Positions 1-64,000 of a stretch of 64,000 nt of DNA are shown here, piece by piece; position 1 is the stretch's first letter, and every line of letters starts with the position of its first letter. The stretch lies in IMG/VR virus record IMGVR_UViG_3300035704_000001, positions 64,001 to 128,000 of that record; one strand, written 5' to 3'. The position numbers were made by a program, and so were the translations under genes. The notes beneath the pieces are model-generated. The model did not search any database and was not told the origin of the DNA. It was given only the letters and a program-made list of their open reading frames with translations. This stretch comes from a virus.

Positions 1-2073
1 GGCCGCCAGGTGATCGCGGCGCGCGGCTACTTCCCGATCCGGTCGGACACCCTGCTGGAGTCGTTCGTCGAGGCCCGGCATCCCAAGCACGGCCTCAAGG
101 ACATCACGCTGTGGGACTTCGGCCACCAGATGGCCGAGATCGAGTCCCTGTTCCCCAGCCTGACCAAGAAGCAGAAGGACTGCCTGCGGTTCTCCACGCT
201 CGACCCGGGCCGGCCCGATGTCGTGGACTACGCCTGCGAGGACGCGCTGTGGTGCCTCCAGGCGCACCTGCTGCGCTGGGCCGAGCTGCGCAAGGACCCC
301 ATCTTCAAGATGGAGATGCAGATCCTGCCCATCGTCTGCGACATGGCCGACGAGGGCTTCGAGATGGACTGGGACTACATCCGCCGCGGGGCCCGGGAGG
401 CGCGCGAGTTCGAGCAGCTGTTCCTGGCCGAGATCCGCGAGGACTTCGCTGAGCTGCTGGGCCGGGAGCTGCCGGTCACGTTCAACTTCAACTCCTCCCA
501 GCAGCTCTCCAAGCTGTTCTACGAGGACCTGAAGCTGCCGGTGGTGCACTGGACCAAGGGCACCGACAACAGCCCGCCCAAGCCGTCGGTGGACGCCAAG
601 AACGCGCTGCCCAAGCTGTCCAAACTGTGCCCGGCGGTGGCCCGGTACTGGAAGTACTCCAAGCTGGTCACGCTGCGCACCAAGTACCTGGAGCTGTACG
701 ACGTCAAGTACCTGTGGGCGGATGACTACCGGGCCCACTGCACCCTGCTCCAGTACGGCACGATTGCCGGCCGGTTCAGCTGCGAGGACTTCAACTACCA
801 GCAGATGTCGGCGCCGTTCAAGGCCGAGCTGCGCGACGGCACGACCTTCGAGTTCCGGCTGCGCGACGCCATCAAGGCCCCGCTGCCCGGCGCCCGGCCG
901 TGGTGGGAGCTGGTGCTGGAAGAGGCCGGCGCCCCGGTGGCGGAGCTGTGCCCGCCCGAGGAGGGCCGCGAGCTGGGCTGGTACATCCTGGGCGGCGACT
1001 ACAGCCAGATCGAGCTGCGGGTCATGGCCAGCCAGGCGAACTGCACCCGGCTGATTGCCGACTACCGGGCCGGGGCCGACGTGCACCGCCGCACTGCGGC
1101 GCTGATGCTCGGCATCACCGAGGACGCGGTGTCCGACGAGGAGCGGGCCAAGGGCAAGACCCGCAACTTCGCCAACATCTACGGCCAGGGCTTCAAGGCG
1201 CTGGCCGACCAGCTCGGCATCTCCGAGGACGAGGCCCGGCTGAAGGACCAGCAGTACCGGACGCTGTACCCCGAGCTGAAGCCGTACCGCGAGCGGGAGA
1301 TCGCCCAGGCCCGGCGGCAGGGCTACCTCCGGACGCACTTCGGCCGGAAGGTCACCATCCACGAGTACAAGGACCCGGATGAGAAAATCCGGGCCAAGGG
1401 CGACATGACCGCCGGGAATGCGTGCATCCAGGGCCCGGCGACGGGAGATTACGTCAAGCTTGCGATGATCCGGGCCGTCCGGTTCCTGCACCGGGCCGGG
1501 CTCGGGAGCAAGGTCAAGCTGATCATGAACGTGCACGACGAGCTGCAGTTCGCGGTGCGCAAGGACGTCACGCCGGCCGAGGTCATCGCGGTGCTGACGC
1601 CGGCGGTCATCTTCGACGTCAAGGGCTGGCTGCCCATGGAGATGGAGTGGAAGATGGGCCGTACCTGGGGCTCGGTGAAGAAGCTGGAGCTGGGCGCGGA
1701 CGGCAGCGTGCACCTCAAGGGCAAGGTGCCCGCGCACCTGAAGCTGCCGGATGCCCCGCCCGAGCCCGTCCTGGTGCCCGTGGCCGCCGCCGCGGAGCCC
1801 GCCTCGTCCGGGCCGGCCCGGACCGTGATCATCACCGCCGACGACGTGCCCGGCACCGCCGACGCGGAGCGGCTGAAGGCGCTGCTGGCCTCGCTGCCCG
1901 GGCCGAACACGGTCCTGCTCCGGGTGCCTGGCGGAGACGTGCAGGTCAGGGGGACGTCCGGGCTGACGCCGGAGCACGAGGCCCGGATCGCCACCATCCT
2001 GCCGGGCGCGCTGGTCTGCTATGACCTGGACTCAGTGGACCGCGAGATGCTGGTCAGGGACCTTCGGCTGTAA
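1..2073 (+). CDS. polA: DNA polymerase family A (5' partial), with a C-terminal extension
   Basis: Motif A DYSQIELR, motif B KTRNFANIYG, motif C VHDEL, ExoIII-like YACEDA. Frame is open from base 1. Confidence 0.95.
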   Translation, partial: GRQVIAARGYFPIRSDTLLESFVEARHPKHGLKDITLWDFGHQMAEIESLFPSLTKKQKDCLRFSTLDPGRPDVVDYACEDALWCLQAHLLRWAELRKDPIFKMEMQILPIVCDMADEGFEMDWDYIRRGAREAREFEQLFLAEIREDFAELLGRELPVTFNFNSSQQLSKLFYEDLKLPVVHWTKGTDNSPPKPSVDAKNALPKLSKLCPAVARYWKYSKLVTLRTKYLELYDVKYLWADDYRAHCTLLQYGTIAGRFSCEDFNYQQMSAPFKAELRDGTTFEFRLRDAIKAPLPGARPWWELVLEEAGAPVAELCPPEEGRELGWYILGGDYSQIELRVMASQANCTRLIADYRAGADVHRRTAALMLGITEDAVSDEERAKGKTRNFANIYGQGFKALADQLGISEDEARLKDQQYRTLYPELKPYREREIAQARRQGYLRTHFGRKVTIHEYKDPDEKIRAKGDMTAGNACIQGPATGDYVKLAMIRAVRFLHRAGLGSKVKLIMNVHDELQFAVRKDVTPAEVIAVLTPAVIFDVKGWLPMEMEWKMGRTWGSVKKLELGADGSVHLKGKVPAHLKLPDAPPEPVLVPVAAAAEPASSGPARTVIITADDVPGTADAERLKALLASLPGPNTVLLRVPGGDVQVRGTSGLTPEHEARIATILPGALVCYDLDSVDREMLVRDLRL

Positions 2074-2081
2074 TAAGGGGC

Positions 2082-2435
2082 ATGACAGCAATCAAGGCGG
2101 GCTGGGCCCGCAAGGATTACGGACGGGATCGCTACGACGTCGAGGTGGACCTGGCAGACCTGCCGGACATCCTCGCCGAGCATGGCGTGGACCCCGTGAA
2201 GACCGATGCCATCCCCTACAGCCGCCGGCTGACCATCCTCCGGCTGGTCGCGGAGACCCATTCCACCGACGTCTACGCGCGGCGCGAGATCGTGGATGCC
2301 GGGTGGGATCAGACGGGCGCCCCGCCTGCGGCCGTGGCCGACGTCCTGCGCCGGCTCAAGACCGTCAAGGCGCAGCTGGACAAGATCCTGGCCGACTACA
2401 AGCCGGCGGAGGCCCCGGAGCCGGCGGGCACGTGA
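2082..2435 (+). CDS. hypothetical protein
   Basis: High GC3. Start lies 11 nt after the class A promoter motif. Confidence 0.8.
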   Translation: MTAIKAGWARKDYGRDRYDVEVDLADLPDILAEHGVDPVKTDAIPYSRRLTILRLVAETHSTDVYARREIVDAGWDQTGAPPAAVADVLRRLKTVKAQLDKILADYKPAEAPEPAGT

Positions 2436-2956
2436 GCCAGCCCCTGCCCGGCATCCTGGGTCAGGTCGAGGCGCTGACCGCGCAGTGGGGCGATGCGATG
2501 GCCCGGCTGCGGTTCGGCACCGAGGAAGTGCCGCTGGAGGTGCCGGGTGCCGATGCCGAGGGTCACGAGGTGCACGAGGCGCTGCTGGCCGTCCGGGCCC
2601 GGCTCGACATGGCCGAGCAGCTGCTGAAGGGCGCCCGGATCGAGCGGCGCCGGTTCCGGGCCCGGGCCAAGATCCGCGCCCAGGAGCGGGACGACGAGTA
2701 CGACAGGCGGCTGGCCAAGCTGGGCGAGGGGGCGGTGCGCCGGGAGTACGAGGGCGCGCAGGAGCGGATGGCCAAGGCCCGGCTCGACGTGGTGGAGCTG
2801 ACCCGCACGGCCCGCACGGCCGAGGCGGTGCGGGATCTGGTCGATGACGCTTATGAGGGCCTGCGCGACCAGTTCTTCGGCCTGCTGAACATCCGGCAGG
2901 AGCTGCTGGACCGGCTGCGTGAGCTGCAGTGGGAATCTTCCATGGAGCGCGGGTGA
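2432..2956 (+). CDS. coiled-coil hypothetical protein
   Basis: GTGA overlap with the upstream stop. Helical and charged sequence. Confidence 0.75.
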   Translation: MSQPLPGILGQVEALTAQWGDAMARLRFGTEEVPLEVPGADAEGHEVHEALLAVRARLDMAEQLLKGARIERRRFRARAKIRAQERDDEYDRRLAKLGEGAVRREYEGAQERMAKARLDVVELTRTARTAEAVRDLVDDAYEGLRDQFFGLLNIRQELLDRLRELQWESSMERG

Positions 2957-3291
2957 GCGGGCTGGTCTGCGCCTTCGGCCCGTGCCGTAAGGCGGTTACC
3001 GGCGAGGTCCGGATCGAGGTGCACCGGGCCGGGGACGCCGACGTGGCGTTCGGGCCCGGCATCCGCGGTTTCCCGCTGGCCGCCGCCGCCGGCCCGCTGG
3101 TCGATGTCTTCCACACCCGGTGCTGGTGGGCTCAGGTCAAGCGGAACCGCCTGGCCGCGGCGAAGCTCGCCGATCCTGCCGGGTATTCCGGTCCCGCGCC
3201 TGACTGGCGCGAGCCGGTGACCTGCGATGTGGAGGATCTGCTCGGTGGAGTCTCACGAGATTATCGAGGAGCTGGAACGGCTCCAGACTGA
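2953..3291 (+). CDS. hypothetical protein
   Basis: GTGA overlap start; codon usage matches neighbours. Confidence 0.65.
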   Translation: MSGLVCAFGPCRKAVTGEVRIEVHRAGDADVAFGPGIRGFPLAAAAGPLVDVFHTRCWWAQVKRNRLAAAKLADPAGYSGPAPDWREPVTCDVEDLLGGVSRDYRGAGTAPD

Positions 3292-3406
3292 GTTCGGGCC
3301 GGGCCGGTGCCAGTTTCCGGACCCGCTGGAGGCCTGGTGGAACGACATCGACCATATCCAGTTCGATTCGGTCACCCAGACTTACCGGTTCGTCCCGGCT
3401 AGCTAG
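3245..3406 (+). CDS. small hypothetical protein (53 aa, VESHEIIEELERLQ...), not in the ORF track
   Basis: GGAGG RBS at 3231, GTG at 3245, TAG at 3404-3406. Confidence 0.6.
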   Translation: MESHEIIEELERLQTEFGPGRCQFPDPLEAWWNDIDHIQFDSVTQTYRFVPAS

Positions 3407-3475
3407 CGTCAGTGTCGGACCTCGCCCGTATAACAGGGTGAAGCGCATTCGCGGACCGAGCAAAGCAGGAGAGAC

Positions 3476-4702
3476 ATGAAGGTAGCACTCGGCGACAAGA
3501 CCAGCGCCAGCACGGGGCCGGACCTGTTCGAGAAGCTGGAGCTGTCCACTGACGAGGTGGCCCGGCTGATCATCCCGGTGGATGACGCGGACAAGGTGTT
3601 CGTCCACACCATGGAGGCGCCTGTCGTCTCCGGTGGCGAGATCAAGATGGAGACCAAGACCCGCAAGGACAAGTCCACCTACGACGTCATCGCCACCACG
3701 TTCGTGGGCCGGCGGCAGTGCCTGGGCGACCCGGACATCATGAAGGCCAACGGCGGCATCGACGAGGCCAACTGCCCGATGTGCGCGGCGGCCAAGGACC
3801 TGGGGGTGCCCGAGCTGATCCCCGAGCCCCGGTTCGCCCTGCCGGTCATCCGGGTCACCTGCACGTCCAAGACCTCCAGCGAGCCGCAGGACCCGCCGGG
3901 CGCGAAGGTCCTCGTGCTCACCCTGACCATCAAGCAGTACTCCGCCCTGCAGTCCAACTTCGACTCGATCCGCGAGCTGTACGACTGGCCCTCGGACCAC
4001 GAGGTCAAGCCCAACAACGCGGACATCATCGTCAAGTGCGCGGACGGGGACTGGAAGCGGTACGAATTCCAGCCGCCGAAGCGCCGGTGCTGGCAGCAGG
4101 GCAAGAACCCGGAGATGTTCGAGCTGATCAGGCGGCTGTGGGGGAACGCGGCCAACCGGCCCACTGACGAGCAGCTGGAAGCGGCCATCGCCCGCCCGGC
4201 CGACCGCCGCTGGGTCGAGATCGACCTGGAGAAGGTCACCAGCGCCTGGGCCGAGGTCCGTTCCATCCAGCGCGGCGGCTCCGGCGAGCGCCGTAACCAG
4301 CAGCCGGCCGAGACCGCCGGGGCCAATGTCAGTGCCGAGGCCGACCTGGCCGGCGCGCTCGACGACCTGGACGACATCGACGGCCTGCTGGGCGAGACTC
4401 CGGAGGAGGGCACTGCCGGCGAGCCGGACATGGCCGGGCTCGACGAGTTCGCCCCCGGCACGACCTCCAACCCTGCTCCCAACGGCAACGGCAGGGGTCC
4501 CGCGGCCGCGGCCGAGCCGGACCTGGCCGGCGCGCTCGACGACGTGCCGGACGACAGCTCCGGGGCTCCGTCGGCGGAGGACGAGGGCGAGCTGTTCGGC
4601 GACCCGGCTCCGGCTGCTGCCCCGGCCAAGCCGGCCGCCGCCAAGGCTGCTGCCCCGGCGGAGGAGACGGCGGACTTCGACTCGATCCTGGGCGGCCTGT
4701 AG
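3476..4702 (+). CDS. putative single-stranded DNA-binding protein (gp32-like)
   Basis: Cys cluster (CLGD...CPMC), long acidic low-complexity C-terminus ending DFDSILGGL, position next to RusA and RecA, RBS GGAG. Confidence 0.65.
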   Translation: MKVALGDKTSASTGPDLFEKLELSTDEVARLIIPVDDADKVFVHTMEAPVVSGGEIKMETKTRKDKSTYDVIATTFVGRRQCLGDPDIMKANGGIDEANCPMCAAAKDLGVPELIPEPRFALPVIRVTCTSKTSSEPQDPPGAKVLVLTLTIKQYSALQSNFDSIRELYDWPSDHEVKPNNADIIVKCADGDWKRYEFQPPKRRCWQQGKNPEMFELIRRLWGNAANRPTDEQLEAAIARPADRRWVEIDLEKVTSAWAEVRSIQRGGSGERRNQQPAETAGANVSAEADLAGALDDLDDIDGLLGETPEEGTAGEPDMAGLDEFAPGTTSNPAPNGNGRGPAAAAEPDLAGALDDVPDDSSGAPSAEDEGELFGDPAPAAAPAKPAAAKAAAPAEETADFDSILGGL

Positions 4703-4704
4703 CC

Positions 4705-5277
4705 GTGCTTACCATCGTGGCGCTCGGTGCGCCGAAGACCCAGGGCAGCGTCAAGGCCGTGGTGTCTCGGAGCACCGGGCGCCCCATGATCAAGAAGGAC
4801 AACGAGAAGTCCCAGAACGAGTGGCGTGCCAACGTCCGGGACCAGGCTCGCGAGGTCATGGGCGACCGGGACCCGATGGAGGGCCCGGTTGTCCTGGCCA
4901 TCACCTTCACCCGGGACAAGCCGGGCTCTGCGCCGAAGCGCAAGCCCAGCTGGCCGTTTCAGAAGCCGGACTGGGACAAGCTGGCCCGGGCCATCTCTGA
5001 CGGACTGAAGGATGGCGGGGCGTACCGGGATGATGCCCAGGTGGTGTGGGCTATCGTCGCCAAGCACTACCCGATCAGCTCCGACGGACGCGAGCCGCTG
5101 CACGCCGGAGGTGACGCGGAGTTCATTCGCTGGCTGGCGACGCCCGGGAGCACCCTGGACGTCCTCAACGTCCCGGGCGTGGTGGTCCGGCTGGCACACC
5201 TGACCGAGTTCGACGGAATCCGCAAGCAGCTGGCTGACGCTGGCTACGAGCCGAAGGACGTGACTGGCGGTGCCTAA
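4705..5277 (+). CDS. rusA: RusA-family Holliday junction resolvase
   Basis: [15 protein letters not shown]...DDAQV catalytic motif. Confidence 0.85.
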
Positions 5278-6334
5278 GGCAAGCGGGTCCGGGAAGAAGA
5301 CGGGCACCGGGCTCATCAAGGCGATGGAGCAGATCAACCGGGCCTACGGGGACGGGTCCATCCGCCGCATGGGCGACTCCGAGCGGGTGGCCGTCGAGGT
5401 GATTCCCACCGGTTCGCTCGCGCTGAACCGCGCGCTCGGAGTCGGCGGGTTCCCCCGTGGCCGGATCGTCGAGGGGTACGGGCCGGAGTCCTCCGGTAAG
5501 ACCTCGGTGGCCCTGCACGCCATCGCCAACCTGCAGAAGGCCGGCGGGACAGCCGCGTTCGTCGACGCCGAGCACGCGCTGGACCCGGAATGGGCCGAGA
5601 CGCTGGGCGTTAATGTCGATGACCTGCTGGTCTCCCAGCCGGATACGGGTGAGGAGGCTCTGGAGTCAGTAGACATCCTCACCCGGTCGGGCGAGGTGGG
5701 CCTGATCGTCGTTGACTCGGTGGCCGCACTGGTGCCCCGGGCAGAGATCGAGGGCGACATGGGGGACAGTCACGTCGGCCTCCAGGCCCGGCTGATGTCC
5801 CAGGCCCTGCGCAAGCTGACCGCCATCGCCGCGGAGAGCAACACCACGATCTACTTCATCAACCAGCTGCGCGAGAAGGTCGGCGTCATGTTCGGAAATC
5901 CCGAGACCACCTCGGGAGGCAAGGCGCTGAAGTACTACGCGTCGGTGCGGCTGGACATCCGCCGGATCGAGACCCTGAAAGACGGCACCGATGCCGTCGG
6001 CAACCGGGTCCGGGTCAAGGTGGTCAAGAACAAGATGGCCCGGCCATTCCAGGTGGCCGAGTTCGACTTCCTGTATACCTGCGGGATCTCCCGGGGCGGG
6101 GAGCTGGTCGACCTCGGGGTGGAGATGGGCATCGTCAAGAAATCCGGGGCGTACTACACCTACGACGGGACTAGCTTCGCCCAGGGCAAGCAGAACGCGG
6201 CTGCGTACCTGCAGGCTCACGGCGACATGGGGGACAAGATCGAGGCCGCCATCATGGCCGAGATGAGCCCGGCGGCCAAGGCGGCCGCGGCCGCGGAGGC
6301 CGAGACCGTGCCGTGGACCGAGGCAAAGCCGTAG
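5270..6334 (+). CDS. recA: recombinase RecA
   Basis: [43 protein letters not shown]. Strongly actinobacterial-like. Confidence 0.97.
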
Positions 6335-6377
6335 TAACTGGGTGAGACCGAGCCCACGATAAGACCGGGAGACCCAG

Positions 6378-7523
6378 ATGGCCGACCTGCTCACCCTGAC
6401 GGAGGCGCGCGAGGCCTTCGCCGCTACCGAGCCGCTGGCTTCGGCCGCGTTCGCGGTCGATCCGGAGATGACCGACGCCCAGCGCCCGTACGTCACGTTC
6501 GACGAGAAGTGGCGCCTGCATGGCGAGGACGTGGCCGCGACCGTGCCGGTAGAGGCCTGGCTGACCGTGCCCGAGATGGACGGCCAGCGGTTCCAGTTCA
6601 CGTACCAGGCCGCCCGCCAGCTGGGCAGCACCGCCCGCCAGCCGCAGGATCTCCAGGTCTCGCACCCTGCCGAGCTGCACGAGAGGATCGTCAACTGGTG
6701 GCTGTCCCGCGGGCTCGGGGTGCGCAAGATCAAGCTGCTGCTGTCCCCGCACCAGGGTGAGGGCCCGGACGGGGAGCGGGTGCCGCTCGTGGTCGCGCAG
6801 ACCCGGGACACGGTGACTCCGTTCAGCAACATGGCCCTGCTGGACGAGGTGCTGAAGGTGCTCACCTTCAAGTACGGCAGGGAGGCTGCCCAGCGGGCCA
6901 TGGTGCACTTCGCCATGAGCCATGACCTGGAGCACACCGACTGCACCGTGGTGGTCCCGCAGGCCGGCAAGGACATCGCCGGGCAGACCTGGGTACCGGG
7001 CACGTCGTTCACCAACTCGTGCATCGGGCTCAAGCAGACCACCGTGACCGGCGTCCTGATGAAGGCCGACGTGGCCGGGGTCGCGCTCGACGGGGCGCAC
7101 AGCGCCGGCGGCTTCAAGCGGAAGAACTCCAATCCCGAGGATGCGTACGAGTGGGCCGCGGAGTCCACGGACGAGGTGCTGGGCGCGCTGGAGATCGCCT
7201 GGGACAACGTGGCCCGGCTGCAGCACATGCCGGTCGGCATCCAGCCGGGCACGTTCGTGGAGTCGCTGTGCAGCGAGTTCAAGGTGCCCAAGTCGTCGAT
7301 GCAGCGGCTCACCGCGGTGCTGGAGGAATGGCCGGCCGAGCTGACCATGGCCTCCCTGGTCGAGATCACGGCGCGCTGCGCCAACATGGAGGACCTGCCG
7401 TGGCGGACGGTCGGCCAGCTGCAGGAGATGGCCGGCCACATCATCCACTCCGAGGGCGGCCGGTGCTCCAAGGACAACCCGTGCTACCGCGCCTACCCGC
7501 AGGGCTTCGAACCTCTCTCTTGA
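6378..7523 (+). CDS. hypothetical protein, possibly DUF932-like
   Basis: Long high-GC3 ORF with RBS GGGAG. Resemblance to DUF932 is weak. Confidence 0.6.
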   Translation: MADLLTLTEAREAFAATEPLASAAFAVDPEMTDAQRPYVTFDEKWRLHGEDVAATVPVEAWLTVPEMDGQRFQFTYQAARQLGSTARQPQDLQVSHPAELHERIVNWWLSRGLGVRKIKLLLSPHQGEGPDGERVPLVVAQTRDTVTPFSNMALLDEVLKVLTFKYGREAAQRAMVHFAMSHDLEHTDCTVVVPQAGKDIAGQTWVPGTSFTNSCIGLKQTTVTGVLMKADVAGVALDGAHSAGGFKRKNSNPEDAYEWAAESTDEVLGALEIAWDNVARLQHMPVGIQPGTFVESLCSEFKVPKSSMQRLTAVLEEWPAELTMASLVEITARCANMEDLPWRTVGQLQEMAGHIIHSEGGRCSKDNPCYRAYPQGFEPLS

Positions 7524-7524
7524 C

Positions 7525-7552
7525 TTGACTCTAGTCAGGTAAAGAGTATCCT
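7525..7552 (+). promoter_or_regulatory. housekeeping-sigma-type promoter overlapped by a palindrome
   Basis: TTGACT-N16-TATCCT; inverted repeat TGACTctAGTCA at 7526-7537. Confidence 0.5.
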
Positions 7553-7614
7553 GGTGACAAGGGCGGGCCGTGGCGTTATCGCAGGCGGCCCGCTCATCCA
7601 GAGGGAGATGGCTG

Positions 7615-7917
7615 ATGGCATCACGGTTCGATCTCAGCCTCCAGGTCAAGCAGTTCGTGGCCGAGCTGAACGGGGCCTTCGGCTCCCGCTGGCGGGTGTT
7701 CCGCACCGGTACCGCGGCCTACCTGTTCGTGCTCGTGCAGAACCCGGACATCTACCGGGTGGCGCACCCGCGCGAGCTGCAGCCGCAGGTGCGCAGCGCG
7801 CTGGCGCACGGCTGGGGACATGCAGACAATCGCTGCTCGAATTGCGGTCAGCTGGTGCGTGATCACTGCACGATCCACCTCATCCCGTGCTGCCCGGGCC
7901 GGTGCCCTGATGCCTAG
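7615..7917 (+). CDS. hypothetical protein with Cys-rich C-terminus
   Basis: RBS GAGGGAG; CSNC...HC...CC. Confidence 0.65.
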   Translation: MASRFDLSLQVKQFVAELNGAFGSRWRVFRTGTAAYLFVLVQNPDIYRVAHPRELQPQVRSALAHGWGHADNRCSNCGQLVRDHCTIHLIPCCPGRCPDA

Positions 7918-8089
7918 GGCGCTGACCGCCGTCTACACCTGCGAGGGCTGCGCCGAGGAGGTCGAGGGTACCTGGCCGGCCCCGGAGGACCAGGACGACG
8001 ACGTGTCCGAGACTGTCCAGGAATGTCCATGCGGGCATCCCCAGGTCGTGGCCTATCCTGGCTACTCGTTCCGGACGGAGGCAGGATGA
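7910..8089 (+). CDS. small zinc-ribbon protein
   Basis: CEGC...CPCGH. Confidence 0.65.
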   Translation: MPRALTAVYTCEGCAEEVEGTWPAPEDQDDDVSETVQECPCGHPQVVAYPGYSFRTEAG

Positions 8090-8310
8090 ACGGATTGTTC
8101 TGGGCCTTGCTGGCCGTCTGGTCGTGGCTGACTGTCTTCCTCGTGCTCAACGTGTGGTTCCCCCGTCCGGTGAAGCTGTGGGAGCGGGGCCGGTGGGCCC
8201 TGATCTTCGAGCCCTGTGACTGCTGGGTGGGCGGCTACTACGACCGCGAGGACCGGCGGGTGTACCTGATCGCGGTGCCGACGCTGGCGCTGCGCTACTC
8301 CCGGCCGTAG
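8086..8310 (+). CDS. small membrane protein
   Basis: ATGA overlap; N-terminal hydrophobic helix. Confidence 0.65.
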   Translation: MNGLFWALLAVWSWLTVFLVLNVWFPRPVKLWERGRWALIFEPCDCWVGGYYDREDRRVYLIAVPTLALRYSRP

Positions 8311-8318
8311 TAACGGGC
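8306..8318 (+). promoter_or_regulatory. class A (middle-type) phage promoter motif, leaderless
   Basis: CGTAGTAACGGGC then ATG; one of about 13 copies. Confidence 0.7.
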
Positions 8319-9272
8319 ATGACGCTCACGCGCATCGACATCGCCGACTTCCAGAGCCTGCAGCGGGCCACCATCCCGGTGGGGAGGCTGACCACCGTCA
8401 CCGGACCGACCGGCGCGGGCAAGTCCTCGGTCCGCCGGGCCGCCCTGCTGGCCGCCCAGAACGCCCGGGGCGTGGACTTCATCCGCCGCGGCGCCGCCCG
8501 GGCCGCCGTGGTGCTGTCCTTCGACAGCCCCGAGGGCCCGTTCACCGTGGCCATCCGCCGCACCGCCGCCGGACGCGGGGACCTGTACCGGGTCACCCGG
8601 GCCGACGGCACGTCAAAGGAGTACACCAAGCTGGGGGGCGGGGTGCCGGATGCGGTGGCGGACCTGCTGCGGCTGGGCCCGCTCAACTTCGTCGGCCAGC
8701 TCGACCCGCCGTACCTGCTGAGCGCTACCGGCACCGACGTGGCCCGGACGCTGGGCGAGCTGACTAACGTCTCGCTGGTGTTCCGCGCGGCCGCCGAGGC
8801 CGGCCGGCGCCGCAAGGGCTTCGACCGGGACGCCAAGTCCGCGGATACCCGGCTGGAGGCGCTGCGGGCAGAGGAGGAGGGCTTCGCCGGCCTGCCGGCC
8901 CAGCTCGACGCGATCCGGCAGGCCGCCGACGGCGTGGGCCACATGACCCGGATGGAGGGGGACCTGCTGCGGCTGGGCGGGCTGATCTGCCGGATGGACG
9001 AGCTGGCCGGCAAGCTGGCCGCTGCCAGGGCCGCTGCCGCCAGGGCCGCTCCGCCGGACCTGGGACGGCTGGAGCGCGGCCTGGCCACGTACCAGCGGCT
9101 GCAGGGGCTGATCGGCCGCCAGGAAGCGGCTGAGGCCGAGCTGGCCCGGTGCCAGGCCCGCGCAGCCGACGCCCTGTGCCGTGAGAAGCAGGCGCACACG
9201 GCGTTCCGTACCGAGCTGGAGGCGGCCGGGACGTGCCCGTTGTGCGAACAGGGCATCCCCGCGGCCGGCTAG
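8319..9272 (+). CDS. SbcC/Rad50-like ATPase, N-terminal half
   Basis: LTRIDIADFQS start, Walker A GPTGAGKS, Q-loop FVGQLD, coiled coil ending in CPLC zinc hook. Confidence 0.85.
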   Translation: MTLTRIDIADFQSLQRATIPVGRLTTVTGPTGAGKSSVRRAALLAAQNARGVDFIRRGAARAAVVLSFDSPEGPFTVAIRRTAAGRGDLYRVTRADGTSKEYTKLGGGVPDAVADLLRLGPLNFVGQLDPPYLLSATGTDVARTLGELTNVSLVFRAAAEAGRRRKGFDRDAKSADTRLEALRAEEEGFAGLPAQLDAIRQAADGVGHMTRMEGDLLRLGGLICRMDELAGKLAAARAAAARAAPPDLGRLERGLATYQRLQGLIGRQEAAEAELARCQARAADALCREKQAHTAFRTELEAAGTCPLCEQGIPAAG

Positions 9273-9287
9273 GCGATAGCATGGGGC

Positions 9288-10334
9288 GTGGGATACGCAA
9301 CCGGCGAAGACCGGTCTGACTTCCAGGCTGGGGGCCAGCCCTGGGGGGCCAACGACTTCGGCTTTACCAAGTTCACCGAGAGTGACAACTGGAAGGCCAG
9401 GACCGCGAAGGGCAACTGGTCGGCCATGCGGGCCGCGGGCATCCACCGCGGTGCCTATCACTTCTTCCACCCGGCTGTCTCGGCCGTGGCGCAGGCCAAC
9501 TTCTTCATCAGCGCGGTGCGGGCCGCCGGGGGCTGGGAGGACGGCGACATGTTCGCCGGGGACTTCGAGATCGCCCTGGGCGAAGGCGGCGCGGAAGTGG
9601 CCGGGGAGCCCGCGCTGCGCCGGATGCACGCTCCGCTGCTGGCGCTGTCGGCACACCGGATGGGCACCACGGTGGGCTCGGGCGCGCTGCAGTTCCTCAA
9701 CCGGGTGGCCGAGCTGGTCGGCCCGGCCTGCCCGGTGGTGGCGTACACCTACAGCGCGTTCCGGTCGAACGTGGCCAGCTGTGTCAGGTACCCGCTGTGG
9801 ATCGCCTCGTACTCGATGTCCCCGCCGGCCTCGGTCAGCCCGTGGCGCGACTGGACGATGTGGCAGAACTCTGACCACGGAGGCCAGGGCGGCGGGGACA
9901 CCAACCGGTTCAACGGCAACGCGGGGGCGCTGCAGAGCTGGCTGGACTCGCTTGCTCCCGCCCCCGCCAGCTGGACGGAGACCACCTTGAGCGAGCTGCC
10001 CACCCTGACCCAGGGCATGAAGGACCAGCCCGGGGCCAATACGGCCGTCGGCAAGATGCAGGCCCTGGTCGCGCACGTCGGCCGGAAGAACAACCTGGCC
10101 AAGTCGAAGGTGCTCGCCGACGACGGCGTTTTCGGCGCGACCACCAAGGCCGCGGTCACCGAGATCCAGGCGTTCTTCAAGATCACCGGCGGCAACGGCG
10201 AGTGCGGAAAGCGCACCTGGGAAGCCCTGCTGCTGGGTCACGTCTCGTTATGTCGGTGCCTCGTGCGTAGATACAGGTGTGGCAACTTATGGGCTTCTCT
10301 CCGACATTCACCTGACCCGGCGGGCTCCGGTTAA
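9288..10334 (+). CDS. endolysin: GH25 muramidase plus peptidoglycan-binding domain (domain ends at about 10247)
   Basis: DRSDFQ, KFTE, GAYHFF, DFE, LWIASY, WQNS...DTN; C-terminal DGVFGATTKAAV...Q...G.CGKRTW. Confidence 0.88.
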   Translation: MGYATGEDRSDFQAGGQPWGANDFGFTKFTESDNWKARTAKGNWSAMRAAGIHRGAYHFFHPAVSAVAQANFFISAVRAAGGWEDGDMFAGDFEIALGEGGAEVAGEPALRRMHAPLLALSAHRMGTTVGSGALQFLNRVAELVGPACPVVAYTYSAFRSNVASCVRYPLWIASYSMSPPASVSPWRDWTMWQNSDHGGQGGGDTNRFNGNAGALQSWLDSLAPAPASWTETTLSELPTLTQGMKDQPGANTAVGKMQALVAHVGRKNNLAKSKVLADDGVFGATTKAAVTEIQAFFKITGGNGECGKRTWEALLLGHVSLCRCLVRRYRCGNLWASLRHSPDPAGSG

Positions 10335-11277
10335 CTGCACCGAGTCCTACCTGGAGGACCTGTTCGACCTCCTCCGGCAGGCGTTCGCGGTGTTCGCGCG
10401 GCGCAAGGTGGCCGCCGCTCTCGTCGCCGGCGACCTGTTCCACCACAAGGCGCCGACCCGGACCGATCACGAGATCGTCGGCACGCTGGCCGAGATGTTC
10501 CAGTCCCTGGACTACCCGGTGTGGATCGTCCCGGGCAATCACGACATGCAGAACGACCGGATCGAGTCGGTGGGCAAGACCCAGCCGCTGGGGGTGCTCT
10601 ACAAGGACCGCAGCGCGTACTGCCTGGACGGCTGGATGGGCGGGGAGCACCCGGTGTTCGGGGTGCCGTGGCAGCAGCACTGGTCCGAGGAGCGGATCGC
10701 GGAGTGCCTGCGCCCCTGGCGCGAGTACACGCCGTTCGAGGCGACGAGCGAGAGCTACCTGATCGTCACCCACGCGCCGATCTACCCGCCGTCCTGTGAG
10801 CCCCGCTACGAGGGCGCGGAACTGACCCCAGCCGACTGGTGGGCCGAAGCCGCGGGAGGCAGCCCCGGCGCGCACAGCGTGTTCTATGGCCATATCCACG
10901 AGCGCCACGGAACCTGGGAGCGCGGCGGGGTCACCTTCTGCAACAACGGGGCCCTGTCGCGCGGCTCGATCGGCGAGGACAACCTGACCCGGGCCATCGG
11001 GGCGACGCTGTGGACCCCGGGCGAGGGCTTCGAGTTCGTGCCGCTGGACGCCAAGCCGGCCGCGGAGGTGTTCCGGCTGCGCGAGCACGGGCAGGCGGTC
11101 ACCTCGCAGATGAGCCTGGACACGTTCATGGCCGGGCTCGGGTCTACCGTGCTGCCGCGGCTGGAGCCGGAGTCGGTGCTGGCCCGGTTCCGCGAGGACG
11201 ATGCCGGCGCGGACGAGATCGCCCTGGCCGAGGAGCTGCTGGACTGGGCCGGCGCCGAGGGGAAGGTAAAGCGATGA
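10279..11277 (+). CDS. SbcD/Mre11-like metallophosphoesterase nuclease
   Basis: SDIH, AGDLFH, PGNHD, THA, GHIH, NGAL.R motifs. Confidence 0.9.
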   Translation: MATYGLLSDIHLTRRAPVNCTESYLEDLFDLLRQAFAVFARRKVAAALVAGDLFHHKAPTRTDHEIVGTLAEMFQSLDYPVWIVPGNHDMQNDRIESVGKTQPLGVLYKDRSAYCLDGWMGGEHPVFGVPWQQHWSEERIAECLRPWREYTPFEATSESYLIVTHAPIYPPSCEPRYEGAELTPADWWAEAAGGSPGAHSVFYGHIHERHGTWERGGVTFCNNGALSRGSIGEDNLTRAIGATLWTPGEGFEFVPLDAKPAAEVFRLREHGQAVTSQMSLDTFMAGLGSTVLPRLEPESVLARFREDDAGADEIALAEELLDWAGAEGKVKR

Positions 11278-11438
11278 GCAGCCAGGATGGCTGGAGGGAC
11301 CGGTTCGCGCCGGACTACGACAAGTGCGCCTCACCGCGCTGCCAGGTGCCCGGGGGGATCATCGAGCCCGCCGACACGGTGCTCTACGACGGCGCCGGGC
11401 TGCAGGTGCACGAGGATTGCGAGGTGCCCGGTGCGTAG
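11274..11438 (+). CDS. small Cys/His protein
   Basis: ATGA overlap; CASPRC...HEDC. Confidence 0.6.
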   Translation: MSSQDGWRDRFAPDYDKCASPRCQVPGGIIEPADTVLYDGAGLQVHEDCEVPGA

Positions 11439-11661
11439 TCTCCGGCTGACCTATACCGTCGAGGCCTCGTACGACGATGAGCCGCCTGAGATCAAGGTGT
11501 TCCGGTTCCCGTCAAAACCCTGGTGGGGCTGCGTCGTCATGCTCTACCTCGGGCGCCTGGCCGCCATTGCCGGCCCGGCGAGACTGAAGGGCGGGACCAT
11601 CGTGACGCGCCTGGCGGATGGCTCGGTCGAGTACCTGGAGCGGAGGAAGCCCGATGCCTGA
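11431..11661 (+). CDS. hypothetical protein
   Basis: GTG overlapping the upstream stop; fills the gap between genes. Confidence 0.5.
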   Translation: MRSLRLTYTVEASYDDEPPEIKVFRFPSKPWWGCVVMLYLGRLAAIAGPARLKGGTIVTRLADGSVEYLERRKPDA

Positions 11662-12526
11662 CACCGGCTACAAGCCCATCCGGCTGTCCTGGTCCCGGCT
11701 GCGGGTGCACGACGAGTGCCCGGCCAAGGGCGACCTGATCTCGAAGCGGCAGAAGGGCGCGCTCACCGACACCCGCAACTTCCTGCACGGCAATGTCTGC
11801 GACCTCGCCATGCGGCGGTTCCTGAGCCTGGAGGCGCCCGCGGATGAGCTGGGCTGGATGGCCCGCCAGGTAGACGAACTCTTCGACGAGTGGATAGAGA
11901 TTGCGAAGAGTTCCGGGGACGGGATCATCAAGTGGCGCCACGCTGCCGACCAGGCCGAGGTGCGCGAATTCTGCCGGGAGGCGGTGACCCGGCTCGAAGA
12001 GCTGCTGGTCAGGTTCGTGCTGCCGTTCGACTGGTATCCGGCGTGGCGCTTCAACGTCCCGGTGAAGATCCATTACGGCCACGAGATCCGCGAGATTACG
12101 CTGACTGGCGAGGCCGACCTGCTGGTGTTCGACAAGCACGGCCGGATCTTCATCTGGGACCTCAAGGCGACCAAGGACGACAGCTACTGGCGCAAGACGC
12201 TGGCGCAGCTGGCGTTCTACGCGCTCGCGGTGAAGTGCGAGCGGGAGGAGGCCCTGCCGGAGGAGGAGAAGAAGCTGGGCCGGTGGCCGTACCGGGCCGG
12301 CCTGCTCCAGCCGATGTGCACCGAGCGGTTCCTGACGTTCGACGTCATGGCCGACGGCGGCCAGGCCATCCGCGAGATGACGAGCCGGATCGAGCGCGTG
12401 TCCGCGGACATCTGGGCAGGGCGCCTGGACCCTAAGCCGCAGGAGTGGTGCAACCGGTGCGAGGTGCGCCACGCCTGCCCGCTGTTCGCGCCGGGTTCCG
12501 GCCGCAAGGTGAAGATGGCGGCGTAG
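11654..12526 (+). CDS. PD-(D/E)xK exonuclease, RecB/Cas4-like
   Basis: LSWS...CP, G...D, GEADL...DLK, QLAFY, CNRCEVRHAC (four-Cys Fe-S pattern). Confidence 0.85.
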   Translation: MPDTGYKPIRLSWSRLRVHDECPAKGDLISKRQKGALTDTRNFLHGNVCDLAMRRFLSLEAPADELGWMARQVDELFDEWIEIAKSSGDGIIKWRHAADQAEVREFCREAVTRLEELLVRFVLPFDWYPAWRFNVPVKIHYGHEIREITLTGEADLLVFDKHGRIFIWDLKATKDDSYWRKTLAQLAFYALAVKCEREEALPEEEKKLGRWPYRAGLLQPMCTERFLTFDVMADGGQAIREMTSRIERVSADIWAGRLDPKPQEWCNRCEVRHACPLFAPGSGRKVKMAA

Positions 12527-12534
12527 TACAGGGC
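12522..12534 (+). promoter_or_regulatory. class A phage promoter motif, leaderless
   Basis: CGTAGTACAGGGC then ATG. Confidence 0.7.
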
Positions 12535-12660
12535 ATGAGCGCATCCGCAATCACCGAGTTCCAGGGCGAGTGGCGCCGGCTATCCAACTTCTGCAACAAC
12601 GGCCTGAACTACCTCGGGCGCATCCTGACGATGGTCCGTGACATCGTGCGGGAGGACTAG
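12535..12660 (+). pseudogene. internally deleted NADAR (YbiA-like) remnant, 41 aa
   Basis: N-terminal ITEFQGEWRRLSNF joined directly to C-terminal GLNYLGRILTMVR. Confidence 0.65.
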
Positions 12661-12914
12661 TGGCGGACATCGCAGGCCAGGTAGGCCAGCTCAAGACCCT
12701 GGCGGACAGGGCCACCGAGGCGCGGCACCGCGCCGACGCCGCGGTGGAAGCCGTCTCGGCCCGGCTGGAGGAAACGCAGCAGGAGCTGCGGACCGAATTC
12801 GACGTGGAGAACCTGGCGGAGGCCAGGGCAAAGGAGAAGCGGATGGAGACGGCGCTGGAGGCCGAGGCAGCCCGGGTAAGCGGGCTGCTGCAGCAGGCCG
12901 GAGGACGCGCGTGA
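12660..12914 (+). CDS. small coiled-coil protein
   Basis: Heptad-rich sequence; RBS GGAGG. Confidence 0.75.
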   Translation: MADIAGQVGQLKTLADRATEARHRADAAVEAVSARLEETQQELRTEFDVENLAEARAKEKRMETALEAEAARVSGLLQQAGGRA

Positions 12915-14062
12915 GCGGCCTGACGGTGGACTACGGCAAGCACGAGTTCACGGTCAGGAGGGTCATCCTGGCCCAGCTGGCCGCGCAGGCCGCGGTGGCG
13001 GTGCCGAGCCGCGAATCGCTCGCGGTGCACGGCAGCTTCCGGGTCACCGTGGCCCCCGGCCGGCTGGAGCTGGCCGCCACTGACAGCCAGCTGACCGTGC
13101 TGGCCGCCACCAAGTCGGTGGACACGCACGACACCGCGGTGCTGTTCCTGCCGGCCAAGCGGCTCAAGGACATCATTGACGCGGCCCCCGACGGCGACGT
13201 CACCATCTCGGTATCCGGCAACATGGCCCGGGTCAAGGCCGGCGGCCCGTCCTGGGACATGAAGCTGCCCAACCCCAAGGGCTATTCCGTGCTGATCGAC
13301 CCGGCTAAGGTCACCTTCGCCGCGGTGCCGCGCGAGTCGTTCCTGGCGGCCCTGCACACCATCCGGCACGCGGTCTGCAAGGACGTCTCGCGACCGCACT
13401 ACGCGCAGGTCCAGCTGGCCAAGGACGGCGAGCACGTCTGGGCGACGGCGTTCGACGGCCCGCAGATGTGCCGGGCCAGGGTGCCCGGCTTCCCGTTCGA
13501 GACGCTGATGCCGGCTGCCATGCTGCCCGAGCTGATCAAGCTGGCCGGGCGCAGCCAGGCCGACGACATCGAGGTAGGCGAGCTGGAGGGCACCGTGGTG
13601 GTCCGCTCCGGGCATACCGTGCTGGCCTGCACGCCGATGGGCGCGGAGTTCCCCAACGTGGCCCAGCTGATGCTCGGCCCGACCTCCGGCTACGACCTGG
13701 AGCTGGCGGTGGACGGCGCCGAGCTGGCCCAGGCCATCAACCGGGTCTCGGTCAACGCCCACCCCACCACCTCGGCCATGGCGCTGACGGCGGACGGCAG
13801 GCAGCTGACCGTGCAGGCCCAGGACGACGACGACAACAGGGCCGAGGAGATCATCAGCTGCACCTGGGCCGGGGACAGCCGCACCGTCGTGATCAACCAC
13901 AAGCACCTCGCCGCGATGCTGGCCGTGCACCCGCCGGGCACCTGCACGTTCCGGCTCGGGCTCGACGTGGGCCGGCGCCGGTCCATGGTCCGGCTGGAGG
14001 ACGAGGACGGCGCCATGATCGCGGTCATCCCGCAGATGAACCCCAGTGCGGCGGGCCGCTGA
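12911..14062 (+). CDS. dnaN: DNA polymerase III beta sliding clamp
   Basis: LAATD, ATAFDG, EFPN, N.KHL, IPQM end; about 383 aa with three-domain layout. Confidence 0.85.
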   Translation: MSGLTVDYGKHEFTVRRVILAQLAAQAAVAVPSRESLAVHGSFRVTVAPGRLELAATDSQLTVLAATKSVDTHDTAVLFLPAKRLKDIIDAAPDGDVTISVSGNMARVKAGGPSWDMKLPNPKGYSVLIDPAKVTFAAVPRESFLAALHTIRHAVCKDVSRPHYAQVQLAKDGEHVWATAFDGPQMCRARVPGFPFETLMPAAMLPELIKLAGRSQADDIEVGELEGTVVVRSGHTVLACTPMGAEFPNVAQLMLGPTSGYDLELAVDGAELAQAINRVSVNAHPTTSAMALTADGRQLTVQAQDDDDNRAEEIISCTWAGDSRTVVINHKHLAAMLAVHPPGTCTFRLGLDVGRRRSMVRLEDEDGAMIAVIPQMNPSAAGR

Positions 14063-14063
14063 C

Positions 14064-14420
14064 ATGGCTGAGGGCGCCGTCAAGTGGTACGACGACAGCA
14101 AGGGCTTCGGCTTCATCGAGCGCGAGGGCCAGGAGGACATCTGGTTCCACGCCCGGGACCGGTCCGGCAGCGTGGACGAGGCCCAGTTCCTGCCCGGTGC
14201 CCGCGTCGTGTTCACCGAGGAACTGGTCCGGGGCCGGGCCAAGGCGAACATCACCGCCGTCCTGGGCGGGTCCCGGGGCGAGCCCGAGCCGGAGCCGGAG
14301 TCCGAGCCCGCCCAGGAGTACACCGTGGATGAGGTCATCAAGGGGCTGGAGGGCGTTTTCCTGGCCGGCCTGGAGTGGCTGGACATCCTGAAGCAAGTGG
14401 CCAAGAACGGGCAGGCGTAG
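14064..14420 (+). CDS. cold-shock domain protein with C-terminal extension
   Basis: GAVKWYDDSKGFGFI...DIWFH. Confidence 0.85.
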   Translation: MAEGAVKWYDDSKGFGFIEREGQEDIWFHARDRSGSVDEAQFLPGARVVFTEELVRGRAKANITAVLGGSRGEPEPEPESEPAQEYTVDEVIKGLEGVFLAGLEWLDILKQVAKNGQA

Positions 14421-14428
14421 TAACGGGC

Positions 14429-15019
14429 ATGAGCACAGACACCGCATCCAAGTCCCTGGCCCAGATGCAGGCCGAGGTCGTCGAGTACAACCACGCGATG
14501 GGCTGGCGCGAGAACGACGTCACGTTCGGCGAGGCCATGGCCCTGCTGCACACCGAGGTGGCCGAGGCCTCCGATGCCTGGCGCCGGTGGGGTACCGACG
14601 ACGCCACTCAGGACACCCTGTATACGGCCGGACTGGGTACCCGGATACCGAATCCCAAGCCCGAGGGTGTCGGGTCGGAGTTCGCCGACGTCTTCATCCG
14701 GCTGCTCGACGACTGCGACCTGTACGAGGTCGATCTCCAGGCTGCTGTGGACCGGCATACTGGTCTCTTCGGCGTCAACGAGTCGTTCCTGGAGAACACC
14801 AACCACCTGCACACGATGATCGCCAGGGCGTCTATGGTGTTCGAGCTGGCGTGGGATGAGCCTGACCCGGCGTATGCCCTGGCGAGGGAGTTCGCCGGCA
14901 TCCTGGTGTTCCTCCGCCAGCTGTGCGAGCGCTACGGCATCGACCTGATGGCCGAGTACGAGCGCAAGATGGCCTACAACCGCACCCGGCCTTACAGGCA
15001 CGGCGGGAAGCGGCAGTGA
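14429..15019 (+). CDS. MazG-like NTP pyrophosphohydrolase (tandem domains)
   Basis: LLHTEVAEA, SEFADVFIRLLD, KMAYNRTRPYRHGGK. Confidence 0.85.
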   Translation: MSTDTASKSLAQMQAEVVEYNHAMGWRENDVTFGEAMALLHTEVAEASDAWRRWGTDDATQDTLYTAGLGTRIPNPKPEGVGSEFADVFIRLLDDCDLYEVDLQAAVDRHTGLFGVNESFLENTNHLHTMIARASMVFELAWDEPDPAYALAREFAGILVFLRQLCERYGIDLMAEYERKMAYNRTRPYRHGGKRQ

Positions 15020-15426
15020 GCCCGGGGAAGATCTACCTGGCTGCTGCCTACCAGCGCATCGACGAGATGCGCGGCGTTCGCGATGTGCTCGGTGCGCTGG
15101 GATACCAGGTCACCTCGCGCTGGATCGACCAGCGGGGCAAGGGGGAGGGCCTGGGGACGGCCGATCTTGCCGACAACCCGGAGCAGGGCATTCAGTATGC
15201 CGAGCTTGACCTGGAGGACCTGCGCGCAGCCGAGACGGTGATCTCGTTCACCGGAGCCAGCGGGCGCGGCGGGCGTCATGTCGAGTTCGGCGCAGCCCTC
15301 GCTCTGGGCAAGCACCTCATCATCGTCGGGCCGCGCGAACACGTGTTCCATACGCTGCCCGCCATCGAGTGGTATCCGGACTGGCCTCGCCTGGTCATGG
15401 CCCTGTCCCCGGCTGTCCGGGCGTGA
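15016..15426 (+). CDS. nucleoside 2-deoxyribosyltransferase-like protein
   Basis: KIYLAA, DLEDLRAAE, GGRHVEFGAALALGK. Confidence 0.75.
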   Translation: MSPGKIYLAAAYQRIDEMRGVRDVLGALGYQVTSRWIDQRGKGEGLGTADLADNPEQGIQYAELDLEDLRAAETVISFTGASGRGGRHVEFGAALALGKHLIIVGPREHVFHTLPAIEWYPDWPRLVMALSPAVRA

Positions 15427-16079
15427 CCGGCACCGCCGAGCTGGCCCGGGCCGTCGAGCGCCGCCGGTCTGAGCTGGACCGGCGGGCCGGGCAGCTGGAG
15501 CAGCTGCAGCACCAGATCGGCGTGACCGAGACCGAGCTGGCCGGCCTCCGGGCCCAGGCCGGGCTGCATGCCAGGGTGGCCCTGCGCCTGACCGCTACCG
15601 GCGAGCTGGCGCAGGAGACCGCCCGGGCCAAGGTGGAGGACCTGGCCACCCGGGCACTGGCGGTCATCTTCGGCCCGGAGCACGCGTTCGTGCTCAAGCC
15701 GGGGGACCGTGGCGGGCAGGCCACGCTGGACCTGCTGGTGCGCTCGGCCTACCCGGACGGCAAGATCGTCGAGACCGGCATCCTGGAGGCGCGCGGCGGC
15801 GGCATGGCGGCGGTGCTCGGCTACGTGCTGCGGCTGGTGAAGCTGCTGCTGACACCGGAGATCCGCAACATCCTGTTCCTGGACGAGACCTTCGGCCACG
15901 TCTCGGCCAGCGTCGAGCCGCGGGTGGCCGAGTTCCTGCGGCTGGTCTCGGACCGGACTGGCGTGCAGCACGTGCTGATCACTCACTCGACGGTCTACGG
16001 CGACTTCGCCGACCAGGCCGTCCGGCTGGAGCAGGGCGCCGACGGGATCACCGTCGTCCACCGCGGGGAGAGCGAATGA
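15423..16079 (+). CDS. SbcC/Rad50-like ATPase, C-terminal half
   Basis: Coiled coil, signature-like RGGG, Walker B ILFLDETF, H-loop ITHS. Confidence 0.85.
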   Translation: MTGTAELARAVERRRSELDRRAGQLEQLQHQIGVTETELAGLRAQAGLHARVALRLTATGELAQETARAKVEDLATRALAVIFGPEHAFVLKPGDRGGQATLDLLVRSAYPDGKIVETGILEARGGGMAAVLGYVLRLVKLLLTPEIRNILFLDETFGHVSASVEPRVAEFLRLVSDRTGVQHVLITHSTVYGDFADQAVRLEQGADGITVVHRGESE

Positions 16080-16516
16080 GCGGCGAGCTGGAGCCTTACG
16101 AGCAGAGTCCGGCCGAGCTGGCCTCGGCGTTCGAGGAGCTGCCCGAGGAAATACGCCGGGCGTGCCTGAACTACGCCCGGAGGATCGCCCTGGCCGAGGC
16201 TGCCGCCGAGACCGGGGAGGCCCCGCAGTTCATCATCCTCGGCTATGACGGCGGGACCCTGGTCTGGAGCACGGACGTGGAGTACACCCAGATGGCCCGC
16301 CGCATCGACGGGGTTGACCGGGTGCCGCTCGGGCCCGGGCCCAATGCACCCGTCGCCCGGGTGCCCCGGTGGACCATCGCCATCGGCGCGAAACTCCGCT
16401 CGTTCGAGCAGCACATCGGCGAGGACTACGGATCGGCGCTGTCCACGCTGCTCACGGACTTGCGGCGGCGGCAGCAGGCAGGCTCCCCGCCCTCCGCACT
16501 GCCTCCAGGCGAATGA
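16076..16516 (+). CDS. hypothetical protein
   Basis: ATGA overlap; high GC3. Confidence 0.7.
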   Translation: MSGELEPYEQSPAELASAFEELPEEIRRACLNYARRIALAEAAAETGEAPQFIILGYDGGTLVWSTDVEYTQMARRIDGVDRVPLGPGPNAPVARVPRWTIAIGAKLRSFEQHIGEDYGSALSTLLTDLRRRQQAGSPPSALPPGE

Positions 16517-16558
16517 CCCGCCGCGGCCGGCCCGATGTAACCCGTATGAGGAGCTGCG

Positions 16559-19500
16559 ATGACCAGGACTGCTGAAGCCGCCGGCCGGTGGCTGGACGAG
16601 AACCTGTACCGGTTCGACGGCCCCGGCCAGTTCCTCGGGGACGAGCCCGGCTCCCAGCTGGCCTCGCTGGGCATGGACCGGGCCGCGCTGTGGGACTACG
16701 GCAAGGTCCGGGTGTGCCTGGCCGCGTCCTGGGACTACGCGCAGGCCTCGGGCAACATCGCCATCCCGGCGGTGCTCAATGCCATCCGGGTGGCCGGGGA
16801 GTACGTGGCCGACCGGTTCTACCTGCCGTCCACCTCGCGCGACTGGTCGATGCTGGTCAAGGGCGGGCTCGGCTGCTTCGGCATCGAGACCCGGCACCCG
16901 CTGCGGGACTTCGACGTGGTGGCCACGAGCATCAGCTACACCGTGCTGTTCCAGAACTTCAGCGCCTACCTGACGGCCTCCGGCATCCCGCTGCGCCGCG
17001 CCGACCGGGAGAAGAACCCGGAGGCCTGGCCCCTGGTGATGGCCGGCGGGCAGGCCTACTGCGCGCCCGAGTTCATGTCCGCCGTCTTCGACTGCATCTG
17101 GCTGGGGGAGGCGGAGGACGAGGAAGGCGAGTCCGGCGGCATCGGCGAGGTGTGCGGGGTCATCGCCGCGTGCAAGGCCGATGGCTGCTGGCAGCGTGAC
17201 CGGCTCGGCTGCTACCGCATGCTGGCCCGCCGGTTCAGCCACCTGTACTTCCCGCAGTTCACGGCGTTCACCTACCGCTACGAGGACCGCGGGCTGGAGC
17301 ATCCCACCAAGATGGTGGCCGGGCACTGGCCGGTGCTCGACGGCATGCGCTACCCGCACCAGCGCCGGTACATCAAGAACCTGGACAAGATGTGCCCGCT
17401 GTGCTCGGCCCCGCTGCTGTATACCGACCCGGGGATGGGCGCCGGGGACTCCGAGATCGCCCGCGGCTGCACCTGCTGGTGCCCGTTCTGCCGGCTGTCC
17501 TGGGTGACCAAGCCGTACCGGCAGCACGACGTGGACTACTCGATCCGCCAGATGCAGCTGTGGCGGCAGGCCATGGGCTCGGTGGACATCTCGCTGGTGG
17601 CCCCGGACCCGCCGGTACACACCCAGATGAAAGAGCTGCTGGCTCGCATCCTGGGCGAGGTCACCGACGAGGTGGACGCGTCGTCCATGCGGATCGACGA
17701 CTACCTGGCCGACCACGACTTCGCGCTGCTGATGACGATCGCCGGCGCCGACTCGCTCACGCTCGGGCTGGAGGGCAACTCCCAGCGGATGCGCGACCTG
17801 GCCGGCAAGGGCACCTCCGACGACGACGTGTGCGAGGTGGTCACCCGGGCCATCCGGGCCGGCATCAGGCGGATCAAGCTCTACATGATCACGAACTGGC
17901 CGGGGGAGACGGCCGCTGACGTCATGCGGATCGTTGAGCTGGGCCGCCGGCTGGCTGCCATCCGCGCGGACTTCGACGCCCAGAAGGTCCGCATCCAGTT
18001 CAGCTGGACCCCGCTGCTCATCGAGGCGCAGACCCCGCTGCAGTGGTTCGAGGTCACCGCGCCGGACTACCGGCTGCAGCAGGCCCTGGACGAGCTGCGC
18101 GACCTCGGCATCTCGATGAAGATCGGCTCGAAGGCCAACCCCGACAAGCTGGCGTTCTTCCAGGCCTGCCAGCGGGCCAGCCGCGACGCCGGGGAGGCGC
18201 TGGCGGATGTCGTCGAGGGGATCGGCGAGCCGTCCTGGGGCGGGTTCCCCAAGGACATGCAGGACCGGCTCGACGTCGCGCTTATGTCGCACGGCTTCCT
18301 CAACGGGCTGGCCGACCTGTTCGGCGAGCGGTTCCGCAGCGACCTGCTGGGCTGGGAGCACATCGACACGGGCGTGTCCACGGACCTGATGTGGCAGGTC
18401 TACGCGGACATGGTGGCGTTCCTCAAGGGCACCGACCCGGAGACCTACGACGATGCCGAGCGCGGCGCGGCCAGCGGCAACGAGTGGGTCGGCCGGTGCG
18501 ATCAGACCTGCCAGGGCGCGGCGTGCGGGGCGTGCGACCACGATGACCTCAAGCTGCGCAAGGACTACATCACCGCCACCGACCGGGACCTGGAGGCCGA
18601 GCCGGTCGACCCGGTCGACCACACCACGGTGTCCCGCCGTCTCCGCCTGCGGCTGTACCGGCCGCAGGAGTACCGGTTCGCCTCGTCCGAGTTCCTGCGC
18701 TTCCACATCCGCGCGGCCGCGTTCCGGGCGTGCGACGCCACCGGGTTCCCGGCCATCGCCAAGCGCACCGTGGGGCTGGCCTCCGACGCCACCGCCTACC
18801 GGGACCGGTCCTCGGGGGTGGAGTACGCCGAGTTCGGCGTCACCCGGCCCGTGACGGCCGGGGAGGAGCTGGAGCGGTTCCTGGACGCTCTCGGGTCCGG
18901 GCTGGCGCCCTGGCTGGAGCTGGAGGCCTGCCAGGTGCTGCCCGCGGCCGCGCGCATGCCGTCCCGGCCGGTCGGGCTGTGGGAGGTCGAGACCGACCTG
19001 ACCGAGGACGAGCTGGCCGCGCTGCTGCGCGGGTGGGACAAGGCCGGGACGGTCCGGTTCCTGCTGAAGTCGGACAGCTTCTACGCCGGCGAGCAAGCCG
19101 TGTGGATCAACGCCAAGGACCACGTGACCGACCTGTGGGCGACCCGCGCCGGGCACCGGGTAGTGGTCCGGATGCTGCTGGGCGGCAAGCTGGGCCCGTA
19201 CCAGGTCATGCAGGCGCTGCTGGGCAAGAACTCGTGGATGCCGCTGGCCAGGCACCCGGCGGTCCGGCTCGGGTTCTTCCGGCCTGGCCAGGAGGCGGGC
19301 CCGCTGCCCTGCACCGGCTGCGGGCTGCCGGTGCCCGAGGGCCTGCTCGGCGAGATCCCCGACTGCGACTGGTGCCCGCGCTGCCGTGACGAGGAGGCGG
19401 GAGAGATTATCGCCGGTCTGGCCCGCGTGGGCGTATTACAGGGCACGGAAGTTAACACCTGGGGAGAAGCCTGTGGACGCCATTCCGATGTTCGAGGACG

Positions 19501-19603
19501 TGGACGAGCTGAGAGCGGCCGCGGAGGCCGGGACCGTCGATGTGCACGTAGCGGCAGCAGCGGCCATCTTCGGCCTGGAATCGGCCCAGGTCGGCCCGGC
19601 TGA
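16559..19603 (+). CDS. B12-binding-type radical SAM protein (TIGR03960-like) fused to a radical SAM-linked DUF2344/TIGR03936-like domain; coding-like signal ends at about 19435
   Basis: LRDFDVV, AGG...PE...D...GEAE, EIARGCTCWCPFC, LEGNSQRMR, IKLYM...PGET, WEHIDTG; C-terminal RLRL...RFASS...SSGVEYAEF. Confidence 0.85.
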   Translation: MTRTAEAAGRWLDENLYRFDGPGQFLGDEPGSQLASLGMDRAALWDYGKVRVCLAASWDYAQASGNIAIPAVLNAIRVAGEYVADRFYLPSTSRDWSMLVKGGLGCFGIETRHPLRDFDVVATSISYTVLFQNFSAYLTASGIPLRRADREKNPEAWPLVMAGGQAYCAPEFMSAVFDCIWLGEAEDEEGESGGIGEVCGVIAACKADGCWQRDRLGCYRMLARRFSHLYFPQFTAFTYRYEDRGLEHPTKMVAGHWPVLDGMRYPHQRRYIKNLDKMCPLCSAPLLYTDPGMGAGDSEIARGCTCWCPFCRLSWVTKPYRQHDVDYSIRQMQLWRQAMGSVDISLVAPDPPVHTQMKELLARILGEVTDEVDASSMRIDDYLADHDFALLMTIAGADSLTLGLEGNSQRMRDLAGKGTSDDDVCEVVTRAIRAGIRRIKLYMITNWPGETAADVMRIVELGRRLAAIRADFDAQKVRIQFSWTPLLIEAQTPLQWFEVTAPDYRLQQALDELRDLGISMKIGSKANPDKLAFFQACQRASRDAGEALADVVEGIGEPSWGGFPKDMQDRLDVALMSHGFLNGLADLFGERFRSDLLGWEHIDTGVSTDLMWQVYADMVAFLKGTDPETYDDAERGAASGNEWVGRCDQTCQGAACGACDHDDLKLRKDYITATDRDLEAEPVDPVDHTTVSRRLRLRLYRPQEYRFASSEFLRFHIRAAAFRACDATGFPAIAKRTVGLASDATAYRDRSSGVEYAEFGVTRPVTAGEELERFLDALGSGLAPWLELEACQVLPAAARMPSRPVGLWEVETDLTEDELAALLRGWDKAGTVRFLLKSDSFYAGEQAVWINAKDHVTDLWATRAGHRVVVRMLLGGKLGPYQVMQALLGKNSWMPLARHPAVRLGFFRPGQEAGPLPCTGCGLPVPEGLLGEIPDCDWCPRCRDEEAGEIIAGLARVGVLQGTEVNTWGEACGRHSDVRGRGRAESGRGGRDRRCARSGSSGHLRPGIGPGRPG

Positions 19604-19739
19604 ACGCCGGTGGGGCAAATGGCTGAACATGGCGGCCCTGCTCGGGCTGAGCGAGGCGGGGCTGGCCGACCTGTGCCAGGCTCCGCGGGAGAAGGTCCGC
19701 GAGATGCTGGACCGGTACCGCGTCATGGTCTTGATGTGA
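19473..19739 (+). CDS. stand-alone PolA fingers (helix O) homolog, 88 aa
   Basis: DVHVAAAAAIFG...V...RRWGKWLN...G.S..GLA...Y; RBS GGGGAG. Confidence 0.7.
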   Translation: MDAIPMFEDVDELRAAAEAGTVDVHVAAAAAIFGLESAQVGPAERRWGKWLNMAALLGLSEAGLADLCQAPREKVREMLDRYRVMVLM

Positions 19740-19996
19740 GCCGGGCTGTCGAAGACGAGTCCAGGCCCTGCCCTTTCAGCACCGAGGCCGGGGAGTGCCC
19801 CGGCCGGCAGGAATCCGAGATCGAGGACGGGCTTGTGGAGTGGGTCTGCACCCACTGCCAGGGGACGAGCTACGGCCAGCGGGTGCAGCAGGCCGAAGGT
19901 GCCTGCCAGATCGGGGTGCCTGCATCGCAGCAGCAGGCCAGCGCCCCCAGTACGACGACATTCCTTGGAACGACGATCGGACGGAGGCCTCAATGA
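19736..19996 (+). CDS. zinc-ribbon hypothetical protein
   Basis: CP...CP...CTHC. Confidence 0.65.
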   Translation: MSRAVEDESRPCPFSTEAGECPGRQESEIEDGLVEWVCTHCQGTSYGQRVQQAEGACQIGVPASQQQASAPSTTTFLGTTIGRRPQ

Positions 19997-21171
19997 CCGA
20001 GCCCCTGCAGTGGGCGCTGAAGTACCGGCCCGACACCTTCGGAGCCTTCTCCGGGCAGCGGCCGAGCACGGCCGTGCTGTTCCGGATGGCGCAGCGCGGC
20101 ACCGTGCCGAACGCGGTCCTGCTGCACGGCGAGCGCGGCTGCGGCAAGACCTCCATGGCCCGGGTGCTGGCCAAGGCGCTGAACTGCCACGCTGCCCCGG
20201 GCAAGGCGGGCGAGTGGCCGTGCTGCGCGTGCCCGAGCTGCCTGGCCATCGCTGCGGGCGCCAGCCCGGACGTGACCGAGATCGACGCCGCCTCCCACGG
20301 CAACGTGGACTCGATACGCGAGCTGATCCTGAAATCCAGTTACGGCACCGCCGGGGAGTACCGGGTCTACATCATCGACGAGGCGCACGGCATCTCCGGG
20401 CCCGGCTTCGAGGAGTTCCTGAAGACGCTGGAAGAGCCGTCCTCCGCGCAGACGGTGTTCATCTTCTGCACCACGCGGCTGGACAAGATCCCCCAGACGG
20501 TCAGGGACCGGTGCCACCGGTTCCGGTTCGCCCCGCTGAGCCCGGACCTGATCCGCAAGCGGCTGGAGGAGATCTGCAGGGCGGAGAACTTCGATGCGGA
20601 GCCCGAGCTGCTGAGCGCCATCTCCGAGGCGGCGGACGGCGGGATGCGCGACGCCATCATGCAGCTCGACCAGCTGGCGTCGGTGGGCATCACCACCGCG
20701 GCGATGTGGCGTCAGCTCACCGGGCAGCGCGACTTCGCGCCGGAGCTGCTGGAGGCGGCCGCCTCCGCGGACTACCCGGCGCTGTTCGCGGTGCTCGACA
20801 GCGCGCTGGCCGGCGGTGACCCCGGCTACGTGGCCGGGCATCTCGTCCGCACCCTGACGGACGTGCTGGTGCTGACCGCGCCGGGCGGCAGGACCGGGCA
20901 TGCCGGCCAGGCCCTGGCGGCCCGGCAGGCCCTGGCCGAGCGGCTGGGCGCCACCCGGGCCACCGCGGCGCTGCAGGTGCTCTGGGAGCTGCAGGCCAAG
21001 GTCCGCACCGGTGACCCGAAGGCGGACCTGCTGCTGGCCGTCTCCCAGATCGCCCGCCGGATGAACCTCCAGATCGCGGCCGCGCGGACGATTGCGCCGG
21101 CTGATAGCCGGGCGGCCATCGCCGGGCTGCGCAATGTGCTGGGAGCGCCCGCGAATGGTGGACCTGACTGA
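19993..21171 (+). CDS. dnaX: DNA polymerase III gamma/tau clamp loader
   Basis: LKYRP.TF, GERGCGKTS, PCCACPSC, EIDAAS, IIDEAH, LKTLEEP, GGMRDA. Confidence 0.92.
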   Translation: MTEPLQWALKYRPDTFGAFSGQRPSTAVLFRMAQRGTVPNAVLLHGERGCGKTSMARVLAKALNCHAAPGKAGEWPCCACPSCLAIAAGASPDVTEIDAASHGNVDSIRELILKSSYGTAGEYRVYIIDEAHGISGPGFEEFLKTLEEPSSAQTVFIFCTTRLDKIPQTVRDRCHRFRFAPLSPDLIRKRLEEICRAENFDAEPELLSAISEAADGGMRDAIMQLDQLASVGITTAAMWRQLTGQRDFAPELLEAAASADYPALFAVLDSALAGGDPGYVAGHLVRTLTDVLVLTAPGGRTGHAGQALAARQALAERLGATRATAALQVLWELQAKVRTGDPKADLLLAVSQIARRMNLQIAAARTIAPADSRAAIAGLRNVLGAPANGGPD

Positions 21172-21394
21172 CCGGCATCCTGCTACCCGGCAGGCCATGC
21201 TGCGGCTGACCCCGAACCCGAACCTGACCGGGCCTGCCGGGATCGTGGCCCAGACGCTGTGGGAGGCCGGCAAGGACATGGCGTCCGTCCTGAAGGACGG
21301 CCCTGAGCTGACCGACGGCCTGCGCAAGCTGTGGGAGGCCAAGAACTGCCTGGTGTTCCAGGCGCTGCTGGACACTGGCCAGGTCCATGACTGA
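21155..21394 (+). CDS. small helical protein, candidate Acb2/Tad1-like sponge
   Basis: RHPAT...DGPELTDGLRKLWEAKNCLV helical-hairpin pattern. Confidence 0.55.
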   Translation: MVDLTDRHPATRQAMLRLTPNPNLTGPAGIVAQTLWEAGKDMASVLKDGPELTDGLRKLWEAKNCLVFQALLDTGQVHD

Positions 21395-22061
21395 GCCGGC
21401 TATCTCGCTGGTGTTCACCTCGCGCGGCCGCCCGCACGACCTCCAGGAGACGCTGGCCGGACTGAATGCCCTGGCTGATGAGCCGACCCGGGTAGAGGCC
21501 ATCGTCGCGGTGGACCCGGACGACACGGAGACGCTGGCCATCGACCGGCAGCTGCCCCGGTCGATGGCCCAGGCCCGGCTGTGGATCGCGCCGGAGCGGT
21601 ACGGCTACCGGAACCTGCACCTGTACCTCAACCAGCTGGCGAAGCGGGCTCGCGGGGACTGGCTGATGTGGTGGAACGACGACATGCGGATGCAGACCCA
21701 GGGCTGGGACACCGTGATCCGCAGCTACCGGCAGGGCGTGCTGTGGCCGGCCGCCAACCACGTCCAGCACGCCAACATCGTGCCGATCTGGCCGCGAGCC
21801 TGGTCCGACGCGGCCGGCATGGTCTGCCCGACGATGCACATGGACACCTGGCTGCAGTACGCCGGGGAGGCCCTGGGCCGGCATTTCCAGATCCCCGTCG
21901 AGGTGGTCCACCACCGGGCCGACGTCACCGGCGAGCACGACGACGCCACTTACCGCGAGGGCCGGTACCTGATGGGCTCCGAGGGCATGCACCCGGACTT
22001 CCAGCAGGCGCTCGGGCAGCTGCCCGGCTGGATCGAGGCCGTCCGCCGGGTGATGGTGTGA
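21387..22061 (+). CDS. glycosyltransferase (GT2-like)
   Basis: ISLVFTSRGRP, VDPDD, WNDD. Confidence 0.8.
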   Translation: MTEPAISLVFTSRGRPHDLQETLAGLNALADEPTRVEAIVAVDPDDTETLAIDRQLPRSMAQARLWIAPERYGYRNLHLYLNQLAKRARGDWLMWWNDDMRMQTQGWDTVIRSYRQGVLWPAANHVQHANIVPIWPRAWSDAAGMVCPTMHMDTWLQYAGEALGRHFQIPVEVVHHRADVTGEHDDATYREGRYLMGSEGMHPDFQQALGQLPGWIEAVRRVMV

Positions 22062-22642
22062 GGACTCGCCTGCGCGAGGCGCATAGCCCGGAAGAACTAG
22101 CCCGGCTGTACGCCGTCCCGCACCGGCACGACCGTTGGCCGGATCACCGCCTCCGGGTAGCCGAGACCATCACGGCGGGCTGGGAGCTGGGCGTGCCGTC
22201 TGTCCTGGCGGACCTGTCCTGCGGGGATGCGGTGATTCCCCGGACCCTGGCTTTCGCCGCGATGCGCAAGCACGGGGCCAGCCGGGTCATCCTGGGCGAC
22301 ATTGCCCCGGGGTACGAGATGCACGGGCCGATCGAGACCACCTTGAGCCAGATCACGCACGTGGGCCTGTTCATCTGCGCCGAGACTGCCGAGCACCTGG
22401 ATGACCCGGATGCGGTGCTGGTCCGGATCAGGGACAAGGCCGACGCGCTGCTGCTGTCCACCCCGCTGGGGGAGACCGGCGGCCGCAACCCGGAGCACTA
22501 CTGGGGCTGGGACGAGACCGGGGTCCGGGAGATGCTGGAGGGCGCGGGCTGGCGCCCGGAGATCTACCGGGACGTGGCCTACCGGCCGGCCCGGGCCGAG
22601 CCCTGGCTTCCGGCGGACTACCAGATCTGGGGATGCCGGTGA
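22058..22642 (+). CDS. class I SAM-dependent methyltransferase-like protein
   Basis: LADLSCGDA, ETAEHLDDP, LLLSTP, NPEHYW. Confidence 0.75.
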   Translation: MRTRLREAHSPEELARLYAVPHRHDRWPDHRLRVAETITAGWELGVPSVLADLSCGDAVIPRTLAFAAMRKHGASRVILGDIAPGYEMHGPIETTLSQITHVGLFICAETAEHLDDPDAVLVRIRDKADALLLSTPLGETGGRNPEHYWGWDETGVREMLEGAGWRPEIYRDVAYRPARAEPWLPADYQIWGCR

Positions 22643-23553
22643 CCGGCCTGGCCCTGGTCACCGGGGCCGCCGGGTTCGTGGGCCGGCACTTCTCCCGGCA
22701 CCTGCGCGACGCCGGCTGGGAAGTCGTCGGGATCGACACCGAGCTGGCTCCGCACACCGCCCTCATCGACGCCCGGGACTTCTTCCGCGGCAAGGGCGGG
22801 CCCCGGGCGGCCGGGTACGACCTGGTGGTCCACTGCGCCGCGGTGGTCGGCGGCCGCCAGGTCATCGAGACGGACCCGCTGGCGCAGGCCGTCAACTTCG
22901 AGATCGACGCGGCCATGTTCCGGTGGGCCCGGATCTGCCGTCCGGGCCGGATCATCTACTTCTCCAGCTCGGCCGCGTACCCGGTGATCCTCCAGGACGG
23001 GTACCCGCCCATGTCGATGGGCGAGGACGAGATCAAGTTCGAGGGGCTGGCCGGCGTGCCGGACCAGCTGTACGGCTGGGCCAAGCTGACCGGCGAGTTC
23101 CTTGCCCGGCAGGCCATCGCGGACGGGCTGCCGGTCACCGTGGTGCGGCCGTTCTCCGGCTACGGCTCCGACCAGGACCCCAGCTACCCGTTCCCCGCGT
23201 TCGTCGATCGCGCGCTCAGGCGGGAGGACCCGTTCCTCATCTGGGGCGACGGCGGCCAGCAGCGGGACTTCATCCACATCGACGACATCGTGGGCGCGGT
23301 GATGGAGCTGTACCGGGGCGAGTGGCCGGGCCCGTACAACCTGGCCTCCGGCCGGGCGGTCTCGGTGCGGACGCTGGCCCGGATGATCTGCGACCAGGCC
23401 GGCTACGAGCCCGGGTTCGAGTGCGCGCCGGCGGCGCCGTCCGGGGTGCGGTACCGGGTGGCCAACGCCTGGAAGCTGCAGCAGGTCTACCGGTGCAAGG
23501 TCACCCTGGAGGAGGGCATCCGCCGGGCCCTGGAGGACCGCGCCCGGGCGTAG
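22633..23553 (+). CDS. NAD-dependent epimerase/dehydratase
   Basis: TGAAGFVG, SSSAAY, YGWAK, RPFSGYG, RDFIHIDD. Confidence 0.92.
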   Translation: MPVTGLALVTGAAGFVGRHFSRHLRDAGWEVVGIDTELAPHTALIDARDFFRGKGGPRAAGYDLVVHCAAVVGGRQVIETDPLAQAVNFEIDAAMFRWARICRPGRIIYFSSSAAYPVILQDGYPPMSMGEDEIKFEGLAGVPDQLYGWAKLTGEFLARQAIADGLPVTVVRPFSGYGSDQDPSYPFPAFVDRALRREDPFLIWGDGGQQRDFIHIDDIVGAVMELYRGEWPGPYNLASGRAVSVRTLARMICDQAGYEPGFECAPAAPSGVRYRVANAWKLQQVYRCKVTLEEGIRRALEDRARA

Positions 23554-23561
23554 TAACCAGT

Positions 23562-23906
23562 GTGACTATCGTCCGGATCTCCTGCGGGTGCCTGTTCTAC
23601 GGCGACGGGGCCCCGGACTGGCGGGACAGCCAGCAGCTGCGCTGGTGCCGGCAGCACGAGCTGGCGGACAGGCTCCGCGGGATGCGCGAGCTGGCTGCCC
23701 GCGGCATCAGCGTGGGCGAGTGGGCCCGGCACCCGACGATTACCCCGGCATGGCCGACTGGACCAAGTTCGACAACCTCTTCACCTGCCCTGCCGCTGTT
23801 ACCGACCAGGACCTGCGGACGGCGTACGAGGAGCTGTATACCGCGGCCAAGCGCGAGTGCGAGGGCCTGGACCTGTCCTCGGCCCAGATCATGCGCACGA
23901 GCGTGA
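23562..23906 (+). CDS. hypothetical protein (3' end uncertain; in-frame TTA at 23799)
   Basis: GTG 11 nt after the class A motif; overlaps the next gene by 157 nt. Confidence 0.45.
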   Translation: MTIVRISCGCLFYGDGAPDWRDSQQLRWCRQHELADRLRGMRELAARGISVGEWARHPTITPAWPTGPSSTTSSPALPLLPTRTCGRRTRSCIPRPSASARAWTCPRPRSCARA

Positions 23907-24187
23907 TGCTCGGCTGGTACTTCAAGCACCAGCAGACCTCGCGGGTGGCCTACGGCGACAAGGCCGGCTACCAGCACCCGGGCCAGGAGAAGGACGCGCT
24001 GCTGGCGTGGGAGTCGATCGCCCGGTCCTGGGACGAGGTGCGGCGCAAGGCGCAGCCGGCCATCGCGGGCGGGCTCACTCCCGAGACGGTGCGGGATATC
24101 TTCGTGCACGTGCTCGGCCAGGTCGATGACGCCGGCCTGCGGGCCCGGCTGCAGGACAGCTTCGTCGAGGCCCTGAGCGCGGCCTGA
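23750..24187 (+). CDS. hypothetical protein, candidate terminase small subunit
   Basis: ATG 13 nt after the class B motif; helical; first gene of the operon leading to TerL. Confidence 0.55.
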   Translation: MADWTKFDNLFTCPAAVTDQDLRTAYEELYTAAKRECEGLDLSSAQIMRTSVMLGWYFKHQQTSRVAYGDKAGYQHPGQEKDALLAWESIARSWDEVRRKAQPAIAGGLTPETVRDIFVHVLGQVDDAGLRARLQDSFVEALSAA

Positions 24188-25287
24188 TGGTCTCCGCGGT
24201 GGACCTGCTTCAGCAGGTCACGGAAGACGACGAGGCACACGCGCACCTGCACCGCGACTGCCCGTGGTTCCGGCACGTCCACGACGGCGGAGGCGGCGAG
24301 CCCGAGGGCCACTGCCGCCCCGGCGGCCGCGTCGAGTCCGGTGCGCTGGTCAAGTTCTCGGCTGACGGCGTGCTGTGGGAGATGACGCCGCGCACCCCGG
24401 AGGCCTCCACCGTGGTGCAGCCGACCGTCCCGCCGGGCGGGCCCGGGCTCTTCCACATGAAGGGCCGCCACCTCCCGCCCTACGTCGAGCACCTGTATAA
24501 GCACCTGGTCGGCCGGTACGGCAAGCACGGCGCCTACCGGGTGGCGGTCGGGGTGGTCAAGAAGTGGGCCGCGGGGGTCAATCCCGGCGGGTGGGATACC
24601 AAGAGCGGTAAGGGCAAGCGGACTCATCCCGACGTCCGGGCAGCCGCGCAGAAGAACGTGGCCGAGTGGGAGCAGGACAAGGCCGACGCGCACGAGCACC
24701 ACGGCGGCGAGCAGAAGGTGAAGGCGGCCGGCCCCGCCATGACCCCGGGCGCGCAGTCGCAGTACGGGCTGTGGCAGCACCCGGCGCAGTCGGTCAGCCC
24801 GAGCCCGCCGCTGCCGCCGCGCGCCGAGCCGCCCACGCCGGCCGAGATCCGGGTGCTGATGGGCCTGGTGCCGGGCGGGGCCGCGGACGCGAGCCTGAGC
24901 CGCACCGTGCGCAAGTTCCTGGAGACTGCCGCGGTGAAGATGGAGAAGGAATCCCCGCTCGACGCGCTGGCTTCGCTCCGCGGCGCTCAGGCGGCCGTGT
25001 ACGCCGCGCACAAGAAGGACGTCACCGAGGCCCCCCCGTTCCCCTGGAGTGCGCCAGCGCCCGCCCTGGTGCCGCCGGCGGCCCAGTCCTCGGCGACGTC
25101 TGACATGCTCCAGACGCGGACCAGGACGCTGGCCTACCGCAAGCTCGACCAGCAGGTGGCCGCGCTGGCCGACCGGCTCCGGCGCAATTACTTCAACCAG
25201 GTGCCGGGCAACGGGGTCTACGGCGGGCCGAATCAGCCGGCCAGGCTGTCCGCGGTCGAGAAGCTGGTCCGATTGTCCCAGGCGTAG
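24187..25287 (+). CDS. hypothetical protein
   Basis: TGATG coupling; high GC3. Confidence 0.75.
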   Translation: MVSAVDLLQQVTEDDEAHAHLHRDCPWFRHVHDGGGGEPEGHCRPGGRVESGALVKFSADGVLWEMTPRTPEASTVVQPTVPPGGPGLFHMKGRHLPPYVEHLYKHLVGRYGKHGAYRVAVGVVKKWAAGVNPGGWDTKSGKGKRTHPDVRAAAQKNVAEWEQDKADAHEHHGGEQKVKAAGPAMTPGAQSQYGLWQHPAQSVSPSPPLPPRAEPPTPAEIRVLMGLVPGGAADASLSRTVRKFLETAAVKMEKESPLDALASLRGAQAAVYAAHKKDVTEAPPFPWSAPAPALVPPAAQSSATSDMLQTRTRTLAYRKLDQQVAALADRLRRNYFNQVPGNGVYGGPNQPARLSAVEKLVRLSQA

Positions 25288-25305
25288 AGGACGCCTGGAG
25301 GTGCT

Positions 25306-25959
25306 GTGAGCGCGGTCGACAAGCTGCTGGCCCTGACCGGTAACGGGCCCGAGGTCCCGGACCCGGACACCGAGCTGCTGCGCGCCGCGCAGCAGCAGGC
25401 CCGGGAGCTGGAGGCGCTGGTCTGCCTGGCCTGGGACGACGATGACGACAAGGACGGCGGCGGAGGCGGGGATCATTCCGGGCATTCCACCTACAAGGCC
25501 CTGATCAAGAAGAAGATGGACCCGAAGCGGGCCGCGTCGATGTGCGCCCGGTCGGACAAGAACGTCAAGGCCTCCCAGCTGGCCCGCTCCCTCGTGCTCA
25601 TGCTGTCCGGCGAGCCCGGCCGGGACCTGGTGCTCACCCTGACCGCCGGGGAGCACGAGCGCCGCGCGGCCGCGCAGCACGAGGTGACCCAGGCTGAGGA
25701 GGCGGCCGCCCTGGCGGCCCAGCTGCCCGGGATCACCGTCTCTCCTGCCGGGCTGGAAGAGGTCGCTGAGCTGGCCGCCAAGGCGATGGGCGACGGCGGC
25801 ATCATCATGAACCACGGCCCGTTTACCGGCGAGCACGCGCACGGGCACTTCCAGTCGAACGTGCATGCCCATCCGCACAAGCACTTCGGCGATAACCGCC
25901 ATGACGGCGGACCTCAGCACCGGCCGGGCAGTCAGCCCGGCGGCCGGGCCGGCTGGTAG
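25306..25959 (+). CDS. hypothetical protein with His-rich C-terminus
   Basis: RBS GGAGG; HGPFTGEHAHGHFQSNVHAHPHKH. Confidence 0.7.
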   Translation: MSAVDKLLALTGNGPEVPDPDTELLRAAQQQARELEALVCLAWDDDDDKDGGGGGDHSGHSTYKALIKKKMDPKRAASMCARSDKNVKASQLARSLVLMLSGEPGRDLVLTLTAGEHERRAAAQHEVTQAEEAAALAAQLPGITVSPAGLEEVAELAAKAMGDGGIIMNHGPFTGEHAHGHFQSNVHAHPHKHFGDNRHDGGPQHRPGSQPGGRAGW

Positions 25960-25967
25960 GAGACACC

Positions 25968-26135
25968 ATGTTCGCTGTTGTCGGTCTCATCTGCGGCATT
26001 GTCGCCGCGATCCTGAACCTGACCAATCAGCATGTCGGGATCATCACCTGGCTGCTGATCATCGCCGCCATCTGCTTCGGCATCGAGCTGGTCTGGTCCT
26101 GGCACCGCGGCGGTTACTACCACCGCGCCCCGTGA
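25968..26135 (+). CDS. small two-TM membrane protein (55 aa), not in the ORF track
   Basis: RBS AGGAG; MFAVVGLICGIVAAIL...IITWLLIIAAICFGI. Confidence 0.7.
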   Translation: MFAVVGLICGIVAAILNLTNQHVGIITWLLIIAAICFGIELVWSWHRGGYYHRAP

Positions 26136-28087
26136 CCGGGGCAGGCGCCGCGGCCGCGCGGCTCCTGCTGGCAGGTGACTCGGCCGCCTCCTACGGCGAC
26201 CGCCAGTCCGGCTCGATCGCGTTCACCGAGGAGCCGGTGCCGCTGACGGTGTTCGTCCAGGACAAGGGCTACCTGGCCAACCCGCCGCTGTCCCCGGTGC
26301 AGTACGAGGCGGTGCTGCATGCCGAGCGGGTCTATTACCCGTCCGCCTACGAGGTGCTGGCGCAGTCCGCGGACCGCAAGATCCGCGAGTACTGGAAGCA
26401 GACCGTCCGGATGGTCAACTTCCTGGAGCTGGAGTGGGGCAAGGGCGGCGGCAAGGACCACACCTGCCGGATGATCGCCATGCGGGTCTGCTACCTGCTG
26501 CTGTGCCTGCGCAGCCCGCAGGACTACTACGGCATGCCCGCCCAGGACAGCATCCACTGCCTGAACGTGGCCAGTTCCTCCAAGCAGGCCCAGCGCGCGT
26601 TCTTCGCCCCGATGCGGCGCGCGGTGACCCGCCCCGGGAGCTGGTTCCAGCGCCGGTCGGGGGTGGACATCCTGGACTCGGCCGAGCGGCGCAGCGGGCC
26701 GGCCAAGACCACCGCCCTGCTGGACACCATCCGGTTCGAGCACAACATCGAGGCGGTCTCCGGGCACTCCGACGCGGACAGCCAGGAGGGGCTGAACCTC
26801 ATGCTCGGCATCGCGGATGAGGTGGACGCCTTCAAGAGCCGGGCCGAGCTGGCCAAGTCCACCGGCGCCAAGCAGCGCGAGTCATCCAGCTCGGCCGAGT
26901 CCATCCTGGAGATGCTGCGCACATCGGCGTCTACCCGGTTTCCCGAGGTGTATAAAAACGTCCACATCAGCTATCCCAGGTACCTCGGGTCAGTGATCCA
27001 GCAGCAGGTGGCGAGGGGTAAGGCTGATATCGCCGCCAAGGGCGACGCCTCGCACTACTACGTGTCCGGCCCGCTGTGCACCTGGGAGGCCAACCCGCGG
27101 GTGCCCGGCAAGCAGGCCTTCGCCGAGGACTACGAGCGGGACCCGGCCATGGCCGAGGCCAAGTACGAGTGCAAGCCCCGCCGGGCCATCAACCCCTACT
27201 TCAGCAACGAGCAGGCGCTGCGGGACTGCACGTACGAGGCCAGCCAGTATCCCGTCGAGGTGGACTACACCCGCGAGGGCGCCACCTGGAAGCCGGTCTA
27301 TGTCTTCAGCGGCGACTTCTTCCCGGTCAAGGGCGCGCTGTACGCGATGCACGCCGACCTGTCGGTGACCGGTGACCGGGCCGGCGTCACCCTGGCGCAC
27401 GTCAAGCGGTGGCAGGACCACACGGTGACCGCCACCGAGGAGGACGGCATCGAGGTGCAGCTGACCGAGCGGCGGCCGGTGGTCAAGATCGACTTCACCA
27501 TCAGCTACTCGGCCAGCGTGGGCGCGGTGCCGCCGCGGGAGATCCAGATTAGATGGGCCCGGATGCTGGCGCTGGAGCTGCGCCGGCTGGGCTTCCCCAT
27601 CATGCGGTTCACGTTCGACCAGTACCAGAGCAAGGATTCCATGCAGATCCTGGAGTCTCACGGCATCGAGACCGACCGGTTCTCCACCGACGTGAGCGAG
27701 GAAGGCTGGCGGACCCTGCGGGACGTGATGTACGAGGGCCGGCTGGAGATGCCGGCCCGCGAGCTGCTGATCAACGAGCTGCTGGGGCTCTCGCGGCTGC
27801 CGAACGGCAAGATCGATCATCTGGGCGACTCCTCCAAGGACGAGGCCGACAGCCTAGCCGGGGCGGTAGCCGGCGCGCTGGAACTCGGGGGAGCAGAGGA
27901 CCCGTCCGGCAAGCGCGCGTACTTCGGCACGCACAAGTTCTGGGAGCCGGACGGCATAGCCGAGGAGCTGAGCCCGCTCGGGATGCTGCCGGCCCCGGCT
28001 ATGCTCGGCCCCGGCGAGCCGCTGCCCGAGTACCGCGGCGGCATGGAGTACAGCGGCGAGCTGAACTACTGGGGGCCCGAGATATGA
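26132..28087 (+). CDS. terL: terminase large subunit
   Basis: Walker A variant GKGGGKD, IADEVD, ISYPR, nuclease HADLS...D, FDQYQS, KIDH...SKDEAD. Confidence 0.9.
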   Translation: MTGAGAAAARLLLAGDSAASYGDRQSGSIAFTEEPVPLTVFVQDKGYLANPPLSPVQYEAVLHAERVYYPSAYEVLAQSADRKIREYWKQTVRMVNFLELEWGKGGGKDHTCRMIAMRVCYLLLCLRSPQDYYGMPAQDSIHCLNVASSSKQAQRAFFAPMRRAVTRPGSWFQRRSGVDILDSAERRSGPAKTTALLDTIRFEHNIEAVSGHSDADSQEGLNLMLGIADEVDAFKSRAELAKSTGAKQRESSSSAESILEMLRTSASTRFPEVYKNVHISYPRYLGSVIQQQVARGKADIAAKGDASHYYVSGPLCTWEANPRVPGKQAFAEDYERDPAMAEAKYECKPRRAINPYFSNEQALRDCTYEASQYPVEVDYTREGATWKPVYVFSGDFFPVKGALYAMHADLSVTGDRAGVTLAHVKRWQDHTVTATEEDGIEVQLTERRPVVKIDFTISYSASVGAVPPREIQIRWARMLALELRRLGFPIMRFTFDQYQSKDSMQILESHGIETDRFSTDVSEEGWRTLRDVMYEGRLEMPARELLINELLGLSRLPNGKIDHLGDSSKDEADSLAGAVAGALELGGAEDPSGKRAYFGTHKFWEPDGIAEELSPLGMLPAPAMLGPGEPLPEYRGGMEYSGELNYWGPEI

Positions 28088-28341
28088 CGCAGATGCCGTT
28101 CGAGCGGCTGATGGAGTACGCCGCCAGCCTGACCGAAGAGGACCGGGACAAGGGCATGGGGGAGCTGGCCGCGCGGGTGGACGAGAAAGCCGCGCGGCTG
28201 GCTGATGCCGTCACCGCGGTCCGGGTCCTAGGCGGAGAACGGACCTACGTCGGCCTGGAGATCCGGGCTGACGAGGAACCGGTCGTGCGGAGGGCCCTGG
28301 CCCGGGACCGCGGGACGCCCATGAGCGGCTGCTCAGGCTGA
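28084..28341 (+). CDS. hypothetical protein
   Basis: ATGA overlap with terL. Confidence 0.65.
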   Translation: MTQMPFERLMEYAASLTEEDRDKGMGELAARVDEKAARLADAVTAVRVLGGERTYVGLEIRADEEPVVRRALARDRGTPMSGCSG

Positions 28342-28518
28342 GAGGACCGCCAGTTCCTCGGAAGTGTGCACCTCGTTGTAGTGCGCGGTCAGTACCGCTG
28401 ACGCGGCGCCTTTCCTGCGCTGGTGCACCATCGGGCGGCCGCATACCCTGCAGCGGACGACCGGCAGGTGCCTGGTGTGAACGGCATGGGTTTCGGGGCG
28501 TGTCTTCGTCTGTGCCAC
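28333..28518 (-). CDS. small zinc-finger-like protein
   Basis: CRVC...HYNEVH; start uncertain. Confidence 0.5.
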   Translation of the reverse strand: MAQTKTRPETHAVHTRHLPVVRCRVCGRPMVHQRRKGAASAVLTAHYNEVHTSEELAVLSA

Positions 28519-28581
28519 GTGGTCATCGAACCACGGGCAGTGACCGCTGACCAGGCCCAAGAGGAAAGTCCGGAATCCTAC

Positions 28582-28610
28582 TTGACACCGGTCAGGTGCC
28601 CGCGTAGAGT
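28582..28610 (+). promoter_or_regulatory. housekeeping-sigma promoter for the tRNA array
   Basis: TTGACA-N17-TAGAGT. Confidence 0.8.
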
Positions 28611-28671
28611 GAGACTCACGACGCCAAACCGGTTGTCCGATAAGACGGACAGCGGCAAGATGGAGGACATG

Positions 28672-28773
28672 ATGTTCAGGTCACTAGAGCAGCGATACGG
28701 GTTCAATCACCCGTGCATCACGCTGCCTGCGTGGACCGAAGACGCCATGGGCGCCGAGGCGGGACCTGGATAG
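28672..28773 (+). CDS. short leader peptide (33 aa)
   Basis: GGAGG RBS; followed by a GC hairpin. Confidence 0.45.
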   Translation: MFRSLEQRYGFNHPCITLPAWTEDAMGAEAGPG

Positions 28774-28792
28774 GGAACAAAAGCCCAGACAG

Positions 28793-28822
28793 GAGCCGCC
28801 ACCGGACACCGGGAGGCGGCTC
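28793..28822 (+). terminator. GC-rich hairpin, possible attenuator
   Basis: GAGCCGCC-accggacaccggga-GGCGGCTC. Confidence 0.45.
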
Positions 28823-28851
28823 TCAGCTTGTGAGGGACAACTGAATATCGA

Positions 28852-28924
28852 GGGAGCGTGGCACAGCGGCAACTGCAGTGGCCTCCAAAACCACCAACCG
28901 AGGGTTCGAGTCCTTCCGCTCCTG
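28852..28924 (+). tRNA. tRNA-Trp(CCA)
   Basis: Cloverleaf; anticodon loop CTCCAAA. Confidence 0.9.
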
Positions 28925-28970
28925 CGACCATCGTCAACGCGAGAGCCGCGACGGTGCCTGTCACCTGGCA

Positions 28971-28993
28971 GTACTTGAGAACTCCACAGCGTG
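28971..28993 (+). promoter_or_regulatory. rRNA-leader boxA-like element
   Basis: GTACTTGAGAACTCCACAGCGTG resembles the actinobacterial rrn leader TTGAGAACTCAA.AG.GTG. Confidence 0.65.
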
Positions 28994-29081
28994 AGCATCG
29001 AGCAGGCTAGCCAGCCTGCTCAGTTAGACGTGCTGGGCTGGCCGCAACCGGGACTCCCCGGGGAAGCCAGCCCAGCGCACT

Positions 29082-29154
29082 GGGGCTATAGCGCAGCTGG
29101 TAGCGCACCTCCATGGCATGGAGGGGGTCAGGAGTTCGAATCTCCTTAGCTCCA
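29082..29154 (+). tRNA. tRNA-Ala(GGC)
   Basis: Cloverleaf; G3.U70. Confidence 0.95.
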
Positions 29155-29256
29155 CTGGTGCTGCTGACATGTGTAGAGGGCCGTGACGGGTACCTCAGCG
29201 GCGGTTATGCCGAAGGCCGGGTGTCTCCGGCGGCAAATAGGCGGCGGCACCAGCCT

Positions 29257-29329
29257 GGGGCTGAAGCACAACTGGTTGTGCATCGGTGTCGCAAGCCGAC
29301 GGGTGCGGGTTCGAGTCCCGCCAGCTCCA
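29257..29329 (+). tRNA. tRNA-Ala(CGC)
   Basis: Cloverleaf; loop GTCGCAA; G3.U70. Confidence 0.9.
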
Positions 29330-29332
29330 CTA

Positions 29333-29457
29333 GCCGGGAGATGCGGGTTCGAATCCCGTCAGCTATGCAGCCGTCGCCTTCAGCAGTGCACCTGGAGGCG
29401 GCCCGCTCGGCCGAGCGGGCAGGCAGCCAGCTGTAGCTCAACTGGCAGAGCCCCGGC
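29333..29457 (+). ncRNA. circularly permuted tRNA-like RNA (YrlA-like topology)
   Basis: Order is anticodon-stem 3' strand, T arm, closed acceptor stem, D arm, anticodon-stem 5' strand. Confidence 0.7.
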
Positions 29458-29463
29458 GTTAAA

Positions 29464-29538
29464 CGGGAAGTGGCGCAGCTTGGCTAGCGCGCCGCGTTCG
29501 GGACGCGGAGGTCGTGGGTTCGAATCCCGCCTTCCCGA
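29464..29538 (+). tRNA. tRNA-Pro(CGG)
   Basis: Cloverleaf. Confidence 0.95.
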
Positions 29539-29582
29539 CTAGGCCGGCAAGCGGGGCCGAGAGGCCAGCGCACGGCCACCAA

Positions 29583-29658
29583 CGGGCTGTGGCGCAGTTT
29601 GGCTCAGCGCACCTGTCTGGGGGACAGGGGGTCATCGGTTCGAATCCGGTCAGCCCGA
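29583..29658 (+). tRNA. tRNA-Pro(GGG)
   Basis: Cloverleaf. Confidence 0.93.
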
Positions 29659-29776
29659 CTAGGCAGGTCCGACGCAGGCGCCGCCTTTAAGCGGTTCGCG
29701 GCGGAAGCGAGGACGCTCGTCTCGTGTGGTACCGGGGTACCGGGTTCCCCGGACGACATGGGTGGCCTGCCTTTCA

Positions 29777-29848
29777 CGGGATGTGGTGTAAGGGTCAGCG
29801 TGCCTGCTTTGGAAGCAGGAGGATGAGGTTCGAGTCCTTGCATCCCGA
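29777..29848 (+). tRNA. tRNA-Pro(TGG)
   Basis: Cloverleaf; loop TTTGGAA. Confidence 0.9.
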
Positions 29849-29914
29849 CTGAGGGGAGGAACCCCCGGCACGGGTAGCGCGGAGGGGTCCGCGTCCGGCC
29901 GCCTCCCCCGACAT

Positions 29915-29988
29915 GGAGCTGTAGCTCAGTTGGTAAGAGCGCCCGTCTGAAAAGCGGGAGGTCGGTGTGTCGAGTACACCTGGCTCCA
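29915..29988 (+). tRNA. tRNA-Phe(GAA)
   Basis: Cloverleaf; atypical T loop GTCGAGT. Confidence 0.9.
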
Positions 29989-30173
29989 CGATGGACTGAC
30001 GTCTGGCGGCAGCCGAAAGGCCGAGCAACCGGGTGACTGATCTGGAGGCCTCCAGTACCCAGTAAGCCGCGCAGCTGCAGCTGCGCGGTATCAGCCCACC
30101 CCGGGACATCCACTCCGGGGCGCGAGGACGACCGGCGGACCCAGGCGTTACTGGGGGCTTGAGCCGGGACCCT

Positions 30174-30246
30174 GCGGACGAGTCCCAACTGGCCGGGTAC
30201 CAGCCCTCCAAGCTGGTTGTTGCGGGTTCGACTCCCGTCGTCCGCT
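30174..30246 (+). tRNA. tRNA-Gly(TCC), C33
   Basis: Cloverleaf; loop CCTCCAA. Confidence 0.82.
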
Positions 30247-30365
30247 CTTAGGATGTGAAGAGGTACGGGCCCGGATGCTACTCCGGGTTGCGTGCAAGCG
30301 GCTGTCGGGTCGCGGCCGGGCGGGGTGGTGAGGCCGACATCTTGCCACCCCGCGCCGGTTTTCAT

Positions 30366-30437
30366 GCTCCGTTAGCTCAGTGGCAGAGCGGTGGGCTCTT
30401 AACCCGCGCGTCCGGGGTCCGATTCCCTGACGGAGCA
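30366..30437 (+). tRNA. tRNA-Lys(CTT)
   Basis: Cloverleaf; T loop TCCGATT. Confidence 0.9.
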
Positions 30438-30443
30438 CAGCAC

Positions 30444-30516
30444 GGGCGGGTAGGCCAGCGGGAGAGTCAGCCGCCCCAAAAGCGGTAGTGCGCGGGTTCG
30501 AATCCCGCCCCGCCCA
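30444..30516 (+). tRNA. tRNA with CAA (Leu) anticodon, short variable loop, C33
   Basis: Loop CCCAAAA; 5-nt variable region. Confidence 0.78.
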
Positions 30517-30614
30517 CGAACGGATGACACGGCCGTCCTGCGAATCCGTGTCCGGTCCCTCCCTGGGGAGGAACAAGGCCGTTACTCCGGGGAGAGCAAA
30601 GACCCCCGGCGCGA

Positions 30615-30686
30615 TGGGGTATGGGGTAACCGGCAGCCCGGCGGACTCTGAATCCGTCAGTCTTGGTTCGAATCCAGGTACCTCAG
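30615..30686 (+). tRNA. tRNA-Gln(CTG)
   Basis: Cloverleaf. Confidence 0.95.
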
Positions 30687-31157
30687 CTAGCTGGCCGCCG
30701 GCCAGCTGGACACGTCGTTCACGGCGGTGTGGATCGTGTCGCTCAGCGGGGTCGGCCAGGGCACCGTGGGCAGGATGTAGCCGCGGAGCCGGATGGCGCC
30801 GTAGGCCTCGATCAGCCAGCGCAGGTAGGGCAGCGCCTGGAACTGCATCAGCTGGATCATGTCCGGGCTGGTGTACGGGCCGCCGCCGTCACTGACAGGC
30901 GGGCTGGTGGCTTCCAGCTCGCTGTCGGACGATCCGGTCTCCCCGGTCGAGACGGGCGGGAAGCCCTCGAAGTGCTTCCCGCCGGCGTTGTCGGTGTAGG
31001 CGACGACCCAGATCACGGTGTCACCGGAGCCGGCCAGGGAGGCCACCTCGACGGGGCTCTGGGCCATGTTGAACATGGCCGCGAAGTTGATCCCGTCACC
31101 GGTGTCCGAATTCATGAAGGTGTCGATCTCGGCGTCAGTCGGAGGGGCGGTAGCCAT
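30687..31157 (-). CDS. hypothetical protein, antisense within the tRNA array
   Basis: High GC3 on the minus strand; fills the gap between tRNAs. Confidence 0.75.
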   Translation of the reverse strand: MATAPPTDAEIDTFMNSDTGDGINFAAMFNMAQSPVEVASLAGSGDTVIWVVAYTDNAGGKHFEGFPPVSTGETGSSDSELEATSPPVSDGGGPYTSPDMIQLMQFQALPYLRWLIEAYGAIRLRGYILPTVPWPTPLSDTIHTAVNDVSSWPAAS

Positions 31158-31206
31158 GGCCCTACCCTGGCCGGCTTCCGCGCCGCGCGCAATTGCGCGA
31201 GGTCAC

Positions 31207-31279
31207 GCCGGGGTAGCTCAAATGGCAGAGCAGGCGTCTCGTAAACGTCAGGTTGAGGGTTCGATCCCGTCCTCCGGCT
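31207..31279 (+). tRNA. tRNA-Thr(CGT)
   Basis: Cloverleaf. Confidence 0.92.
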
Positions 31280-31287
31280 CGATACAC

Positions 31288-31373
31288 GTCCGCGTGGCGG
31301 AATAGGCATACGCGCAGCCTTGAGGTGGCTGTGCTCCTAGCGGAGCGTGAGAGTTCAAGTCTCTCCGCGGACA
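31288..31373 (+). tRNA. tRNA-Leu(GAG)
   Basis: Class II cloverleaf. Confidence 0.95.
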
Positions 31374-31378
31374 CACGG

Positions 31379-31451
31379 TGGGGGTTAGCTCAATAGGCCG
31401 AGCAGCGGTCCTTGGTACCGCGGGATCGGGGTTCGAGTCCCTGGCCCCCAG
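31379..31451 (+). tRNA. tRNA-Gln(TTG), C33
   Basis: Loop CCTTGGT. Confidence 0.85.
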
Positions 31452-31697
31452 CAGAATCAATCGCGGGCTGCGTGTCAGGAATCGTCAGGCCGGCGACAGA
31501 TAGCTAGTAGGACCTGCCCTTCGGACCGGCGTCCGCGTGTCTTCGGTAAGGACGCGCCGCCCGGATCGGCACCGGGGAAGGGCTCAAGAGGGGGCGGCGC
31601 GTTCCGGCCTTCTGCCTCGTGCGGACGAGACTGGTCTCTCCCCGTGCAGGTTGTCTCTGGTGGTGGTTAGGCCAGCACCGCCGGACAGGGGCGCAAT

Positions 31698-31771
31698 GCG
31701 GACGTGGCTCAGTCGGTTACGGCGCCACGTTGCCAACGTGGAGATCGCGAGTTCGAATCTCGCCGTCCGCA
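31698..31771 (+). tRNA. tRNA-Gly(GCC)
   Basis: Cloverleaf. Confidence 0.93.
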
Positions 31772-31773
31772 CT

Positions 31774-31827
31774 CAGGGATGAAACAGCAGCGGGCTGTAA
31801 AGCCGGTTCGACTCCGGTGATCCCTGT
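31774..31827 (+). ncRNA. anticodon-less tRNA-like RNA
   Basis: Acceptor CAGGGAT/ATCCCTG, D-like hairpin, T arm GCCGG-TTCGACT-CCGGT. Confidence 0.6.
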
Positions 31828-31831
31828 TCGA

Positions 31832-31914
31832 GCGCTCGTGGCGAAACGGCATACGCGCACGGTTCAGGTCCGTGTGCCCGCGAGGGCGTAAGGGTTCAAA
31901 TCCCTTCGAGCGCA
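31832..31914 (+). tRNA. tRNA-Leu(CAG)
   Basis: Class II cloverleaf. Confidence 0.95.
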
Positions 31915-31975
31915 CGACATCCTGGCCGCTTCGACGGCCAGGACGCGGGCCCTGGCTCTGGCCAGGGCCCAGCAC

Positions 31976-32062
31976 GGAGGGCTGGCTCAGCGGCTACAGC
32001 GGCGCCCTGCTAAGGCGCAGGGGCTCCGGCCCTCACGGGTTCGAGTCCCGTGCCCTCCTCCA
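31976..32062 (+). tRNA. tRNA-Ser(GCT)
   Basis: Class II cloverleaf; encoded CCA. Confidence 0.92.
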
Positions 32063-32063
32063 C

Positions 32064-32123
32064 GGGCTGTATGACACCGGCCGTGCCTGCCGGCAAAGGC
32101 GGGTTCGCCTCCCGTACGGTCCA
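32064..32123 (+). ncRNA. truncated tRNA-like RNA
   Basis: Acceptor GGGCTGT/ACGGTCC and T arm GCGGG-TTCGCCT-CCCGT; no proper anticodon arm. Confidence 0.5.
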
Positions 32124-32127
32124 CCCT

Positions 32128-32214
32128 GGAGGGTTCGCCTAGTGGCCTATGGCGCACGCCTGGAAAGCGTGTTGGGTGGCGACACCCTCGCGGGTTCGAC
32201 TCCCGCACCCTCCT
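32128..32214 (+). tRNA. tRNA-Ser(GGA)
   Basis: Class II cloverleaf. Confidence 0.95.
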
Positions 32215-32289
32215 CTGGTCTCGTTCGTGACTCCGTATTAGGGGTGTGTTACCGTCACGATACGGTCCGTCACGGAAAGGGAGTTCATC

Positions 32290-32415
32290 ATGCGTCGCAG
32301 GTTTATCGCCGGGATCATTCTCCTGGGTGCACTGCTCGGAGGAGCAGCCGCTACCGGAGGGGCTGCTTCCGCAGCCGCTCATTCAGCTCCCGGAACGGTC
32401 TATTACCACGGCTGA
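32290..32415 (+). CDS. 41-aa secreted pre-peptide MRRRFIAGIILLGALLGGAAATGGAASAAAHSAPGTVYYHG, not in the ORF track
   Basis: RBS GAAAGGGAG, Sec-type signal peptide, own promoter motif at 32234, downstream hairpin. Confidence 0.75.
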   Translation: MRRRFIAGIILLGALLGGAAATGGAASAAAHSAPGTVYYHG

Positions 32416-32426
32416 GCTGAATTGAC

Positions 32427-32487
32427 CAGGCAGACCCGGGTGTCTTCGAGACGGGGTACCCCGTCAGGCGCACACCGGGTCTGCCTG
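32427..32487 (+). terminator. branched hairpin after the peptide gene
   Basis: CAGGCAGACCCGG/CCGGGTCTGCCTG 13-bp stem enclosing GACGGGG-ta-CCCCGTC. Confidence 0.5.
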
Positions 32488-32494
32488 CTTTCCT

Positions 32495-32580
32495 GGGGGG
32501 TTCGCCTAGTGGCCTATGGCGCCGGTCCCGAAAACCGAAGGGGGAAACCCCCGTGGGTTCGAATCCCACACCCCCCTCCA
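32495..32580 (+). tRNA. tRNA-Ser(CGA), C33
   Basis: Loop CCCGAAA; encoded CCA. Confidence 0.88.
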
Positions 32581-32581
32581 A

Positions 32582-32659
32582 GGGCAGGCAGCATCGACAG
32601 GTTCGAGCGCTCGTCTGATAAACGAGAGGGTGGAGGTTCAAATCCTCCCCTGCCCACCA
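32582..32659 (+). tRNA. tRNA-Ile(GAT)
   Basis: Loop CTGATAA; irregular D arm; encoded CCA. Confidence 0.85.
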
Positions 32660-32660
32660 C

Positions 32661-32735
32661 GGCGGTATAGCTCAGCTGGTCAGAGCGCCCCACTCATAAT
32701 GGGAGAGGCCGCTGGTTCGAGTCCAGCTACCGCCA
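32661..32735 (+). tRNA. tRNA-Met(CAT), elongator-type (Ile2 not excluded)
   Basis: Cloverleaf; G1-C72. Confidence 0.9.
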
Positions 32736-32739
32736 CTCC

Positions 32740-32814
32740 GGGCTGTTAACTCAGTGGCAGAGTCTTCGACTTTTAATCGAGTGGTCCGGGGTTCGATCCC
32801 CCGACAGCCCACCA
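32740..32814 (+). tRNA. tRNA-Lys(TTT)
   Basis: Cloverleaf; encoded CCA. Confidence 0.95.
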
Positions 32815-32815
32815 G

Positions 32816-32889
32816 GCGCCCGTAGCTCAGCCGGACAGAGCTGCTGCCTTCTAAGCAGCGGGCCGCGGGTTCGAATCCTGCCGGGCGCG
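32816..32889 (+). tRNA. tRNA-Arg(TCT)
   Basis: Cloverleaf. Confidence 0.95.
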
Positions 32890-32974
32890 CTAGCTGAGTG
32901 GTAATAATGGATGTGCCGGGCCTGGATGTGTGGGTTCCCTCCGGGGCTTCTCGCTTCCCGGGTCCGGTCTGTAT

Positions 32975-33049
32975 CGTCCCGTGGAGCAGCCAGGAGTGTT
33001 CGCCGCTCTCTCAAAGCGGAGGTCGAGGGTTCAAATCCCTTCGGGACGA
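32975..33049 (+). tRNA. tRNA-Glu(CTC)
   Basis: Cloverleaf. Confidence 0.92.
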
Positions 33050-33113
33050 CATCACGGGCTAGTTCCCGGCCAATGTGCCGGGGAGCCGAGGCCGGCGGTC
33101 CCACCGGCCATCA

Positions 33114-33187
33114 GGCCCCATGGAGCTAAAAGAGCAGGCCACCGCCCTTTCAAGGCGGGGGTGCGGGTTCGAGTCCCGCTGGGGCTG
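33114..33187 (+). tRNA. tRNA-Glu(TTC)
   Basis: Good acceptor, anticodon and T arms; degenerate D arm. Confidence 0.8.
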
Positions 33188-33188
33188 C

Positions 33189-33264
33189 TGCGGAGGGGGT
33201 TCGGTCACCCGACTAGGCCTCATAAGCCTGGGGACGCAGGTTCAAATCCTTGCCTCCGCTACCA
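33189..33264 (+). tRNA. tRNA-Met(CAT), initiator-like
   Basis: 1:72 mismatch (T/T); loop CTCATAA; encoded CCA. Confidence 0.78.
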
Positions 33265-33265
33265 A

Positions 33266-33337
33266 TCCGGTATCCGTTAATCGGTAAACGAGCTGACCGT
33301 TAATCAGCCCCTCTTGGTTCGAGTCCAAGTACCGGAG
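33266..33337 (+). tRNA. tRNA-Asn(GTT), C33
   Basis: Loop CCGTTAA. Confidence 0.88.
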
Positions 33338-33351
33338 CGCAGGTAAATCAG

Positions 33352-33426
33352 GAGCCAGTGGAGCAGCTTGGAGTGCTCGTCTCCCCGTCAAGGAGAAGAC
33401 CGCGGGTTCAAATCCCGTCTGGCCCG
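33352..33426 (+). tRNA. tRNA-Asp(GTC), C33
   Basis: Loop CCGTCAA. Confidence 0.88.
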
Positions 33427-33427
33427 C

Positions 33428-33619
33428 TCAGAACAGCCCGTGGCCGCCGGCCTTGGCCCGGCGCATCCGCTCGCGGCTCTCGTAGCTGCCGAGCTGGTTG
33501 AAGCCCCAGACCCGGCCCATGCGCATCCCGATGGTCAGCGCGATGACGGCAATGATGATCGCGCCGACCGGGCCGAACAGGGCCCAGGCGACGATGAGGA
33601 GGAGAACTCCGAGCAGCAC
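33428..33619 (-). CDS. small membrane protein, antisense in the tRNA array
   Basis: Two hydrophobic segments; start uncertain. Confidence 0.6.
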   Translation of the reverse strand: MLLGVLLLIVAWALFGPVGAIIIAVIALTIGMRMGRVWGFNQLGSYESRERMRRAKAGGHGLF

Positions 33620-33655
33620 GTCATTGACGGTACATAACTGATAGCAGTTTGACCA

Positions 33656-33727
33656 GGGCGGGTGGCGCAGCGGGAGCGCGCTTCCCCGACAAGGAAGAGG
33701 CCGCCAGTTCAATCCTGGCCCCGCCCA
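33656..33727 (+). tRNA. tRNA-Val(GAC), C33
   Basis: Loop CCGACAA. Confidence 0.9.
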
Positions 33728-33773
33728 CGCTTGACACCAGCAGTAGTCAGTAGGTTACTGTTGGCGAGTTCAA

Positions 33774-33846
33774 GCGCTCCTAGCTCAGCGGATAGAGCGG
33801 CCGACTACGGATCGGCAGGTGCGGGGTTCGAGTCCCTGGGAGCGCG
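33774..33846 (+). tRNA. tRNA-Arg(ACG)
   Basis: Cloverleaf. Confidence 0.95.
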
Positions 33847-33910
33847 CGAGACCCCGGTCCTGCAACGGCGCAAGCCGGCCGGCAGATCCGGCGCCGGGGT
33901 CCGTCTTTCA

Positions 33911-33940
33911 GGGCGCATAGCTCAGCAGGAGAGCGGCTGG
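33911..33940 (+). pseudogene. orphan 5' half of a tRNA (Val-like)
   Basis: GGGCGCA-TA-GCTC-AGCAGGA-GAGC with no 3' half; immediately precedes the endonuclease. Confidence 0.7.
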
Positions 33941-33971
33941 TACAGTGCCAACAGGTCTGTATGCTGGGATA

Positions 33972-34382
33972 GTGAACGGTAATACGAATAGCAACAGCGT
34001 CGGTGCTCGAACCGAGGGCATGATCATGGCGGCGTTGCTTCGTGCAGGTAAGACTGTCCTTACCCCGTTCGGGGTCCAGCGCTATGACCTGGTATTCGAG
34101 GATGAATCAGGATTCCACCGGGTTCAGTGCAAGACAGGCCGTCTAAAGGACGGGGCTATAGTGTTCGAGACCTGCAGCCGCCACAGTAGAACACTTCAGC
34201 GAACCTCATACCACGGGCACGCGGACTTCTTCGGCGTGTACTACCCGGGAGGGGATGCTTGTTACTTGATACCGATCGAATTGGTGGGTCAGACGCAGGG
34301 CAGTATCCGGATCGTGCAGACGAAGAACAGCCAGGCCAAAGGCGTCTTGAACGCCGAGCAATTTGTAATAATGTCCAGTTAG
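33972..34382 (+). mobile_element. free-standing PD-(D/E)xK homing endonuclease (group I intron-associated PDDEXK_5 / I-Ssp6803I-like)
   Basis: G...E...L...PFG..RYDLV...RVQCKTG...Y...ADFFGVY...YLIP; lower GC; TATGCT -10 precedes the GTG; stop lies inside tRNA-Val(CAC). Confidence 0.85.
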
Positions 34383-34447
34383 CTCAGCGGGAGAGCGCTG
34401 CCCCCACACGGCAGGCGTCGGGAGTTCGACCCTCTCACTGGACACCA
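34373..34447 (+). tRNA. tRNA-Val(CAC), C33
   Basis: Loop CCCACAC; encoded CCA. Confidence 0.88.
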
Positions 34448-34448
34448 T

Positions 34449-34521
34449 GGTGGTTGTAGCTCAAGGTAGAGCCCGGGGTTGTGAGCCCCGGAGGTGCGGG
34501 TCGTACCCGTCAATCACCCCA
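34449..34521 (+). tRNA. tRNA-His(GTG)
   Basis: G-1:C73; shortened T loop; encoded CCA. Confidence 0.85.
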
Positions 34522-34522
34522 A

Positions 34523-34603
34523 GGCGGAGTAACCCTAGAGGCAAGGGAGCGGCCTGTAAAGCCGTGGTCTTCGATACGGCAGGTTCGATTCCTGCGTCCG
34601 CCA
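34523..34603 (+). tRNA. tRNA-Tyr(GTA)
   Basis: Class II cloverleaf. Confidence 0.88.
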
Positions 34604-34643
34604 CTGCACAGCGATCTACCGGAGTTCTTCCGGGGATCTACCA

Positions 34644-34715
34644 GCGCCCGTAGCTCAGGGGATAGAGCTGCGGCCTCCGGAGCCGTGAGCGGGAGTTCGA
34701 ATCTCTCCGGGCGCG
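34644..34715 (+). tRNA. tRNA-Arg(CCG)
   Basis: Cloverleaf. Confidence 0.95.
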
Positions 34716-34726
34716 CGTACGATAAT

Positions 34727-34801
34727 GGCGGTGTGGCCGAGTGGCCCAGGCGTGCGCCTGCAAAGCGCACTACACGAGTTCGATTCTCGTCTCCGCCTCC
34801 A
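34727..34801 (+). tRNA. tRNA-Cys(GCA)
   Basis: Cloverleaf; U73; encoded CCA. Confidence 0.92.
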
Positions 34802-34835
34802 ACCAAGAAGGGACTCCCCGAAGGGAGTCCCTTGA

Positions 34836-34908
34836 TGGCCCGTGGTCCAGCGGACACGGATAGCTGCCTCCTAAGCGGCGGACGCGGGTTCGAATCCCGC
34901 CGGGCCAG
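34836..34908 (+). tRNA. tRNA-Arg(CCT)
   Basis: Cloverleaf. Confidence 0.9.
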
Positions 34909-34933
34909 CCCAGGTGCTCACGCTGCGGCAGTA

Positions 34934-35485
34934 TCAGTTGCCCGGAACCGTGAAGACCTCATCCGCGGCCGCGCCCGGGTTGACGGTGACGCTGACCGGG
35001 GCCGGGTCGGAGATCGGCGTGGCGCCGTCCGGGCCGAGCAGCGGGGAGCCGTCGGAGGCGGTGGCGTGCACGCTCAGCTGCGCAGTGCCCTCGGCCACCT
35101 CGGTGAGCGGGAACTGCAGGGTGCCCACGCCGTTGGCGTCGGAGGCCGCGGTGGCGTCGCCGACGTTCAGGATGCTGGTGTCGCTGGACGAGGCTACCGC
35201 GGTCGCGCCGTCCGGCGGCGGAACGGCGTCTCCGTGGTCGTCGGTGAATGACAGGACGGCTACCGCGTTGGCGGAGTCGACGGTCAGAGGCATGAGGTCT
35301 CCCTTGATCTTGAGGTGCATGTGCGCCGGTGCCGTGGACCCGGTGAGAGCCGGGACCAGCTGCCTGGCATAATCGGCCAGCCTCTGGGGCGTCAGATCCC
35401 AGTGGCCGGTGTGGACGCGGGCCGCCGCGGCGAGCGCTGCGATCCGCATCTGGTCTCTGCGCTGCCTGTCCAGGCTGTCAGTCAC
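34934..35485 (-). CDS. hypothetical protein with an Ig-like beta-rich C-terminal domain
   Basis: High GC3; TAAGCT -10 just upstream; possible internal start at 35293 (RBS AAGGGAG). Confidence 0.7.
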   Translation of the reverse strand: MTDSLDRQRRDQMRIAALAAAARVHTGHWDLTPQRLADYARQLVPALTGSTAPAHMHLKIKGDLMPLTVDSANAVAVLSFTDDHGDAVPPPDGATAVASSSDTSILNVGDATAASDANGVGTLQFPLTEVAEGTAQLSVHATASDGSPLLGPDGATPISDPAPVSVTVNPGAAADEVFTVPGN

Positions 35486-35694
35486 CCGGGACAGCTTAGC
35501 CAGCTGGCCAGCTGGCCGGCAGCTGATTCGCTCACCTGGCCGCGGTTACTGGACGTACTGGTGGGGTTGCGCTACGCTGACCGTGCCAAGGGGATGCCGA
35601 CGCATCTCTGGGGCGGCCGGTCCCGGGCTCGTTCATCGACAAGTCATCCGCATGAGGGCCGGCCGCCCCGGGCACGGGCTCCGATATCACCGGC

Positions 35695-35952
35695 ATGAAG
35701 CTGAGCGGCCGCTGGGACCAGGAGCTGGCGCAGTTCGGGAACGCCCCCGGGCTCAACCAGGGCGACGTCACCATCGAGCTGGCCATCGCGGTGGAGGGCA
35801 AGAACGCCTACACCGTGGACAGCGACGACGTGACTTTCGGGGCCGAGTCCGGCAACGTCGTCGGGCTGACCCTGCTGCTGGCGGACAAGCGCCACCTGTT
35901 CATCCCCTGGTCCAACGTGACCGGCATCGTGGACGCCATCGAGCATCCGTAG
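35695..35952 (+). CDS. hypothetical protein
   Basis: ATG 13 nt after the class B motif. Confidence 0.75.
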   Translation: MKLSGRWDQELAQFGNAPGLNQGDVTIELAIAVEGKNAYTVDSDDVTFGAESGNVVGLTLLLADKRHLFIPWSNVTGIVDAIEHP

Positions 35953-35960
35953 TACCGGGT

Positions 35961-36482
35961 GTGAGATCAGCCTCCCACCGCTTCAGCAACGAGCTGCGGT
36001 ACCGCAGGGACCTCGACGACGGCCAGGCCCAGCTCACGCCGTCCTACGTGCTCGACGCGGTGCGCGCCGCGCTGGGCGGGACGATCGGGCTGGACCCCTG
36101 CACCGAGCCGGGTAACCCGGCCGGGGCGGAGCGGTTCTACTGCCCGCCGGCTGACGGGGCCTGCGAGCCCTGGGACGCGGACTCGATCTTCGTCAACCCG
36201 CCGTACAGCCGGGCTCGCGAGCCGTGGGTGCGCCGGTGCATGCAGGCCGGGCTGGCCGGCAGCAAGGTGGTGCTGCTCATCCCGGCGGCCACCGACACCC
36301 GCATCTTCCAGGATGCCCTGTCCACCGCGAGCGAGGTGCTGTTCCTGCGCGGCCGGGTCAAGTTCGGCATCCCGCGCGCCAACGGCCGCCAGGCCGCGGC
36401 CAGCCACCCGTCTGCGCTGATCGGCTGGGGCGCTGACCTGGAGCTGGCCCGGCCGCTGGGCTACCTGCTCAAGACGAGGTAG
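35961..36482 (+). CDS. phage DNA N6-adenine methyltransferase (Dam-like)
   Basis: TP...LDPC...DG...W...FVNPPYS...LLIPAATDT...FLRGRVKF. Confidence 0.88.
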   Translation: MRSASHRFSNELRYRRDLDDGQAQLTPSYVLDAVRAALGGTIGLDPCTEPGNPAGAERFYCPPADGACEPWDADSIFVNPPYSRAREPWVRRCMQAGLAGSKVVLLIPAATDTRIFQDALSTASEVLFLRGRVKFGIPRANGRQAAASHPSALIGWGADLELARPLGYLLKTR

Positions 36483-36502
36483 CGCAGGACGATTCTCCCG
36501 GG

Positions 36503-38140
36503 GTGACCACACCCGGAGGCGGGCAGGGCGTCCCGTACACCTCCAGCGTCCAGCCGCCGGGCGGCATGGGCGTGACGAGCCAGGGCTTCGGGCAGGAGGG
36601 CTATCTCCTGGCGCAGGACCAGGAGCTGCCCAAGCCGCCGCCGGAGGCGCTGGACTTCGCGGTCGGCGTCCCGTACTTCCTCCCGTTCAGCGTCCCGTAC
36701 CGGGACAGCTGGGAGGTGTTCCGCGATGACCCGATCTCGGTCCGCCAGCTGGTCACCATGCGCCGCCGCGATGGCCAGGCCCGGGCGCTGTACCGGCTGC
36801 TGACCAAGCCGCTGCTGGCCGCGATGGCCAACGCCGACGTGGTGCCGGCCGACGGCGTGGAAGGCGGGCTGGAGGAGGCCAGGTTCTGCAAGGAGCTGTT
36901 GTTCGCGCCCAAGCAGATGGGCGGGATGACCCACTCGTTCAGCCGGTTCCTCAAGCAGATGCTGCTGGCATTGTTCAATGGCTTCTCCGCGTGGGAAATG
37001 GTCTACCACGTCCCGACCAAGGGGCCGAATAAGGGCAAGATCACCCTGCGGAAGATGGACTGGCGCCCGGCCGAGACGCTGACATTCCTGCTGGACGGCC
37101 AGGGGGAATTCAACGGCTTCCGGCAAAGGACCTTCTTTCAGGGGAGGACCATTGATGTCAAGATCCCCCGGGAGACCGCGCTCTATTACGCGCACGAGGA
37201 GGCCGAGCGGCCTTTCTATGGCGTGTCCATGTTCGAGTCGGCCTTCTATCACTACGACAAGAAGGAGAAGCTGTACTACATTGCCCACCTGGCGGCGCAG
37301 CGGGCTGCCTGCGGCCTGCGGGTGGGCACCATGGTGCCGAACGCCCCGGCCGAGGACAAGAACAACTTCGTCAAGGCGCTGAGCCAGCTGGGCCTCGCCC
37401 AGTGGATCGCGCTGCCCACCGCGGACTGGACCGTCGAGACGCTGAACGAGTCGGCGAGCCGCTTCGACTTCCTGGGCCTGATTAACCATCACAATTCGCA
37501 GATGTCCAAGTCGGTGCTCGCGCAGTGGTTCGATGACTCTCAGGGCGGCGGCGGCGGCGACTCCACTCTCGTTGATTTCGGGAAGCAGGATGACGTCACG
37601 TTCTTCCTGATGCTGGAAGGCATCCTGGAGGAAATGGCCGAGATCATCAACACGCATGTCTTCCCGCGATTCGTGGACTGGAATTTCGGCAGCGAGAAGT
37701 ACCCCGAATTCAAGTGGGGGCCGCTCACCGAAGAGGCCAAGGCGGCTATCCAGGACACGTTCGACAAGCTGGCCGCCGCCGGGCAGCAGGCCAACGTCAC
37801 GCCGGAGTTCATGCTGGAGCTGGAGGAGCGGCTGGCGCAGGACTTCGGGTTCGCCATCGACTACGACAAGATCAAGGCCCAGCGGGAGAAGCAGCAGCGG
37901 CTCATGCAGCAGCAGATGGCCGCGCAGACCCAGGCGATGCAGCAGCAGCCGCAGCCCGGCGCCGCGGGAGCCGGCGCAGCCGCCGGGCAGCCGCCGGCGC
38001 CTCCGCCGCCCGCTCCCTTCCCGCCCGCCGGGTTCGGCCCGCCGGGCAGTGACGGCCCGCCCGCCAGGCCCGCCGGGGGTCCCGGGCTGGGCGGCGGCCG
38101 CGGAGCCGGCCCGCCCGGGCTGCAGGGGCGCGGATCGTGA
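36503..38140 (+). CDS. portal protein (DUF935 / Mu gp29-like)
   Basis: GFSAWEMVY, PFYG.SM, INHHNSQMSKSVL, VDWNF; position in the head module. Confidence 0.85.
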   Translation: MTTPGGGQGVPYTSSVQPPGGMGVTSQGFGQEGYLLAQDQELPKPPPEALDFAVGVPYFLPFSVPYRDSWEVFRDDPISVRQLVTMRRRDGQARALYRLLTKPLLAAMANADVVPADGVEGGLEEARFCKELLFAPKQMGGMTHSFSRFLKQMLLALFNGFSAWEMVYHVPTKGPNKGKITLRKMDWRPAETLTFLLDGQGEFNGFRQRTFFQGRTIDVKIPRETALYYAHEEAERPFYGVSMFESAFYHYDKKEKLYYIAHLAAQRAACGLRVGTMVPNAPAEDKNNFVKALSQLGLAQWIALPTADWTVETLNESASRFDFLGLINHHNSQMSKSVLAQWFDDSQGGGGGDSTLVDFGKQDDVTFFLMLEGILEEMAEIINTHVFPRFVDWNFGSEKYPEFKWGPLTEEAKAAIQDTFDKLAAAGQQANVTPEFMLELEERLAQDFGFAIDYDKIKAQREKQQRLMQQQMAAQTQAMQQQPQPGAAGAGAAAGQPPAPPPPAPFPPAGFGPPGSDGPPARPAGGPGLGGGRGAGPPGLQGRGS

Positions 38141-38892
38141 GCGCCGGGGATGACCTGATGCGGCTGGCCTCGGACCTGGTGGACGAGATCGCGGCCGCGC
38201 GGCTGCTCGCGCTGGCCCAGCAGGCCAGCGGGGGCGGGGGTAACGTGCAGGCAGCGGGTACCGGCTCTGCCCAGCCCGCCCCGGTCCCCCAGCCGATGCC
38301 CCGGCCGCGCCGGGGAGCCGGGGCGGTGCACCCGCAGCTGGGCTGGCACCTGGTCACGATGCCGGGCGACTCGATCTCCGGCCACGCCTACCGGCACCTG
38401 ACGCAGCCCCTCGGCCCGCCCCCGGGCCGATCAGCCGGGGGTGGAAGCGCACAGCAGGCCGGGCAGCCGGGACCTGACCCAGCGGGCACCGTACCCCAGC
38501 GTGCTGGAAAGCCTCGTCCGCGAGGCAAGTTACCGGCCCGGCTGGAAGCTGATCCTGTCCGAGATGGACCGCGGGCAGGGCAGCGGTGGCCTGACCCTGG
38601 ACATCATCACCAAGGGGCACGACAGCTATCACCCCGAGCTGGGCACGAATTACTGCGTGCATCACTACTTCCCGGTCCCGCCGGCGGCCTACAACGAGCG
38701 GTCCTGGACGCACTGGATCTTCGAGTGCCTGGTGAACGTCGAGAAGCACGAGGCTATGGAGTTCTTCCGCCTCGGCGGCAAGCCTGTCTACCCGCCCGCC
38801 CACGGGCCCGGCAACGATCCCTACCTGGTGCTCATCTACGGAGAAGATCTCGACCGGCGCACCCGGTTCACCGGCGAGATCAACCCGGGTGA
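38137..38892 (+). CDS. hypothetical protein (true 3' end probably near 38430-38532)
   Basis: GTGA coupling to portal; runs 452 nt into the next gene unless the TTA at 38530 terminates it. Confidence 0.45.
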   Translation: MSAGDDLMRLASDLVDEIAAARLLALAQQASGGGGNVQAAGTGSAQPAPVPQPMPRPRRGAGAVHPQLGWHLVTMPGDSISGHAYRHLTQPLGPPPGRSAGGGSAQQAGQPGPDPAGTVPQRAGKPRPRGKLPARLEADPVRDGPRAGQRWPDPGHHHQGARQLSPRAGHELLRASLLPGPAGGLQRAVLDALDLRVPGERREARGYGVLPPRRQACLPARPRARQRSLPGAHLRRRSRPAHPVHRRDQPG

Positions 38893-39061
38893 CTTAGCAT
38901 GGCCACGTCCGGGCTGGGCAGGCAGCTCGGGGCTGCGATCACCGCTCCGATGGGGGAGCTGGCCGAGTACCTGGCGCTCATCACCAAGGCGAACCCGCGT
39001 GGTTCAGCGGCTGCCCTGCTGGCACGGCCGGACGTGGCTGCCATGCTGCATGAAGCGCTGA
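38441..39061 (+). CDS. hypothetical protein (coding-like to 38893, then TTA)
   Basis: GTG 13 nt after the class B motif; HEAMEFF...PAHGPGNDPY. Confidence 0.75.
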   Translation: MEAHSRPGSRDLTQRAPYPSVLESLVREASYRPGWKLILSEMDRGQGSGGLTLDIITKGHDSYHPELGTNYCVHHYFPVPPAAYNERSWTHWIFECLVNVEKHEAMEFFRLGGKPVYPPAHGPGNDPYLVLIYGEDLDRRTRFTGEINPGDLAWPRPGWAGSSGLRSPLRWGSWPSTWRSSPRRTRVVQRLPCWHGRTWLPCCMKR

Positions 39062-39927
39062 GCGAGGGGCACGAAGCCGCAGTGACCTACATCGAGCAGG
39101 GCTGGCTGGCATCCGGGGCGGACCCGGGAGACCCGGTGCACGCCCGGCTCCAGGAAGACGCCGCGCGGCTGTTCGGCACGCCGGGCCCGCTGCGCGACCT
39201 CATCGCCCGGGCTCACGCCTCGGTGCCGCGCCGGGAGTTCGAGCCCGGCCGCGACGAGCCCGGTACCAACCCGGGCAGGGACGCCGCTGAGCGCCGCGCT
39301 GCGGCCGTGGCGGCCGCGCTGACCGGATGGGGCCGCCAGGCCGCCCAGCGGGCCCGTATGGCGCTGGGAGCGGCGGAGGGGATGGGCAGGACCGCCGCGG
39401 CCATCGAGAGCGCTCAGCTGTACTCCGAGGGCGTGCGCAAGCGCTGGGAGCGGAACCCCGCCTCGGCTTCCTGCATCTGGTGCCGCCGGCTCGACGGGGT
39501 GACCATCGACCTGGGCGACTCGTTCGCCCCGTACCTGGGCGGGCCGGTGGCCACGCCGGCCTCCGGAGCCCGCCGGGTGGCCACCGATGCCGGCGCCGCC
39601 AGGTACAAGCTCCCGGTCGGCGCGGCCATCATCCTCACTCACCCGCCCCGGCTGTACCATGGCGGCTTGCAGGGACCGCTGCTGCACCCGGAGTGCGAGT
39701 GCAAACTGCGGATCGTCCGCACCCCGGGCGGCGTACCATCAGGGAGCGGCCAGGGCGGCCTACCGGCCGGCGGCGAATCCCCCGCTCCCAAAGTCGCCGG
39801 CGGCTTCCTGGCCGCGTCAGATGTCCGCGCGATGCCGGAGGACCAGTACCGGGCGGGGCTGGCCCTGCTGCGCGCGGCGGTACGGGGCATGGACACCGCG
39901 ATGCGAGGGCTGGCAGAAGGGCGGTAG
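38899..39927 (+). CDS. MuF-like minor head protein
   Basis: KRW...CIWCRRLDG...P.LHPECEC. Confidence 0.75.
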   Translation: MATSGLGRQLGAAITAPMGELAEYLALITKANPRGSAAALLARPDVAAMLHEALSEGHEAAVTYIEQGWLASGADPGDPVHARLQEDAARLFGTPGPLRDLIARAHASVPRREFEPGRDEPGTNPGRDAAERRAAAVAAALTGWGRQAAQRARMALGAAEGMGRTAAAIESAQLYSEGVRKRWERNPASASCIWCRRLDGVTIDLGDSFAPYLGGPVATPASGARRVATDAGAARYKLPVGAAIILTHPPRLYHGGLQGPLLHPECECKLRIVRTPGGVPSGSGQGGLPAGGESPAPKVAGGFLAASDVRAMPEDQYRAGLALLRAAVRGMDTAMRGLAEGR

Positions 39928-39930
39928 GCC

Positions 39931-40257
39931 GTGGACGCTGACCTGCCGGAGGCTCCGGCAGGGTCGAACACCCTGCGCTATTTCTCGGAGGAGCTGGCGG
40001 CTTACGCGCTGGCTGTCGTCTTGCTGTGGGAGTACTCCCGCAGCCACCCGCGCGAGGAGTTCGTGTTCGGCCCGCACAACCTCGCGGCGGCCAGGGCCGG
40101 CGGGCTGGTGCTGTCCGGGCCCGACCTGACGGGCCCGGCCCGGGTGCTGGCCGAGGTCGAGGGGCTGGCCCTGCACGAGCCCGGGACCGAGGAGGCGGCA
40201 GCAGCCCGATTATCCGGCCGTGGACGGCTGGGTGGTGCGGGAGTGCTTCGTCGATGA
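39931..40257 (+). CDS. hypothetical protein (coding-like to 40209, then TTA)
   Basis: Codon usage; position between genes. Confidence 0.6.
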   Translation: MDADLPEAPAGSNTLRYFSEELAAYALAVVLLWEYSRSHPREEFVFGPHNLAAARAGGLVLSGPDLTGPARVLAEVEGLALHEPGTEEAAAARLSGRGRLGGAGVLRR

Positions 40258-41998
40258 GGTAGCGGCGTTTGCCGGTACCGGCGCGGCCACGCGCGACGTC
40301 AGCCAGTACCAGCGCACTGACCCGCGGACCGGGCGCCCCGAGGTCGTGCACCAGTACCGGGCCGGCGTCAAGCCCGGGGCCAAGCTGGGCGCCCCCACTG
40401 CCCCGGCCCGCGAGTGGTGGGATGCCCCGGCCAACTGGTGGATTCCCCACCCGGACTGGGAGAAGGGCCAGCAGGAGTGGATCACCGCCGGGGAGAAGGC
40501 CTGGCTCGACAAGGGGCAGGCGGCCAGCGCCCGGAGCAAGGCCCAGCGGGCCGCGAAGGATGCCGGCGGGGCCGCCCAGGACGCCACGGCGCTGGAGCAC
40601 GGCTACGAGCGCCCCGACCCGTCCCGGCACCTGCGCGAGCGGGGCACCTACAAGAACCCGGCCGACCACCCGTTCTTCAAGCGCAACCAGCTGAGTCACG
40701 AGAACATCGTCAAGGCCTACGACGACACCACGCCGGCGGAGAAGGAGCAGGGCGGCCGCTGGTACGAGGACGGCCACCGGCTGGCCTGGGCGCTGGGCGG
40801 CGGTGACGCGGCCAAGGGCGCCGCGGTGCTGTCCGCCTACTCCCCGCGGACCGGCTGGCCGCTGAACATCTTCAACGCCGCCCGGTCGCTGCACTCCGGC
40901 CGCGCGCTCGGGCCCGGCGAGGGCGTCATCATGGGCTCGGCCCAGCGCAGTGCCCAGCGCATCATCGACGGCGAGCACCCCGACGACGTGCTGCAGGCGC
41001 CGAAGACCAACGCGTTCGGCCGGCTGCTGGCGCTGGGCGGCGACCACCCCGAGGACACCATGGGCCAGGTGGTGGTCGACCGGCATGCCCTGTCGGTGGC
41101 GGCCGGGCGCCGGCTGACCAAGGGCGACACCGAGGGCAAGGGCGAGTTCAGCAGCCCGATCGGCAAGGAGCCGTTCTACGGCCACGTCGCGGACATGTAC
41201 CGCGAGGCCGCCCGGATGATCTCCGAGCGGGACGGCGAGGAGATCGCGCCGCACCAGCTGCAGGCCATCACCTGGCTGCGGCAGCAGCGGGTCAACGACG
41301 CGGCGGACGTGGCTGCGGCCGAGGCCGGGGCCAAGAACAAGTCCAAGGGCCTGCTCACCGCGATGCGCAACCACTGGTCGCAGTGGCAGTCTTACGCCCG
41401 GCAGCACGGGCTGCGCACCGAGCTGGGCACCACCGCGCTGCCGCCGGTGCCCATCACCGCGGCCGAGGCCCGGGGCAACTCCCGGCCGGTCACCGCGTCG
41501 GAGTTCCACCAGGTGGCCAGCCAGGGCCGGGACCTGGTGAACCAGATGGAAGACAATCGCTCGGAGATTAGCGGGCTGACCGGCAACTGGGACGCCATCC
41601 GGACCCAGGCGTTCGAGGCCGCGCAGCAGTCCTGGGGCGGGGTGACCATCGACGCGCGCACCGGGGAGATGGTGCCGGAGGGAGCGGACAAGTTCGCCAT
41701 CTCGGCCAAGCCGCCGGGGGTGCGCTCCATCTCGGTGCCCGAGGGCGGTACCGAGGCCGAGTTCGACGCGGCCATGGACCAGGCGCTGCAGAAGTTCGGC
41801 CCGCTGCTGGAGCAGGACAAGTACCACCTGGGCATCTTCCACGACGACGAGAACCACCGGATCGACATCGACCCCGTGATGGTCGTGGACAAGCAGGAGG
41901 ATGCTGAGGCCATCGGCGCCTACACGCACAACATCGGCGGTGCTTACAGCTTCAAGGACGGGAACGGCTACTGGCCGCCGCACATCGCCGACCAGTGA
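40220..41998 (+). CDS. multi-domain protein with a DUF7178-like (HhH-GPD glycosylase-related) core
   Basis: GRWY, SAYSPR..W..N, KTNAF, VVVDRHA, QLQAITW. Confidence 0.65.
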   Translation: MDGWVVRECFVDEVAAFAGTGAATRDVSQYQRTDPRTGRPEVVHQYRAGVKPGAKLGAPTAPAREWWDAPANWWIPHPDWEKGQQEWITAGEKAWLDKGQAASARSKAQRAAKDAGGAAQDATALEHGYERPDPSRHLRERGTYKNPADHPFFKRNQLSHENIVKAYDDTTPAEKEQGGRWYEDGHRLAWALGGGDAAKGAAVLSAYSPRTGWPLNIFNAARSLHSGRALGPGEGVIMGSAQRSAQRIIDGEHPDDVLQAPKTNAFGRLLALGGDHPEDTMGQVVVDRHALSVAAGRRLTKGDTEGKGEFSSPIGKEPFYGHVADMYREAARMISERDGEEIAPHQLQAITWLRQQRVNDAADVAAAEAGAKNKSKGLLTAMRNHWSQWQSYARQHGLRTELGTTALPPVPITAAEARGNSRPVTASEFHQVASQGRDLVNQMEDNRSEISGLTGNWDAIRTQAFEAAQQSWGGVTIDARTGEMVPEGADKFAISAKPPGVRSISVPEGGTEAEFDAAMDQALQKFGPLLEQDKYHLGIFHDDENHRIDIDPVMVVDKQEDAEAIGAYTHNIGGAYSFKDGNGYWPPHIADQ

Positions 41999-42025
41999 TA
42001 CACTTGACCCGAGTCAGGAGGTCGC

Positions 42026-42394
42026 ATGGACGCGAAGACGCAGGGATTCAAGGGCCCGGGGCAGTGGCGGACGCAGGCGGAGGACGCGCGCCCGGCTACC
42101 GTCTTCGCTGACCTGGCCGACATCGCCCGGCGGCTGCAGGACAAGGGCCTGGGCGATGCGCAGCAGGCCGTGCACCGGGGCGAGGCCGCGCTGCAGGGCG
42201 AGGACCAGGAGACCGGGGCCGCCGAACTCCGGGCAGCGGCCCGGCTGTGCCAGGCCCAGGCGCCCGGCTACGCGGCCGGCCTGCGGGACATCGCCGAGCG
42301 GCTGAGCGCCGGGGCCCCCGCGCAGGCCGGCCCGGTGAAGAGCGCCCCGGACAAGGCGGATACCTCCGAGCACCTGGACGTCCACCCCGACTAG
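42026..42394 (+). CDS. hypothetical protein
   Basis: RBS AGGAGG. Confidence 0.7.
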   Translation: MDAKTQGFKGPGQWRTQAEDARPATVFADLADIARRLQDKGLGDAQQAVHRGEAALQGEDQETGAAELRAAARLCQAQAPGYAAGLRDIAERLSAGAPAQAGPVKSAPDKADTSEHLDVHPD

Positions 42395-42427
42395 CCCTCC
42401 TGTCCCGGGCATCCGATTGCCCGGGAC

Positions 42428-43552
42428 ATGGGCGACGAGTGCTACATCATCCCGAGCCCGGCCGGCTCGGGGACCTTCACTCCCGTTGACGAGGTGCCAG
42501 CCGCGCTGGCCCGTCAGCGCAAGGTGACAGGCAAGCTGTTCGAGAAGCACATCCTGAACTTCGGGCCGCTGATCCACCCCAAGACCGGCGGCACGATCAA
42601 CATCGACGACGCCTTCGTGCGCTCGATGCAGGATAACTTCGCCAAGGGCGTCTGCGACATCGTGCAGGTGCCGCTCGCCAACGACCAGAACGAGCACGTC
42701 GAGACGGCCTCGGCCAACCTCGGCGAGGTCGTCGGGATCAAGCAGCGGGGCGGCAAGGTCTATGCGCTGATCGACGCGCGCAAGGACGCTGACGCGTTCG
42801 GCAAGACCTACCTCGGCGCGTCCGCCTTCCTGAGCACGAACTACACCGACTCCTCCACCGGCACCAAGGCCGGTCCCACGCTGCTGCACGTAGCCGTGAC
42901 CAACCGGCCCTACGTCACGAACCTGGACGGCTACCGGGAGGTCATCGCGGCGTCCGCCGATAACACCGGCGAAGTCGTCGTACTGACCCCGCCGGAGGAG
43001 CCCGAGGTGCCACCGACCAAGGATGAGCTGCTGGCGCAGCTCAAGAAGGACCACGGCATCGACGTGGAGGCCCTGCAGGCAGCCGCCGCGGCGCCGCCAG
43101 CTCCCGACACCGCCGCGCTGTCCGCCGCGGTGGTCGAGGCCCTGAAGGGCGCCGGCGTGAAGCTGACCGCGGGCGAGGACGGCGCGCTGAAGCTGACCGA
43201 CGTCTCTGCTGCAGTGGTCGAGCTGGCCGCCGACAACAAGGGACTGCGGGACTCGGTGGATGGCCTGAAGCGCAAGGGCGCGGAGACCGAGGTGGACGCC
43301 TACATCGCCGCCGGGCGCCTGCTGCCCAAGACCCGGGAGACCGCGGTGGAGCTGGCGCTGTCCAACCGCAAGGGCCTGGACACCATCCTGGCTCCCGAGG
43401 ACGCGCCCTACGTGAAGCTCGCCACCCAGGAGGGCGTGGGCGGCAACGACGGCGAGCAGCGCCAGGAGCACGACATCGACGCGGAGGTGGCCCGGCTCTC
43501 GGCCGAGCACTCCCAGTTCTTCTCCCCCAACGGGACCAAGGCCCAGCGGTAA
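42428..43552 (+). CDS. capsid maturation protease/scaffold (Mu I-like)
   Basis: GPTLLHVAVTNRPYV followed by a helical scaffold region. Confidence 0.85.
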   Translation: MGDECYIIPSPAGSGTFTPVDEVPAALARQRKVTGKLFEKHILNFGPLIHPKTGGTINIDDAFVRSMQDNFAKGVCDIVQVPLANDQNEHVETASANLGEVVGIKQRGGKVYALIDARKDADAFGKTYLGASAFLSTNYTDSSTGTKAGPTLLHVAVTNRPYVTNLDGYREVIAASADNTGEVVVLTPPEEPEVPPTKDELLAQLKKDHGIDVEALQAAAAAPPAPDTAALSAAVVEALKGAGVKLTAGEDGALKLTDVSAAVVELAADNKGLRDSVDGLKRKGAETEVDAYIAAGRLLPKTRETAVELALSNRKGLDTILAPEDAPYVKLATQEGVGGNDGEQRQEHDIDAEVARLSAEHSQFFSPNGTKAQR

Positions 43553-43582
43553 CTAGCCCAGGCAGAGCGAGGAGCAGAGCCA

Positions 43583-44242
43583 ATGCCCGGTAACGACTCG
43601 GTGGAGTTTGACTACCCGCCCGGGTATCAGAAGCCGACGCACGGCTACGGCCAGGAGTTCGGTGATGAGTTCCATGCTCCGGCAGTCGCCGAACTCATGC
43701 TGTCGATGGCCGGGTACACCCAGCGCGGTGTCACCCTGGCCGCCGGGCAGGGCGTGCTCCCCACCGGGACGATCATCGCCCGGCACACCGCCTCGGGCCG
43801 GTACTTCGCGTACAACCCGGGAGCCACCGACGGCCGGGGCACGGCGCTGGGCGTGCTGCGCGACGCGCGGGACACCGGCGGGCCCGGCGCGGCCTCGCTG
43901 TCGGCCTACAACGCGGGCACTAACGGGGTCAACCCGGACGCCATCACCCTGGCCGGCGGGACCGCGGTGTTCCCGGCCAGCTCCGGCGGCAAGGTGGCCG
44001 GCGACGCGCTCGGCAACATGGTCATCCGCGGCATCCTCAACGCCAACGTGGTCTCCGGCGCGGACACCACCTCGCTGATCCCCAACACCAACGGGCTCGG
44101 CTCCGGCGCCGGCCAGGCCGTGGCGCAGCTGGGCGCGCGGGTCGTGCCGTTCGGGGCTCCCGTCGGCACCGCCGCGTTCCCCGGCGGCCCGATGGACGGC
44201 AACCCGGGTGCCATCACCGGCACGAACGCCTTCATCTTCTAG
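43583..44242 (+). CDS. head decoration protein
   Basis: VTLAAGQGVLPTGT...DG...ALGVL; between protease and capsid genes. Confidence 0.75.
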   Translation: MPGNDSVEFDYPPGYQKPTHGYGQEFGDEFHAPAVAELMLSMAGYTQRGVTLAAGQGVLPTGTIIARHTASGRYFAYNPGATDGRGTALGVLRDARDTGGPGAASLSAYNAGTNGVNPDAITLAGGTAVFPASSGGKVAGDALGNMVIRGILNANVVSGADTTSLIPNTNGLGSGAGQAVAQLGARVVPFGAPVGTAAFPGGPMDGNPGAITGTNAFIF

Positions 44243-44248
44243 CAGCGG

Positions 44249-44291
44249 GAGCCCCTGCCAGGGCGCGGACGAGACGCGCTGGCAGGGGCTC
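44249..44291 (+). terminator. strong hairpin
   Basis: GAGCCCCTGCCAG...CTGGCAGGGGCTC. Confidence 0.55.
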
Positions 44292-44443
44292 TGCCATGTC
44301 CGGGCCGATATGACCCGGTAACCGCCACAGGCGGCCAGGCCAGCCAGGTGGCTCCCCGAGAGGGAGCGGCGCAGGCCGGGCTCCGGGCACGGGGTCGCTG
44401 CCACAGCCAGACAACTGAGCGAGATAAGGGCGAGGAGTTTCCC

Positions 44444-45619
44444 GTGCCGGACATCAGCCTCCTGGAGCCGGTGGTGCTCAGGGGCGTCGTAGAGAAGTTC
44501 GTGACGCCCCAGACCCACGTGATGCTGAACAGGCTGGACCAGACCCCGTGGCCGTTCCCGTCGGCGACGTGGGACGTCATCAAGGGCTCCCGCGCGGTGG
44601 CCAAGCCGAACGTGCCGAACTCCGAGGCGCACATCATCGCCCGGCTCGGCCGGAGCCAGGAGTCGGCCAGCTTCATCTACCTGCGGGAGAAGAAGGTCTT
44701 CGAGCCGACCACCCTGCACTGGCTGCGGACGCCGGGCGAGATCGCCCGCATCAACGCCGAGCAGGCCGTCCTCCGCGAGATCAACGACCTCAACCAGCGC
44801 TTCGACAACTTCGCCGAGTGGTCTGCGTGGCAGGCCATGGGCGGCGGCATCACGTACAACTACGCGGACGTGACGGCGCAGGTCAACTACAAGTTCCCGG
44901 CCTCCCACTTCGTGGCGCCGGCCAACCCGTGGCTGGTCAACGCGGGCCTGACCACGCCGGGCGCGACCGGTGCCGCCACCGACCTGGGCGCGGCCAACAC
45001 CAACCTGGGTGCCGGCGGCACCCCGAGCTACGCCAACCCGGCCTCCATCCTGGAGGACGTCCGGTCCTGGAAGCGGATCATCCAGGTGCACGGCCGGGTG
45101 CCGGCCAAGGAAGTCTTCGCCACCTCGGTCACCATGGCCGCGCTGATGGAGGCCTGGACCCAGGCCACCTCCGGCGCCACCGTCAACATCCCGGCCACGA
45201 TGCTCAGCGACCGGATGAAGGACGAGTTCTACAGCTCCGGCATGATGAGCGGCTTCATGGGCCTGGTGTGGAACACGGTCGAGCAGGTGTACGAATCCGA
45301 CGCCGGGAACCTGACCTTCTTCGTGCCGGACGGCGTGCTCTACATGGGCAACTACACGGACCAGAGGCCGATGGAGCTGCTGATCGGCCCGACGGCCGAT
45401 GACGAGGCCCCGCAGGGCTTCACCGGCAAGTACGCGAAGACCTGGAAGGAGAAGGACCCCTCTGCCAGGCAGTACCTGCTGGAGTGGCACCTGCTCCCGA
45501 TCGTGACCCGGCCGGAGCAGATGCTCGTGGCGTCGGGCATCATCGCCTCCAACACCACGCCGACCTCGGGCAACCTTGGTTCCTACTACACCGGGCTCAA
45601 CCCGAACTGGAAGCAGTAA
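44444..45619 (+). CDS. major capsid protein (lambda gpE-like family)
   Basis: RBS GAGGAG; EW...QA..G.I; W.EKDPS...LP; position. Confidence 0.88.
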   Translation: MPDISLLEPVVLRGVVEKFVTPQTHVMLNRLDQTPWPFPSATWDVIKGSRAVAKPNVPNSEAHIIARLGRSQESASFIYLREKKVFEPTTLHWLRTPGEIARINAEQAVLREINDLNQRFDNFAEWSAWQAMGGGITYNYADVTAQVNYKFPASHFVAPANPWLVNAGLTTPGATGAATDLGAANTNLGAGGTPSYANPASILEDVRSWKRIIQVHGRVPAKEVFATSVTMAALMEAWTQATSGATVNIPATMLSDRMKDEFYSSGMMSGFMGLVWNTVEQVYESDAGNLTFFVPDGVLYMGNYTDQRPMELLIGPTADDEAPQGFTGKYAKTWKEKDPSARQYLLEWHLLPIVTRPEQMLVASGIIASNTTPTSGNLGSYYTGLNPNWKQ

Positions 45620-45838
45620 CCTGATACCGGGCGCGCTTCGAGTGCTCGGTCCAGGAAACACCGTTGAGGCCCCGTCCCCCGTGCGGGGCCTCCGGCGTAT
45701 GCTGGGCACGTCACTCGGCTGCTGTGTCTTTCCGTGGGCTACGGGAGGCCCGGCTACCAGGCGCCAGGGCCCGGCCCGTGCTTCTTCTCGGGGAGCACGG
45801 TACGGGCCTTTGCGCTGTGCCCGGACGATTGCCCCGCC

Positions 45839-46519
45839 ATGGCAGGACTGTCCGGTACCCAGCAGGTCGTCGACATCGTGGCCGCCTCGCGGCAGCTGGC
45901 TCCCTGGGAGGAGCCAGGCGAGCCCGAAGAGCCCCGTACCCAGGCGTGCGCGTTCGGCCACCCCAACCCGCCGGGCTCGCGGTTCTGCGCCGAGTGCGGG
46001 CTGTCGATGAACGCGCAGCTGGCCCCGGGAGCCGAGACGGCCCGGCCCAGGCCGGCTGCCGAGCTGACGGACGAGGAGCGGACCGAGCGGGAGCAGCAGC
46101 ACGCCGCCGCGATCACCGCGGCGGCGGCGTTCGAGCGGGCGCCTGAGGTGATCCTGCCGGCTGAGGGCGAGGCTGTCCTCATCCACTTCACCGAGGACGG
46201 GCTGACCGCGTTCGGCAAGGTCTGGTACCGGGGGCAGGAGCTGGCCATCGGCCCGGATCACCCGCGCTGGCCCGAGGCGGTCGGCTGGATCATGCTGGAC
46301 AAGGCCGGTCAGTTCGCCCGGTGGGGCAGGCAGTACTTCGACCACGGGCCCTGGCCGTTCCAGCGCAGCTACGTGGACCCGGCCGCGCATTACGAGGACA
46401 TGCGCACGGTCGGCGGGCAGGGGCAGATGTCCGCCGGCCCGTCGGAGGACGAGCTGCGGCGCGCGGACGAGGCCGAGGCGCGACGGGGCCGGGGCGTGCC
46501 TGCCCCGGTGCTGAGGTGA
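45839..46519 (+). CDS. zinc-ribbon hypothetical protein
   Basis: CAFGH.N...FCAECG; ATG 13 nt after the class B motif. Confidence 0.75.
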   Translation: MAGLSGTQQVVDIVAASRQLAPWEEPGEPEEPRTQACAFGHPNPPGSRFCAECGLSMNAQLAPGAETARPRPAAELTDEERTEREQQHAAAITAAAAFERAPEVILPAEGEAVLIHFTEDGLTAFGKVWYRGQELAIGPDHPRWPEAVGWIMLDKAGQFARWGRQYFDHGPWPFQRSYVDPAAHYEDMRTVGGQGQMSAGPSEDELRRADEAEARRGRGVPAPVLR

Positions 46520-46525
46520 TCCGCG

Positions 46526-46867
46526 ATGACGTTTCCCGACGGGCTCACCACCGTCACCGTGACCGGCCAGCACATCCTGTCGCTCGACGGGCAGCCGCTC
46601 GACGGCGCCGTGATTTTCAGCGCGTCCGGTCCGCTCGGCGATCCGGCCGCTGACGCGGTGCTGTCCGGCGCCGCGGTCGGCACCGTGATCAACGGCGTGA
46701 TGATCCCGGTCGTCATCCCGGCCACCGACGCGCTGAGCCAGCCGTTCACCTACGACATCGCCTTCCGGCTGGACTCGGCCGACGGCATCAGCCCGCCCCC
46801 CTACCCGGGGATCTCCATCCCGTCCACCCTGGGCCCGACGGTGGATATTTCCTCTCTTCTTAGCTGA
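46526..46867 (+). CDS. hypothetical beta-rich virion-type protein
   Basis: DGQPLDG.V.F...TY...TVDIS pattern. Confidence 0.6.
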   Translation: MTFPDGLTTVTVTGQHILSLDGQPLDGAVIFSASGPLGDPAADAVLSGAAVGTVINGVMIPVVIPATDALSQPFTYDIAFRLDSADGISPPPYPGISIPSTLGPTVDISSLLS

Positions 46868-46994
46868 TTCGCACCACGCCGGGGCGGGGGCACGGCCGAT
46901 AGTTAGCTGGCGTGGGGGGCGGCTTGCAAAGTGACCCGGCCCGGTTCGCACCGCGGGCCCTGGCCTGGACAGCGGATGCAGCAGCCCCCCACCT

Positions 46995-47008
46995 CCGATT
47001 AACCCGGC
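46995..47008 (+). promoter_or_regulatory. class B (late-type) phage promoter motif, leaderless
   Basis: CCGATTAACCCGGC then ATG; one of about 18 copies. Confidence 0.75.
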
Positions 47009-47542
47009 ATGGCGCTGGCTGATCTCTCCGTGCTCGGGGCGCATAAGAGCGTGCCGTTCGGGCCCGGCTACCCAGTTCAGATCCTGACCTTCTACAGCCC
47101 GGTCGATGACGTCCACCAGGTACTGCTCGACCTGATCGGCAGCGCGGGCAAGTCGCTGGTGATCGCGATGTACGGGTTCGACGATGATGAGCTGGCTGCC
47201 GCCATCCACGCCCGGCTCGACGACGGGTCCTGCTATGTCTCGCTGACCCTGGACTCCAGCCAGGCCGGCGGGGTGCACGAGCGCGAGCTGCTGGCCAAGA
47301 GCGCGTTCCCGTCCAACTCGGTGGCCGTCGGGCGGTCCGAGCGCGGCGCCATCATGCACATGAAGATGATCATCATCGACGGGCTGGACGTGGTGACCGG
47401 TTCCACCAACTGGTCCGGCTCGGGCGAGTCCAGGCAGGACAACCAGCTCACCGTCATCCGCGACGCGCAGGTGGCGGCCGAGGCCCGGGCCCGGGTGGAC
47501 ATGATCCACGAGCACATGCTGACCGCGCAGCGGGGGACCTGA
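47009..47542 (+). CDS. phospholipase D-family (Nuc-like) protein
   Basis: [14 protein letters not shown]...GSTNWS...N. Confidence 0.88.
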
Positions 47543-48117
47543 TGCCCTGGCCCGTCCCTACCGTTGAGCAGCTGTCCGAGTTCAGCGGCCGCGCCGCGGT
47601 CAGCTACACCGGCTACGCCGTCTCGGCTGCGCTGCAGGCCGCGGTCATGTTCACCACCCTGACCGAGCGCGGGGCGGATGAGTACAACCTGCTGAGCCCC
47701 GATGACCAGCTGCTGGCCAACCTGGGCGTGCAGGCCATGGCCGACTACATCTACCTGCGGTTCGCCTACCAGCAGGTGATCGCGAGCCCGCTGCAGAGCG
47801 AGAACATCGGCTCGTACAGCTACTCCAAGCCGATCGCCGAGATGGCCCGCAACGCGCAGGCCATCGAAGTCACCGCGGAGAAGACCGGGGTGGACATGTT
47901 CGACCTGGCCGTCCGTATGCTAGCCAGGCGGACCCGGGCCAGCGGCGTGTTCTCCGGGCAGATCACGGGCTTCGAGCACTTCGGCCGCGATGACCAGGCG
48001 AAGATCATGCAGGGCGAGGACGGGCAGCTGATGCTGGTCGGCCCGGCCGACTTCAACAAGATCGACCTGCAGTTCTTCGACATCAATGCAGAGGCATTCC
48101 CCAGCGACCCGGGCTAG
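47542..48117 (+). CDS. head-tail adaptor
   Basis: SENIGSYSYS motif; position. Confidence 0.75.
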   Translation: MPWPVPTVEQLSEFSGRAAVSYTGYAVSAALQAAVMFTTLTERGADEYNLLSPDDQLLANLGVQAMADYIYLRFAYQQVIASPLQSENIGSYSYSKPIAEMARNAQAIEVTAEKTGVDMFDLAVRMLARRTRASGVFSGQITGFEHFGRDDQAKIMQGEDGQLMLVGPADFNKIDLQFFDINAEAFPSDPG

Positions 48118-48131
48118 GCGTAGTACAGGGT

Positions 48132-48617
48132 GTGCGACGGCTGCTGGTTACCTGCTCGCGGACCTGGAGAGACTGGGCCCGGGCCCGCGCGGTGCTCGGC
48201 TACATCTACGAGCGGGCCCCGGACTTGATCATGGTCTCCGGGCATGCCTGGAAAGGCGACCGGGACCTGGAGCGGATCTGGAAGGACCTGGGCGGCCAGG
48301 TCGAGACGCACGTGCCGGACTGGGAAGGCCCGTGCCGCCCGGAGACCTGCCCGCCGTGGGACTACCACCGCAAGCGCGGCCGCAACGGCCAGGAGTACTG
48401 CCCGGCTGCCGGTGACTACCGCAACCAGCAGATGGCCGAGCTGCCGGGCGTGATCCTGTGCCTGGCGTTCCTCATGCCGTGCGAGGAGCCGAAGTGCGAG
48501 AAGCGCCGGGAGCTGGCCCGGCAGCGGGGCGGCGTGCACTATACCCACGGGACGCGGCAGAGCGCGGACTACGCCGAGCACGAGGCGAAGATCCCTGTCC
48601 GGAGGATCACCGGCTGA
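48132..48617 (+). CDS. SLOG / DUF2493 (YspA-like) protein
   Basis: LLVTCSR.W.D, SGHA..GD, AAG..RNQQM, GT. Confidence 0.75.
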   Translation: MRRLLVTCSRTWRDWARARAVLGYIYERAPDLIMVSGHAWKGDRDLERIWKDLGGQVETHVPDWEGPCRPETCPPWDYHRKRGRNGQEYCPAAGDYRNQQMAELPGVILCLAFLMPCEEPKCEKRRELARQRGGVHYTHGTRQSADYAEHEAKIPVRRITG

Positions 48618-48619
48618 GC

Positions 48620-48633
48620 CCGATTAACCAGGC
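48620..48633 (+). promoter_or_regulatory. class B phage promoter motif, leaderless
   Basis: CCGATTAACCAGGC then ATG. Confidence 0.75.
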
Positions 48634-49125
48634 ATGACCACTCCGTACCAGGGCTTCGCTCCAGGGCAGAGCGGCATGCGGATGTTCTACACCTCCACCT
48701 GCCGGGTGCTGCGCAACGTCCCGGTGATGGAATCCGGCGGCGGCATGCTGCTCGGCTGGCAGCCGGTGACCGTCATCGTGGACCCGATCCTGGACCAGCC
48801 CGGCCTGCTGCAGTGCCGGCTCGACCTGCACCTGGTCCGCCCCGGCAAGGATGCCCCGGCGCCGATGGTGGCCGGCCGCGCGCCGGACCGGGTGGGCGTC
48901 GCGTTCTTCGACCTGAATCCCGGGCCGTCCGGTGCCCCGCTGGTGCTGGCCGGCGACCGGCTGGAGTGCGTGGCCGGGCCGATCTTCGGTACCTTCGACA
49001 TCCGGGTGATCCCCGACGTCGCGCAGGACCTGGCCGGCGGCCACCACATCGAGGTGCAGGTGATCGAGGTCAGCCAGATGCTCCAGCCGGGCAGCCCGAC
49101 GCCGTTCCCGGGGAGCCCGCCGTGA
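48634..49125 (+). CDS. head closure/stopper protein
   Basis: AGDR...HHIEVQV; position. Confidence 0.7.
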   Translation: MTTPYQGFAPGQSGMRMFYTSTCRVLRNVPVMESGGGMLLGWQPVTVIVDPILDQPGLLQCRLDLHLVRPGKDAPAPMVAGRAPDRVGVAFFDLNPGPSGAPLVLAGDRLECVAGPIFGTFDIRVIPDVAQDLAGGHHIEVQVIEVSQMLQPGSPTPFPGSPP

Positions 49126-49277
49126 TCCGGGTCCGGCTGAGCGCCCGCGGACATGGCTGGCCGTGGTGGAAGGCCTACGCCCATCGCCCCTGGTACTGGC
49201 ACCGGTTCTGCGTCAGCGCTGACGGCTGGTACTTCGCGTTCTGGCGGCTGCGTGTCCGTGTCGGGAGCCCGCCGTAA
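49122..49277 (+). CDS. small Trp/Arg-rich protein flanked by 13-bp direct repeats
   Basis: GTGA and TAATG coupling to neighbours. Confidence 0.55.
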   Translation: MIRVRLSARGHGWPWWKAYAHRPWYWHRFCVSADGWYFAFWRLRVRVGSPP

Positions 49278-49699
49278 TGCCGGTTCACTGGGACTTCTAC
49301 GGGGCCGGGGTCGAGGCCGAGCTGGACCGCATCGCCCGCGGGCCGGATCAGCGCACCATCGCGGCCTGGGAGACGGCGCTGCTGGCCGGCTACGCCATGT
49401 CCGAGGCCCGCGCGCACGTGATCACCGGCGCGCTGAAGGCCTCGGGGCACCCGTCCAGTCATCACGGCGAGGGCAGCTGGGAGGGCACCATCTCCTTCGC
49501 CGGCAAGCCCGGCATCTTCGAGCTGGCCCGCGGCGACAAGCCGACCGGCAACCACCCCGAGGGCGGGCACTACTTCTTCGACCCGGGCGGCCCGCTGTTC
49601 GAGCGCCAGGTGCGGCAGGCGTTCTGGGACTGGATCACCGGCGGCAAGGGCGGTTCGGCCCCGTCCGAGGGACTTGGCCCCTATTCCGGAGGCGACTGA
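49277..49699 (+). CDS. neck protein (HK97 gp10-like)
   Basis: HVITGALKAS motif. Confidence 0.7.
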   Translation: MPVHWDFYGAGVEAELDRIARGPDQRTIAAWETALLAGYAMSEARAHVITGALKASGHPSSHHGEGSWEGTISFAGKPGIFELARGDKPTGNHPEGGHYFFDPGGPLFERQVRQAFWDWITGGKGGSAPSEGLGPYSGGD

Positions 49700-49923
49700 T
49701 GGCCAGCACCACGATCTACCACACCCAGCGTGGCTTCGGCCTGTGCCATGCCCCGAATTACTCCGAGGTCGGCGCCGGGCTGACCCACCCCGAGCACGGG
49801 CGGCTGGTGTCTTGCTGGGTGTGCGGGCACCTCGGGGTCATCCCCGAACAGGGCCATGAGCTGGAGTTCATGCCGCCGGGCACCGAGCGGGGCCCCGACG
49901 GAGGCTTCGTCCTGCGGACATAG
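49699..49923 (+). CDS. hypothetical protein
   Basis: TGATG coupling; CWVC. Confidence 0.6.
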   Translation: MASTTIYHTQRGFGLCHAPNYSEVGAGLTHPEHGRLVSCWVCGHLGVIPEQGHELEFMPPGTERGPDGGFVLRT

Positions 49924-49964
49924 TGAAGCGGGCAGCACCGGGGGGGAGGGTGCTGCCCGCTTCA
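49924..49964 (+). terminator. 16-bp hairpin
   Basis: TGAAGCGGGCAGCACC...GGTGCTGCCCGCTTCA. Confidence 0.6.
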
Positions 49965-50084
49965 TGATCCGGACCCATGCGCCAGGCTGGCAAGCCGCGG
50001 GACACGCGCCGGTGTTCGCGTCCTCACGTTACAGGGCCGGCCGCGTGGCGCGGCGGGCGAAACGCCGAGAACGATTAACCAGGC

Positions 50085-50624
50085 ATGGACGACGTGGGCA
50101 CCGGCGCGGTTAAGCTCCTGACTGCCTGCGACGACGTGACTGAGCTGCTGGGCCTGTTCTCGCTGGCCGATCCGGTCGCGCCCAACGCCGGCCGCCCCTG
50201 GATCTTCGCCGACACCATCTCGCTGGCCGGGGCGCCCGGCGTGCTGACCCGGGTCGAGGGCACCCAGCAGGCTGCCCTGGTGCTGTCCGACTTCGGCGGC
50301 TGGGAGGCCCCGGCGATGCTGGCCTCGGCCCGGTTCCGGCGGCTGCGGGTGGACGTCTGGGTCGACCCGGTCCGCGACGGCAACAGCAACGTCGCCGAGA
50401 CGTCAGCGCTGACGACCAACCGCGGGCTCGCGGTGTTCGCCGCGGCGCACAGCCACCTGCAGCGCCGGGACAGCGACGTGCAGATCTGGGGCGACCTGGT
50501 GACCTTCGGCTGCCAGCTACTCGCCGACATCACCTTCTCCCCCGTGCCGGACGGCGACTGGCTGCAGCGCGGCACCGCCTATTACGGGGTGTACTGCGCC
50601 GGCTGGACCGACGCTGCCGAATAG
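50085..50624 (+). CDS. tail terminator/completion protein
   Basis: LRVDVW; position; class B motif upstream. Confidence 0.65.
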   Translation: MDDVGTGAVKLLTACDDVTELLGLFSLADPVAPNAGRPWIFADTISLAGAPGVLTRVEGTQQAALVLSDFGGWEAPAMLASARFRRLRVDVWVDPVRDGNSNVAETSALTTNRGLAVFAAAHSHLQRRDSDVQIWGDLVTFGCQLLADITFSPVPDGDWLQRGTAYYGVYCAGWTDAAE

Positions 50625-50686
50625 ATCCCCGGTTCCGCGTAAGCCAGGCCCCCCGGCCTGGTCTGTCCGGTCGAGGAGGTCCCCCT

Positions 50687-50881
50687 ATGCACTACTGCGT
50701 CGGCTGCGGCAGGTTCCGGGCTCTCGTCGCGGTCATCTTGCTGTGTTCCGAGTGCTACGGCGACTGGCTTCGGCTGACCCCGGTCCGATTGCGCGACAGG
50801 GAAATGATGCCGAGGGAGGCCCATGTCCGAGCGCCCGCTCAAGGTCCTGGTCAAGAGCCCGTTTTCGCAGTTCAGCGGTTA
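50687..50881 (+). CDS. small zinc-finger protein; no standard stop until 52087, first in-frame TTA at 50879
   Basis: RBS GAGGAGG; CVGC...CSEC. Confidence 0.45.
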
Positions 50882-52118
50882 CGGGACCGACGGGTTCGGA
50901 ATCCTGCGTGCCCTGCAGGAGTGGGGCTGCGACGTCTACCCGCAGCCTGTCTGGCTGGACGTGCCGGTCCCGCGCGACCTGATGCCCCTGTTCACCCGGG
51001 AGCTGCGGCCGCCGTTCGACCTGCTCATCAACCACTGGGACCCGGCCCACCTGTCCATCACCCGCGAGGCACGGGGGTGCGCGCGGGTGGCGGTGGCCTG
51101 GACCATGTGGGAGTTCGCCTCCGGACCCGGGCCCTACCCGTGCCGCCGGCACCTGCGCGATCCCGGGTCCGGCTGCCCGCCGATGGCCGAGTGCCCGCGG
51201 TGCACCAGGGGCCCGGTCTCCGGCCTGGTGCCGCACTGCAAGGGCCGGTCCAAGCTGCCCGCCTCGCTGAAGTGGTTCGACCTGGTGCTGGGCTACGACG
51301 AGGTGTCCCTGGAGGCGCTGTCCTCGGTGATCCCGAAGAAGACGGCCAGCGGCATCCTCCAGGGCGGCTTCGACTCCCGCGAGTGGAAGTTCAGCGCGCG
51401 GGACTGGAGCAGCGAGCCCGGTGCCCGGTTCGGCTTCATCATGCACGGCGCGCTGAACGCCCGCAAGCAGCCGTGGGTCTCGATCGAGGCGTTCAACCAG
51501 CTCAAGTTCGAGAAGCCCGGGCCCGGGCCGGGCGGTTTCGGGGACGCCACCCTGGCCCTGCACACCAACGCGCCGGGCCTGCTGTTCCCCGAGCTGAACC
51601 AGCCGTTCGAGAGCCAGCGCATCCGGGTGTTCGTCGATGCCTTCGACCACTCCACGCTGGAGGACTTCTACCGGTCCGGGCACGTGCTGCTGGCACCGTC
51701 CAGGGGCGAGGGCAAGAACCTGCCGGCCCTGGAGATGCAAGCCACCGGCGGGGTGGTGGCAGGTACCGACTTCGGCGGTCACCGGCAGTGGATGCGCGCG
51801 GACGCCGCCTACCCGCTGCCGTACACCCTGGCTCCCACGTTCGACCGGCTCCCCTGGGCCGCGCACGACGCCCGGGTCTCGGTGGAGGACATGAAGACCG
51901 CGCTGTGGCACATCTACACCCACCGCGAGGAGGCCCGGCGCAAGGCCGAGCTGGCCAGCCGGCTCATCCCGCAGATGTGCGACTGGTCGGTGGTCATCGA
52001 GAACCTGTTCCGCCGGGTACGGGATACCGTGCCCGGCCCGGGGCCCGAGGTCTACGACCGGGCCATGGCATGCCGGCGCGAGGCTGAGCAAGCCCGGATG
52101 CCGGGGTTCCCGGGGTGA
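50823..52118 (+). CDS. glycosyltransferase (GT4 / GT-B fold) with a Cys-rich insert
   Basis: SGYG, TMWE, ARK, PSRGEGKNLPALE. Confidence 0.88.
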   Translation: MSERPLKVLVKSPFSQFSGYGTDGFGILRALQEWGCDVYPQPVWLDVPVPRDLMPLFTRELRPPFDLLINHWDPAHLSITREARGCARVAVAWTMWEFASGPGPYPCRRHLRDPGSGCPPMAECPRCTRGPVSGLVPHCKGRSKLPASLKWFDLVLGYDEVSLEALSSVIPKKTASGILQGGFDSREWKFSARDWSSEPGARFGFIMHGALNARKQPWVSIEAFNQLKFEKPGPGPGGFGDATLALHTNAPGLLFPELNQPFESQRIRVFVDAFDHSTLEDFYRSGHVLLAPSRGEGKNLPALEMQATGGVVAGTDFGGHRQWMRADAAYPLPYTLAPTFDRLPWAAHDARVSVEDMKTALWHIYTHREEARRKAELASRLIPQMCDWSVVIENLFRRVRDTVPGPGPEVYDRAMACRREAEQARMPGFPG

Positions 52119-52169
52119 GCCGGCGGCCATCATCATCGTGATCTGGGGCGAGACCGGGGAGGCCGGGGG

Positions 52170-52454
52170 GTGACGATTGCGGAGTGTGTGGAGCAGACCG
52201 AGGTCGAGGTCCGCTGCCCGGTAGACAAGCCCCTGCCCGGCGGGGACTGCCGCCCCGGCAGGCTGCTGATGAAGCTGCGGCTCGGCGGCGGCATCCCGAG
52301 CTTCGTCCACCCGGACAACCTGATCGAGCTGTCCTGCACCGACTGCAAGGAGGCAGCCCGGCAGGCCGGGCGCCCGGTCAGGCGGGTACTGCACCGCTTC
52401 GACCTGGCCGGAAGTCTTGTGGAGACTCTGGTGGAGACGCTGACGGAGAGTTAG
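52170..52454 (+). CDS. Cys-containing hypothetical protein
   Basis: RCP...ELSCTDC...HRF. Confidence 0.7.
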   Translation: MTIAECVEQTEVEVRCPVDKPLPGGDCRPGRLLMKLRLGGGIPSFVHPDNLIELSCTDCKEAARQAGRPVRRVLHRFDLAGSLVETLVETLTES

Positions 52455-52491
52455 CTGGCGGTTAGGCTCACCTGCGGGAGGTGGGCAACCT

Positions 52492-52962
52492 ATGCCTAGA
52501 GCAGGGAGCGGGCACCTGTACGCGGCGGACCCGGAGCTGGCGGGAATCCTGGCGCAGATGCCCCGGGAGGAGGTCAGGTGCCGCCGCGGGCACCACCGGT
52601 GGGCCCGGGACACGGTGCTGCCCGGCGACGCCTGGCCGGCGGTGGTGCGGGCCTGGCCGACTGGCGATGGCCGGATCAAGGTCGAAGACCCGTGCGTGGA
52701 CTGCGGGCTGGCCTGGCGGGTGACCAGGACCGGCTATGACGGGACGCTGGACGCGTTCGCCCGGTCGCACATCGTCTACCACGAGGACTGGGTGCGCGTC
52801 CCGCAGGGCCTGGACCGGCGCAAGCGGACGATCGGGCGCGAGGGCGACCGCCGCGGGAAGAAGCAGAACACCGCCAGCCTGGCGGCCGCGCTGGCCCGGA
52901 CCGAGCGGTCCGGGGCGCAACCGGTGCAGCCGGTCCGGTTCGCGCATGCGGACGCCGGCTGA
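52492..52962 (+). CDS. hypothetical protein
   Basis: RBS GGAGG; CRRGHH...CVDC. Confidence 0.7.
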   Translation: MPRAGSGHLYAADPELAGILAQMPREEVRCRRGHHRWARDTVLPGDAWPAVVRAWPTGDGRIKVEDPCVDCGLAWRVTRTGYDGTLDAFARSHIVYHEDWVRVPQGLDRRKRTIGREGDRRGKKQNTASLAAALARTERSGAQPVQPVRFAHADAG

Positions 52963-53429
52963 TGCCTGCCGTCCACCAGGTCATCCTGTATGACGACAAG
53001 GCCTGGCCGGAGCATGTCAGGGCGCAGGAGGTGGTCCGGGTCACGGTGCACTGGCAGGAGATCGGCGACGGCCCGGCCCGCGGCCGGGAGGATGTCGAGC
53101 TGTACCTGACCGCAGCCGGGCGGGTGGACCTGGTAACGGGGCTGAAGGAGTACTTCGACATCGGCCACCGGCCCGGCGCCGCGACCGCCAAGCCGGCGCG
53201 GGAGACCTGGACCGGCGGCTCCCGGCAGGCGTCACTCGACTACTGGCGAGATGTCCGCGACTTCGCTGACCTGTTCGGGCTGAAGCACAGGAAAGACCCG
53301 GGCAAGCCTGCCTACGAGACCCCGGCCGGCTCGTGGTCCTACCCGGGGTGGCTGCGGGAGGCCTACGCCCGCTGGATGGCCGCGGGCAGCCCGGCTCCGG
53401 GCGGCGACTGGGTTCCGGAGGAGGAGTAG
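52962..53429 (+). CDS. Lsr2-like protein
   Basis: V.LYDD...ELYLT...L...LKEY...G dimerisation-like domain; VRDFA...G...P..LREAY DNA-binding-like domain. Confidence 0.6.
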   Translation: MPAVHQVILYDDKAWPEHVRAQEVVRVTVHWQEIGDGPARGREDVELYLTAAGRVDLVTGLKEYFDIGHRPGAATAKPARETWTGGSRQASLDYWRDVRDFADLFGLKHRKDPGKPAYETPAGSWSYPGWLREAYARWMAAGSPAPGGDWVPEEE

Positions 53430-53698
53430 TGGCAGGCGGCTGGAGGCACGTCACCGACGAGCAGGCCCGGTACCGCGGGTCCGGCACCCTGGAGGCCGGC
53501 GGTGACGTCGAGGAGTTCGCCCGGGACATGTTCGGCATGGTCTGGTGGCTGGCGGCACAGCTGGCTGCCCTGGAGGTGAGCCAGGCCGCGGAAGATGAGG
53601 TGCTGCGGGAGCACGCGCTGCCCTGGGTCCGGGTAGCGGGCGAGTACACGCCCGAGGGGTTCGCCCTGGGAGGGCTGGCCGACGGCACGGAGCGCTGA
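53429..53698 (+). CDS. hypothetical protein
   Basis: Coupled start; RBS GGAGG. Confidence 0.6.
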   Translation: MAGGWRHVTDEQARYRGSGTLEAGGDVEEFARDMFGMVWWLAAQLAALEVSQAAEDEVLREHALPWVRVAGEYTPEGFALGGLADGTER

Positions 53699-53959
53699 GT
53701 GCCCGGCATGCGGCCCGTCCCCCACGGCATCCACCGCGAGCGGGTCGGCGACTGCCAGCCGGCTACCTGGTATGTCGTGTGGCTGGGCGCGCCGCATGCC
53801 GATGGCTCAGTAGTGATCGGCCGGTCAAAGCGGCTGGGCGCGCACCAGCTGCACCGGTTCTTCCCCGAGCGGCCGGGCGTGGCCTGCGAGGACATCAAGG
53901 GCTGGGTTACCGGGGCCCTGTGGCTGAAGGAAGTGCATGATGGCGCTCCGCCTGATTGA
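53699..53959 (+). CDS. hypothetical protein
   Basis: Adjacent ORF; codon usage. Confidence 0.55.
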   Translation: MPGMRPVPHGIHRERVGDCQPATWYVVWLGAPHADGSVVIGRSKRLGAHQLHRFFPERPGVACEDIKGWVTGALWLKEVHDGAPPD

Positions 53960-54113
53960 CCTGCGCAGGGCAGCGGCGCACGAGTATCCCGAGCTGCGCG
54001 GCGGCCCCGGGCGGCTGACCTGGTGGCAGGTCAACTGCTGGTGGGTTACCGCCGCCGCCATCTTGTACTCCGACATGCTCCTGTGGATCGCGGTGACGAT
54101 CACGCGGGGGTGA
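53937..54113 (+). CDS. small membrane protein
   Basis: RBS AAGGA; C-terminal hydrophobic helix. Confidence 0.5.
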   Translation: MMALRLIDLRRAAAHEYPELRGGPGRLTWWQVNCWWVTAAAILYSDMLLWIAVTITRG

Positions 54114-54715
54114 GCAAGCCGCTGACGCTGCCCCTGTCCGTGCCCGTGGTGATGGCCCCGCCGGCCCCCGGTGACTTCTGCTGCGTGCCGGTCTCCGGCT
54201 GGACCGGGTTCGGCATCGAGCTGGGCCAGTGGCTGGGCGGCGACAAGTTCCAGGCGTACGACCACGCGGAGATTTTCGTCGGGCAGGCCGACGCCGCGGG
54301 CCCGCACGGCTACACCGTCAGCGCCTACCCGGACAACGGGAAGAAGGGGAAGACCGGCCGGCGGCCGCTGCCGTGCGACCCGGCGCAGCTGCCGGGCTCG
54401 CTGTGGTCCTCGGGCCTGATCGCGCTGACCGGCCCCGAGCGGTCCGCCATCCTGGGCTGGGCGATGGACCACGCTGACGTCCGGTACAGCTTCGCCGACT
54501 ACGGCGCACTGATTATGCACCGCCTGCGGCTGGACACCGCCTGGCTGCAGGAGTACATCGCATCGAGCACGCACCTGATCTGCTCCCAGTTCGTCGATGC
54601 GGCCTACGGCGAGGGCGGCAACGTCCACCTGTTCTCTGATGACAGGTGGCCGGGCTACGTCAAGCCGGGTGACCTCGCGGGCATGCTCCAGGACCTGATG
54701 GCCCAGGCGCGCTGA
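54110..54715 (+). CDS. permuted papain-like NlpC/P60 (YaeF/YiiX-type) amidase
   Basis: PGD, YDHAEI, YSF, LICSQFVDAAY, PGDL. Confidence 0.8.
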   Translation: MSKPLTLPLSVPVVMAPPAPGDFCCVPVSGWTGFGIELGQWLGGDKFQAYDHAEIFVGQADAAGPHGYTVSAYPDNGKKGKTGRRPLPCDPAQLPGSLWSSGLIALTGPERSAILGWAMDHADVRYSFADYGALIMHRLRLDTAWLQEYIASSTHLICSQFVDAAYGEGGNVHLFSDDRWPGYVKPGDLAGMLQDLMAQAR

Positions 54716-54716
54716 G

Positions 54717-54884
54717 GTGGATTCTGCGGGCCTGCACCGCCGTCCGCCGCCGCCGCTCGCCTGGAGGCTCTGGCACGGGCTGAGGCGCACGCTGGCCGCG
54801 TGCTGGCCGGGCTGGGTGAACGCGCTCCGGATCGCCCTGCTGCTGGCTGTGCTGGTGCTGCACATCATCGGCTGGCTGCCCTAG
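54717..54884 (+). CDS. small membrane protein
   Basis: C-terminal IALLLAVLVLHIIGWL. Confidence 0.55.
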   Translation: MDSAGLHRRPPPPLAWRLWHGLRRTLAACWPGWVNALRIALLLAVLVLHIIGWLP

Positions 54885-54936
54885 GCGCGGGCGGCCGATT
54901 CGGCAAGGCAGACACCGCCTATCGAGGAGGCCCCCG

Positions 54937-55740
54937 ATGCCTGCTGCCGGCAAGCTCGGCCGACTGCCCATGGACCCGGAGCGCCCGCGGCTCACCCTGG
55001 AGAAGTACCTCAGCCCCCGCACCCCGCTGGCCAGGGCCGGCCTGCCGGCGGTGCCGCTGAAGAGGGACGTGGACCGGCTCAGCCGGGTCTCCAGCTGGCC
55101 GATGTACGTCAACGACCAGCTCGGCTGCTGCACCATCGCGGCCGCGGGCCACATGTTCGGGGCCTGGAACGTCTACGCCGGCCGGCCCGAGGTGCTGTTC
55201 AGCGATGACGAGATCATCAGGACCTACTCCGCGGTCGGCGGCTACGTGCCCGGCGAGGCGGACACCGACCAGGGCTGCGTCATGGCCGACGTGCTGGCCT
55301 ACCTCAAGAACACCGGCATGACCGACACCGCCGGCAAGGTGCACAAGATCTCCGGGTACGCCGCGTTCGGCAACCCGGCCGACGAGCTGCTGCTGGGCCA
55401 GGTCGTGGACGTCTTCGGCTCGGTCTACACCGGCTTCAACGTGCAGCAGCACATGATGGACGAGTTCGAGGACGGCCAGGTGTGGACCTGGCAGCCGGGG
55501 GACGAGGAGGTCGGCGGGCACTGCGTCCCGCTGCAGCGGCGCGAGGCAGCGGGCTCCCGGCACGGCATCCTGGACTACATCACCTGGGCGGTCGAGCAGC
55601 ACGCCGACTTCGGCTGGCAGGCCGGCGCGGTCGAGGAGGCCTGGGCCGTGGTCACGAACGACTGGCTGGAGACGAACGGCTCGACGGCTGACGGGCTGGA
55701 CCTGACCCAGCTGCTGGCCGACACGCGCTACGTAGGGTAA
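54937..55740 (+). CDS. papain-like cysteine peptidase
   Basis: NDQLGCCT, GGHCV, ITW. Confidence 0.75.
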   Translation: MPAAGKLGRLPMDPERPRLTLEKYLSPRTPLARAGLPAVPLKRDVDRLSRVSSWPMYVNDQLGCCTIAAAGHMFGAWNVYAGRPEVLFSDDEIIRTYSAVGGYVPGEADTDQGCVMADVLAYLKNTGMTDTAGKVHKISGYAAFGNPADELLLGQVVDVFGSVYTGFNVQQHMMDEFEDGQVWTWQPGDEEVGGHCVPLQRREAAGSRHGILDYITWAVEQHADFGWQAGAVEEAWAVVTNDWLETNGSTADGLDLTQLLADTRYVG

Positions 55741-55755
55741 CCCGATTAGCCCGGT

Positions 55756-56127
55756 ATGGACGCGGGCACCCTGGCGGCGCTCCTCACCATCGCCGTGACG
55801 GTGGCGGGGATCGTTTCCGGCGTGGCCGGGCACCTGCTGGGCCGGCGCTCTGCTTCGGGCCGGGTGTCCACCTCCGAGGCCAGCGTGCTGTGGGACCAGT
55901 CGCAGGACATGCGCCATTCGCAGGAAGACCGGCTAGCCCGCACCGAGGACCAGCGGGACAAGCTCATCGCTGCCTACACCACGCAGGTGCTGCCGATGCT
56001 GGCTGACATCAGCGCCCTGGTCACCGGCCTGACCGCGACTGTCTCCGACGGGTTCGAGGAGATCCGCCATCTCTCTGTGCTCCTGCAGCAAGGGGGTGAC
56101 CGTGCGATATCTTCGCCGGACCCGTGA
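55756..56127 (+). CDS. membrane protein, holin-like candidate
   Basis: N-terminal TM plus coiled coil; class B motif upstream. Confidence 0.65.
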   Translation: MDAGTLAALLTIAVTVAGIVSGVAGHLLGRRSASGRVSTSEASVLWDQSQDMRHSQEDRLARTEDQRDKLIAAYTTQVLPMLADISALVTGLTATVSDGFEEIRHLSVLLQQGGDRAISSPDP

Positions 56128-56299
56128 GCCGCCTGCGCCGCCTGCGCCTGCGGATGACCTGCAGGACAGGGATGACCAGATCGACGACCTACTGGCTACG
56201 GCTGCGCAGCTGACCCGGGAACTTCGCGAGGCCATCGCCTCCGCCTCGGTCACGCTGCGCAGGCCGAGGCGGATGGAGGGAGATCATGACGCCAGGTGA
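56096..56299 (+). CDS. hypothetical protein
   Basis: Overlap-coupled small ORF. Confidence 0.5.
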   Translation: MTVRYLRRTREPPAPPAPADDLQDRDDQIDDLLATAAQLTRELREAIASASVTLRRPRRMEGDHDAR

Positions 56300-56744
56300 G
56301 AGCGGGGAGCTGGGGCAGGACGAGCGGCCGGACCGGGAGCCCCTGCCGGGTGACGGCGCGCTGTCCGAGCCTGAGCTGGCCCGGCTGGAAGCCATCAGCG
56401 ACACGCTGGACAGGGTATCCACCCGGATCGAGACGGTGGCCGGGCGTGAGCGCACGACCCGGCACATGACCTGGTGGCTGGCGGGCTCGTTCGCGCTCGA
56501 CATCGTGCTGACCATCGTCGTCACCATCTTGACCATCAGTGCCATCGGCCAGTCGTCCTCGCTGCACCAGTCCCAGCTGGCCGCGTGCGCCATCGGCAAC
56601 CAGACGCGGACCGAGCAGCTGCAGCTCTGGGAGTTCCTGTTCAAGCTCACCGGCGGGGCCAAGACCCCGCAGGAGCAGAAGCTGCTCAAGTTCGTCCAGC
56701 ACACGTTCACCCCGGTCAACTGCGCCCAGGTCTACCGCCAGTAG
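56286..56744 (+). CDS. membrane protein
   Basis: Central TM helix; two Cys in the distal domain. Confidence 0.7.
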   Translation: MTPGESGELGQDERPDREPLPGDGALSEPELARLEAISDTLDRVSTRIETVAGRERTTRHMTWWLAGSFALDIVLTIVVTILTISAIGQSSSLHQSQLAACAIGNQTRTEQLQLWEFLFKLTGGAKTPQEQKLLKFVQHTFTPVNCAQVYRQ

Positions 56745-56798
56745 CGCGCCTGCCGATTAACCCGGTCAGACGCACAGCCGAGCAGGAGAGGCGCGGAC

Positions 56799-57461
56799 AT
56801 GCCGACGGCCAGCAACACGTTCCCCGGAACGCCGTTCGAGGGCTTCTCGCTCTCGCACGCCGCCATCCTGGACGGCTCCACCGGAGCGGAAAGCGCCACT
56901 GTTTATGGCGTGCGCAACGGCACCATTTCCACGGACCAGGGCAACTTCGAAAACACCGGTGACGATGTTGTCCTTTCCGAGCATTTCTGGATTAACTTCG
57001 CAAACGTCACCATCGAGGAAGGGTACATTCCTTTCTCGACCATTGCGAAGATCACCGGCACGACCGTGACCAGCAGCGGAGCTGCCGGAGCGGACTACTA
57101 CGCCATCCCGCTGTGGACCCTGGCCTCCATGAACCAGGTGACCCAGCCGCTGGCTATCCGGGTGCCTTCCAAGGACGCCGGCGGGCAGATCCGGACGCTC
57201 GACTTCGTGCTTTACCGGGTGCAATTCCAGCCGTTTAACTTCACCGGCCCGTCGTACAAGACCGGCCTTTCCTGCTCCATTGCGGGGCGCGCCCTGTTCT
57301 CCACCGTCAACGAGATCGGGACCTCGCTGCCGGCCGCCTACGGCGGGGCGTCGGGCACCTCCGGTACCGCCATCGGCCGCCTGGTCTCCTGGCCCGGCTC
57401 GGTCACCGGCGCCTTCACCCCCGAGCCCTTCCAGTCGGTGGCCTCGGGCGGCGTGGTCTAA
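56799..57461 (+). CDS. major tail (tube) protein
   Basis: Strong RBS, GDD motif, T/S/G-rich; upstream of the chaperones. Confidence 0.8.
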   Translation: MPTASNTFPGTPFEGFSLSHAAILDGSTGAESATVYGVRNGTISTDQGNFENTGDDVVLSEHFWINFANVTIEEGYIPFSTIAKITGTTVTSSGAAGADYYAIPLWTLASMNQVTQPLAIRVPSKDAGGQIRTLDFVLYRVQFQPFNFTGPSYKTGLSCSIAGRALFSTVNEIGTSLPAAYGGASGTSGTAIGRLVSWPGSVTGAFTPEPFQSVASGGVV

Positions 57462-57713
57462 GTGGCCCGCGAGCGGAAGAACTGGCCGGACGACGGCTCC
57501 CACTCTGCGGAGCCGGGCTTCCCGGTGCCCGAGGGCATCAAGGGCTGGTGCTTCCGCTGCCAGGCCTACTGCGGCGGCGAGGACCCGGGCATCAAGTGCA
57601 ACTGCTGCCGGGGCAACCCGCCGCCGGAGCGGGAGGCAGCCACCGGAGCCGACGTCATCGAGCGGCAGCAGCAGGACCCGGACCTGCGCGACGACAGCGG
57701 ATCTAGGCCGTAG
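57462..57713 (+). CDS. Cys-rich hypothetical protein
   Basis: CFRC..C...CNCC. Confidence 0.6.
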   Translation: MARERKNWPDDGSHSAEPGFPVPEGIKGWCFRCQAYCGGEDPGIKCNCCRGNPPPEREAATGADVIERQQQDPDLRDDSGSRP

Positions 57714-57721
57714 GAGGACCA

Positions 57722-58159
57722 GTGGCAGAGCGGAAGTCCGCGCAGGAGCGGGCCGAGGAGCGGGACGCCGAGCAGGCCCGGCTGGAGCGGGAGCGCGCCG
57801 GCACGCAGGCCGGCACGCACATGAAGGCACCGGACGAGCCGGCGCGCGGGCAGCAGGCTAACGCCCGCCAGACCGGGGACCAGGACAAGGCGGAGCCCGG
57901 CCTGCCCAGCCCGGTGCGCGCGGAGGACCGCGACCAGGAGTCCTACGACCGGGAGATGTCCGGCCGTCGGCGCGGCCGCCGCGGTGACCGGGACCCGGAG
58001 CGCGAGGAGTACGAGCGCGAGCGCGAGCGCGACTCGCACCTGCCGCTGGAGGAGCGCCGCCCCGAGTTCCTGACCGAGGAAGAGCGGACCGAGCAGGTGG
58101 AGCACATCCACCGGCTGTACCCGAAGGGGTACTCGCCGACCGCCGGCCTGGGCGAGTAG
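57722..58159 (+). CDS. highly charged disordered protein
   Basis: RBS AGGAGG; R/E-rich. Confidence 0.65.
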   Translation: MAERKSAQERAEERDAEQARLERERAGTQAGTHMKAPDEPARGQQANARQTGDQDKAEPGLPSPVRAEDRDQESYDREMSGRRRGRRGDRDPEREEYERERERDSHLPLEERRPEFLTEEERTEQVEHIHRLYPKGYSPTAGLGE

Positions 58160-58213
58160 TCCGATAGCACCCGGCGAGCGCGACACTGCGCTCCCAGAGT
58201 CCCTGGAGGACCG

Positions 58214-58897
58214 ATGCCGGACGAAGAGAACGAGCTGGACCGGCTGGACCCCCAGTCCCAGGTCGTGAAGCTCACCACCGGGCTGCAGGTGGATATCGTC
58301 CGGATGCGGACGCGCCAGTTCTTCCGGCTGCTGCGGGTGCTGACGCACGGGGCCGGGCCCGCCATGATGCGGGCCGGCCTGGACTTCTCCGCCGGGGCCC
58401 AGCAGTTCACCGCCCAGCTGCTCACGCTGGTGGTCATGTCGATCCCCGACGCCGAGCAGGAGGCCATCTCCTTCCTGCAGTCGATGTGCAAGCCGCACGG
58501 CGCCACCGACAAGCCCGACTCCCAGCTCACCAAGGCCGAGCGCGAGGGCAACGAGGCGCTGTACGAGCGGTTCAACAAGGACCTGTTCAACCCCGAGCTG
58601 GACGACACCCTGGACCTGATCGAGGCCATCGTCACGATCGAGGCGCCGGAACTGCAGGCCCTGGGAAAAAAGATCCAGCGGATGATGGACCTGTTCCGCA
58701 AGACGGGCCAGGACAAGGGCGAGAAGGAGCCGGAGCCGGGACCGGAGGAGCTGGCCTCGCAGGGATCTTCGCCCAGGCCTTCGACCTCCTCAGCAGCGAG
58801 TACGGATGGTCCGACGAGTACATCCTCGCCCTCCCCCTCTGCCGGCTCCGGCAGGTCTCCGAAGCAGTCCGCCAGCGTAAAGACCGAGACCGGGTAG
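58214..58897 (+). CDS. tail assembly chaperone (gpG-like)
   Basis: Position before the tape measure; contains a slippery site. Confidence 0.8.
   Translation: MPDEENELDRLDPQSQVVKLTTGLQVDIVRMRTRQFFRLLRVLTHGAGPAMMRAGLDFSAGAQQFTAQLLTLVVMSIPDAEQEAISFLQSMCKPHGATDKPDSQLTKAEREGNEALYERFNKDLFNPELDDTLDLIEAIVTIEAPELQALGKKIQRMMDLFRKTGQDKGEKEPEPGPEELASQGSSPRPSTSSAASTDGPTSTSSPSPSAGSGRSPKQSASVKTETG
58663..58669 (+). other. -1 programmed frameshift site G GGA AAA producing a gpGT-like fusion ending at 59304
   Basis: XXXYYYZ heptamer in frame; the -1 frame is open with YGWSDEYILALP. Confidence 0.85.
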
Positions 58898-59303
58898 CCC
58901 GGCTCCGGCTCGCGGAATGGCAGGTCAAGACGGTGTGCTCGTTCATCGGGGCGCAGGCCCCGATCGACACCAAGCAGACCGGCGGGAAGAACCCGCTGGT
59001 CGAGCTGGCGCACGCCATCGACATCATGGGCGAGCAGTCCGACGCCGACCGGGAGCTGGAGGCGATGCGGGGCCCGCGGGTGGCGGACAGCATCGAGGAC
59101 GATCCCCGGTTCGCCAAGGTGGCGGCCGATCCGGAGGCCGGCCAGGAGGCTGCCAACGGGCAGGGCTCGTACGAGGGCTTCATGGCCATGTTCGGCGGCG
59201 GCTCCCCGCTGCCGCCGGGGGCCGGGGGAGAGCCGGATTCCCGCCCGGACCTGCGCGAGGAGGCGCAGGAGGAGTATCCCGAGCTGCGGACGGGAGACAC
59301 CTG

Positions 59304-59468
59304 ATGCTGTACTGGCTCAGCTGGCGCTCTCCCCTGCTCCCGGTGCGGCTGTGGCACATCCTGCTCGACGGCACCTGGTGCCCGTGCGAGCGCAGCCGCC
59401 GGTACAGGGCCGCCCTGCGGCAGGCCCTGGAGGACCCGGCCGGGCTGGACTGGGGAGTTGACCCCTGA
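59304..59468 (+). CDS. small hypothetical protein
   Basis: TGATG coupling at both ends. Confidence 0.55.
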   Translation: MLYWLSWRSPLLPVRLWHILLDGTWCPCERSRRYRAALRQALEDPAGLDWGVDP

Positions 59469-62400
59469 TGGCGTACGAGGGCCCCGAGTACTGGTACGTC
59501 ATCTACAAGGCCGTCGCGGATTTCGGCGACCTGATGCGCGACGCCCGCCAGGCTAAGCAGGAACTGCAGGGCATGGCCGACCAGGCCAGGGCGTTCAACG
59601 CGGAGGAGACCGCGGCCGAGGCCAAGTCCTCCCAGATCCGGCAGCAGCAGACCCAGCAGCTGCAGCAGGAGGCCCAGGCGCTGCGGCTGCTGGGCGACTC
59701 GGCCAAGCAGACCAACCAGCAGCTGCTCTACGGCGGCCGCAACGACATGCAGCAGCACCTGTCCGACATGGACCGGCTGCTCCAGTACACCAACCTGCTC
59801 AACCGCGCGCAGTGGATGAACTTCTCCACCGTGCAGCAGGCGATGGCCTACCGCCAGCAGATGTACCAGCAGAAGCTGCTGGAGAACCGGGCCGAGTTCG
59901 GCGGCTACCTGACTGCTGACCAGTACCTGAGCTACATGGCCAAGCGGGTGCAGGCCGCCAACCTGGACACCGCGGCGGTCGAGGCCCGGGCCCGGGCGGT
60001 GCAGGACGAGACCGGTGCCTACCTGGCCTACCAGAACGCCATCACCGGCTCGCGCCAGTCGATCGGCCAGCTGGGCGAGGGCGTCTCCGCGCTGGGCGCG
60101 CTGAACGACGCCATCAGCGCGCTGCCGGACTCGGTGGACGTCACGCTGAACCTGGACGACACCCGGTTCCTGTCCGAGCTGGCGGCCGACCGCCAGCTGC
60201 TGGCTGCCGTGCCGCGCGGCACTACCTGGTCCGCGCAGGCACTGCCGGACCGCCCGTCGGTGCAGCTGGCCCGCGGCTCCGGGTTCCAGCGCGTCTCCAC
60301 CCCGCAGGACGAGGCCGACCAGGCTGCGGCGCTGCGCGAGGAGATGAACAAGCTGGCGGCGGCCGCGGTGCGGGACTCCGAGGCCGTAGACCGGATGATC
60401 AGCCGGGCCAGCGAGGACATGACCGGCGGGAACCGGTACCTGGCCCCGGAGACCTACCGGCCGGGCGGAGCGCTGGCCCGCAGCCCCGGCAGGCAGCTGG
60501 AGACCGCGGCCAGCTTCAACTCCACCGCCGCCCGGCTCGGGCTGGAGCAGTGGATGCAGCAGCTGCTCGCCGCGGTCCGCCAGCAGTACGAGTTCCGGGC
60601 CGGCCTGGACGACACCGAGGCCCTGATCGAGCTGGACAACCTGATGGCCCGGTTCCGGCAGGGCGAGAACGAGGGGCTGCGGCTGGCTGCCGGGATGGGC
60701 GGGGCGGCCGGAGGAGGAGGCGGAGGCGGGCCGCCCGGCGGGGGCGGTGCCCCGCCTGCCCCGCCGCCCGGGCCCGGCGGGGACGGGGAGGACTGGCGGG
60801 CCGAGGAAGAGGCCGCCCGGGCCCTGGAGGACGAGCTTCGCCGGCTTACCGACGCGAGCGGCGGGCTGAGCGACGCCGAACGCGAGATCGGCCTCTCGAC
60901 GGCCGAGGCCATCCGCCAGCTGACCGCCATGTCCCGCGCGGCCGCCGCGTCCGGGGACGCCGCCGGAGCCTCCCGGCTGGCCTGGGCGGCCAGCACGCTG
61001 CAGGCAGCCCAGCTCCGCGCGATGGGCACCGCCGCGGAGGGCGACGTCGAGTTCTTCGCCCGGCTCGCGGCCGCGTCCGAGGACGCCGGCGACGCCGCCC
61101 GGTTCGCCTACGCCGCGCAGGAGCTGGTGGCCCAGTCGCTGGGCAACATCCGCGATCCCGCGGCCGCGGCCGCCAGGGCGCTCGACGACGCCGGCAGGTC
61201 CACGCTGAACCTCGGCCGCTGGATGCGCATCCTCACCCACGACGTGACGCTGTGGTCCGGGGTGTTCGGCGACAACCACCTGACCGGCCAGGTGCAGCTG
61301 TGGCACATCGCGCTGGACGGGCTCATCGAGCTGTTCGCGGTCTGGGTCCCGGCGCTGGCCACCGCGGCCGCCGGGCTGCTGGCCTGGGGGGCGGCCGGCT
61401 ACAAGGCGGCGCGCGAGGTCGCGCTCCAGATGTTCAACGTGCACGAGGTCAGCACCGCGCTCAACCAGGCCGTGCCGCCGCTGACCCAGAATTTCGAGAA
61501 GCTGCAGAACTCGGTTCGCCCGCAGGTCTACGAGCTGCTGGGCGACGTCCTCAACGGGCTGTCCGGCAACACCGGGACCTTCAACACCCTGATCCAGCAG
61601 ACCGGCCACTACCTGGATGAGCTGGCCGCCCGGATCATCGTCCGGATGCAGTCCGGCGGCCAGGCCCTGCAGAACTTCTTCAAGGTCGGGGAGTCCGACC
61701 TGGCCGGGCTGGGCAAGGCGTTCGACTCCCTCGGCACCATCTTGCTCAAGCTGCTGCAGGCTACCGCGATTACCCATATCGCCGAAGACCTGCTGGCCGT
61801 CGGCGACGCCATCCTGTCGGTGGTCGCGGACATCTTCAAGATCACCCCCACCCCGGTGCTGGTGTTCCTGCTGGCCGCCCACGGCATCATCTTGTGGGGC
61901 GGGCTCGCGGCCACCGCGGTGGGCAAGGTGGTCATCGCGGTCACCCAGCTCACCGGCAAGATGGAGGCGCTGAACGACACCTCCGCCACGGTGGCGCGGT
62001 TCCTCGGGGCCACCGACGAGCAGCTGGGCAGGATCGCCTCGCACTCGGCCGGGGTCAAGGCCCTCGCCGACATCCTCGGCAATAAGACCACGGCGGACGA
62101 GGTGGGCCGGCTCGGCGCCACCATCGAGGGCACCGGCGTCTCCATCGCCGACTTCGTGCGCGACGCCGGCCCGTCCTCGGCTGCCCGGCTGGAGGAGTTC
62201 GCCGCCGGGCTCGGGGCCTCCGGGGAGAAGGCCGTCGCGCTGGGCATCGCGGCCGGCGCCACCGACGGGGAGCTGGCCTCGCTGGCCGCCCGGCTCGGCG
62301 GGGCCGCTGAGGCGGAAGGCGGGGCGGCGGCCGAGGGCGGCGGCCTGCTGGGCATGCTGGGCAAGCTGTCCCCGGCGCTCGGCAACGTCTACGTGGACAT

Positions 62401-64000
62401 CGGCCTGGTGGCGGCCGCGCTCATCGGGCTGGGCGTGTGGCTGGGGCTGCGCACCAACCAGACCCAGGCCTGGATCGAGTCGGTGGACAAGGCCGTCTCG
62501 GCTGCCCCGCTGCTGCAGTCGGTCGGGGTCACCGTCGGCAACCTGGCCGCTGTCACCACCGAGCTGAACCGGGCCCAGGCCTCCGGCGTCGGCGACGCGA
62601 CCGAGCTGGGCAACGCCCAGAAGGACCTGACCGACAAGCTGTCCACCGAGCTGGACCACACCGGCCAGGTGGCGCACGCCTACGGCGTGTCCATGCCGGC
62701 CGCGCTGGCCCTGATGAACACGGCCGGGGTCACCACCAACCAGCTGTTCAGCACCCAGTCCAAGGTCTGGGACGTGGCCCTGCAGCAGGTCAAGGGGCTG
62801 GTCACCGGATACCAGGCGATGGGACAGCAGCTCGGCCTGGTCGGCGGCGACCTCAACGCGCTGACGGTCAGCGAGTCCAGCCAGCTGGCCAACATGACCA
62901 AGCTGAACGACGCCTGGGATACCTGGACGAAGATCATCGGCGGGACTCCCACCGACTTCATCAAGTTCGCGCAGGGGCTCGCCACCATGACGGGCGACGC
63001 CGGGGCTGCGGGCGCGTCGATGACCGGGCTGTCCAAGAACGCCCTGAGCCTGCAGTACGACTTCCAGGGGACCTACACCGACGTCGAGAACCTGTTCGAT
63101 GCCTTCCGCAGCGACCAGGCCATCTCCGGGCAGGGCAACTTCGTCCAGTTCGTCAAGGCCGCGGTGGCCAACCTCATCCCGTTCGCCGGCGGGAGCAAGG
63201 AGGCCGCGGCCCAGATCAGCGCGCTGGCCCAGGAGGCCGGCGGCCCCGCCACCACGAACATCGCCACCCTGCAGCGGTGGGTCGGCAACATCAGCAACCC
63301 GCTCAAGACAATGCAGACCGAGGCCAACAACGCGGCCATCGGGGCATCCAACCTGAGCCAGGACGCGGCCCGGCTGGCGACCACGCTGCAGCAGCAGCTG
63401 GAGCCGGCCATGTCCAAGGCCACCTTCGGCGCGCTCGGCGGGCAGCAGGTGTTCAGTGCCTTCGCCGACGACCTGCTGAAGTTCGGGCCCAACAGCCAGC
63501 AGACCATCAGCTCCGGGGCCAAGGTCGCGGAGATGCTGCTGTCCGTCGATAAGAACTCGGCCAGCGCCAAGTCCCAGTTCACGGCGTGGGCCGAGTCGAT
63601 GGGGATGAGCAAGGACCAGGCGAACAAGCTGTGGTCCGAGGTCTCCAAGGGCGAGAAGCCGCTGGCCGGGATGCGCGACCAGCTGGCCCAGACCGGCACT
63701 AAGCTCGCGGACCTGGCCAAGCCGGGACTGTGGGGCCAGTTCGAGCACGCCATGATGGCGGCGTTCGACAAGCTCAAGAGCCACCCCATCACCGCGGCCC
63801 TGTTCGGGGCGCTCAACTTCATCCCCGGGTTCACCGCCGCCATGGACGCGGTAGGCCGCTTCGTCACCGGCTTCTTCGGGCACACCCTGCCTGACCTGGT
63901 GACCCGGACCCTGCCGAACCTGTCCAAGTCGGTGGCTGCCTGGTTCGCCGGCCCGTTCACCTCTGCCGTGCAGGGAGCCTGGGCGCACGTCTGGTCCGGC
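59468..64000 (+). CDS. tape measure protein (3' partial; missing from the ORF track because no stop falls in the window)
   Basis: MAYEGPEYWYVIYKAVADF... open for more than 1500 codons; Ala/Gln-rich helical; follows the chaperones. Confidence 0.9.
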   Translation, partial: MAYEGPEYWYVIYKAVADFGDLMRDARQAKQELQGMADQARAFNAEETAAEAKSSQIRQQQTQQLQQEAQALRLLGDSAKQTNQQLLYGGRNDMQQHLSDMDRLLQYTNLLNRAQWMNFSTVQQAMAYRQQMYQQKLLENRAEFGGYLTADQYLSYMAKRVQAANLDTAAVEARARAVQDETGAYLAYQNAITGSRQSIGQLGEGVSALGALNDAISALPDSVDVTLNLDDTRFLSELAADRQLLAAVPRGTTWSAQALPDRPSVQLARGSGFQRVSTPQDEADQAAALREEMNKLAAAAVRDSEAVDRMISRASEDMTGGNRYLAPETYRPGGALARSPGRQLETAASFNSTAARLGLEQWMQQLLAAVRQQYEFRAGLDDTEALIELDNLMARFRQGENEGLRLAAGMGGAAGGGGGGGPPGGGGAPPAPPPGPGGDGEDWRAEEEAARALEDELRRLTDASGGLSDAEREIGLSTAEAIRQLTAMSRAAAASGDAAGASRLAWAASTLQAAQLRAMGTAAEGDVEFFARLAAASEDAGDAARFAYAAQELVAQSLGNIRDPAAAAARALDDAGRSTLNLGRWMRILTHDVTLWSGVFGDNHLTGQVQLWHIALDGLIELFAVWVPALATAAAGLLAWGAAGYKAAREVALQMFNVHEVSTALNQAVPPLTQNFEKLQNSVRPQVYELLGDVLNGLSGNTGTFNTLIQQTGHYLDELAARIIVRMQSGGQALQNFFKVGESDLAGLGKAFDSLGTILLKLLQATAITHIAEDLLAVGDAILSVVADIFKITPTPVLVFLLAAHGIILWGGLAATAVGKVVIAVTQLTGKMEALNDTSATVARFLGATDEQLGRIASHSAGVKALADILGNKTTADEVGRLGATIEGTGVSIADFVRDAGPSSAARLEEFAAGLGASGEKAVALGIAAGATDGELASLAARLGGAAEAEGGAAAEGGGLLGMLGKLSPALGNVYVDIGLVAAALIGLGVWLGLRTNQTQAWIESVDKAVSAAPLLQSVGVTVGNLAAVTTELNRAQASGVGDATELGNAQKDLTDKLSTELDHTGQVAHAYGVSMPAALALMNTAGVTTNQLFSTQSKVWDVALQQVKGLVTGYQAMGQQLGLVGGDLNALTVSESSQLANMTKLNDAWDTWTKIIGGTPTDFIKFAQGLATMTGDAGAAGASMTGLSKNALSLQYDFQGTYTDVENLFDAFRSDQAISGQGNFVQFVKAAVANLIPFAGGSKEAAAQISALAQEAGGPATTNIATLQRWVGNISNPLKTMQTEANNAAIGASNLSQDAARLATTLQQQLEPAMSKATFGALGGQQVFSAFADDLLKFGPNSQQTISSGAKVAEMLLSVDKNSASAKSQFTAWAESMGMSKDQANKLWSEVSKGEKPLAGMRDQLAQTGTKLADLAKPGLWGQFEHAMMAAFDKLKSHPITAALFGALNFIPGFTAAMDAVGRFVTGFFGHTLPDLVTRTLPNLSKSVAAWFAGPFTSAVQGAWAHVWSG

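Follow-up and report, generated by a model that had tools for sequence, protein, structure and literature searches.

The leucine codon TTA as a probable extra translation terminator in a clade of large, high-GC soil phages

To our knowledge, changes of the genetic code that turn a sense codon into a stop are so far known only from organelles, that is, from mitochondria. In Thraustochytrium mitochondria the reassigned codon is UUA (NCBI table 23). Codons may also go unassigned, as AGA and AUA in the high-GC bacterium Micrococcus luteus, a situation discussed under the codon capture model of Osawa and Jukes; such codons are described as simply unused. In green-algal mitochondria UCA and UCG serve as stops (PMC6821328). 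Among high-GC actinomycetes and their phages UUA has drawn attention of another kind: in Streptomyces, an upstream ORF of adpA has a UUA that precedes the main start by 5-6 nt, and for phage phiHau3 it has been proposed both that UUA is a sensor and that it triggers bypassing in the terminase (PMC10732093).

The window described here (64,000 nt, positions 64,001 to 128,000 of IMG/VR record IMGVR_UViG_3300035704_000001) is part of a 150.8-kb phage genome of 71% GC from a soil metagenome, one of a clade of large (125-160 kb), high-GC soil phages. Searches of GenBank phages by megablast and tblastn found no close cultured relative. The best cultured match is Microbacterium phage Magritte (portal 50% identical), whose first 50 kb show no in-frame TTA and no genes ending on TTA. 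The host is probably an actinobacterium: the nearest clusters to a TraB-like protein of the genome come from Actinomycetota. Reference prokaryote genomes were scanned with the radical SAM profile and separately with the TraB-like protein, and neither scan gave a host match. TGA, TAG and TAA are all normal gene ends here (106, 39 and 18 with short tails, respectively), and no in-frame standard stop was found inside conserved genes, as would be seen if TAG or TGA had been recoded as sense, the known pattern of phage stop-codon recoding. The original prediction was that TTA may also act as a stop in the window, having noted an in-frame TTA at the junction of every long gene overlap. All eight of the TTAs that it named are in frame with their ORFs, and the next starts and the overlaps of 452 nt (ORF 38137) and 1265 nt (ORF 50687) that would otherwise result are correct.

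The endolysin and radical SAM genes provide the clearest view of such junctions. The GH25/PG_binding_1 endolysin (9288..10250, + strand) ends at TTA 10248-10250, its codon 321, in a frame that stays open to TAA 10334; its Pfam domains stop at residue 314. The TTA aligns with TAA in the closest relative (L017, retrieved through its radical SAM protein at 90% amino acid identity), where the intergenic bases after the codon are conserved, and in two more relatives (L018 and L019) the gene ends with TGA no more than 3 codons from the aligned TTA. The next gene, a metallophosphoesterase (10279..11277, + strand; Pfam Metallophos from residue 5), begins with GTG 28 nt past the endolysin TTA and is a separate gene in all three relatives. 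The stretch 10170-10434 is identical in an independent contig from run X4.

The radical SAM protein (16559..19438, + strand, 959 codons) ends at TTA 19436-19438, with the frame open to TGA 19603. Among 72 homologues, 27 end at the residue equivalent to the TTA, while about 29 continue with leucine and an unconserved tail. At the DNA level, all 17-18 distinct loci without a stop have TTA directly behind the conserved C-terminus, never CTG or CTC, and the remaining loci have TAA, TGA or TAG at that position. The tails past the TTA run for 14-526 codons, and their frame matches that of the next gene in some genomes and not in others. The radical SAM tree shows 7 switches between TTA and a standard stop, of which strongly supported branches force at least 4. 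Next comes the gene of a PolA-like protein of 88 aa (19473..19739, + strand), which starts with GTG 34 nt past the TTA, behind an RBS of the GGAG type; RBS and GTG are kept in relatives, and the frame is shared with the upstream ORF in L018 and not in the window. Part of the radical SAM junction (GCGTATTACAGG) recurs out of frame in two relatives, so a nucleotide motif may explain some of its conservation.

Other TTA-ended ORFs of the window lie among smaller genes. A 151-codon ORF (38441..38896, + strand) ends with TTA 38894-38896, 2 nt before ATG 38899, in a frame open to 39061; homologues in six relatives (L001, L002, L003, L091, L092 and G005) have a standard stop 0-2 codons from the TTA. 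Two shorter overlaps had also been thought to fit the pattern. For one, ORF 39931 (39931..40212, + strand), the expectation stands: it ends with TTA 40210-40212, 7 nt before GTG 40220, and the TTA is conserved in L091 and L092, although the distance to the next standard stop varies (15, 194 and 100 codons). The other, ORF 49856..50113 with its TTA at 50075, reads as out-of-frame junk and looks spurious.

Two further ORFs probably end at TTA, judging from the choice of synonymous codons in the genes that overlap them. In a small ORF after the epimerase (23562..23801, + strand) no in-frame candidate terminator comes before TTA 23799-23801, 52 nt inside the next gene (start 23750); a homologous small ORF in L018 has TTA at the aligned place, and 23338-23898 is identical in an X4 contig. 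A small CxxC...CxxC ORF with a strong RBS (50687..50881, + strand) has an in-frame TTA at 50879-50881, 59 nt inside the next gene (start 50823), and is otherwise open to 52087. It had been observed that these TTAs exist only through a rare T-ending codon of the overlapped gene, and relatives bear this out: the TTA of ORF 23562 arises from a rare GTT Val codon, where relatives that lack the overlapping ORF have GTG or GTA, and that of ORF 50687 from a rare GGT Gly codon, for which G005, without the small ORF, has GGG. In the overlapped gene, rare T-ending codons give rise to the TTA only where an ORF coming from upstream requires an end. A small ORF after the portal gene (38137..38532, + strand) has TTA 38530-38532 in frame and a standard stop first at 38892. 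Its coding signal fades near 38410-38440 by frame plot and HMM, and its homologue in G005 has a standard stop immediately before the next gene; in the window the TTA comes only some 30 codons later, which makes this the weakest case. Among the six main cases, ORFs 38137 and 50687 stand on weaker evidence. For ORFs 23562, 38137 and 50687 overlaps of 52-92 nt remain even with the TTA taken as the end.

The pattern extends beyond the window. Coding ends were called by a periodic Markov gene finder that penalizes TTA, which makes its segment ends partly circular, and the analysis was therefore repeated with a second, TTA-blind finder using an S/W alphabet; with both, the coding signal of each upstream ORF stops at or near the TTA though the ORF is still open. 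Of the window's 92 plus-strand TTAs, 45 are noncoding or unsure and 44 fall within plus-strand genes but in another frame; 1 lies antisense to a segment on the minus strand, and the 2 in frame each stand at the end of a coding segment. In four complete clade genomes, 13 same-strand overlaps reach at least 90 nt once three tail-chaperone frameshift sites are excluded, and in 11 of them an in-frame TTA lies where the coding signal ends or close by (binomial p about 1e-10 to 1e-13); some overlaps of 50-90 nt have no TTA. One TTA-less overlap of 134 nt in the window, at 58214..58897 upstream of the tape measure gene, is a tail-assembly-chaperone frameshift and is unrelated. Three other complete relatives show the TTA-end pattern at different genes, often with TTATG start overlaps. 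Such TTA-ended genes make up only about 2-5% of genes in the clade.

Codon counts have to be read with care at this GC content. In the four genomes there are 21 terminal in-frame TTAs and no real internal ones in about 141,000 body codons. Codon bias alone predicts only 2.35, so the absence of TTA from gene bodies, already flagged as expected, is weak evidence alone and was dropped. A test of TTA near the end against long tails was likewise uninformative, since the rare codons TGT, ACA and CCA behave alike. A comparison with control codons, proposed from the outset, does discriminate: TTA occurs at 3 apparent body positions and 21 end-zone positions, while the six remaining sense codons made of A and T alone stand at 1045 and 164 and show no comparable end bias (Fisher p 2e-15). 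Two of the three apparent internal TTAs are antisense artefacts, and at the third the next gene follows in the same frame behind a promoter. The start overlap TTATG is found at 9 of the 21 terminal TTAs (4.4% background, p 1e-7). Alignment of homologues, a check suggested along with the idea, places TTA against a standard stop or C-terminus in nine gene families, namely the endolysin, radical SAM, ORF 38441 and six more (four families in this genome, three of them in the window, and five in relatives). Tails past the TTA, of 5-526 residues, differ in frame and show similarity only in bases shared with the next gene, and among the homologues compared no leucine column carries a conserved in-frame TTA.

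These alignments support the suggestion that UUA may be a stop or a stall-and-rescue signal. We consider it likely that in this clade UUA is unused as leucine and acts as an extra translation terminator. It is similarly likely that at least six genes of the window have lost TAA or TGA and have products that end at TTA: the endolysin, radical SAM, ORFs 38441 and 39931, and probably 23562 and 50687. The long "overlaps" would then be open frame left untranslated. TTA is one base change from TAA and from TGA, and the phages would move freely among these states.

The tRNA content suggests how this could work. The window encodes an array of 36 tRNAs (28852..34910, + strand; ARAGORN, Rfam) with Leu anticodons CAA, GAG and CAG; ARAGORN finds no UAA anticodon, in agreement with the early reading that none of them decodes UUA. 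No tRNA-Leu(UAA) was found in the tRNA sets of G000, G001 (40 tRNAs) or G005 (37), and G006 has no tRNAs. If the host's own tRNA-Leu(UAA) is absent or scarce, the infected cell would have no effective one, and so no tRNA would compete for a ribosome at UUA. The chain could then be released by a release factor that reads UUA, whether near-cognate or reassigned, or alternatively by a GGQ rescue factor that acts regardless of the codon. The ribosome might then restart on the downstream gene, as at TGATG or TAATG, a step to which the frequent TTATG junctions point. A stand-alone GGQ peptidyl-tRNA hydrolase (an RF-1-domain protein, genome positions 16885-17646) is a real gene, and may help release at UUA in this genome; it is rejected as the general cause because four relatives with the TTA pattern (G001, G003, G005 and G008) lack it. 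A permuted tRNA-like element with a UUAA loop (29331-29463), for which blastn found no counterpart in relatives, could possibly act as a codon reader in this genome. More tentatively, UUA could be a genuine fourth stop, shared by the phages and a high-GC actinobacterial host lineage not yet in culture, which would amount to a new bacterial genetic code; we regard this as possible rather than probable. It would have gone unnoticed because gene callers run on to the next standard stop.

The alternative that survives best, though we think it unlikely, is that UUA is a bldA-type conditional pause or leaky stop, a regulatory sensor of the host state: scarce tRNA would leave the ribosome stalled where the gene ends, with initiation of the next one blocked or coupled, and abundant tRNA would allow read-through. 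The adpA upstream ORF and phiHau3 are published precedents (PMC10732093), several TTAs lie 0-7 nt before the next start (TTATG, TTAGCATG), and the TraB-like protein points to an actinomycete host, in which a bldA-type tRNA, if present, must cause some read-through. The repeated interchange of TTA and ordinary stops at one site, however, argues for equivalence and not for a special switch, and TTA is never found internal and read as Leu, only at stop-equivalent positions. Moreover, the endolysin and radical SAM TTAs lie 28-34 nt from the next start, read-through would yield up to 526 residues of junk or accidental fusions, and the target genes are unrelated to each other.

Far less credible is the reading of TTA as ordinary leucine, with the tails made and tolerated and the codon reflecting AT-richer junctions and promoter or RBS motifs. 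Some tail TTAs do sit in promoter-like TTGACA...TAGACT contexts, and rare codons are generally enriched at the ends of long-tailed ORFs, but GTATTA occurs only 3 times in the genome, hence is no common promoter, and the end bias is not shared by other all-A/T codons. Ortholog alignments largely refute this reading: TTA falls on the exact aligned stop position in several families, is always the one chosen of six Leu codons, and is followed by unconserved tails that change frame. Equally improbable is a model, put forward for the phiHau3 terminase, in which frameshifting or bypassing triggered by UUA joins the upstream and downstream ORFs into one protein. Hungry codons favor shifts, with experimental support in a Streptomyces phage (PMC10732093), and the radical SAM gap lies between a GTA as take-off codon and a GTG with SD-like sequence ahead of it. 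In many relatives, however, each flanking ORF is a gene of its own, with an ordinary stop, an RBS and a start, the shift needed varies by case (+1, -1), the partners are unrelated in function (endolysin and phosphoesterase), and among the relatives compared no UUA plus gap splits a single conserved protein. An artefact of sequencing, assembly or base modification turning TAA or TGA into TTA, conceivable in that the phage encodes DpdA and its DNA may carry 7-deazaguanine, is refuted for practical purposes by identical TTAs in contigs of an independent soil assembly (run X4) and in dozens of assemblies from different studies, and could not pick out in-frame gene ends.

Public gene calls for the clade would be wrong at TTA sites, with fused ORFs, missed small genes and false long overlaps; one example is a 1449-aa "DNA polymerase III gamma/tau" that consists of a radical SAM protein and a clamp loader. 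Code-inference tools that read only amino-acid meanings are blind to a sense-codon stop. If the preferred reading is true, UUA would be the first sense-codon terminator outside organelles, code variation in a new direction for the bacterial world, and a living, testable example for the old idea of the unassigned codon.

Set beside known systems, the clade resembles the unassigned codons of high-GC bacteria in that GC pressure removes a codon that no tRNA reads (for the clade, in the phage tRNA sets), and differs in that UUA appears to have been taken up as a gene terminator. As in phages with TAG or TGA recoding, gene calls made with the standard code go wrong in this lineage, but in the opposite sense, with a sense codon ending genes and all three standard stops still working. 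It shares with the bldA and phiHau3 cases, from high-GC actinomycetes and the phages that infect them, a UUA with a special role in translation, and with adpA the placing of UUA just a few nucleotides upstream of the following start codon. In those systems UUA lies inside the reading frame, as a sense or recoding codon, and a standard stop follows shortly, whereas in the clade it replaces the stops of ordinary genes, alternates with TAA and TGA in orthologues, and is followed by a long meaningless frame. As in organelle sense-to-stop codes, the codon is absent from conserved positions and occurs at gene ends where relatives have stops, and for Thraustochytrium mitochondria the codon is the identical one, UUA; unlike the small genomes of organelles, these are phages of 125-160 kb that keep TAA, TAG and TGA in normal use alongside it.

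The 150,822 bp viral record (71% GC) that carries the window as its positions 64001-128000 has nearly all of the window's genes on the plus strand and 36 tRNA genes in one array there. The original prediction was that UUA may act as a translation stop, or as an undecodable stall-and-rescue signal, where ORFs overrun the next gene; every TTA it named is in frame with its ORF, and its next starts and overlap lengths are correct. In a GC3 frame plot, each upstream ORF loses its coding signal at the junction with its frame still open. Of the two gene finders applied, the first, a periodic Markov model, penalises TTA, so a second was built from strong and weak bases only, to which TTA is indistinguishable from other all-A/T codons; both place in-frame TTAs at segment ends or slightly past them. 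The 92 plus-strand TTAs of the window divide into 45 that are noncoding or uncertain, 44 that lie within plus-strand genes but out of frame, one antisense to a minus-strand segment, and two in frame, each closing a coding segment. The ORF at 49856..50113 (TTA at 50075) reads like out-of-frame junk and is rejected as a real case.

Homologues show what occupies the position of the TTA in related genes. For the radical SAM gene (TTA at 19436), 27 of 72 homologues end at the residue preceding this genome's TTA, and about 29 go on with leucine, followed by 5-524 residues of unrelated tail. DNA comparison across 54 loci finds that leucine encoded by TTA in all 17-18 distinct continuing sequences, never by the usual CTG or CTC; loci that do not continue have TAA, TGA or TAG in that position or a few codons away. 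A maximum-likelihood tree of 33 distinct C-terminal regions (17 with TTA, 16 with a standard stop) has standard stops in all outgroups and 7 changes between TTA and a standard stop, at least 4 of them forced by well-supported branches. The frame of the next gene relative to the tail varies (in frame in the relative L018, out of frame here), and in another relative, L060, the open frame past the TTA extends 526 codons, into the clamp loader gene. The next gene in the window, at 19473-19739, encodes an 88-aa protein whose match to the DNA polymerase A profile is confined to positions 176-245; many relatives conserve it as a small gene of its own, placed after the radical SAM gene. Gene callers err at such TTA sites in public protein sets (P0007, P0022, P0005) and in relatives (L018, L060, L091, L092), fusing the radical SAM protein with the next gene product (1063 aa, the L018 call) or with the clamp loader (a product of 1449 aa, annotated as "DNA polymerase III gamma/tau") and leaving small genes uncalled.

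The endolysin ends in a similar way. Its Pfam domains finish at residue 314, and the TTA at 10248 is codon 321. The closest relative found (L017, retrieved through its radical SAM protein, which is 90% identical) has TAA at the aligned codon, followed by about 25 intergenic bases nearly identical to those of this genome, and two further relatives (L018, L019) end in TGA no more than 3 codons away. Homologues of the ORF at 38441 (TTA at 38894) from L001, L002, L003, L091, L092 and the complete genome G005 have standard stops 0-2 codons from the TTA. The TTA at 40210, which ends the ORF at 39931, is kept in L091 and L092, where the next standard stop lies 194 and 100 codons on, respectively (15 codons here). 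The TTA at 23799, in the small ORF at 23562, comes about where the overlapped gene has GTT, a rare codon, for valine; L018 has a homologous small ORF with TTA at the same aligned position, and the overlapped gene has GTG in L019 and GTA in G005, both of which are without the overlapping upstream ORF. Likewise, the small ORF at 50687, with a strong ribosome-binding site and a CxxC...CxxC pattern, owes its TTA (50879) to the overlapped gene's use of the rare codon GGT; G005 is without this ORF and has GGG at that codon. The ORF at 38137 (TTA at 38530) is the weakest case: its G005 homologue has a normal stop just 5' of the next gene, and the first TTA here comes about 30 codons beyond that end point. 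Aligning homologues was the check proposed for the stop reading, which passes it: TTA aligns with standard stops, and sequence past the TTA is unconserved.

The same holds across the clade, sampled as this genome and the complete genomes of three more relatives (G001, G005 and G006; 68-69% GC, 143-162 kb). The TTA-blind model finds in-frame TTA apparently inside genes 3 times and at their ends 21 times, vs 1045 internal and 164 terminal for the other six all-A/T sense codons together (Fisher p = 2e-15). Two of the apparent internal TTAs are antisense artefacts, and at the third the next gene follows in the same frame, past a promoter. Nine of the 21 terminal TTAs form TTATG (background 4.4% of all TTAs, p = 1e-7), in which the ATG of the next gene overlaps the A of TTA, as in TGATG or TAATG. 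Nine gene families, those of the window included, have TTA in one genome and a standard stop 0-3 codons away in another. Among same-strand overlaps of at least 90 nt, 3 are the tail-assembly-chaperone frameshift and 11 of the 13 others carry TTA. In the window the frameshift shows as a switch of frame, with no stop, near 58764 (58214-59304), just 5' of the tape measure gene, which extends over 7.8 kb from 59468, an arrangement also present in G005 and G006; it is the usual programmed one, without TTA, and is unrelated to the TTA finding. G006 (143.5 kb) has zero tRNA genes and six TTA-ended genes, two of which have a standard stop right after (TTATGA, TTATAG).

The TTA pattern is real and far beyond chance. 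Part of the radical SAM junction sequence, conserved in the window (19430-19475) and in loci L017-L067 as GCGTATTACAGG, about 15-25 nt, then CACACCTGTGGAGGAACCTGTG (ribosome-binding site and GTG), may be kept for another reason, because two relatives (L031 and L035) also have GCGTATTACAGG, out of frame, and are both stopped by a TAA six bases on; counting against a common promoter, GTATTA has only 3 occurrences in the genome. Promoter-like sequences contain some of the tail TTAs, and rare codons as a class are commoner towards the ends of ORFs that have long tails. The caution that TTA would be missing from gene bodies anyway is borne out: usage of the other leucine codons predicts only 2.35 in 141,000 codons, so absence inside genes is not evidence alone. 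Assembly error is ruled out by contigs from an independent soil run, which show no difference across 10170-10434, 19004-19503 and 23338-23898; among the changes listed for two variant strains, some fall near 19436 and none at it.

It would appear from the alignments that translation of the TTA-ended genes functionally ends at UUA. The phage tRNA sets (36-40) include readers of the rare codons AGA, AAA and, in G001 and G005, AUA; none includes a UUA reader, and G006 is without any tRNA yet has the same pattern, so the cause is probably in the host. That host is probably an actinobacterium. The public runs containing the window are soil metagenomes, and GenBank phages include no close relative of it; ranked by portal protein, the nearest cultured phage is Microbacterium phage Magritte (50% identity), and a 687-aa FtsK-like protein outside the window (genome 142938-145001; L093:2938-5001) has as its nearest clusters the actinobacterial plasmid transfer protein TraB (Actinomycetota), which itself hints that the host is an actinomycete. 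Release of an intact product would fit better than tmRNA tagging and degradation, since TTA interchanges freely with TAA and TGA and is coupled to starts in TTATG. Such release could come from a release factor accepting UUA, from a slow, near-cognate release where UUA goes unread, or from codon-independent rescue there.

Two features of this genome may bear on mechanism. A 253-aa protein outside the window (genome 16885-17646; L071:2885-3646) carries a GGQ release-factor domain on its own (PF00472, 56 bits; it aligns with domain 3 of RF1), codon-reading domains being absent. It would suit a rescue role, as a helper at most because it is absent from the relatives G001, G003, G005 and G008. A 133-nt element at 29331-29463, between tRNA-Ala and tRNA-Pro, is predicted to fold as a tRNA would after circular permutation (T arm with 3' half leading, a two-hairpin insert next, the D arm last, the free ends forming a UUAA-containing loop; MFE -68.8 kcal/mol, z = -3.2); blastn finds no match to it in relatives, and it is offered as a lead only. 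Outside the window, the genome also has a DpdA homologue (genome 18750-19649; L071:4750-5649; PF23859, E = 5e-77), which suggests 7-deazaguanine DNA modification; the stretch upstream of it at 15430-16916, about 1.5 kb, shows no coding signal.

No codon is rarer than UUA in Streptomyces, where the bldA tRNA is its sole reader. NCBI table 23, a mitochondrial code, makes UUA a stop. In the Streptomyces adpA upstream ORF, a UUA lies 5-6 nt ahead of the main start, UUA-triggered bypassing has support in the phiHau3 terminase, and 1.9% of annotated Streptomyces phage genes have UUA; UUA in place of stop codons is not described there (Antonov et al. 2023, PMC10732093). Sense-to-stop reassignment has been reported in mitochondria alone (PMC6821328, PMC12574857). 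For phages of bacteria, a UUA gene terminator in use across a clade would be new. The present case falls outside bldA-type internal regulation, bypassing of the phiHau3 type and phage stop-to-sense recoding as these are defined, and behaves like a stop-codon gain.

What the first reader, a model, noticed from the sequence alone, without database searches (positions are those of the whole stretch)
32234..32487. Self-contained secreted mini-peptide gene: candidate phage communication signal or host-signal mimic
Seen: a 41-codon ORF missed by the ORF track, with its own promoter motif (CCGTATTAGGGG), a strong RBS and a downstream hairpin. It encodes a classic signal peptide (MRRR, hydrophobic core, ASA/AAA) followed by only about 11 residues, HSAPGTVYYHG. 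Known: signal peptide plus a short C-terminal mature peptide is the architecture of Phr and arbitrium AimP pre-peptides, and a YYH motif is also the core of biarylitide RiPP precursors. Inference: an actinophage peptide signal or a mimic of a host signal. No AimR-like TPR receptor or P450 is visible in this window.
Basis: partly seen in the sequence, partly recalled or inferred. Interest (0 to 1): 0.75.

Follow-up and report, generated by a model that had tools for sequence, protein, structure and literature searches.

The report
Tiny exported-peptide gene in phage tRNA array
A 41-codon gene between two tRNA genes of a large soil actinophage is real and belongs to a previously undescribed family of tiny proteins that look like an export signal followed by a short conserved tail ending in Tyr-Tyr-His, but nothing yet shows it is a phage communication signal or a biarylitide precursor.

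Summary
ORF 32290-32415 (+) has a strong SD 6 nt upstream and is followed by a very stable hairpin. It lies in the 279-nt gap between tRNA-Ser(gga) and tRNA-Ser(cga) in the 36-tRNA array of a 150.8-kb, 70%-GC virus. It is a gene, not a chance ORF. An exhaustive HMMER search found six more 41-43-aa proteins, all with MR+basic start, hydrophobic core with invariant ALLG, an Ala/Ser/Gly linker with A-x-A sites, invariant Pro, and YYH[G/S]-stop. Synonymous changes in the tail codons, different stop codons, and dN/dS of 0.12-0.36 show selection on the protein. The gene moves as a cassette. It sits in two different tRNA slots in three phages and is absent from 12 syntenic relatives. On other actinomycete-like contigs it is followed 1 nt later by a 45-aa ORF and then a DUF397 gene. 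Best reading: a moron-like gene for an exported micro-protein, whose conserved tail is either released as a 10-15-residue peptide or held on a membrane anchor. The biarylitide reading fails: the genome has no P450, and the peptide is not 5 aa. Phr/AimP-type signalling stays untested, and no receptor gene is adjacent. The secretion-monitor arrest-peptide reading fails two of four published criteria. The function is unknown, and the family is new to Pfam, NCBIfam and PHROGs.

The parts
32233..32244 (+).
   Evidence: It is conserved only in the near-identical phage L015 and partly in L026, and not in the non-phage copies.
32246..32283 (+). Conserved upstream element that travels with the gene: invariant TGTTACC (32247-32253), a candidate -10 TAnnnT (TACGGT, 32261-32266), invariant TCAC (32270-32273), and the SD GGAAAGGGAG (32274-32283)
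   Evidence: Alignment A2 of five divergent copies, including those outside tRNA arrays. The core is not repeated elsewhere in the window. A promoter or operator role is inferred, not shown.
32290..32415 (+). 41-codon gene (stop included): basic N-terminus, hydrophobic core with invariant ALLG, Ala/Gly/Ser linker with A-S-A, and the tail SAPGTVYYHG
   Evidence: dN/dS is 0.12-0.36 against four divergent copies, with synonymous and stop-codon differences in the tail.
32427..32487 (+). Stable hairpin followed by CTTTCCT; a terminator-like or RNA-stabilising/processing element
   Evidence: -45.8 kcal/mol, z = -4.8. It is retained in L015 (-39.8) and L026 (-31.2), with an invariant 3' arm CCGGGTCTG and 5'-arm changes that keep pairing through G-U. 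The interior is inverted relative to L015. It was not scored as a canonical intrinsic terminator because the U-tract is weak.
32128..32215 (+). tRNA-Ser(gga), left boundary of the slot
32495..32580 (+). tRNA-Ser(cga), right boundary of the slot

Best explanation
This is a real, accessory ('moron-like') phage gene for an exported micro-protein of a previously undescribed family. The product is little more than a Sec-type export signal: a basic N-terminus, a ~19-residue hydrophobic helix, and an Ala/Ser/Gly c-region with A-x-A sites. It ends in a short tail, A-P-x-x-(V)-Y-Y-H-[G/S]-COOH, which is the selected, functional part. At 41 residues, the chain is inferred to be targeted to the membrane only after translation ends. 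The helix inserts N-in/C-out, placing the tail outside the cytoplasmic membrane of the infected actinomycete. There the tail is either released by signal peptidase I as a 10-15-residue peptide or stays tethered as a signal-anchored micro-protein that acts on a host envelope component. The invariant ALLG in the helix hints at the second option. The gene travels with its own upstream control element and SD and, in phages, with a 3' hairpin. Because it lies inside a tRNA array, it can also be transcribed with the tRNA precursor and excised by tRNA processing, with the hairpin protecting its 3' end. Shown here: the gene is real, conserved at the protein level, mobile and accessory. Inferred: export, topology, cleavage, transcription route and target.
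For: Gene reality: six homologs of 41-43 aa came from an unbiased full-library HMMER search and cluster look-ups. Fourteen columns are invariant, including ALLG, P34 and Y38-Y39-H40. The tail codons differ synonymously between copies (TAT TAC / TAC TAT / TAC TAC; CCC GGA / CCG GGG) and the stop codon is TGA or TAG. dN/dS is 0.12-0.36 with dS of 0.9-1.6. The last 29 nt are identical to L015 inside a block that is otherwise 60-70% identical. Export architecture in all seven members: charge +2/+3 in the first 4-5 residues, best 19-residue Kyte-Doolittle mean of 1.9-2.3, no Asp/Glu, and A-x-A sites leaving 10-20 residues. The only curated-family hits are sub-threshold signal-peptide-type matches. 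Cassette and moron behaviour: the SD and upstream element are conserved in all contexts and the hairpin in all three phage copies. The gene occupies the same slot in the near-identical phage L015 and a different slot, Ser(gct)->Ser(gga), in L026. It is absent from 12 syntenic relatives, four of them 97-100% complete. Only one copy exists in the own genome. An array promoter-like site lies at 28582-28610.
Against: Codon usage of the window's copy is atypical for the phage (GC3 0.54), although other copies have GC3 of 0.70-0.90. No signal-peptide predictor was available, so export and cleavage rest on heuristics. The alignment of the low-complexity linker is uncertain, which weakens the dN/dS numbers. 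The family is tiny: seven sequences and about 14 contigs. No target, receptor or processing enzyme has been identified. If the hairpin were an efficient terminator, it would cut off the 18 downstream tRNAs.
Confidence: 0.72

Rival explanations
1. Diffusible peptide signal of the Phr/AimP (arbitrium) type, or a mimic of a host peptide signal. The pre-peptide is secreted and cleaved, and the C-terminal ~6-13 residues ending in YYH[G/S] are sensed by a receptor encoded elsewhere in the phage or in the host. This is a sub-case of the best explanation with an added signalling claim.
For: The architecture is 'export signal plus a short conserved extreme C-terminus'. The same peptide gene sits upstream of DUF397 genes on unrelated actinomycete-like contigs, so a host-type module with which a phage copy could interfere is conceivable. 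DUF397 is the family of the Streptomyces developmental regulator BldB (my own knowledge, not tested here).
Against: No receptor gene accompanies the gene in any of the contexts: the neighbours are tRNAs in phages, and a 45-aa ORF plus DUF397 elsewhere. RRNPP/AimR systems keep the receptor adjacent and are known from Firmicutes and their phages (own knowledge). The gene is absent from 12 close relatives, so it is not part of a core lysis-lysogeny switch. The own genome has no DUF397. No copy was found in about 185,000 representative prokaryote genomes with a structured pattern.
Confidence: 0.12
2. Cis-acting regulatory leader peptide. Translation of the ORF, possibly with ribosome arrest at the conserved tail as in SecM/MifM/VemP/ApcA-ApdA or TnaC, controls what lies downstream. 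In phages that would be the hairpin 11 nt after the stop and hence the downstream tRNAs; elsewhere it would be the ORF that starts 1 nt after the stop.
For: There is an N-terminal localisation signal plus a conserved C-terminal motif containing A-P-G/A-P-A and an invariant Pro. The stop codon lies 11 nt from the hairpin foot, and the spacing to the next ORF is 1 nt in five contigs. Two of the four published search criteria for monitoring substrates are met (PMC10987492).
Against: Two of the four criteria fail. No sec or yidC gene lies downstream in any context. The spacer between the hydrophobic segment and the C-terminus is about 17-20 residues against the required >30, so the signal would still be inside the ribosome tunnel at the stop codon. 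The downstream element differs between contexts while the peptide is kept. There is no Arg before A-P as in RAPG/RAPP.
Confidence: 0.08
3. RiPP precursor. The YYH core is cross-linked (biarylitide/cyptide-like) by a P450 or another maturase supplied by the host, and the N-terminus acts as leader.
For: YYH is the core of biarylitide YYH (PMC12002111). The Tyr-Tyr-His triplet is invariant in all seven members.
Against: No P450 is present in the complete 150.8-kb genome, and none lies within about 390 nt downstream or about 1.3 kb upstream in the other contexts. Biarylitide precursors are 5 aa, have the P450 gene immediately downstream, and end in His. Here the peptide is 41-43 aa, has a membrane-type hydrophobic N-terminus, and carries an extra residue after His. 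The only radical SAM gene (16559-19603) is present in all four near-complete relatives that lack the peptide, so the two do not co-occur.
Confidence: 0.04
4. Not a functional gene: a chance ORF in the high-GC spacer of a tRNA array, where the conserved features would be RNA-processing signals.
For: Long ORFs are common in 65-70% GC DNA, and several ORFs overlap this spot in other frames. GC3 is atypical at 0.54. The last 29 nt are identical to L015, synonymous sites included, which by itself would also fit a nucleotide-level constraint.
Against: Homologs occur outside tRNA arrays with the same length, start and end. Tyr, Pro and Gly codons in the tail differ synonymously, and the stop codon differs. 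dN/dS is well below 1. The SD sits at a conserved distance in all copies. No Rfam family other than tRNA is found in the window.
Confidence: 0.04

Closest known systems
Phage morons (independently transcribed accessory genes inserted between core genes), including small membrane or secreted moron products
   Same: It is a single small gene with its own upstream element, SD and 3' hairpin, inserted between unrelated genes. It is present or absent among close relatives and sits at different insertion points.
   Different: The insertion site is inside a tRNA array, so transcription may come from the array promoter plus tRNA processing instead of from its own promoter. Promoter and terminator activity have not been shown. 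There is no sequence relation to any PHROG.
Phr / AimP (arbitrium) / other RRNPP pre-peptides
   Same: A short pre-peptide (about 40 aa) made of an export signal plus a conserved active-looking extreme C-terminus.
   Different: No adjacent RRNPP/TPR receptor, no sequence similarity, and an actinophage instead of a Firmicutes system. The gene is accessory and is absent from close relatives.
Small membrane-anchored regulators such as MgrB (47 aa; PMC2789325 appeared in the search and was not read in detail)
   Same: Size, a single N-terminal hydrophobic helix with a basic N-terminus, and a short conserved extracytoplasmic tail. These features fit the tethered reading, as does the conserved ALLG in the helix.
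   Different: No homology. The tail has Tyr-Tyr-His, whereas MgrB has conserved Cys residues (own knowledge). The target is unknown.
Biarylitide precursors (BytA, MRYYH) and other P450-modified RiPPs
   Same: A Tyr-Tyr-His triplet near the C-terminus and an Arg after the initiator Met.
   Different: 41-43 aa against 5 aa, no P450 gene adjacent or anywhere in the genome, an extra C-terminal residue, and a hydrophobic membrane-type N-terminus.
Sec/YidC monitoring arrest peptides (SecM, MifM, VemP, ApcA, ApdA/ApdP)
   Same: An N-terminal localisation signal, a conserved C-terminal motif with Ala-Pro-Gly, and tight coupling to a downstream element.
   Different: Not upstream of sec or yidC, a spacer too short (<30 residues), and no Arg in the motif.

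Membership tests
Biarylitide precursor (BytA-type) | Precursor is a pentapeptide MxYxH encoded by an 18-bp gene, with the cross-linked His as the last residue (PMC12002111) | tested here: not met
   The peptides are 41-43 aa, and one residue (G or S) follows His.
Biarylitide precursor (BytA-type) | Cytochrome P450 (BytO) gene immediately downstream | tested here: not met
   PF00067 is absent from the complete 150.8-kb genome, while the control genomes gave hits. Downstream lie a tRNA or a 45-aa ORF plus DUF397.
Biarylitide precursor (BytA-type) | Biaryl cross-link in the mature product | not testable with these tools
   This needs mass spectrometry or NMR.
Phr/AimP-type (RRNPP) signalling pre-peptide | Short pre-peptide with an N-terminal secretion signal and the active peptide at the extreme C-terminus | tested here: inconclusive
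   The heuristic features fit in all seven members. No SignalP-type predictor or experiment was available.
Phr/AimP-type (RRNPP) signalling pre-peptide | Cognate TPR receptor (Rap/AimR-type) encoded next to the peptide gene | tested here: not met
   The neighbours are tRNAs in three phage loci. Elsewhere they are small ORFs and DUF397.
Phr/AimP-type (RRNPP) signalling pre-peptide | Re-import and concentration-dependent control of a phage or host decision | not testable with these tools
   This needs peptide-addition and infection assays.
Sec/YidC monitoring arrest peptide | uORF of a sec or yidC gene (criterion i, PMC10987492) | tested here: not met
Sec/YidC monitoring arrest peptide | N-terminal signal or TM segment and a conserved C-terminal sequence (criteria ii and iii) | tested here: met
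Sec/YidC monitoring arrest peptide | [quoted passage not shown] | tested here: not met
   The hydrophobic core ends at about residue 21-24 of 41-43, so the spacer is about 17-20 residues.
Phage moron | Accessory gene present or absent among close relatives, inserted between unrelated genes | tested here: met
   It is present in the window, L015 and L026. It is absent from 12 syntenic relatives. It occupies two different slots.
Phage moron | Own promoter and terminator giving independent transcription | tested here: inconclusive
   A conserved upstream element and a hairpin exist. No sigma-70-type promoter or canonical terminator was scored at the site, and no transcript data were obtained.

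The most novel reading that the evidence does not exclude
The phage has captured the signal half of an actinomycete peptide-signalling or envelope-sensing module. On host-type contigs the module consists of the YYH peptide gene, a translationally coupled 45-aa protein and a DUF397 (BldB-family) regulator. By secreting the YYH-tailed peptide from infected hyphae, the phage would manipulate development or the defence state of neighbouring host cells. This would be a first peptide-based signal or signal mimic in actinophages.
Probability: 0.08. Interest if true: 0.85.

Novelty: new variant of a known kind. Interest (0 to 1): 0.5.

Why it matters
Small exported peptides are the currency of phage-phage (arbitrium) and cell-cell signalling in Firmicutes, and nothing comparable is established for actinophages or for Streptomyces-like hosts. 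This work turns a single unannotated ORF into a defined seven-member family. The family has an invariant, easily synthesised C-terminal motif (A-P-x-x-(V)-Y-Y-H-G/S), clear presence/absence contrasts among otherwise syntenic phages, and a second genomic context next to DUF397 genes. Secretion, processing and activity can therefore be tested directly. It also shows that phage tRNA arrays can host protein-coding cassettes that gene callers often skip. If the peptide turns out to be just one more small membrane moron, the finding is modest.

Tried and rejected
1. Word-index protein searches with the single peptide found nothing, among both similar-length and longer proteins. Only the exhaustive HMMER search found relatives.
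2. tblastn and blastn against 50,697 phage records found no homolog of the peptide or the gap, only tRNA hits.
3. The search for related loci with the peptide or the profile gave no confirmed loci in viral and metagenome contigs.
4. Degenerate DNA patterns scanned over the viral, genome and metagenome collections gave no true members. The four hits were out-of-frame chance matches in 40%-GC gammaproteobacterial DNA. The window's own record and near-identical ones may have been withheld from these scans.
5. 'Truncated N-terminus of a larger secreted protein' is rejected.
6. The radical SAM gene as a dedicated maturase is rejected, because the two genes do not co-occur.
7. A Tat signal is not supported. 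A loose RRx[FLIV] test is met by only 3 of 7 members, and the TIGR02811 hit is far below its cut-off (15.6 against 48.45 bits).
8. The neighbour genes of the non-phage contigs have no match in the phage or plasmid collections and no relation to the window's genome, so their origin stays open. DUF397 also has a PHROG.
9. The 45-aa ORF is not significantly similar to DUF397 (E = 0.13).
10. The ESM Atlas look-alikes all scored below 0.9 and are unnamed, so they are not informative.
12. Structure and complex prediction were not run, because they could not discriminate between the readings for a 41-residue helix plus tail.

Full report
**Observation**

The window is bases 64001-128000 of a 150,822-bp IMG/VR virus record rated 100% complete, with about 70% GC. 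Its terminase (25865-28087) is 44% identical to that of Microbacterium phage Magritte and about 31% identical to those of large Streptomyces phages. The portal gene is at 36503-38140. An actinomycete host is therefore inferred.

Between terminase and portal lies an array of 36 tRNA genes, all on the + strand (28852-34910). The finding occupies the 279-nt gap between tRNA-Ser(gga) (32128-32215) and tRNA-Ser(cga) (32495-32580).

- The 41-codon ORF 32290-32415 is as described. No earlier in-frame start exists.
- The SD GGAAAGGGAG ends 6 nt before the ATG.
- A hairpin at 32427-32487 folds at -45.8 kcal/mol (z = -4.8).
It is a 1-mismatch copy of the class CGTAKTANNGGG, which is enriched (12 against 2.6 expected). 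Its function is unproven.

**Is it a gene?**

Codon usage alone is discouraging. GC3 is 0.54 against a mean of 0.90 in the phage's long ORFs, which is about the 2nd percentile of 41-codon windows. Overlapping ORFs in other frames are common in this GC-rich DNA. Comparative data decide the matter.

- An exhaustive phmmer search of 1.84 billion representatives gave two hits of 41 and 43 aa. A profile search and cluster look-ups added four more.
- All seven proteins are 41-43 aa. They begin M-R plus basic residues, share an invariant A-L-L-G in a hydrophobic core and an invariant Pro, and end Y-Y-H-[G/S]-stop.
- In the five copies with DNA, the tail codons differ synonymously (TAT TAC, TAC TAT, TAC TAC; CCC GGA against CCG GGG). 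The stop is TGA or TAG.
- Nei-Gojobori dN/dS for the divergent pairs is 0.12-0.36 at dS of 0.9-1.6. These numbers carry the caveat of 41 codons and a low-complexity linker.
- The SD keeps its distance to the ATG in all copies.

This is selection on a protein, so the chance-ORF and pure-RNA readings are rejected.

**Contexts**

- L015 is a 4.9-kb JGI contig from a near-identical phage. The neighbouring 156-aa protein is 97% identical, the tRNA order is the same, and the gene is in the same slot.
- The two phages are 96-100% identical from about 31540 up to the ATG. From there on they are 60-70% identical, except for the last 29 nt of the ORF, which are identical.
- L026 is a Logan contig that carries the gene in another tRNA array but in a different slot, between Ser(gct) and Ser(gga).
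- Twelve IMG/VR relatives (terminase 70-78% identical) have the same syntenic tRNA array but lack the gene, both near the array and in the ten full records searched. Four of these records are 97-100% complete.
- About eleven ENA contigs (L016-L025) carry three close variants without any tRNA. There the stop codon is followed after 1 nt by a 45-aa ORF with GC3 of 0.84, and 60 nt further on by a DUF397 gene (PF04149, E = 8e-19).
- These ENA contigs are unrelated to the window's genome. The window's genome has no DUF397.

The gene therefore behaves as a small mobile, accessory cassette. It consists of an upstream element (invariant TGTTACC, a TAnnnT candidate -10, and TCAC), the SD and the ORF. 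In phages a hairpin follows, whose 3' arm is invariant and whose 5' arm changes by G-U-compatible substitutions.

**What the product looks like**

All members have +2/+3 charge in the first 4-5 residues and a 19-residue window with a Kyte-Doolittle mean of 1.9-2.3. None has acidic residues. Several A-x-A sites would leave tails of 10-20 residues. Pfam, NCBIfam and PHROGs have no family for it; only sub-threshold signal-peptide-type hits appear.

I read this as a Sec-type signal, or signal anchor, plus a short exposed tail. Export would have to follow translation, because a 41-residue chain is largely inside the ribosomal tunnel at termination (inference from general knowledge). Whether signal peptidase releases the tail or the protein stays tethered cannot be decided here. 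The unusual conservation of ALLG within the helix leans towards a membrane-resident role, while the A-S-A sites lean towards release.

**Transcription**

A sigma-70-like site (TTGACA-17-TAGAGT, 28582-28610) precedes the array. No canonical promoter or U-rich terminator was scored at the cassette itself.

Because the upstream element is kept even outside tRNA arrays, it is probably the gene's own control region. In the phage, the mRNA could equally be cut out of the tRNA precursor, with the hairpin stabilising its 3' end. The weak U-tract (CUUUCCU) fits this better than efficient termination, which would silence 18 downstream tRNAs. All of this is inference.

**Comparison with known systems**

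- **Biarylitides.** They are defined by a 5-aa MxYxH precursor with the P450 gene immediately downstream and His last (PMC12002111). None of these holds: there is no P450 in the whole genome. The radical SAM gene at 16559-19603 is present in relatives that lack the peptide.
- **Phr/AimP.** The architecture fits, but the adjacent receptor is missing in every context.
- **Sec/YidC monitoring arrest peptides.** Two of the four published criteria are met and two fail, namely a sec/yidC gene downstream and a spacer longer than 30 residues (PMC10987492).
- **Truncated larger secreted protein.** This is rejected.
- **Closest functional analogues.** These are phage morons encoding small envelope proteins and small membrane regulators of the MgrB type. 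Both are analogies, not homologies.

**Verdict**

The biarylitide link is not. The communication or mimic idea remains an untested minority reading, made slightly more interesting by the DUF397-linked copies.

Interest is moderate. The gene is real, new, and testable with a synthetic peptide and mass spectrometry, but no evidence for function exists and the family is rare.

Noticed in passing
window 32440-32474 vs L015:3408-3442: The 35-nt interior of the post-ORF hairpin is inverted between the two near-identical phages (28/35 identical as reverse complement against 19/35 direct). This looks like a flip between the inverted-repeat arms.
   Followed up: partly
window 31540-33440 vs L015: There is a sharp mosaic boundary. 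The two phages are 96-100% identical up to the ATG at 32290 and 60-70% identical from there through the next ~10 tRNAs, then 99% identical again at 33441-33740. This suggests recombination breakpoints inside the tRNA array.
   Followed up: partly
window 30687-31157 (-): A 156-aa minus-strand ORF lies inside the tRNA array. It is 97% identical in L015 and has no Pfam or PHROG match. It is an orphan gene antisense to the array.
   Followed up: partly
window 33945-34382 (+): A PD-(D/E)XK endonuclease gene (PF11645, E = 4e-28) is embedded in the tRNA array. It may be a homing-type mobile gene.
   Followed up: no
window 33428-33712 (-): A small minus-strand ORF with a strongly hydrophobic segment lies in another inter-tRNA gap. 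The region is 99% identical in L015, where a 63-aa gene was called.
   Followed up: no
window, 12 sites (e.g. 8306, 12522, 14416, 19432, 35948, 48119): The motif CGTAKTANNGGG is enriched (12 against 2.6 expected), mostly on the + strand just upstream of gene starts. It may be a phage-specific promoter or an initiation signal.
   Followed up: partly
L007:16431-16509; L006:15750-15823 and 17317-17403; L011:16145-16216: Related phages carry odd tRNAs at conserved array positions: a predicted tRNA-SeC(tca), which is suppressor-like, where others have Met(cat); His(atg); Ser(aga); and one tRNA with an aberrant anticodon loop.
   Followed up: no
window 16559-19603 (+): A 1014-aa radical SAM protein (PF19864 + PF04055) is conserved at 57-60% identity in four relatives. 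The copy in one relative (G004) has an in-frame TAG.
   Followed up: partly
L031:1489-2433 (+), L032:652-1602 (-): Relatives encode a ~315-aa secreted protein directly after their tRNA array. It is absent from the window's genome.
   Followed up: partly
L020:500-637 (+) and 699-887 (+): On the non-phage contigs, the peptide gene is translationally coupled (TAG G ATG) to a 45-aa ORF and is followed by a DUF397 gene. This may be a three-gene module.
   Followed up: partly
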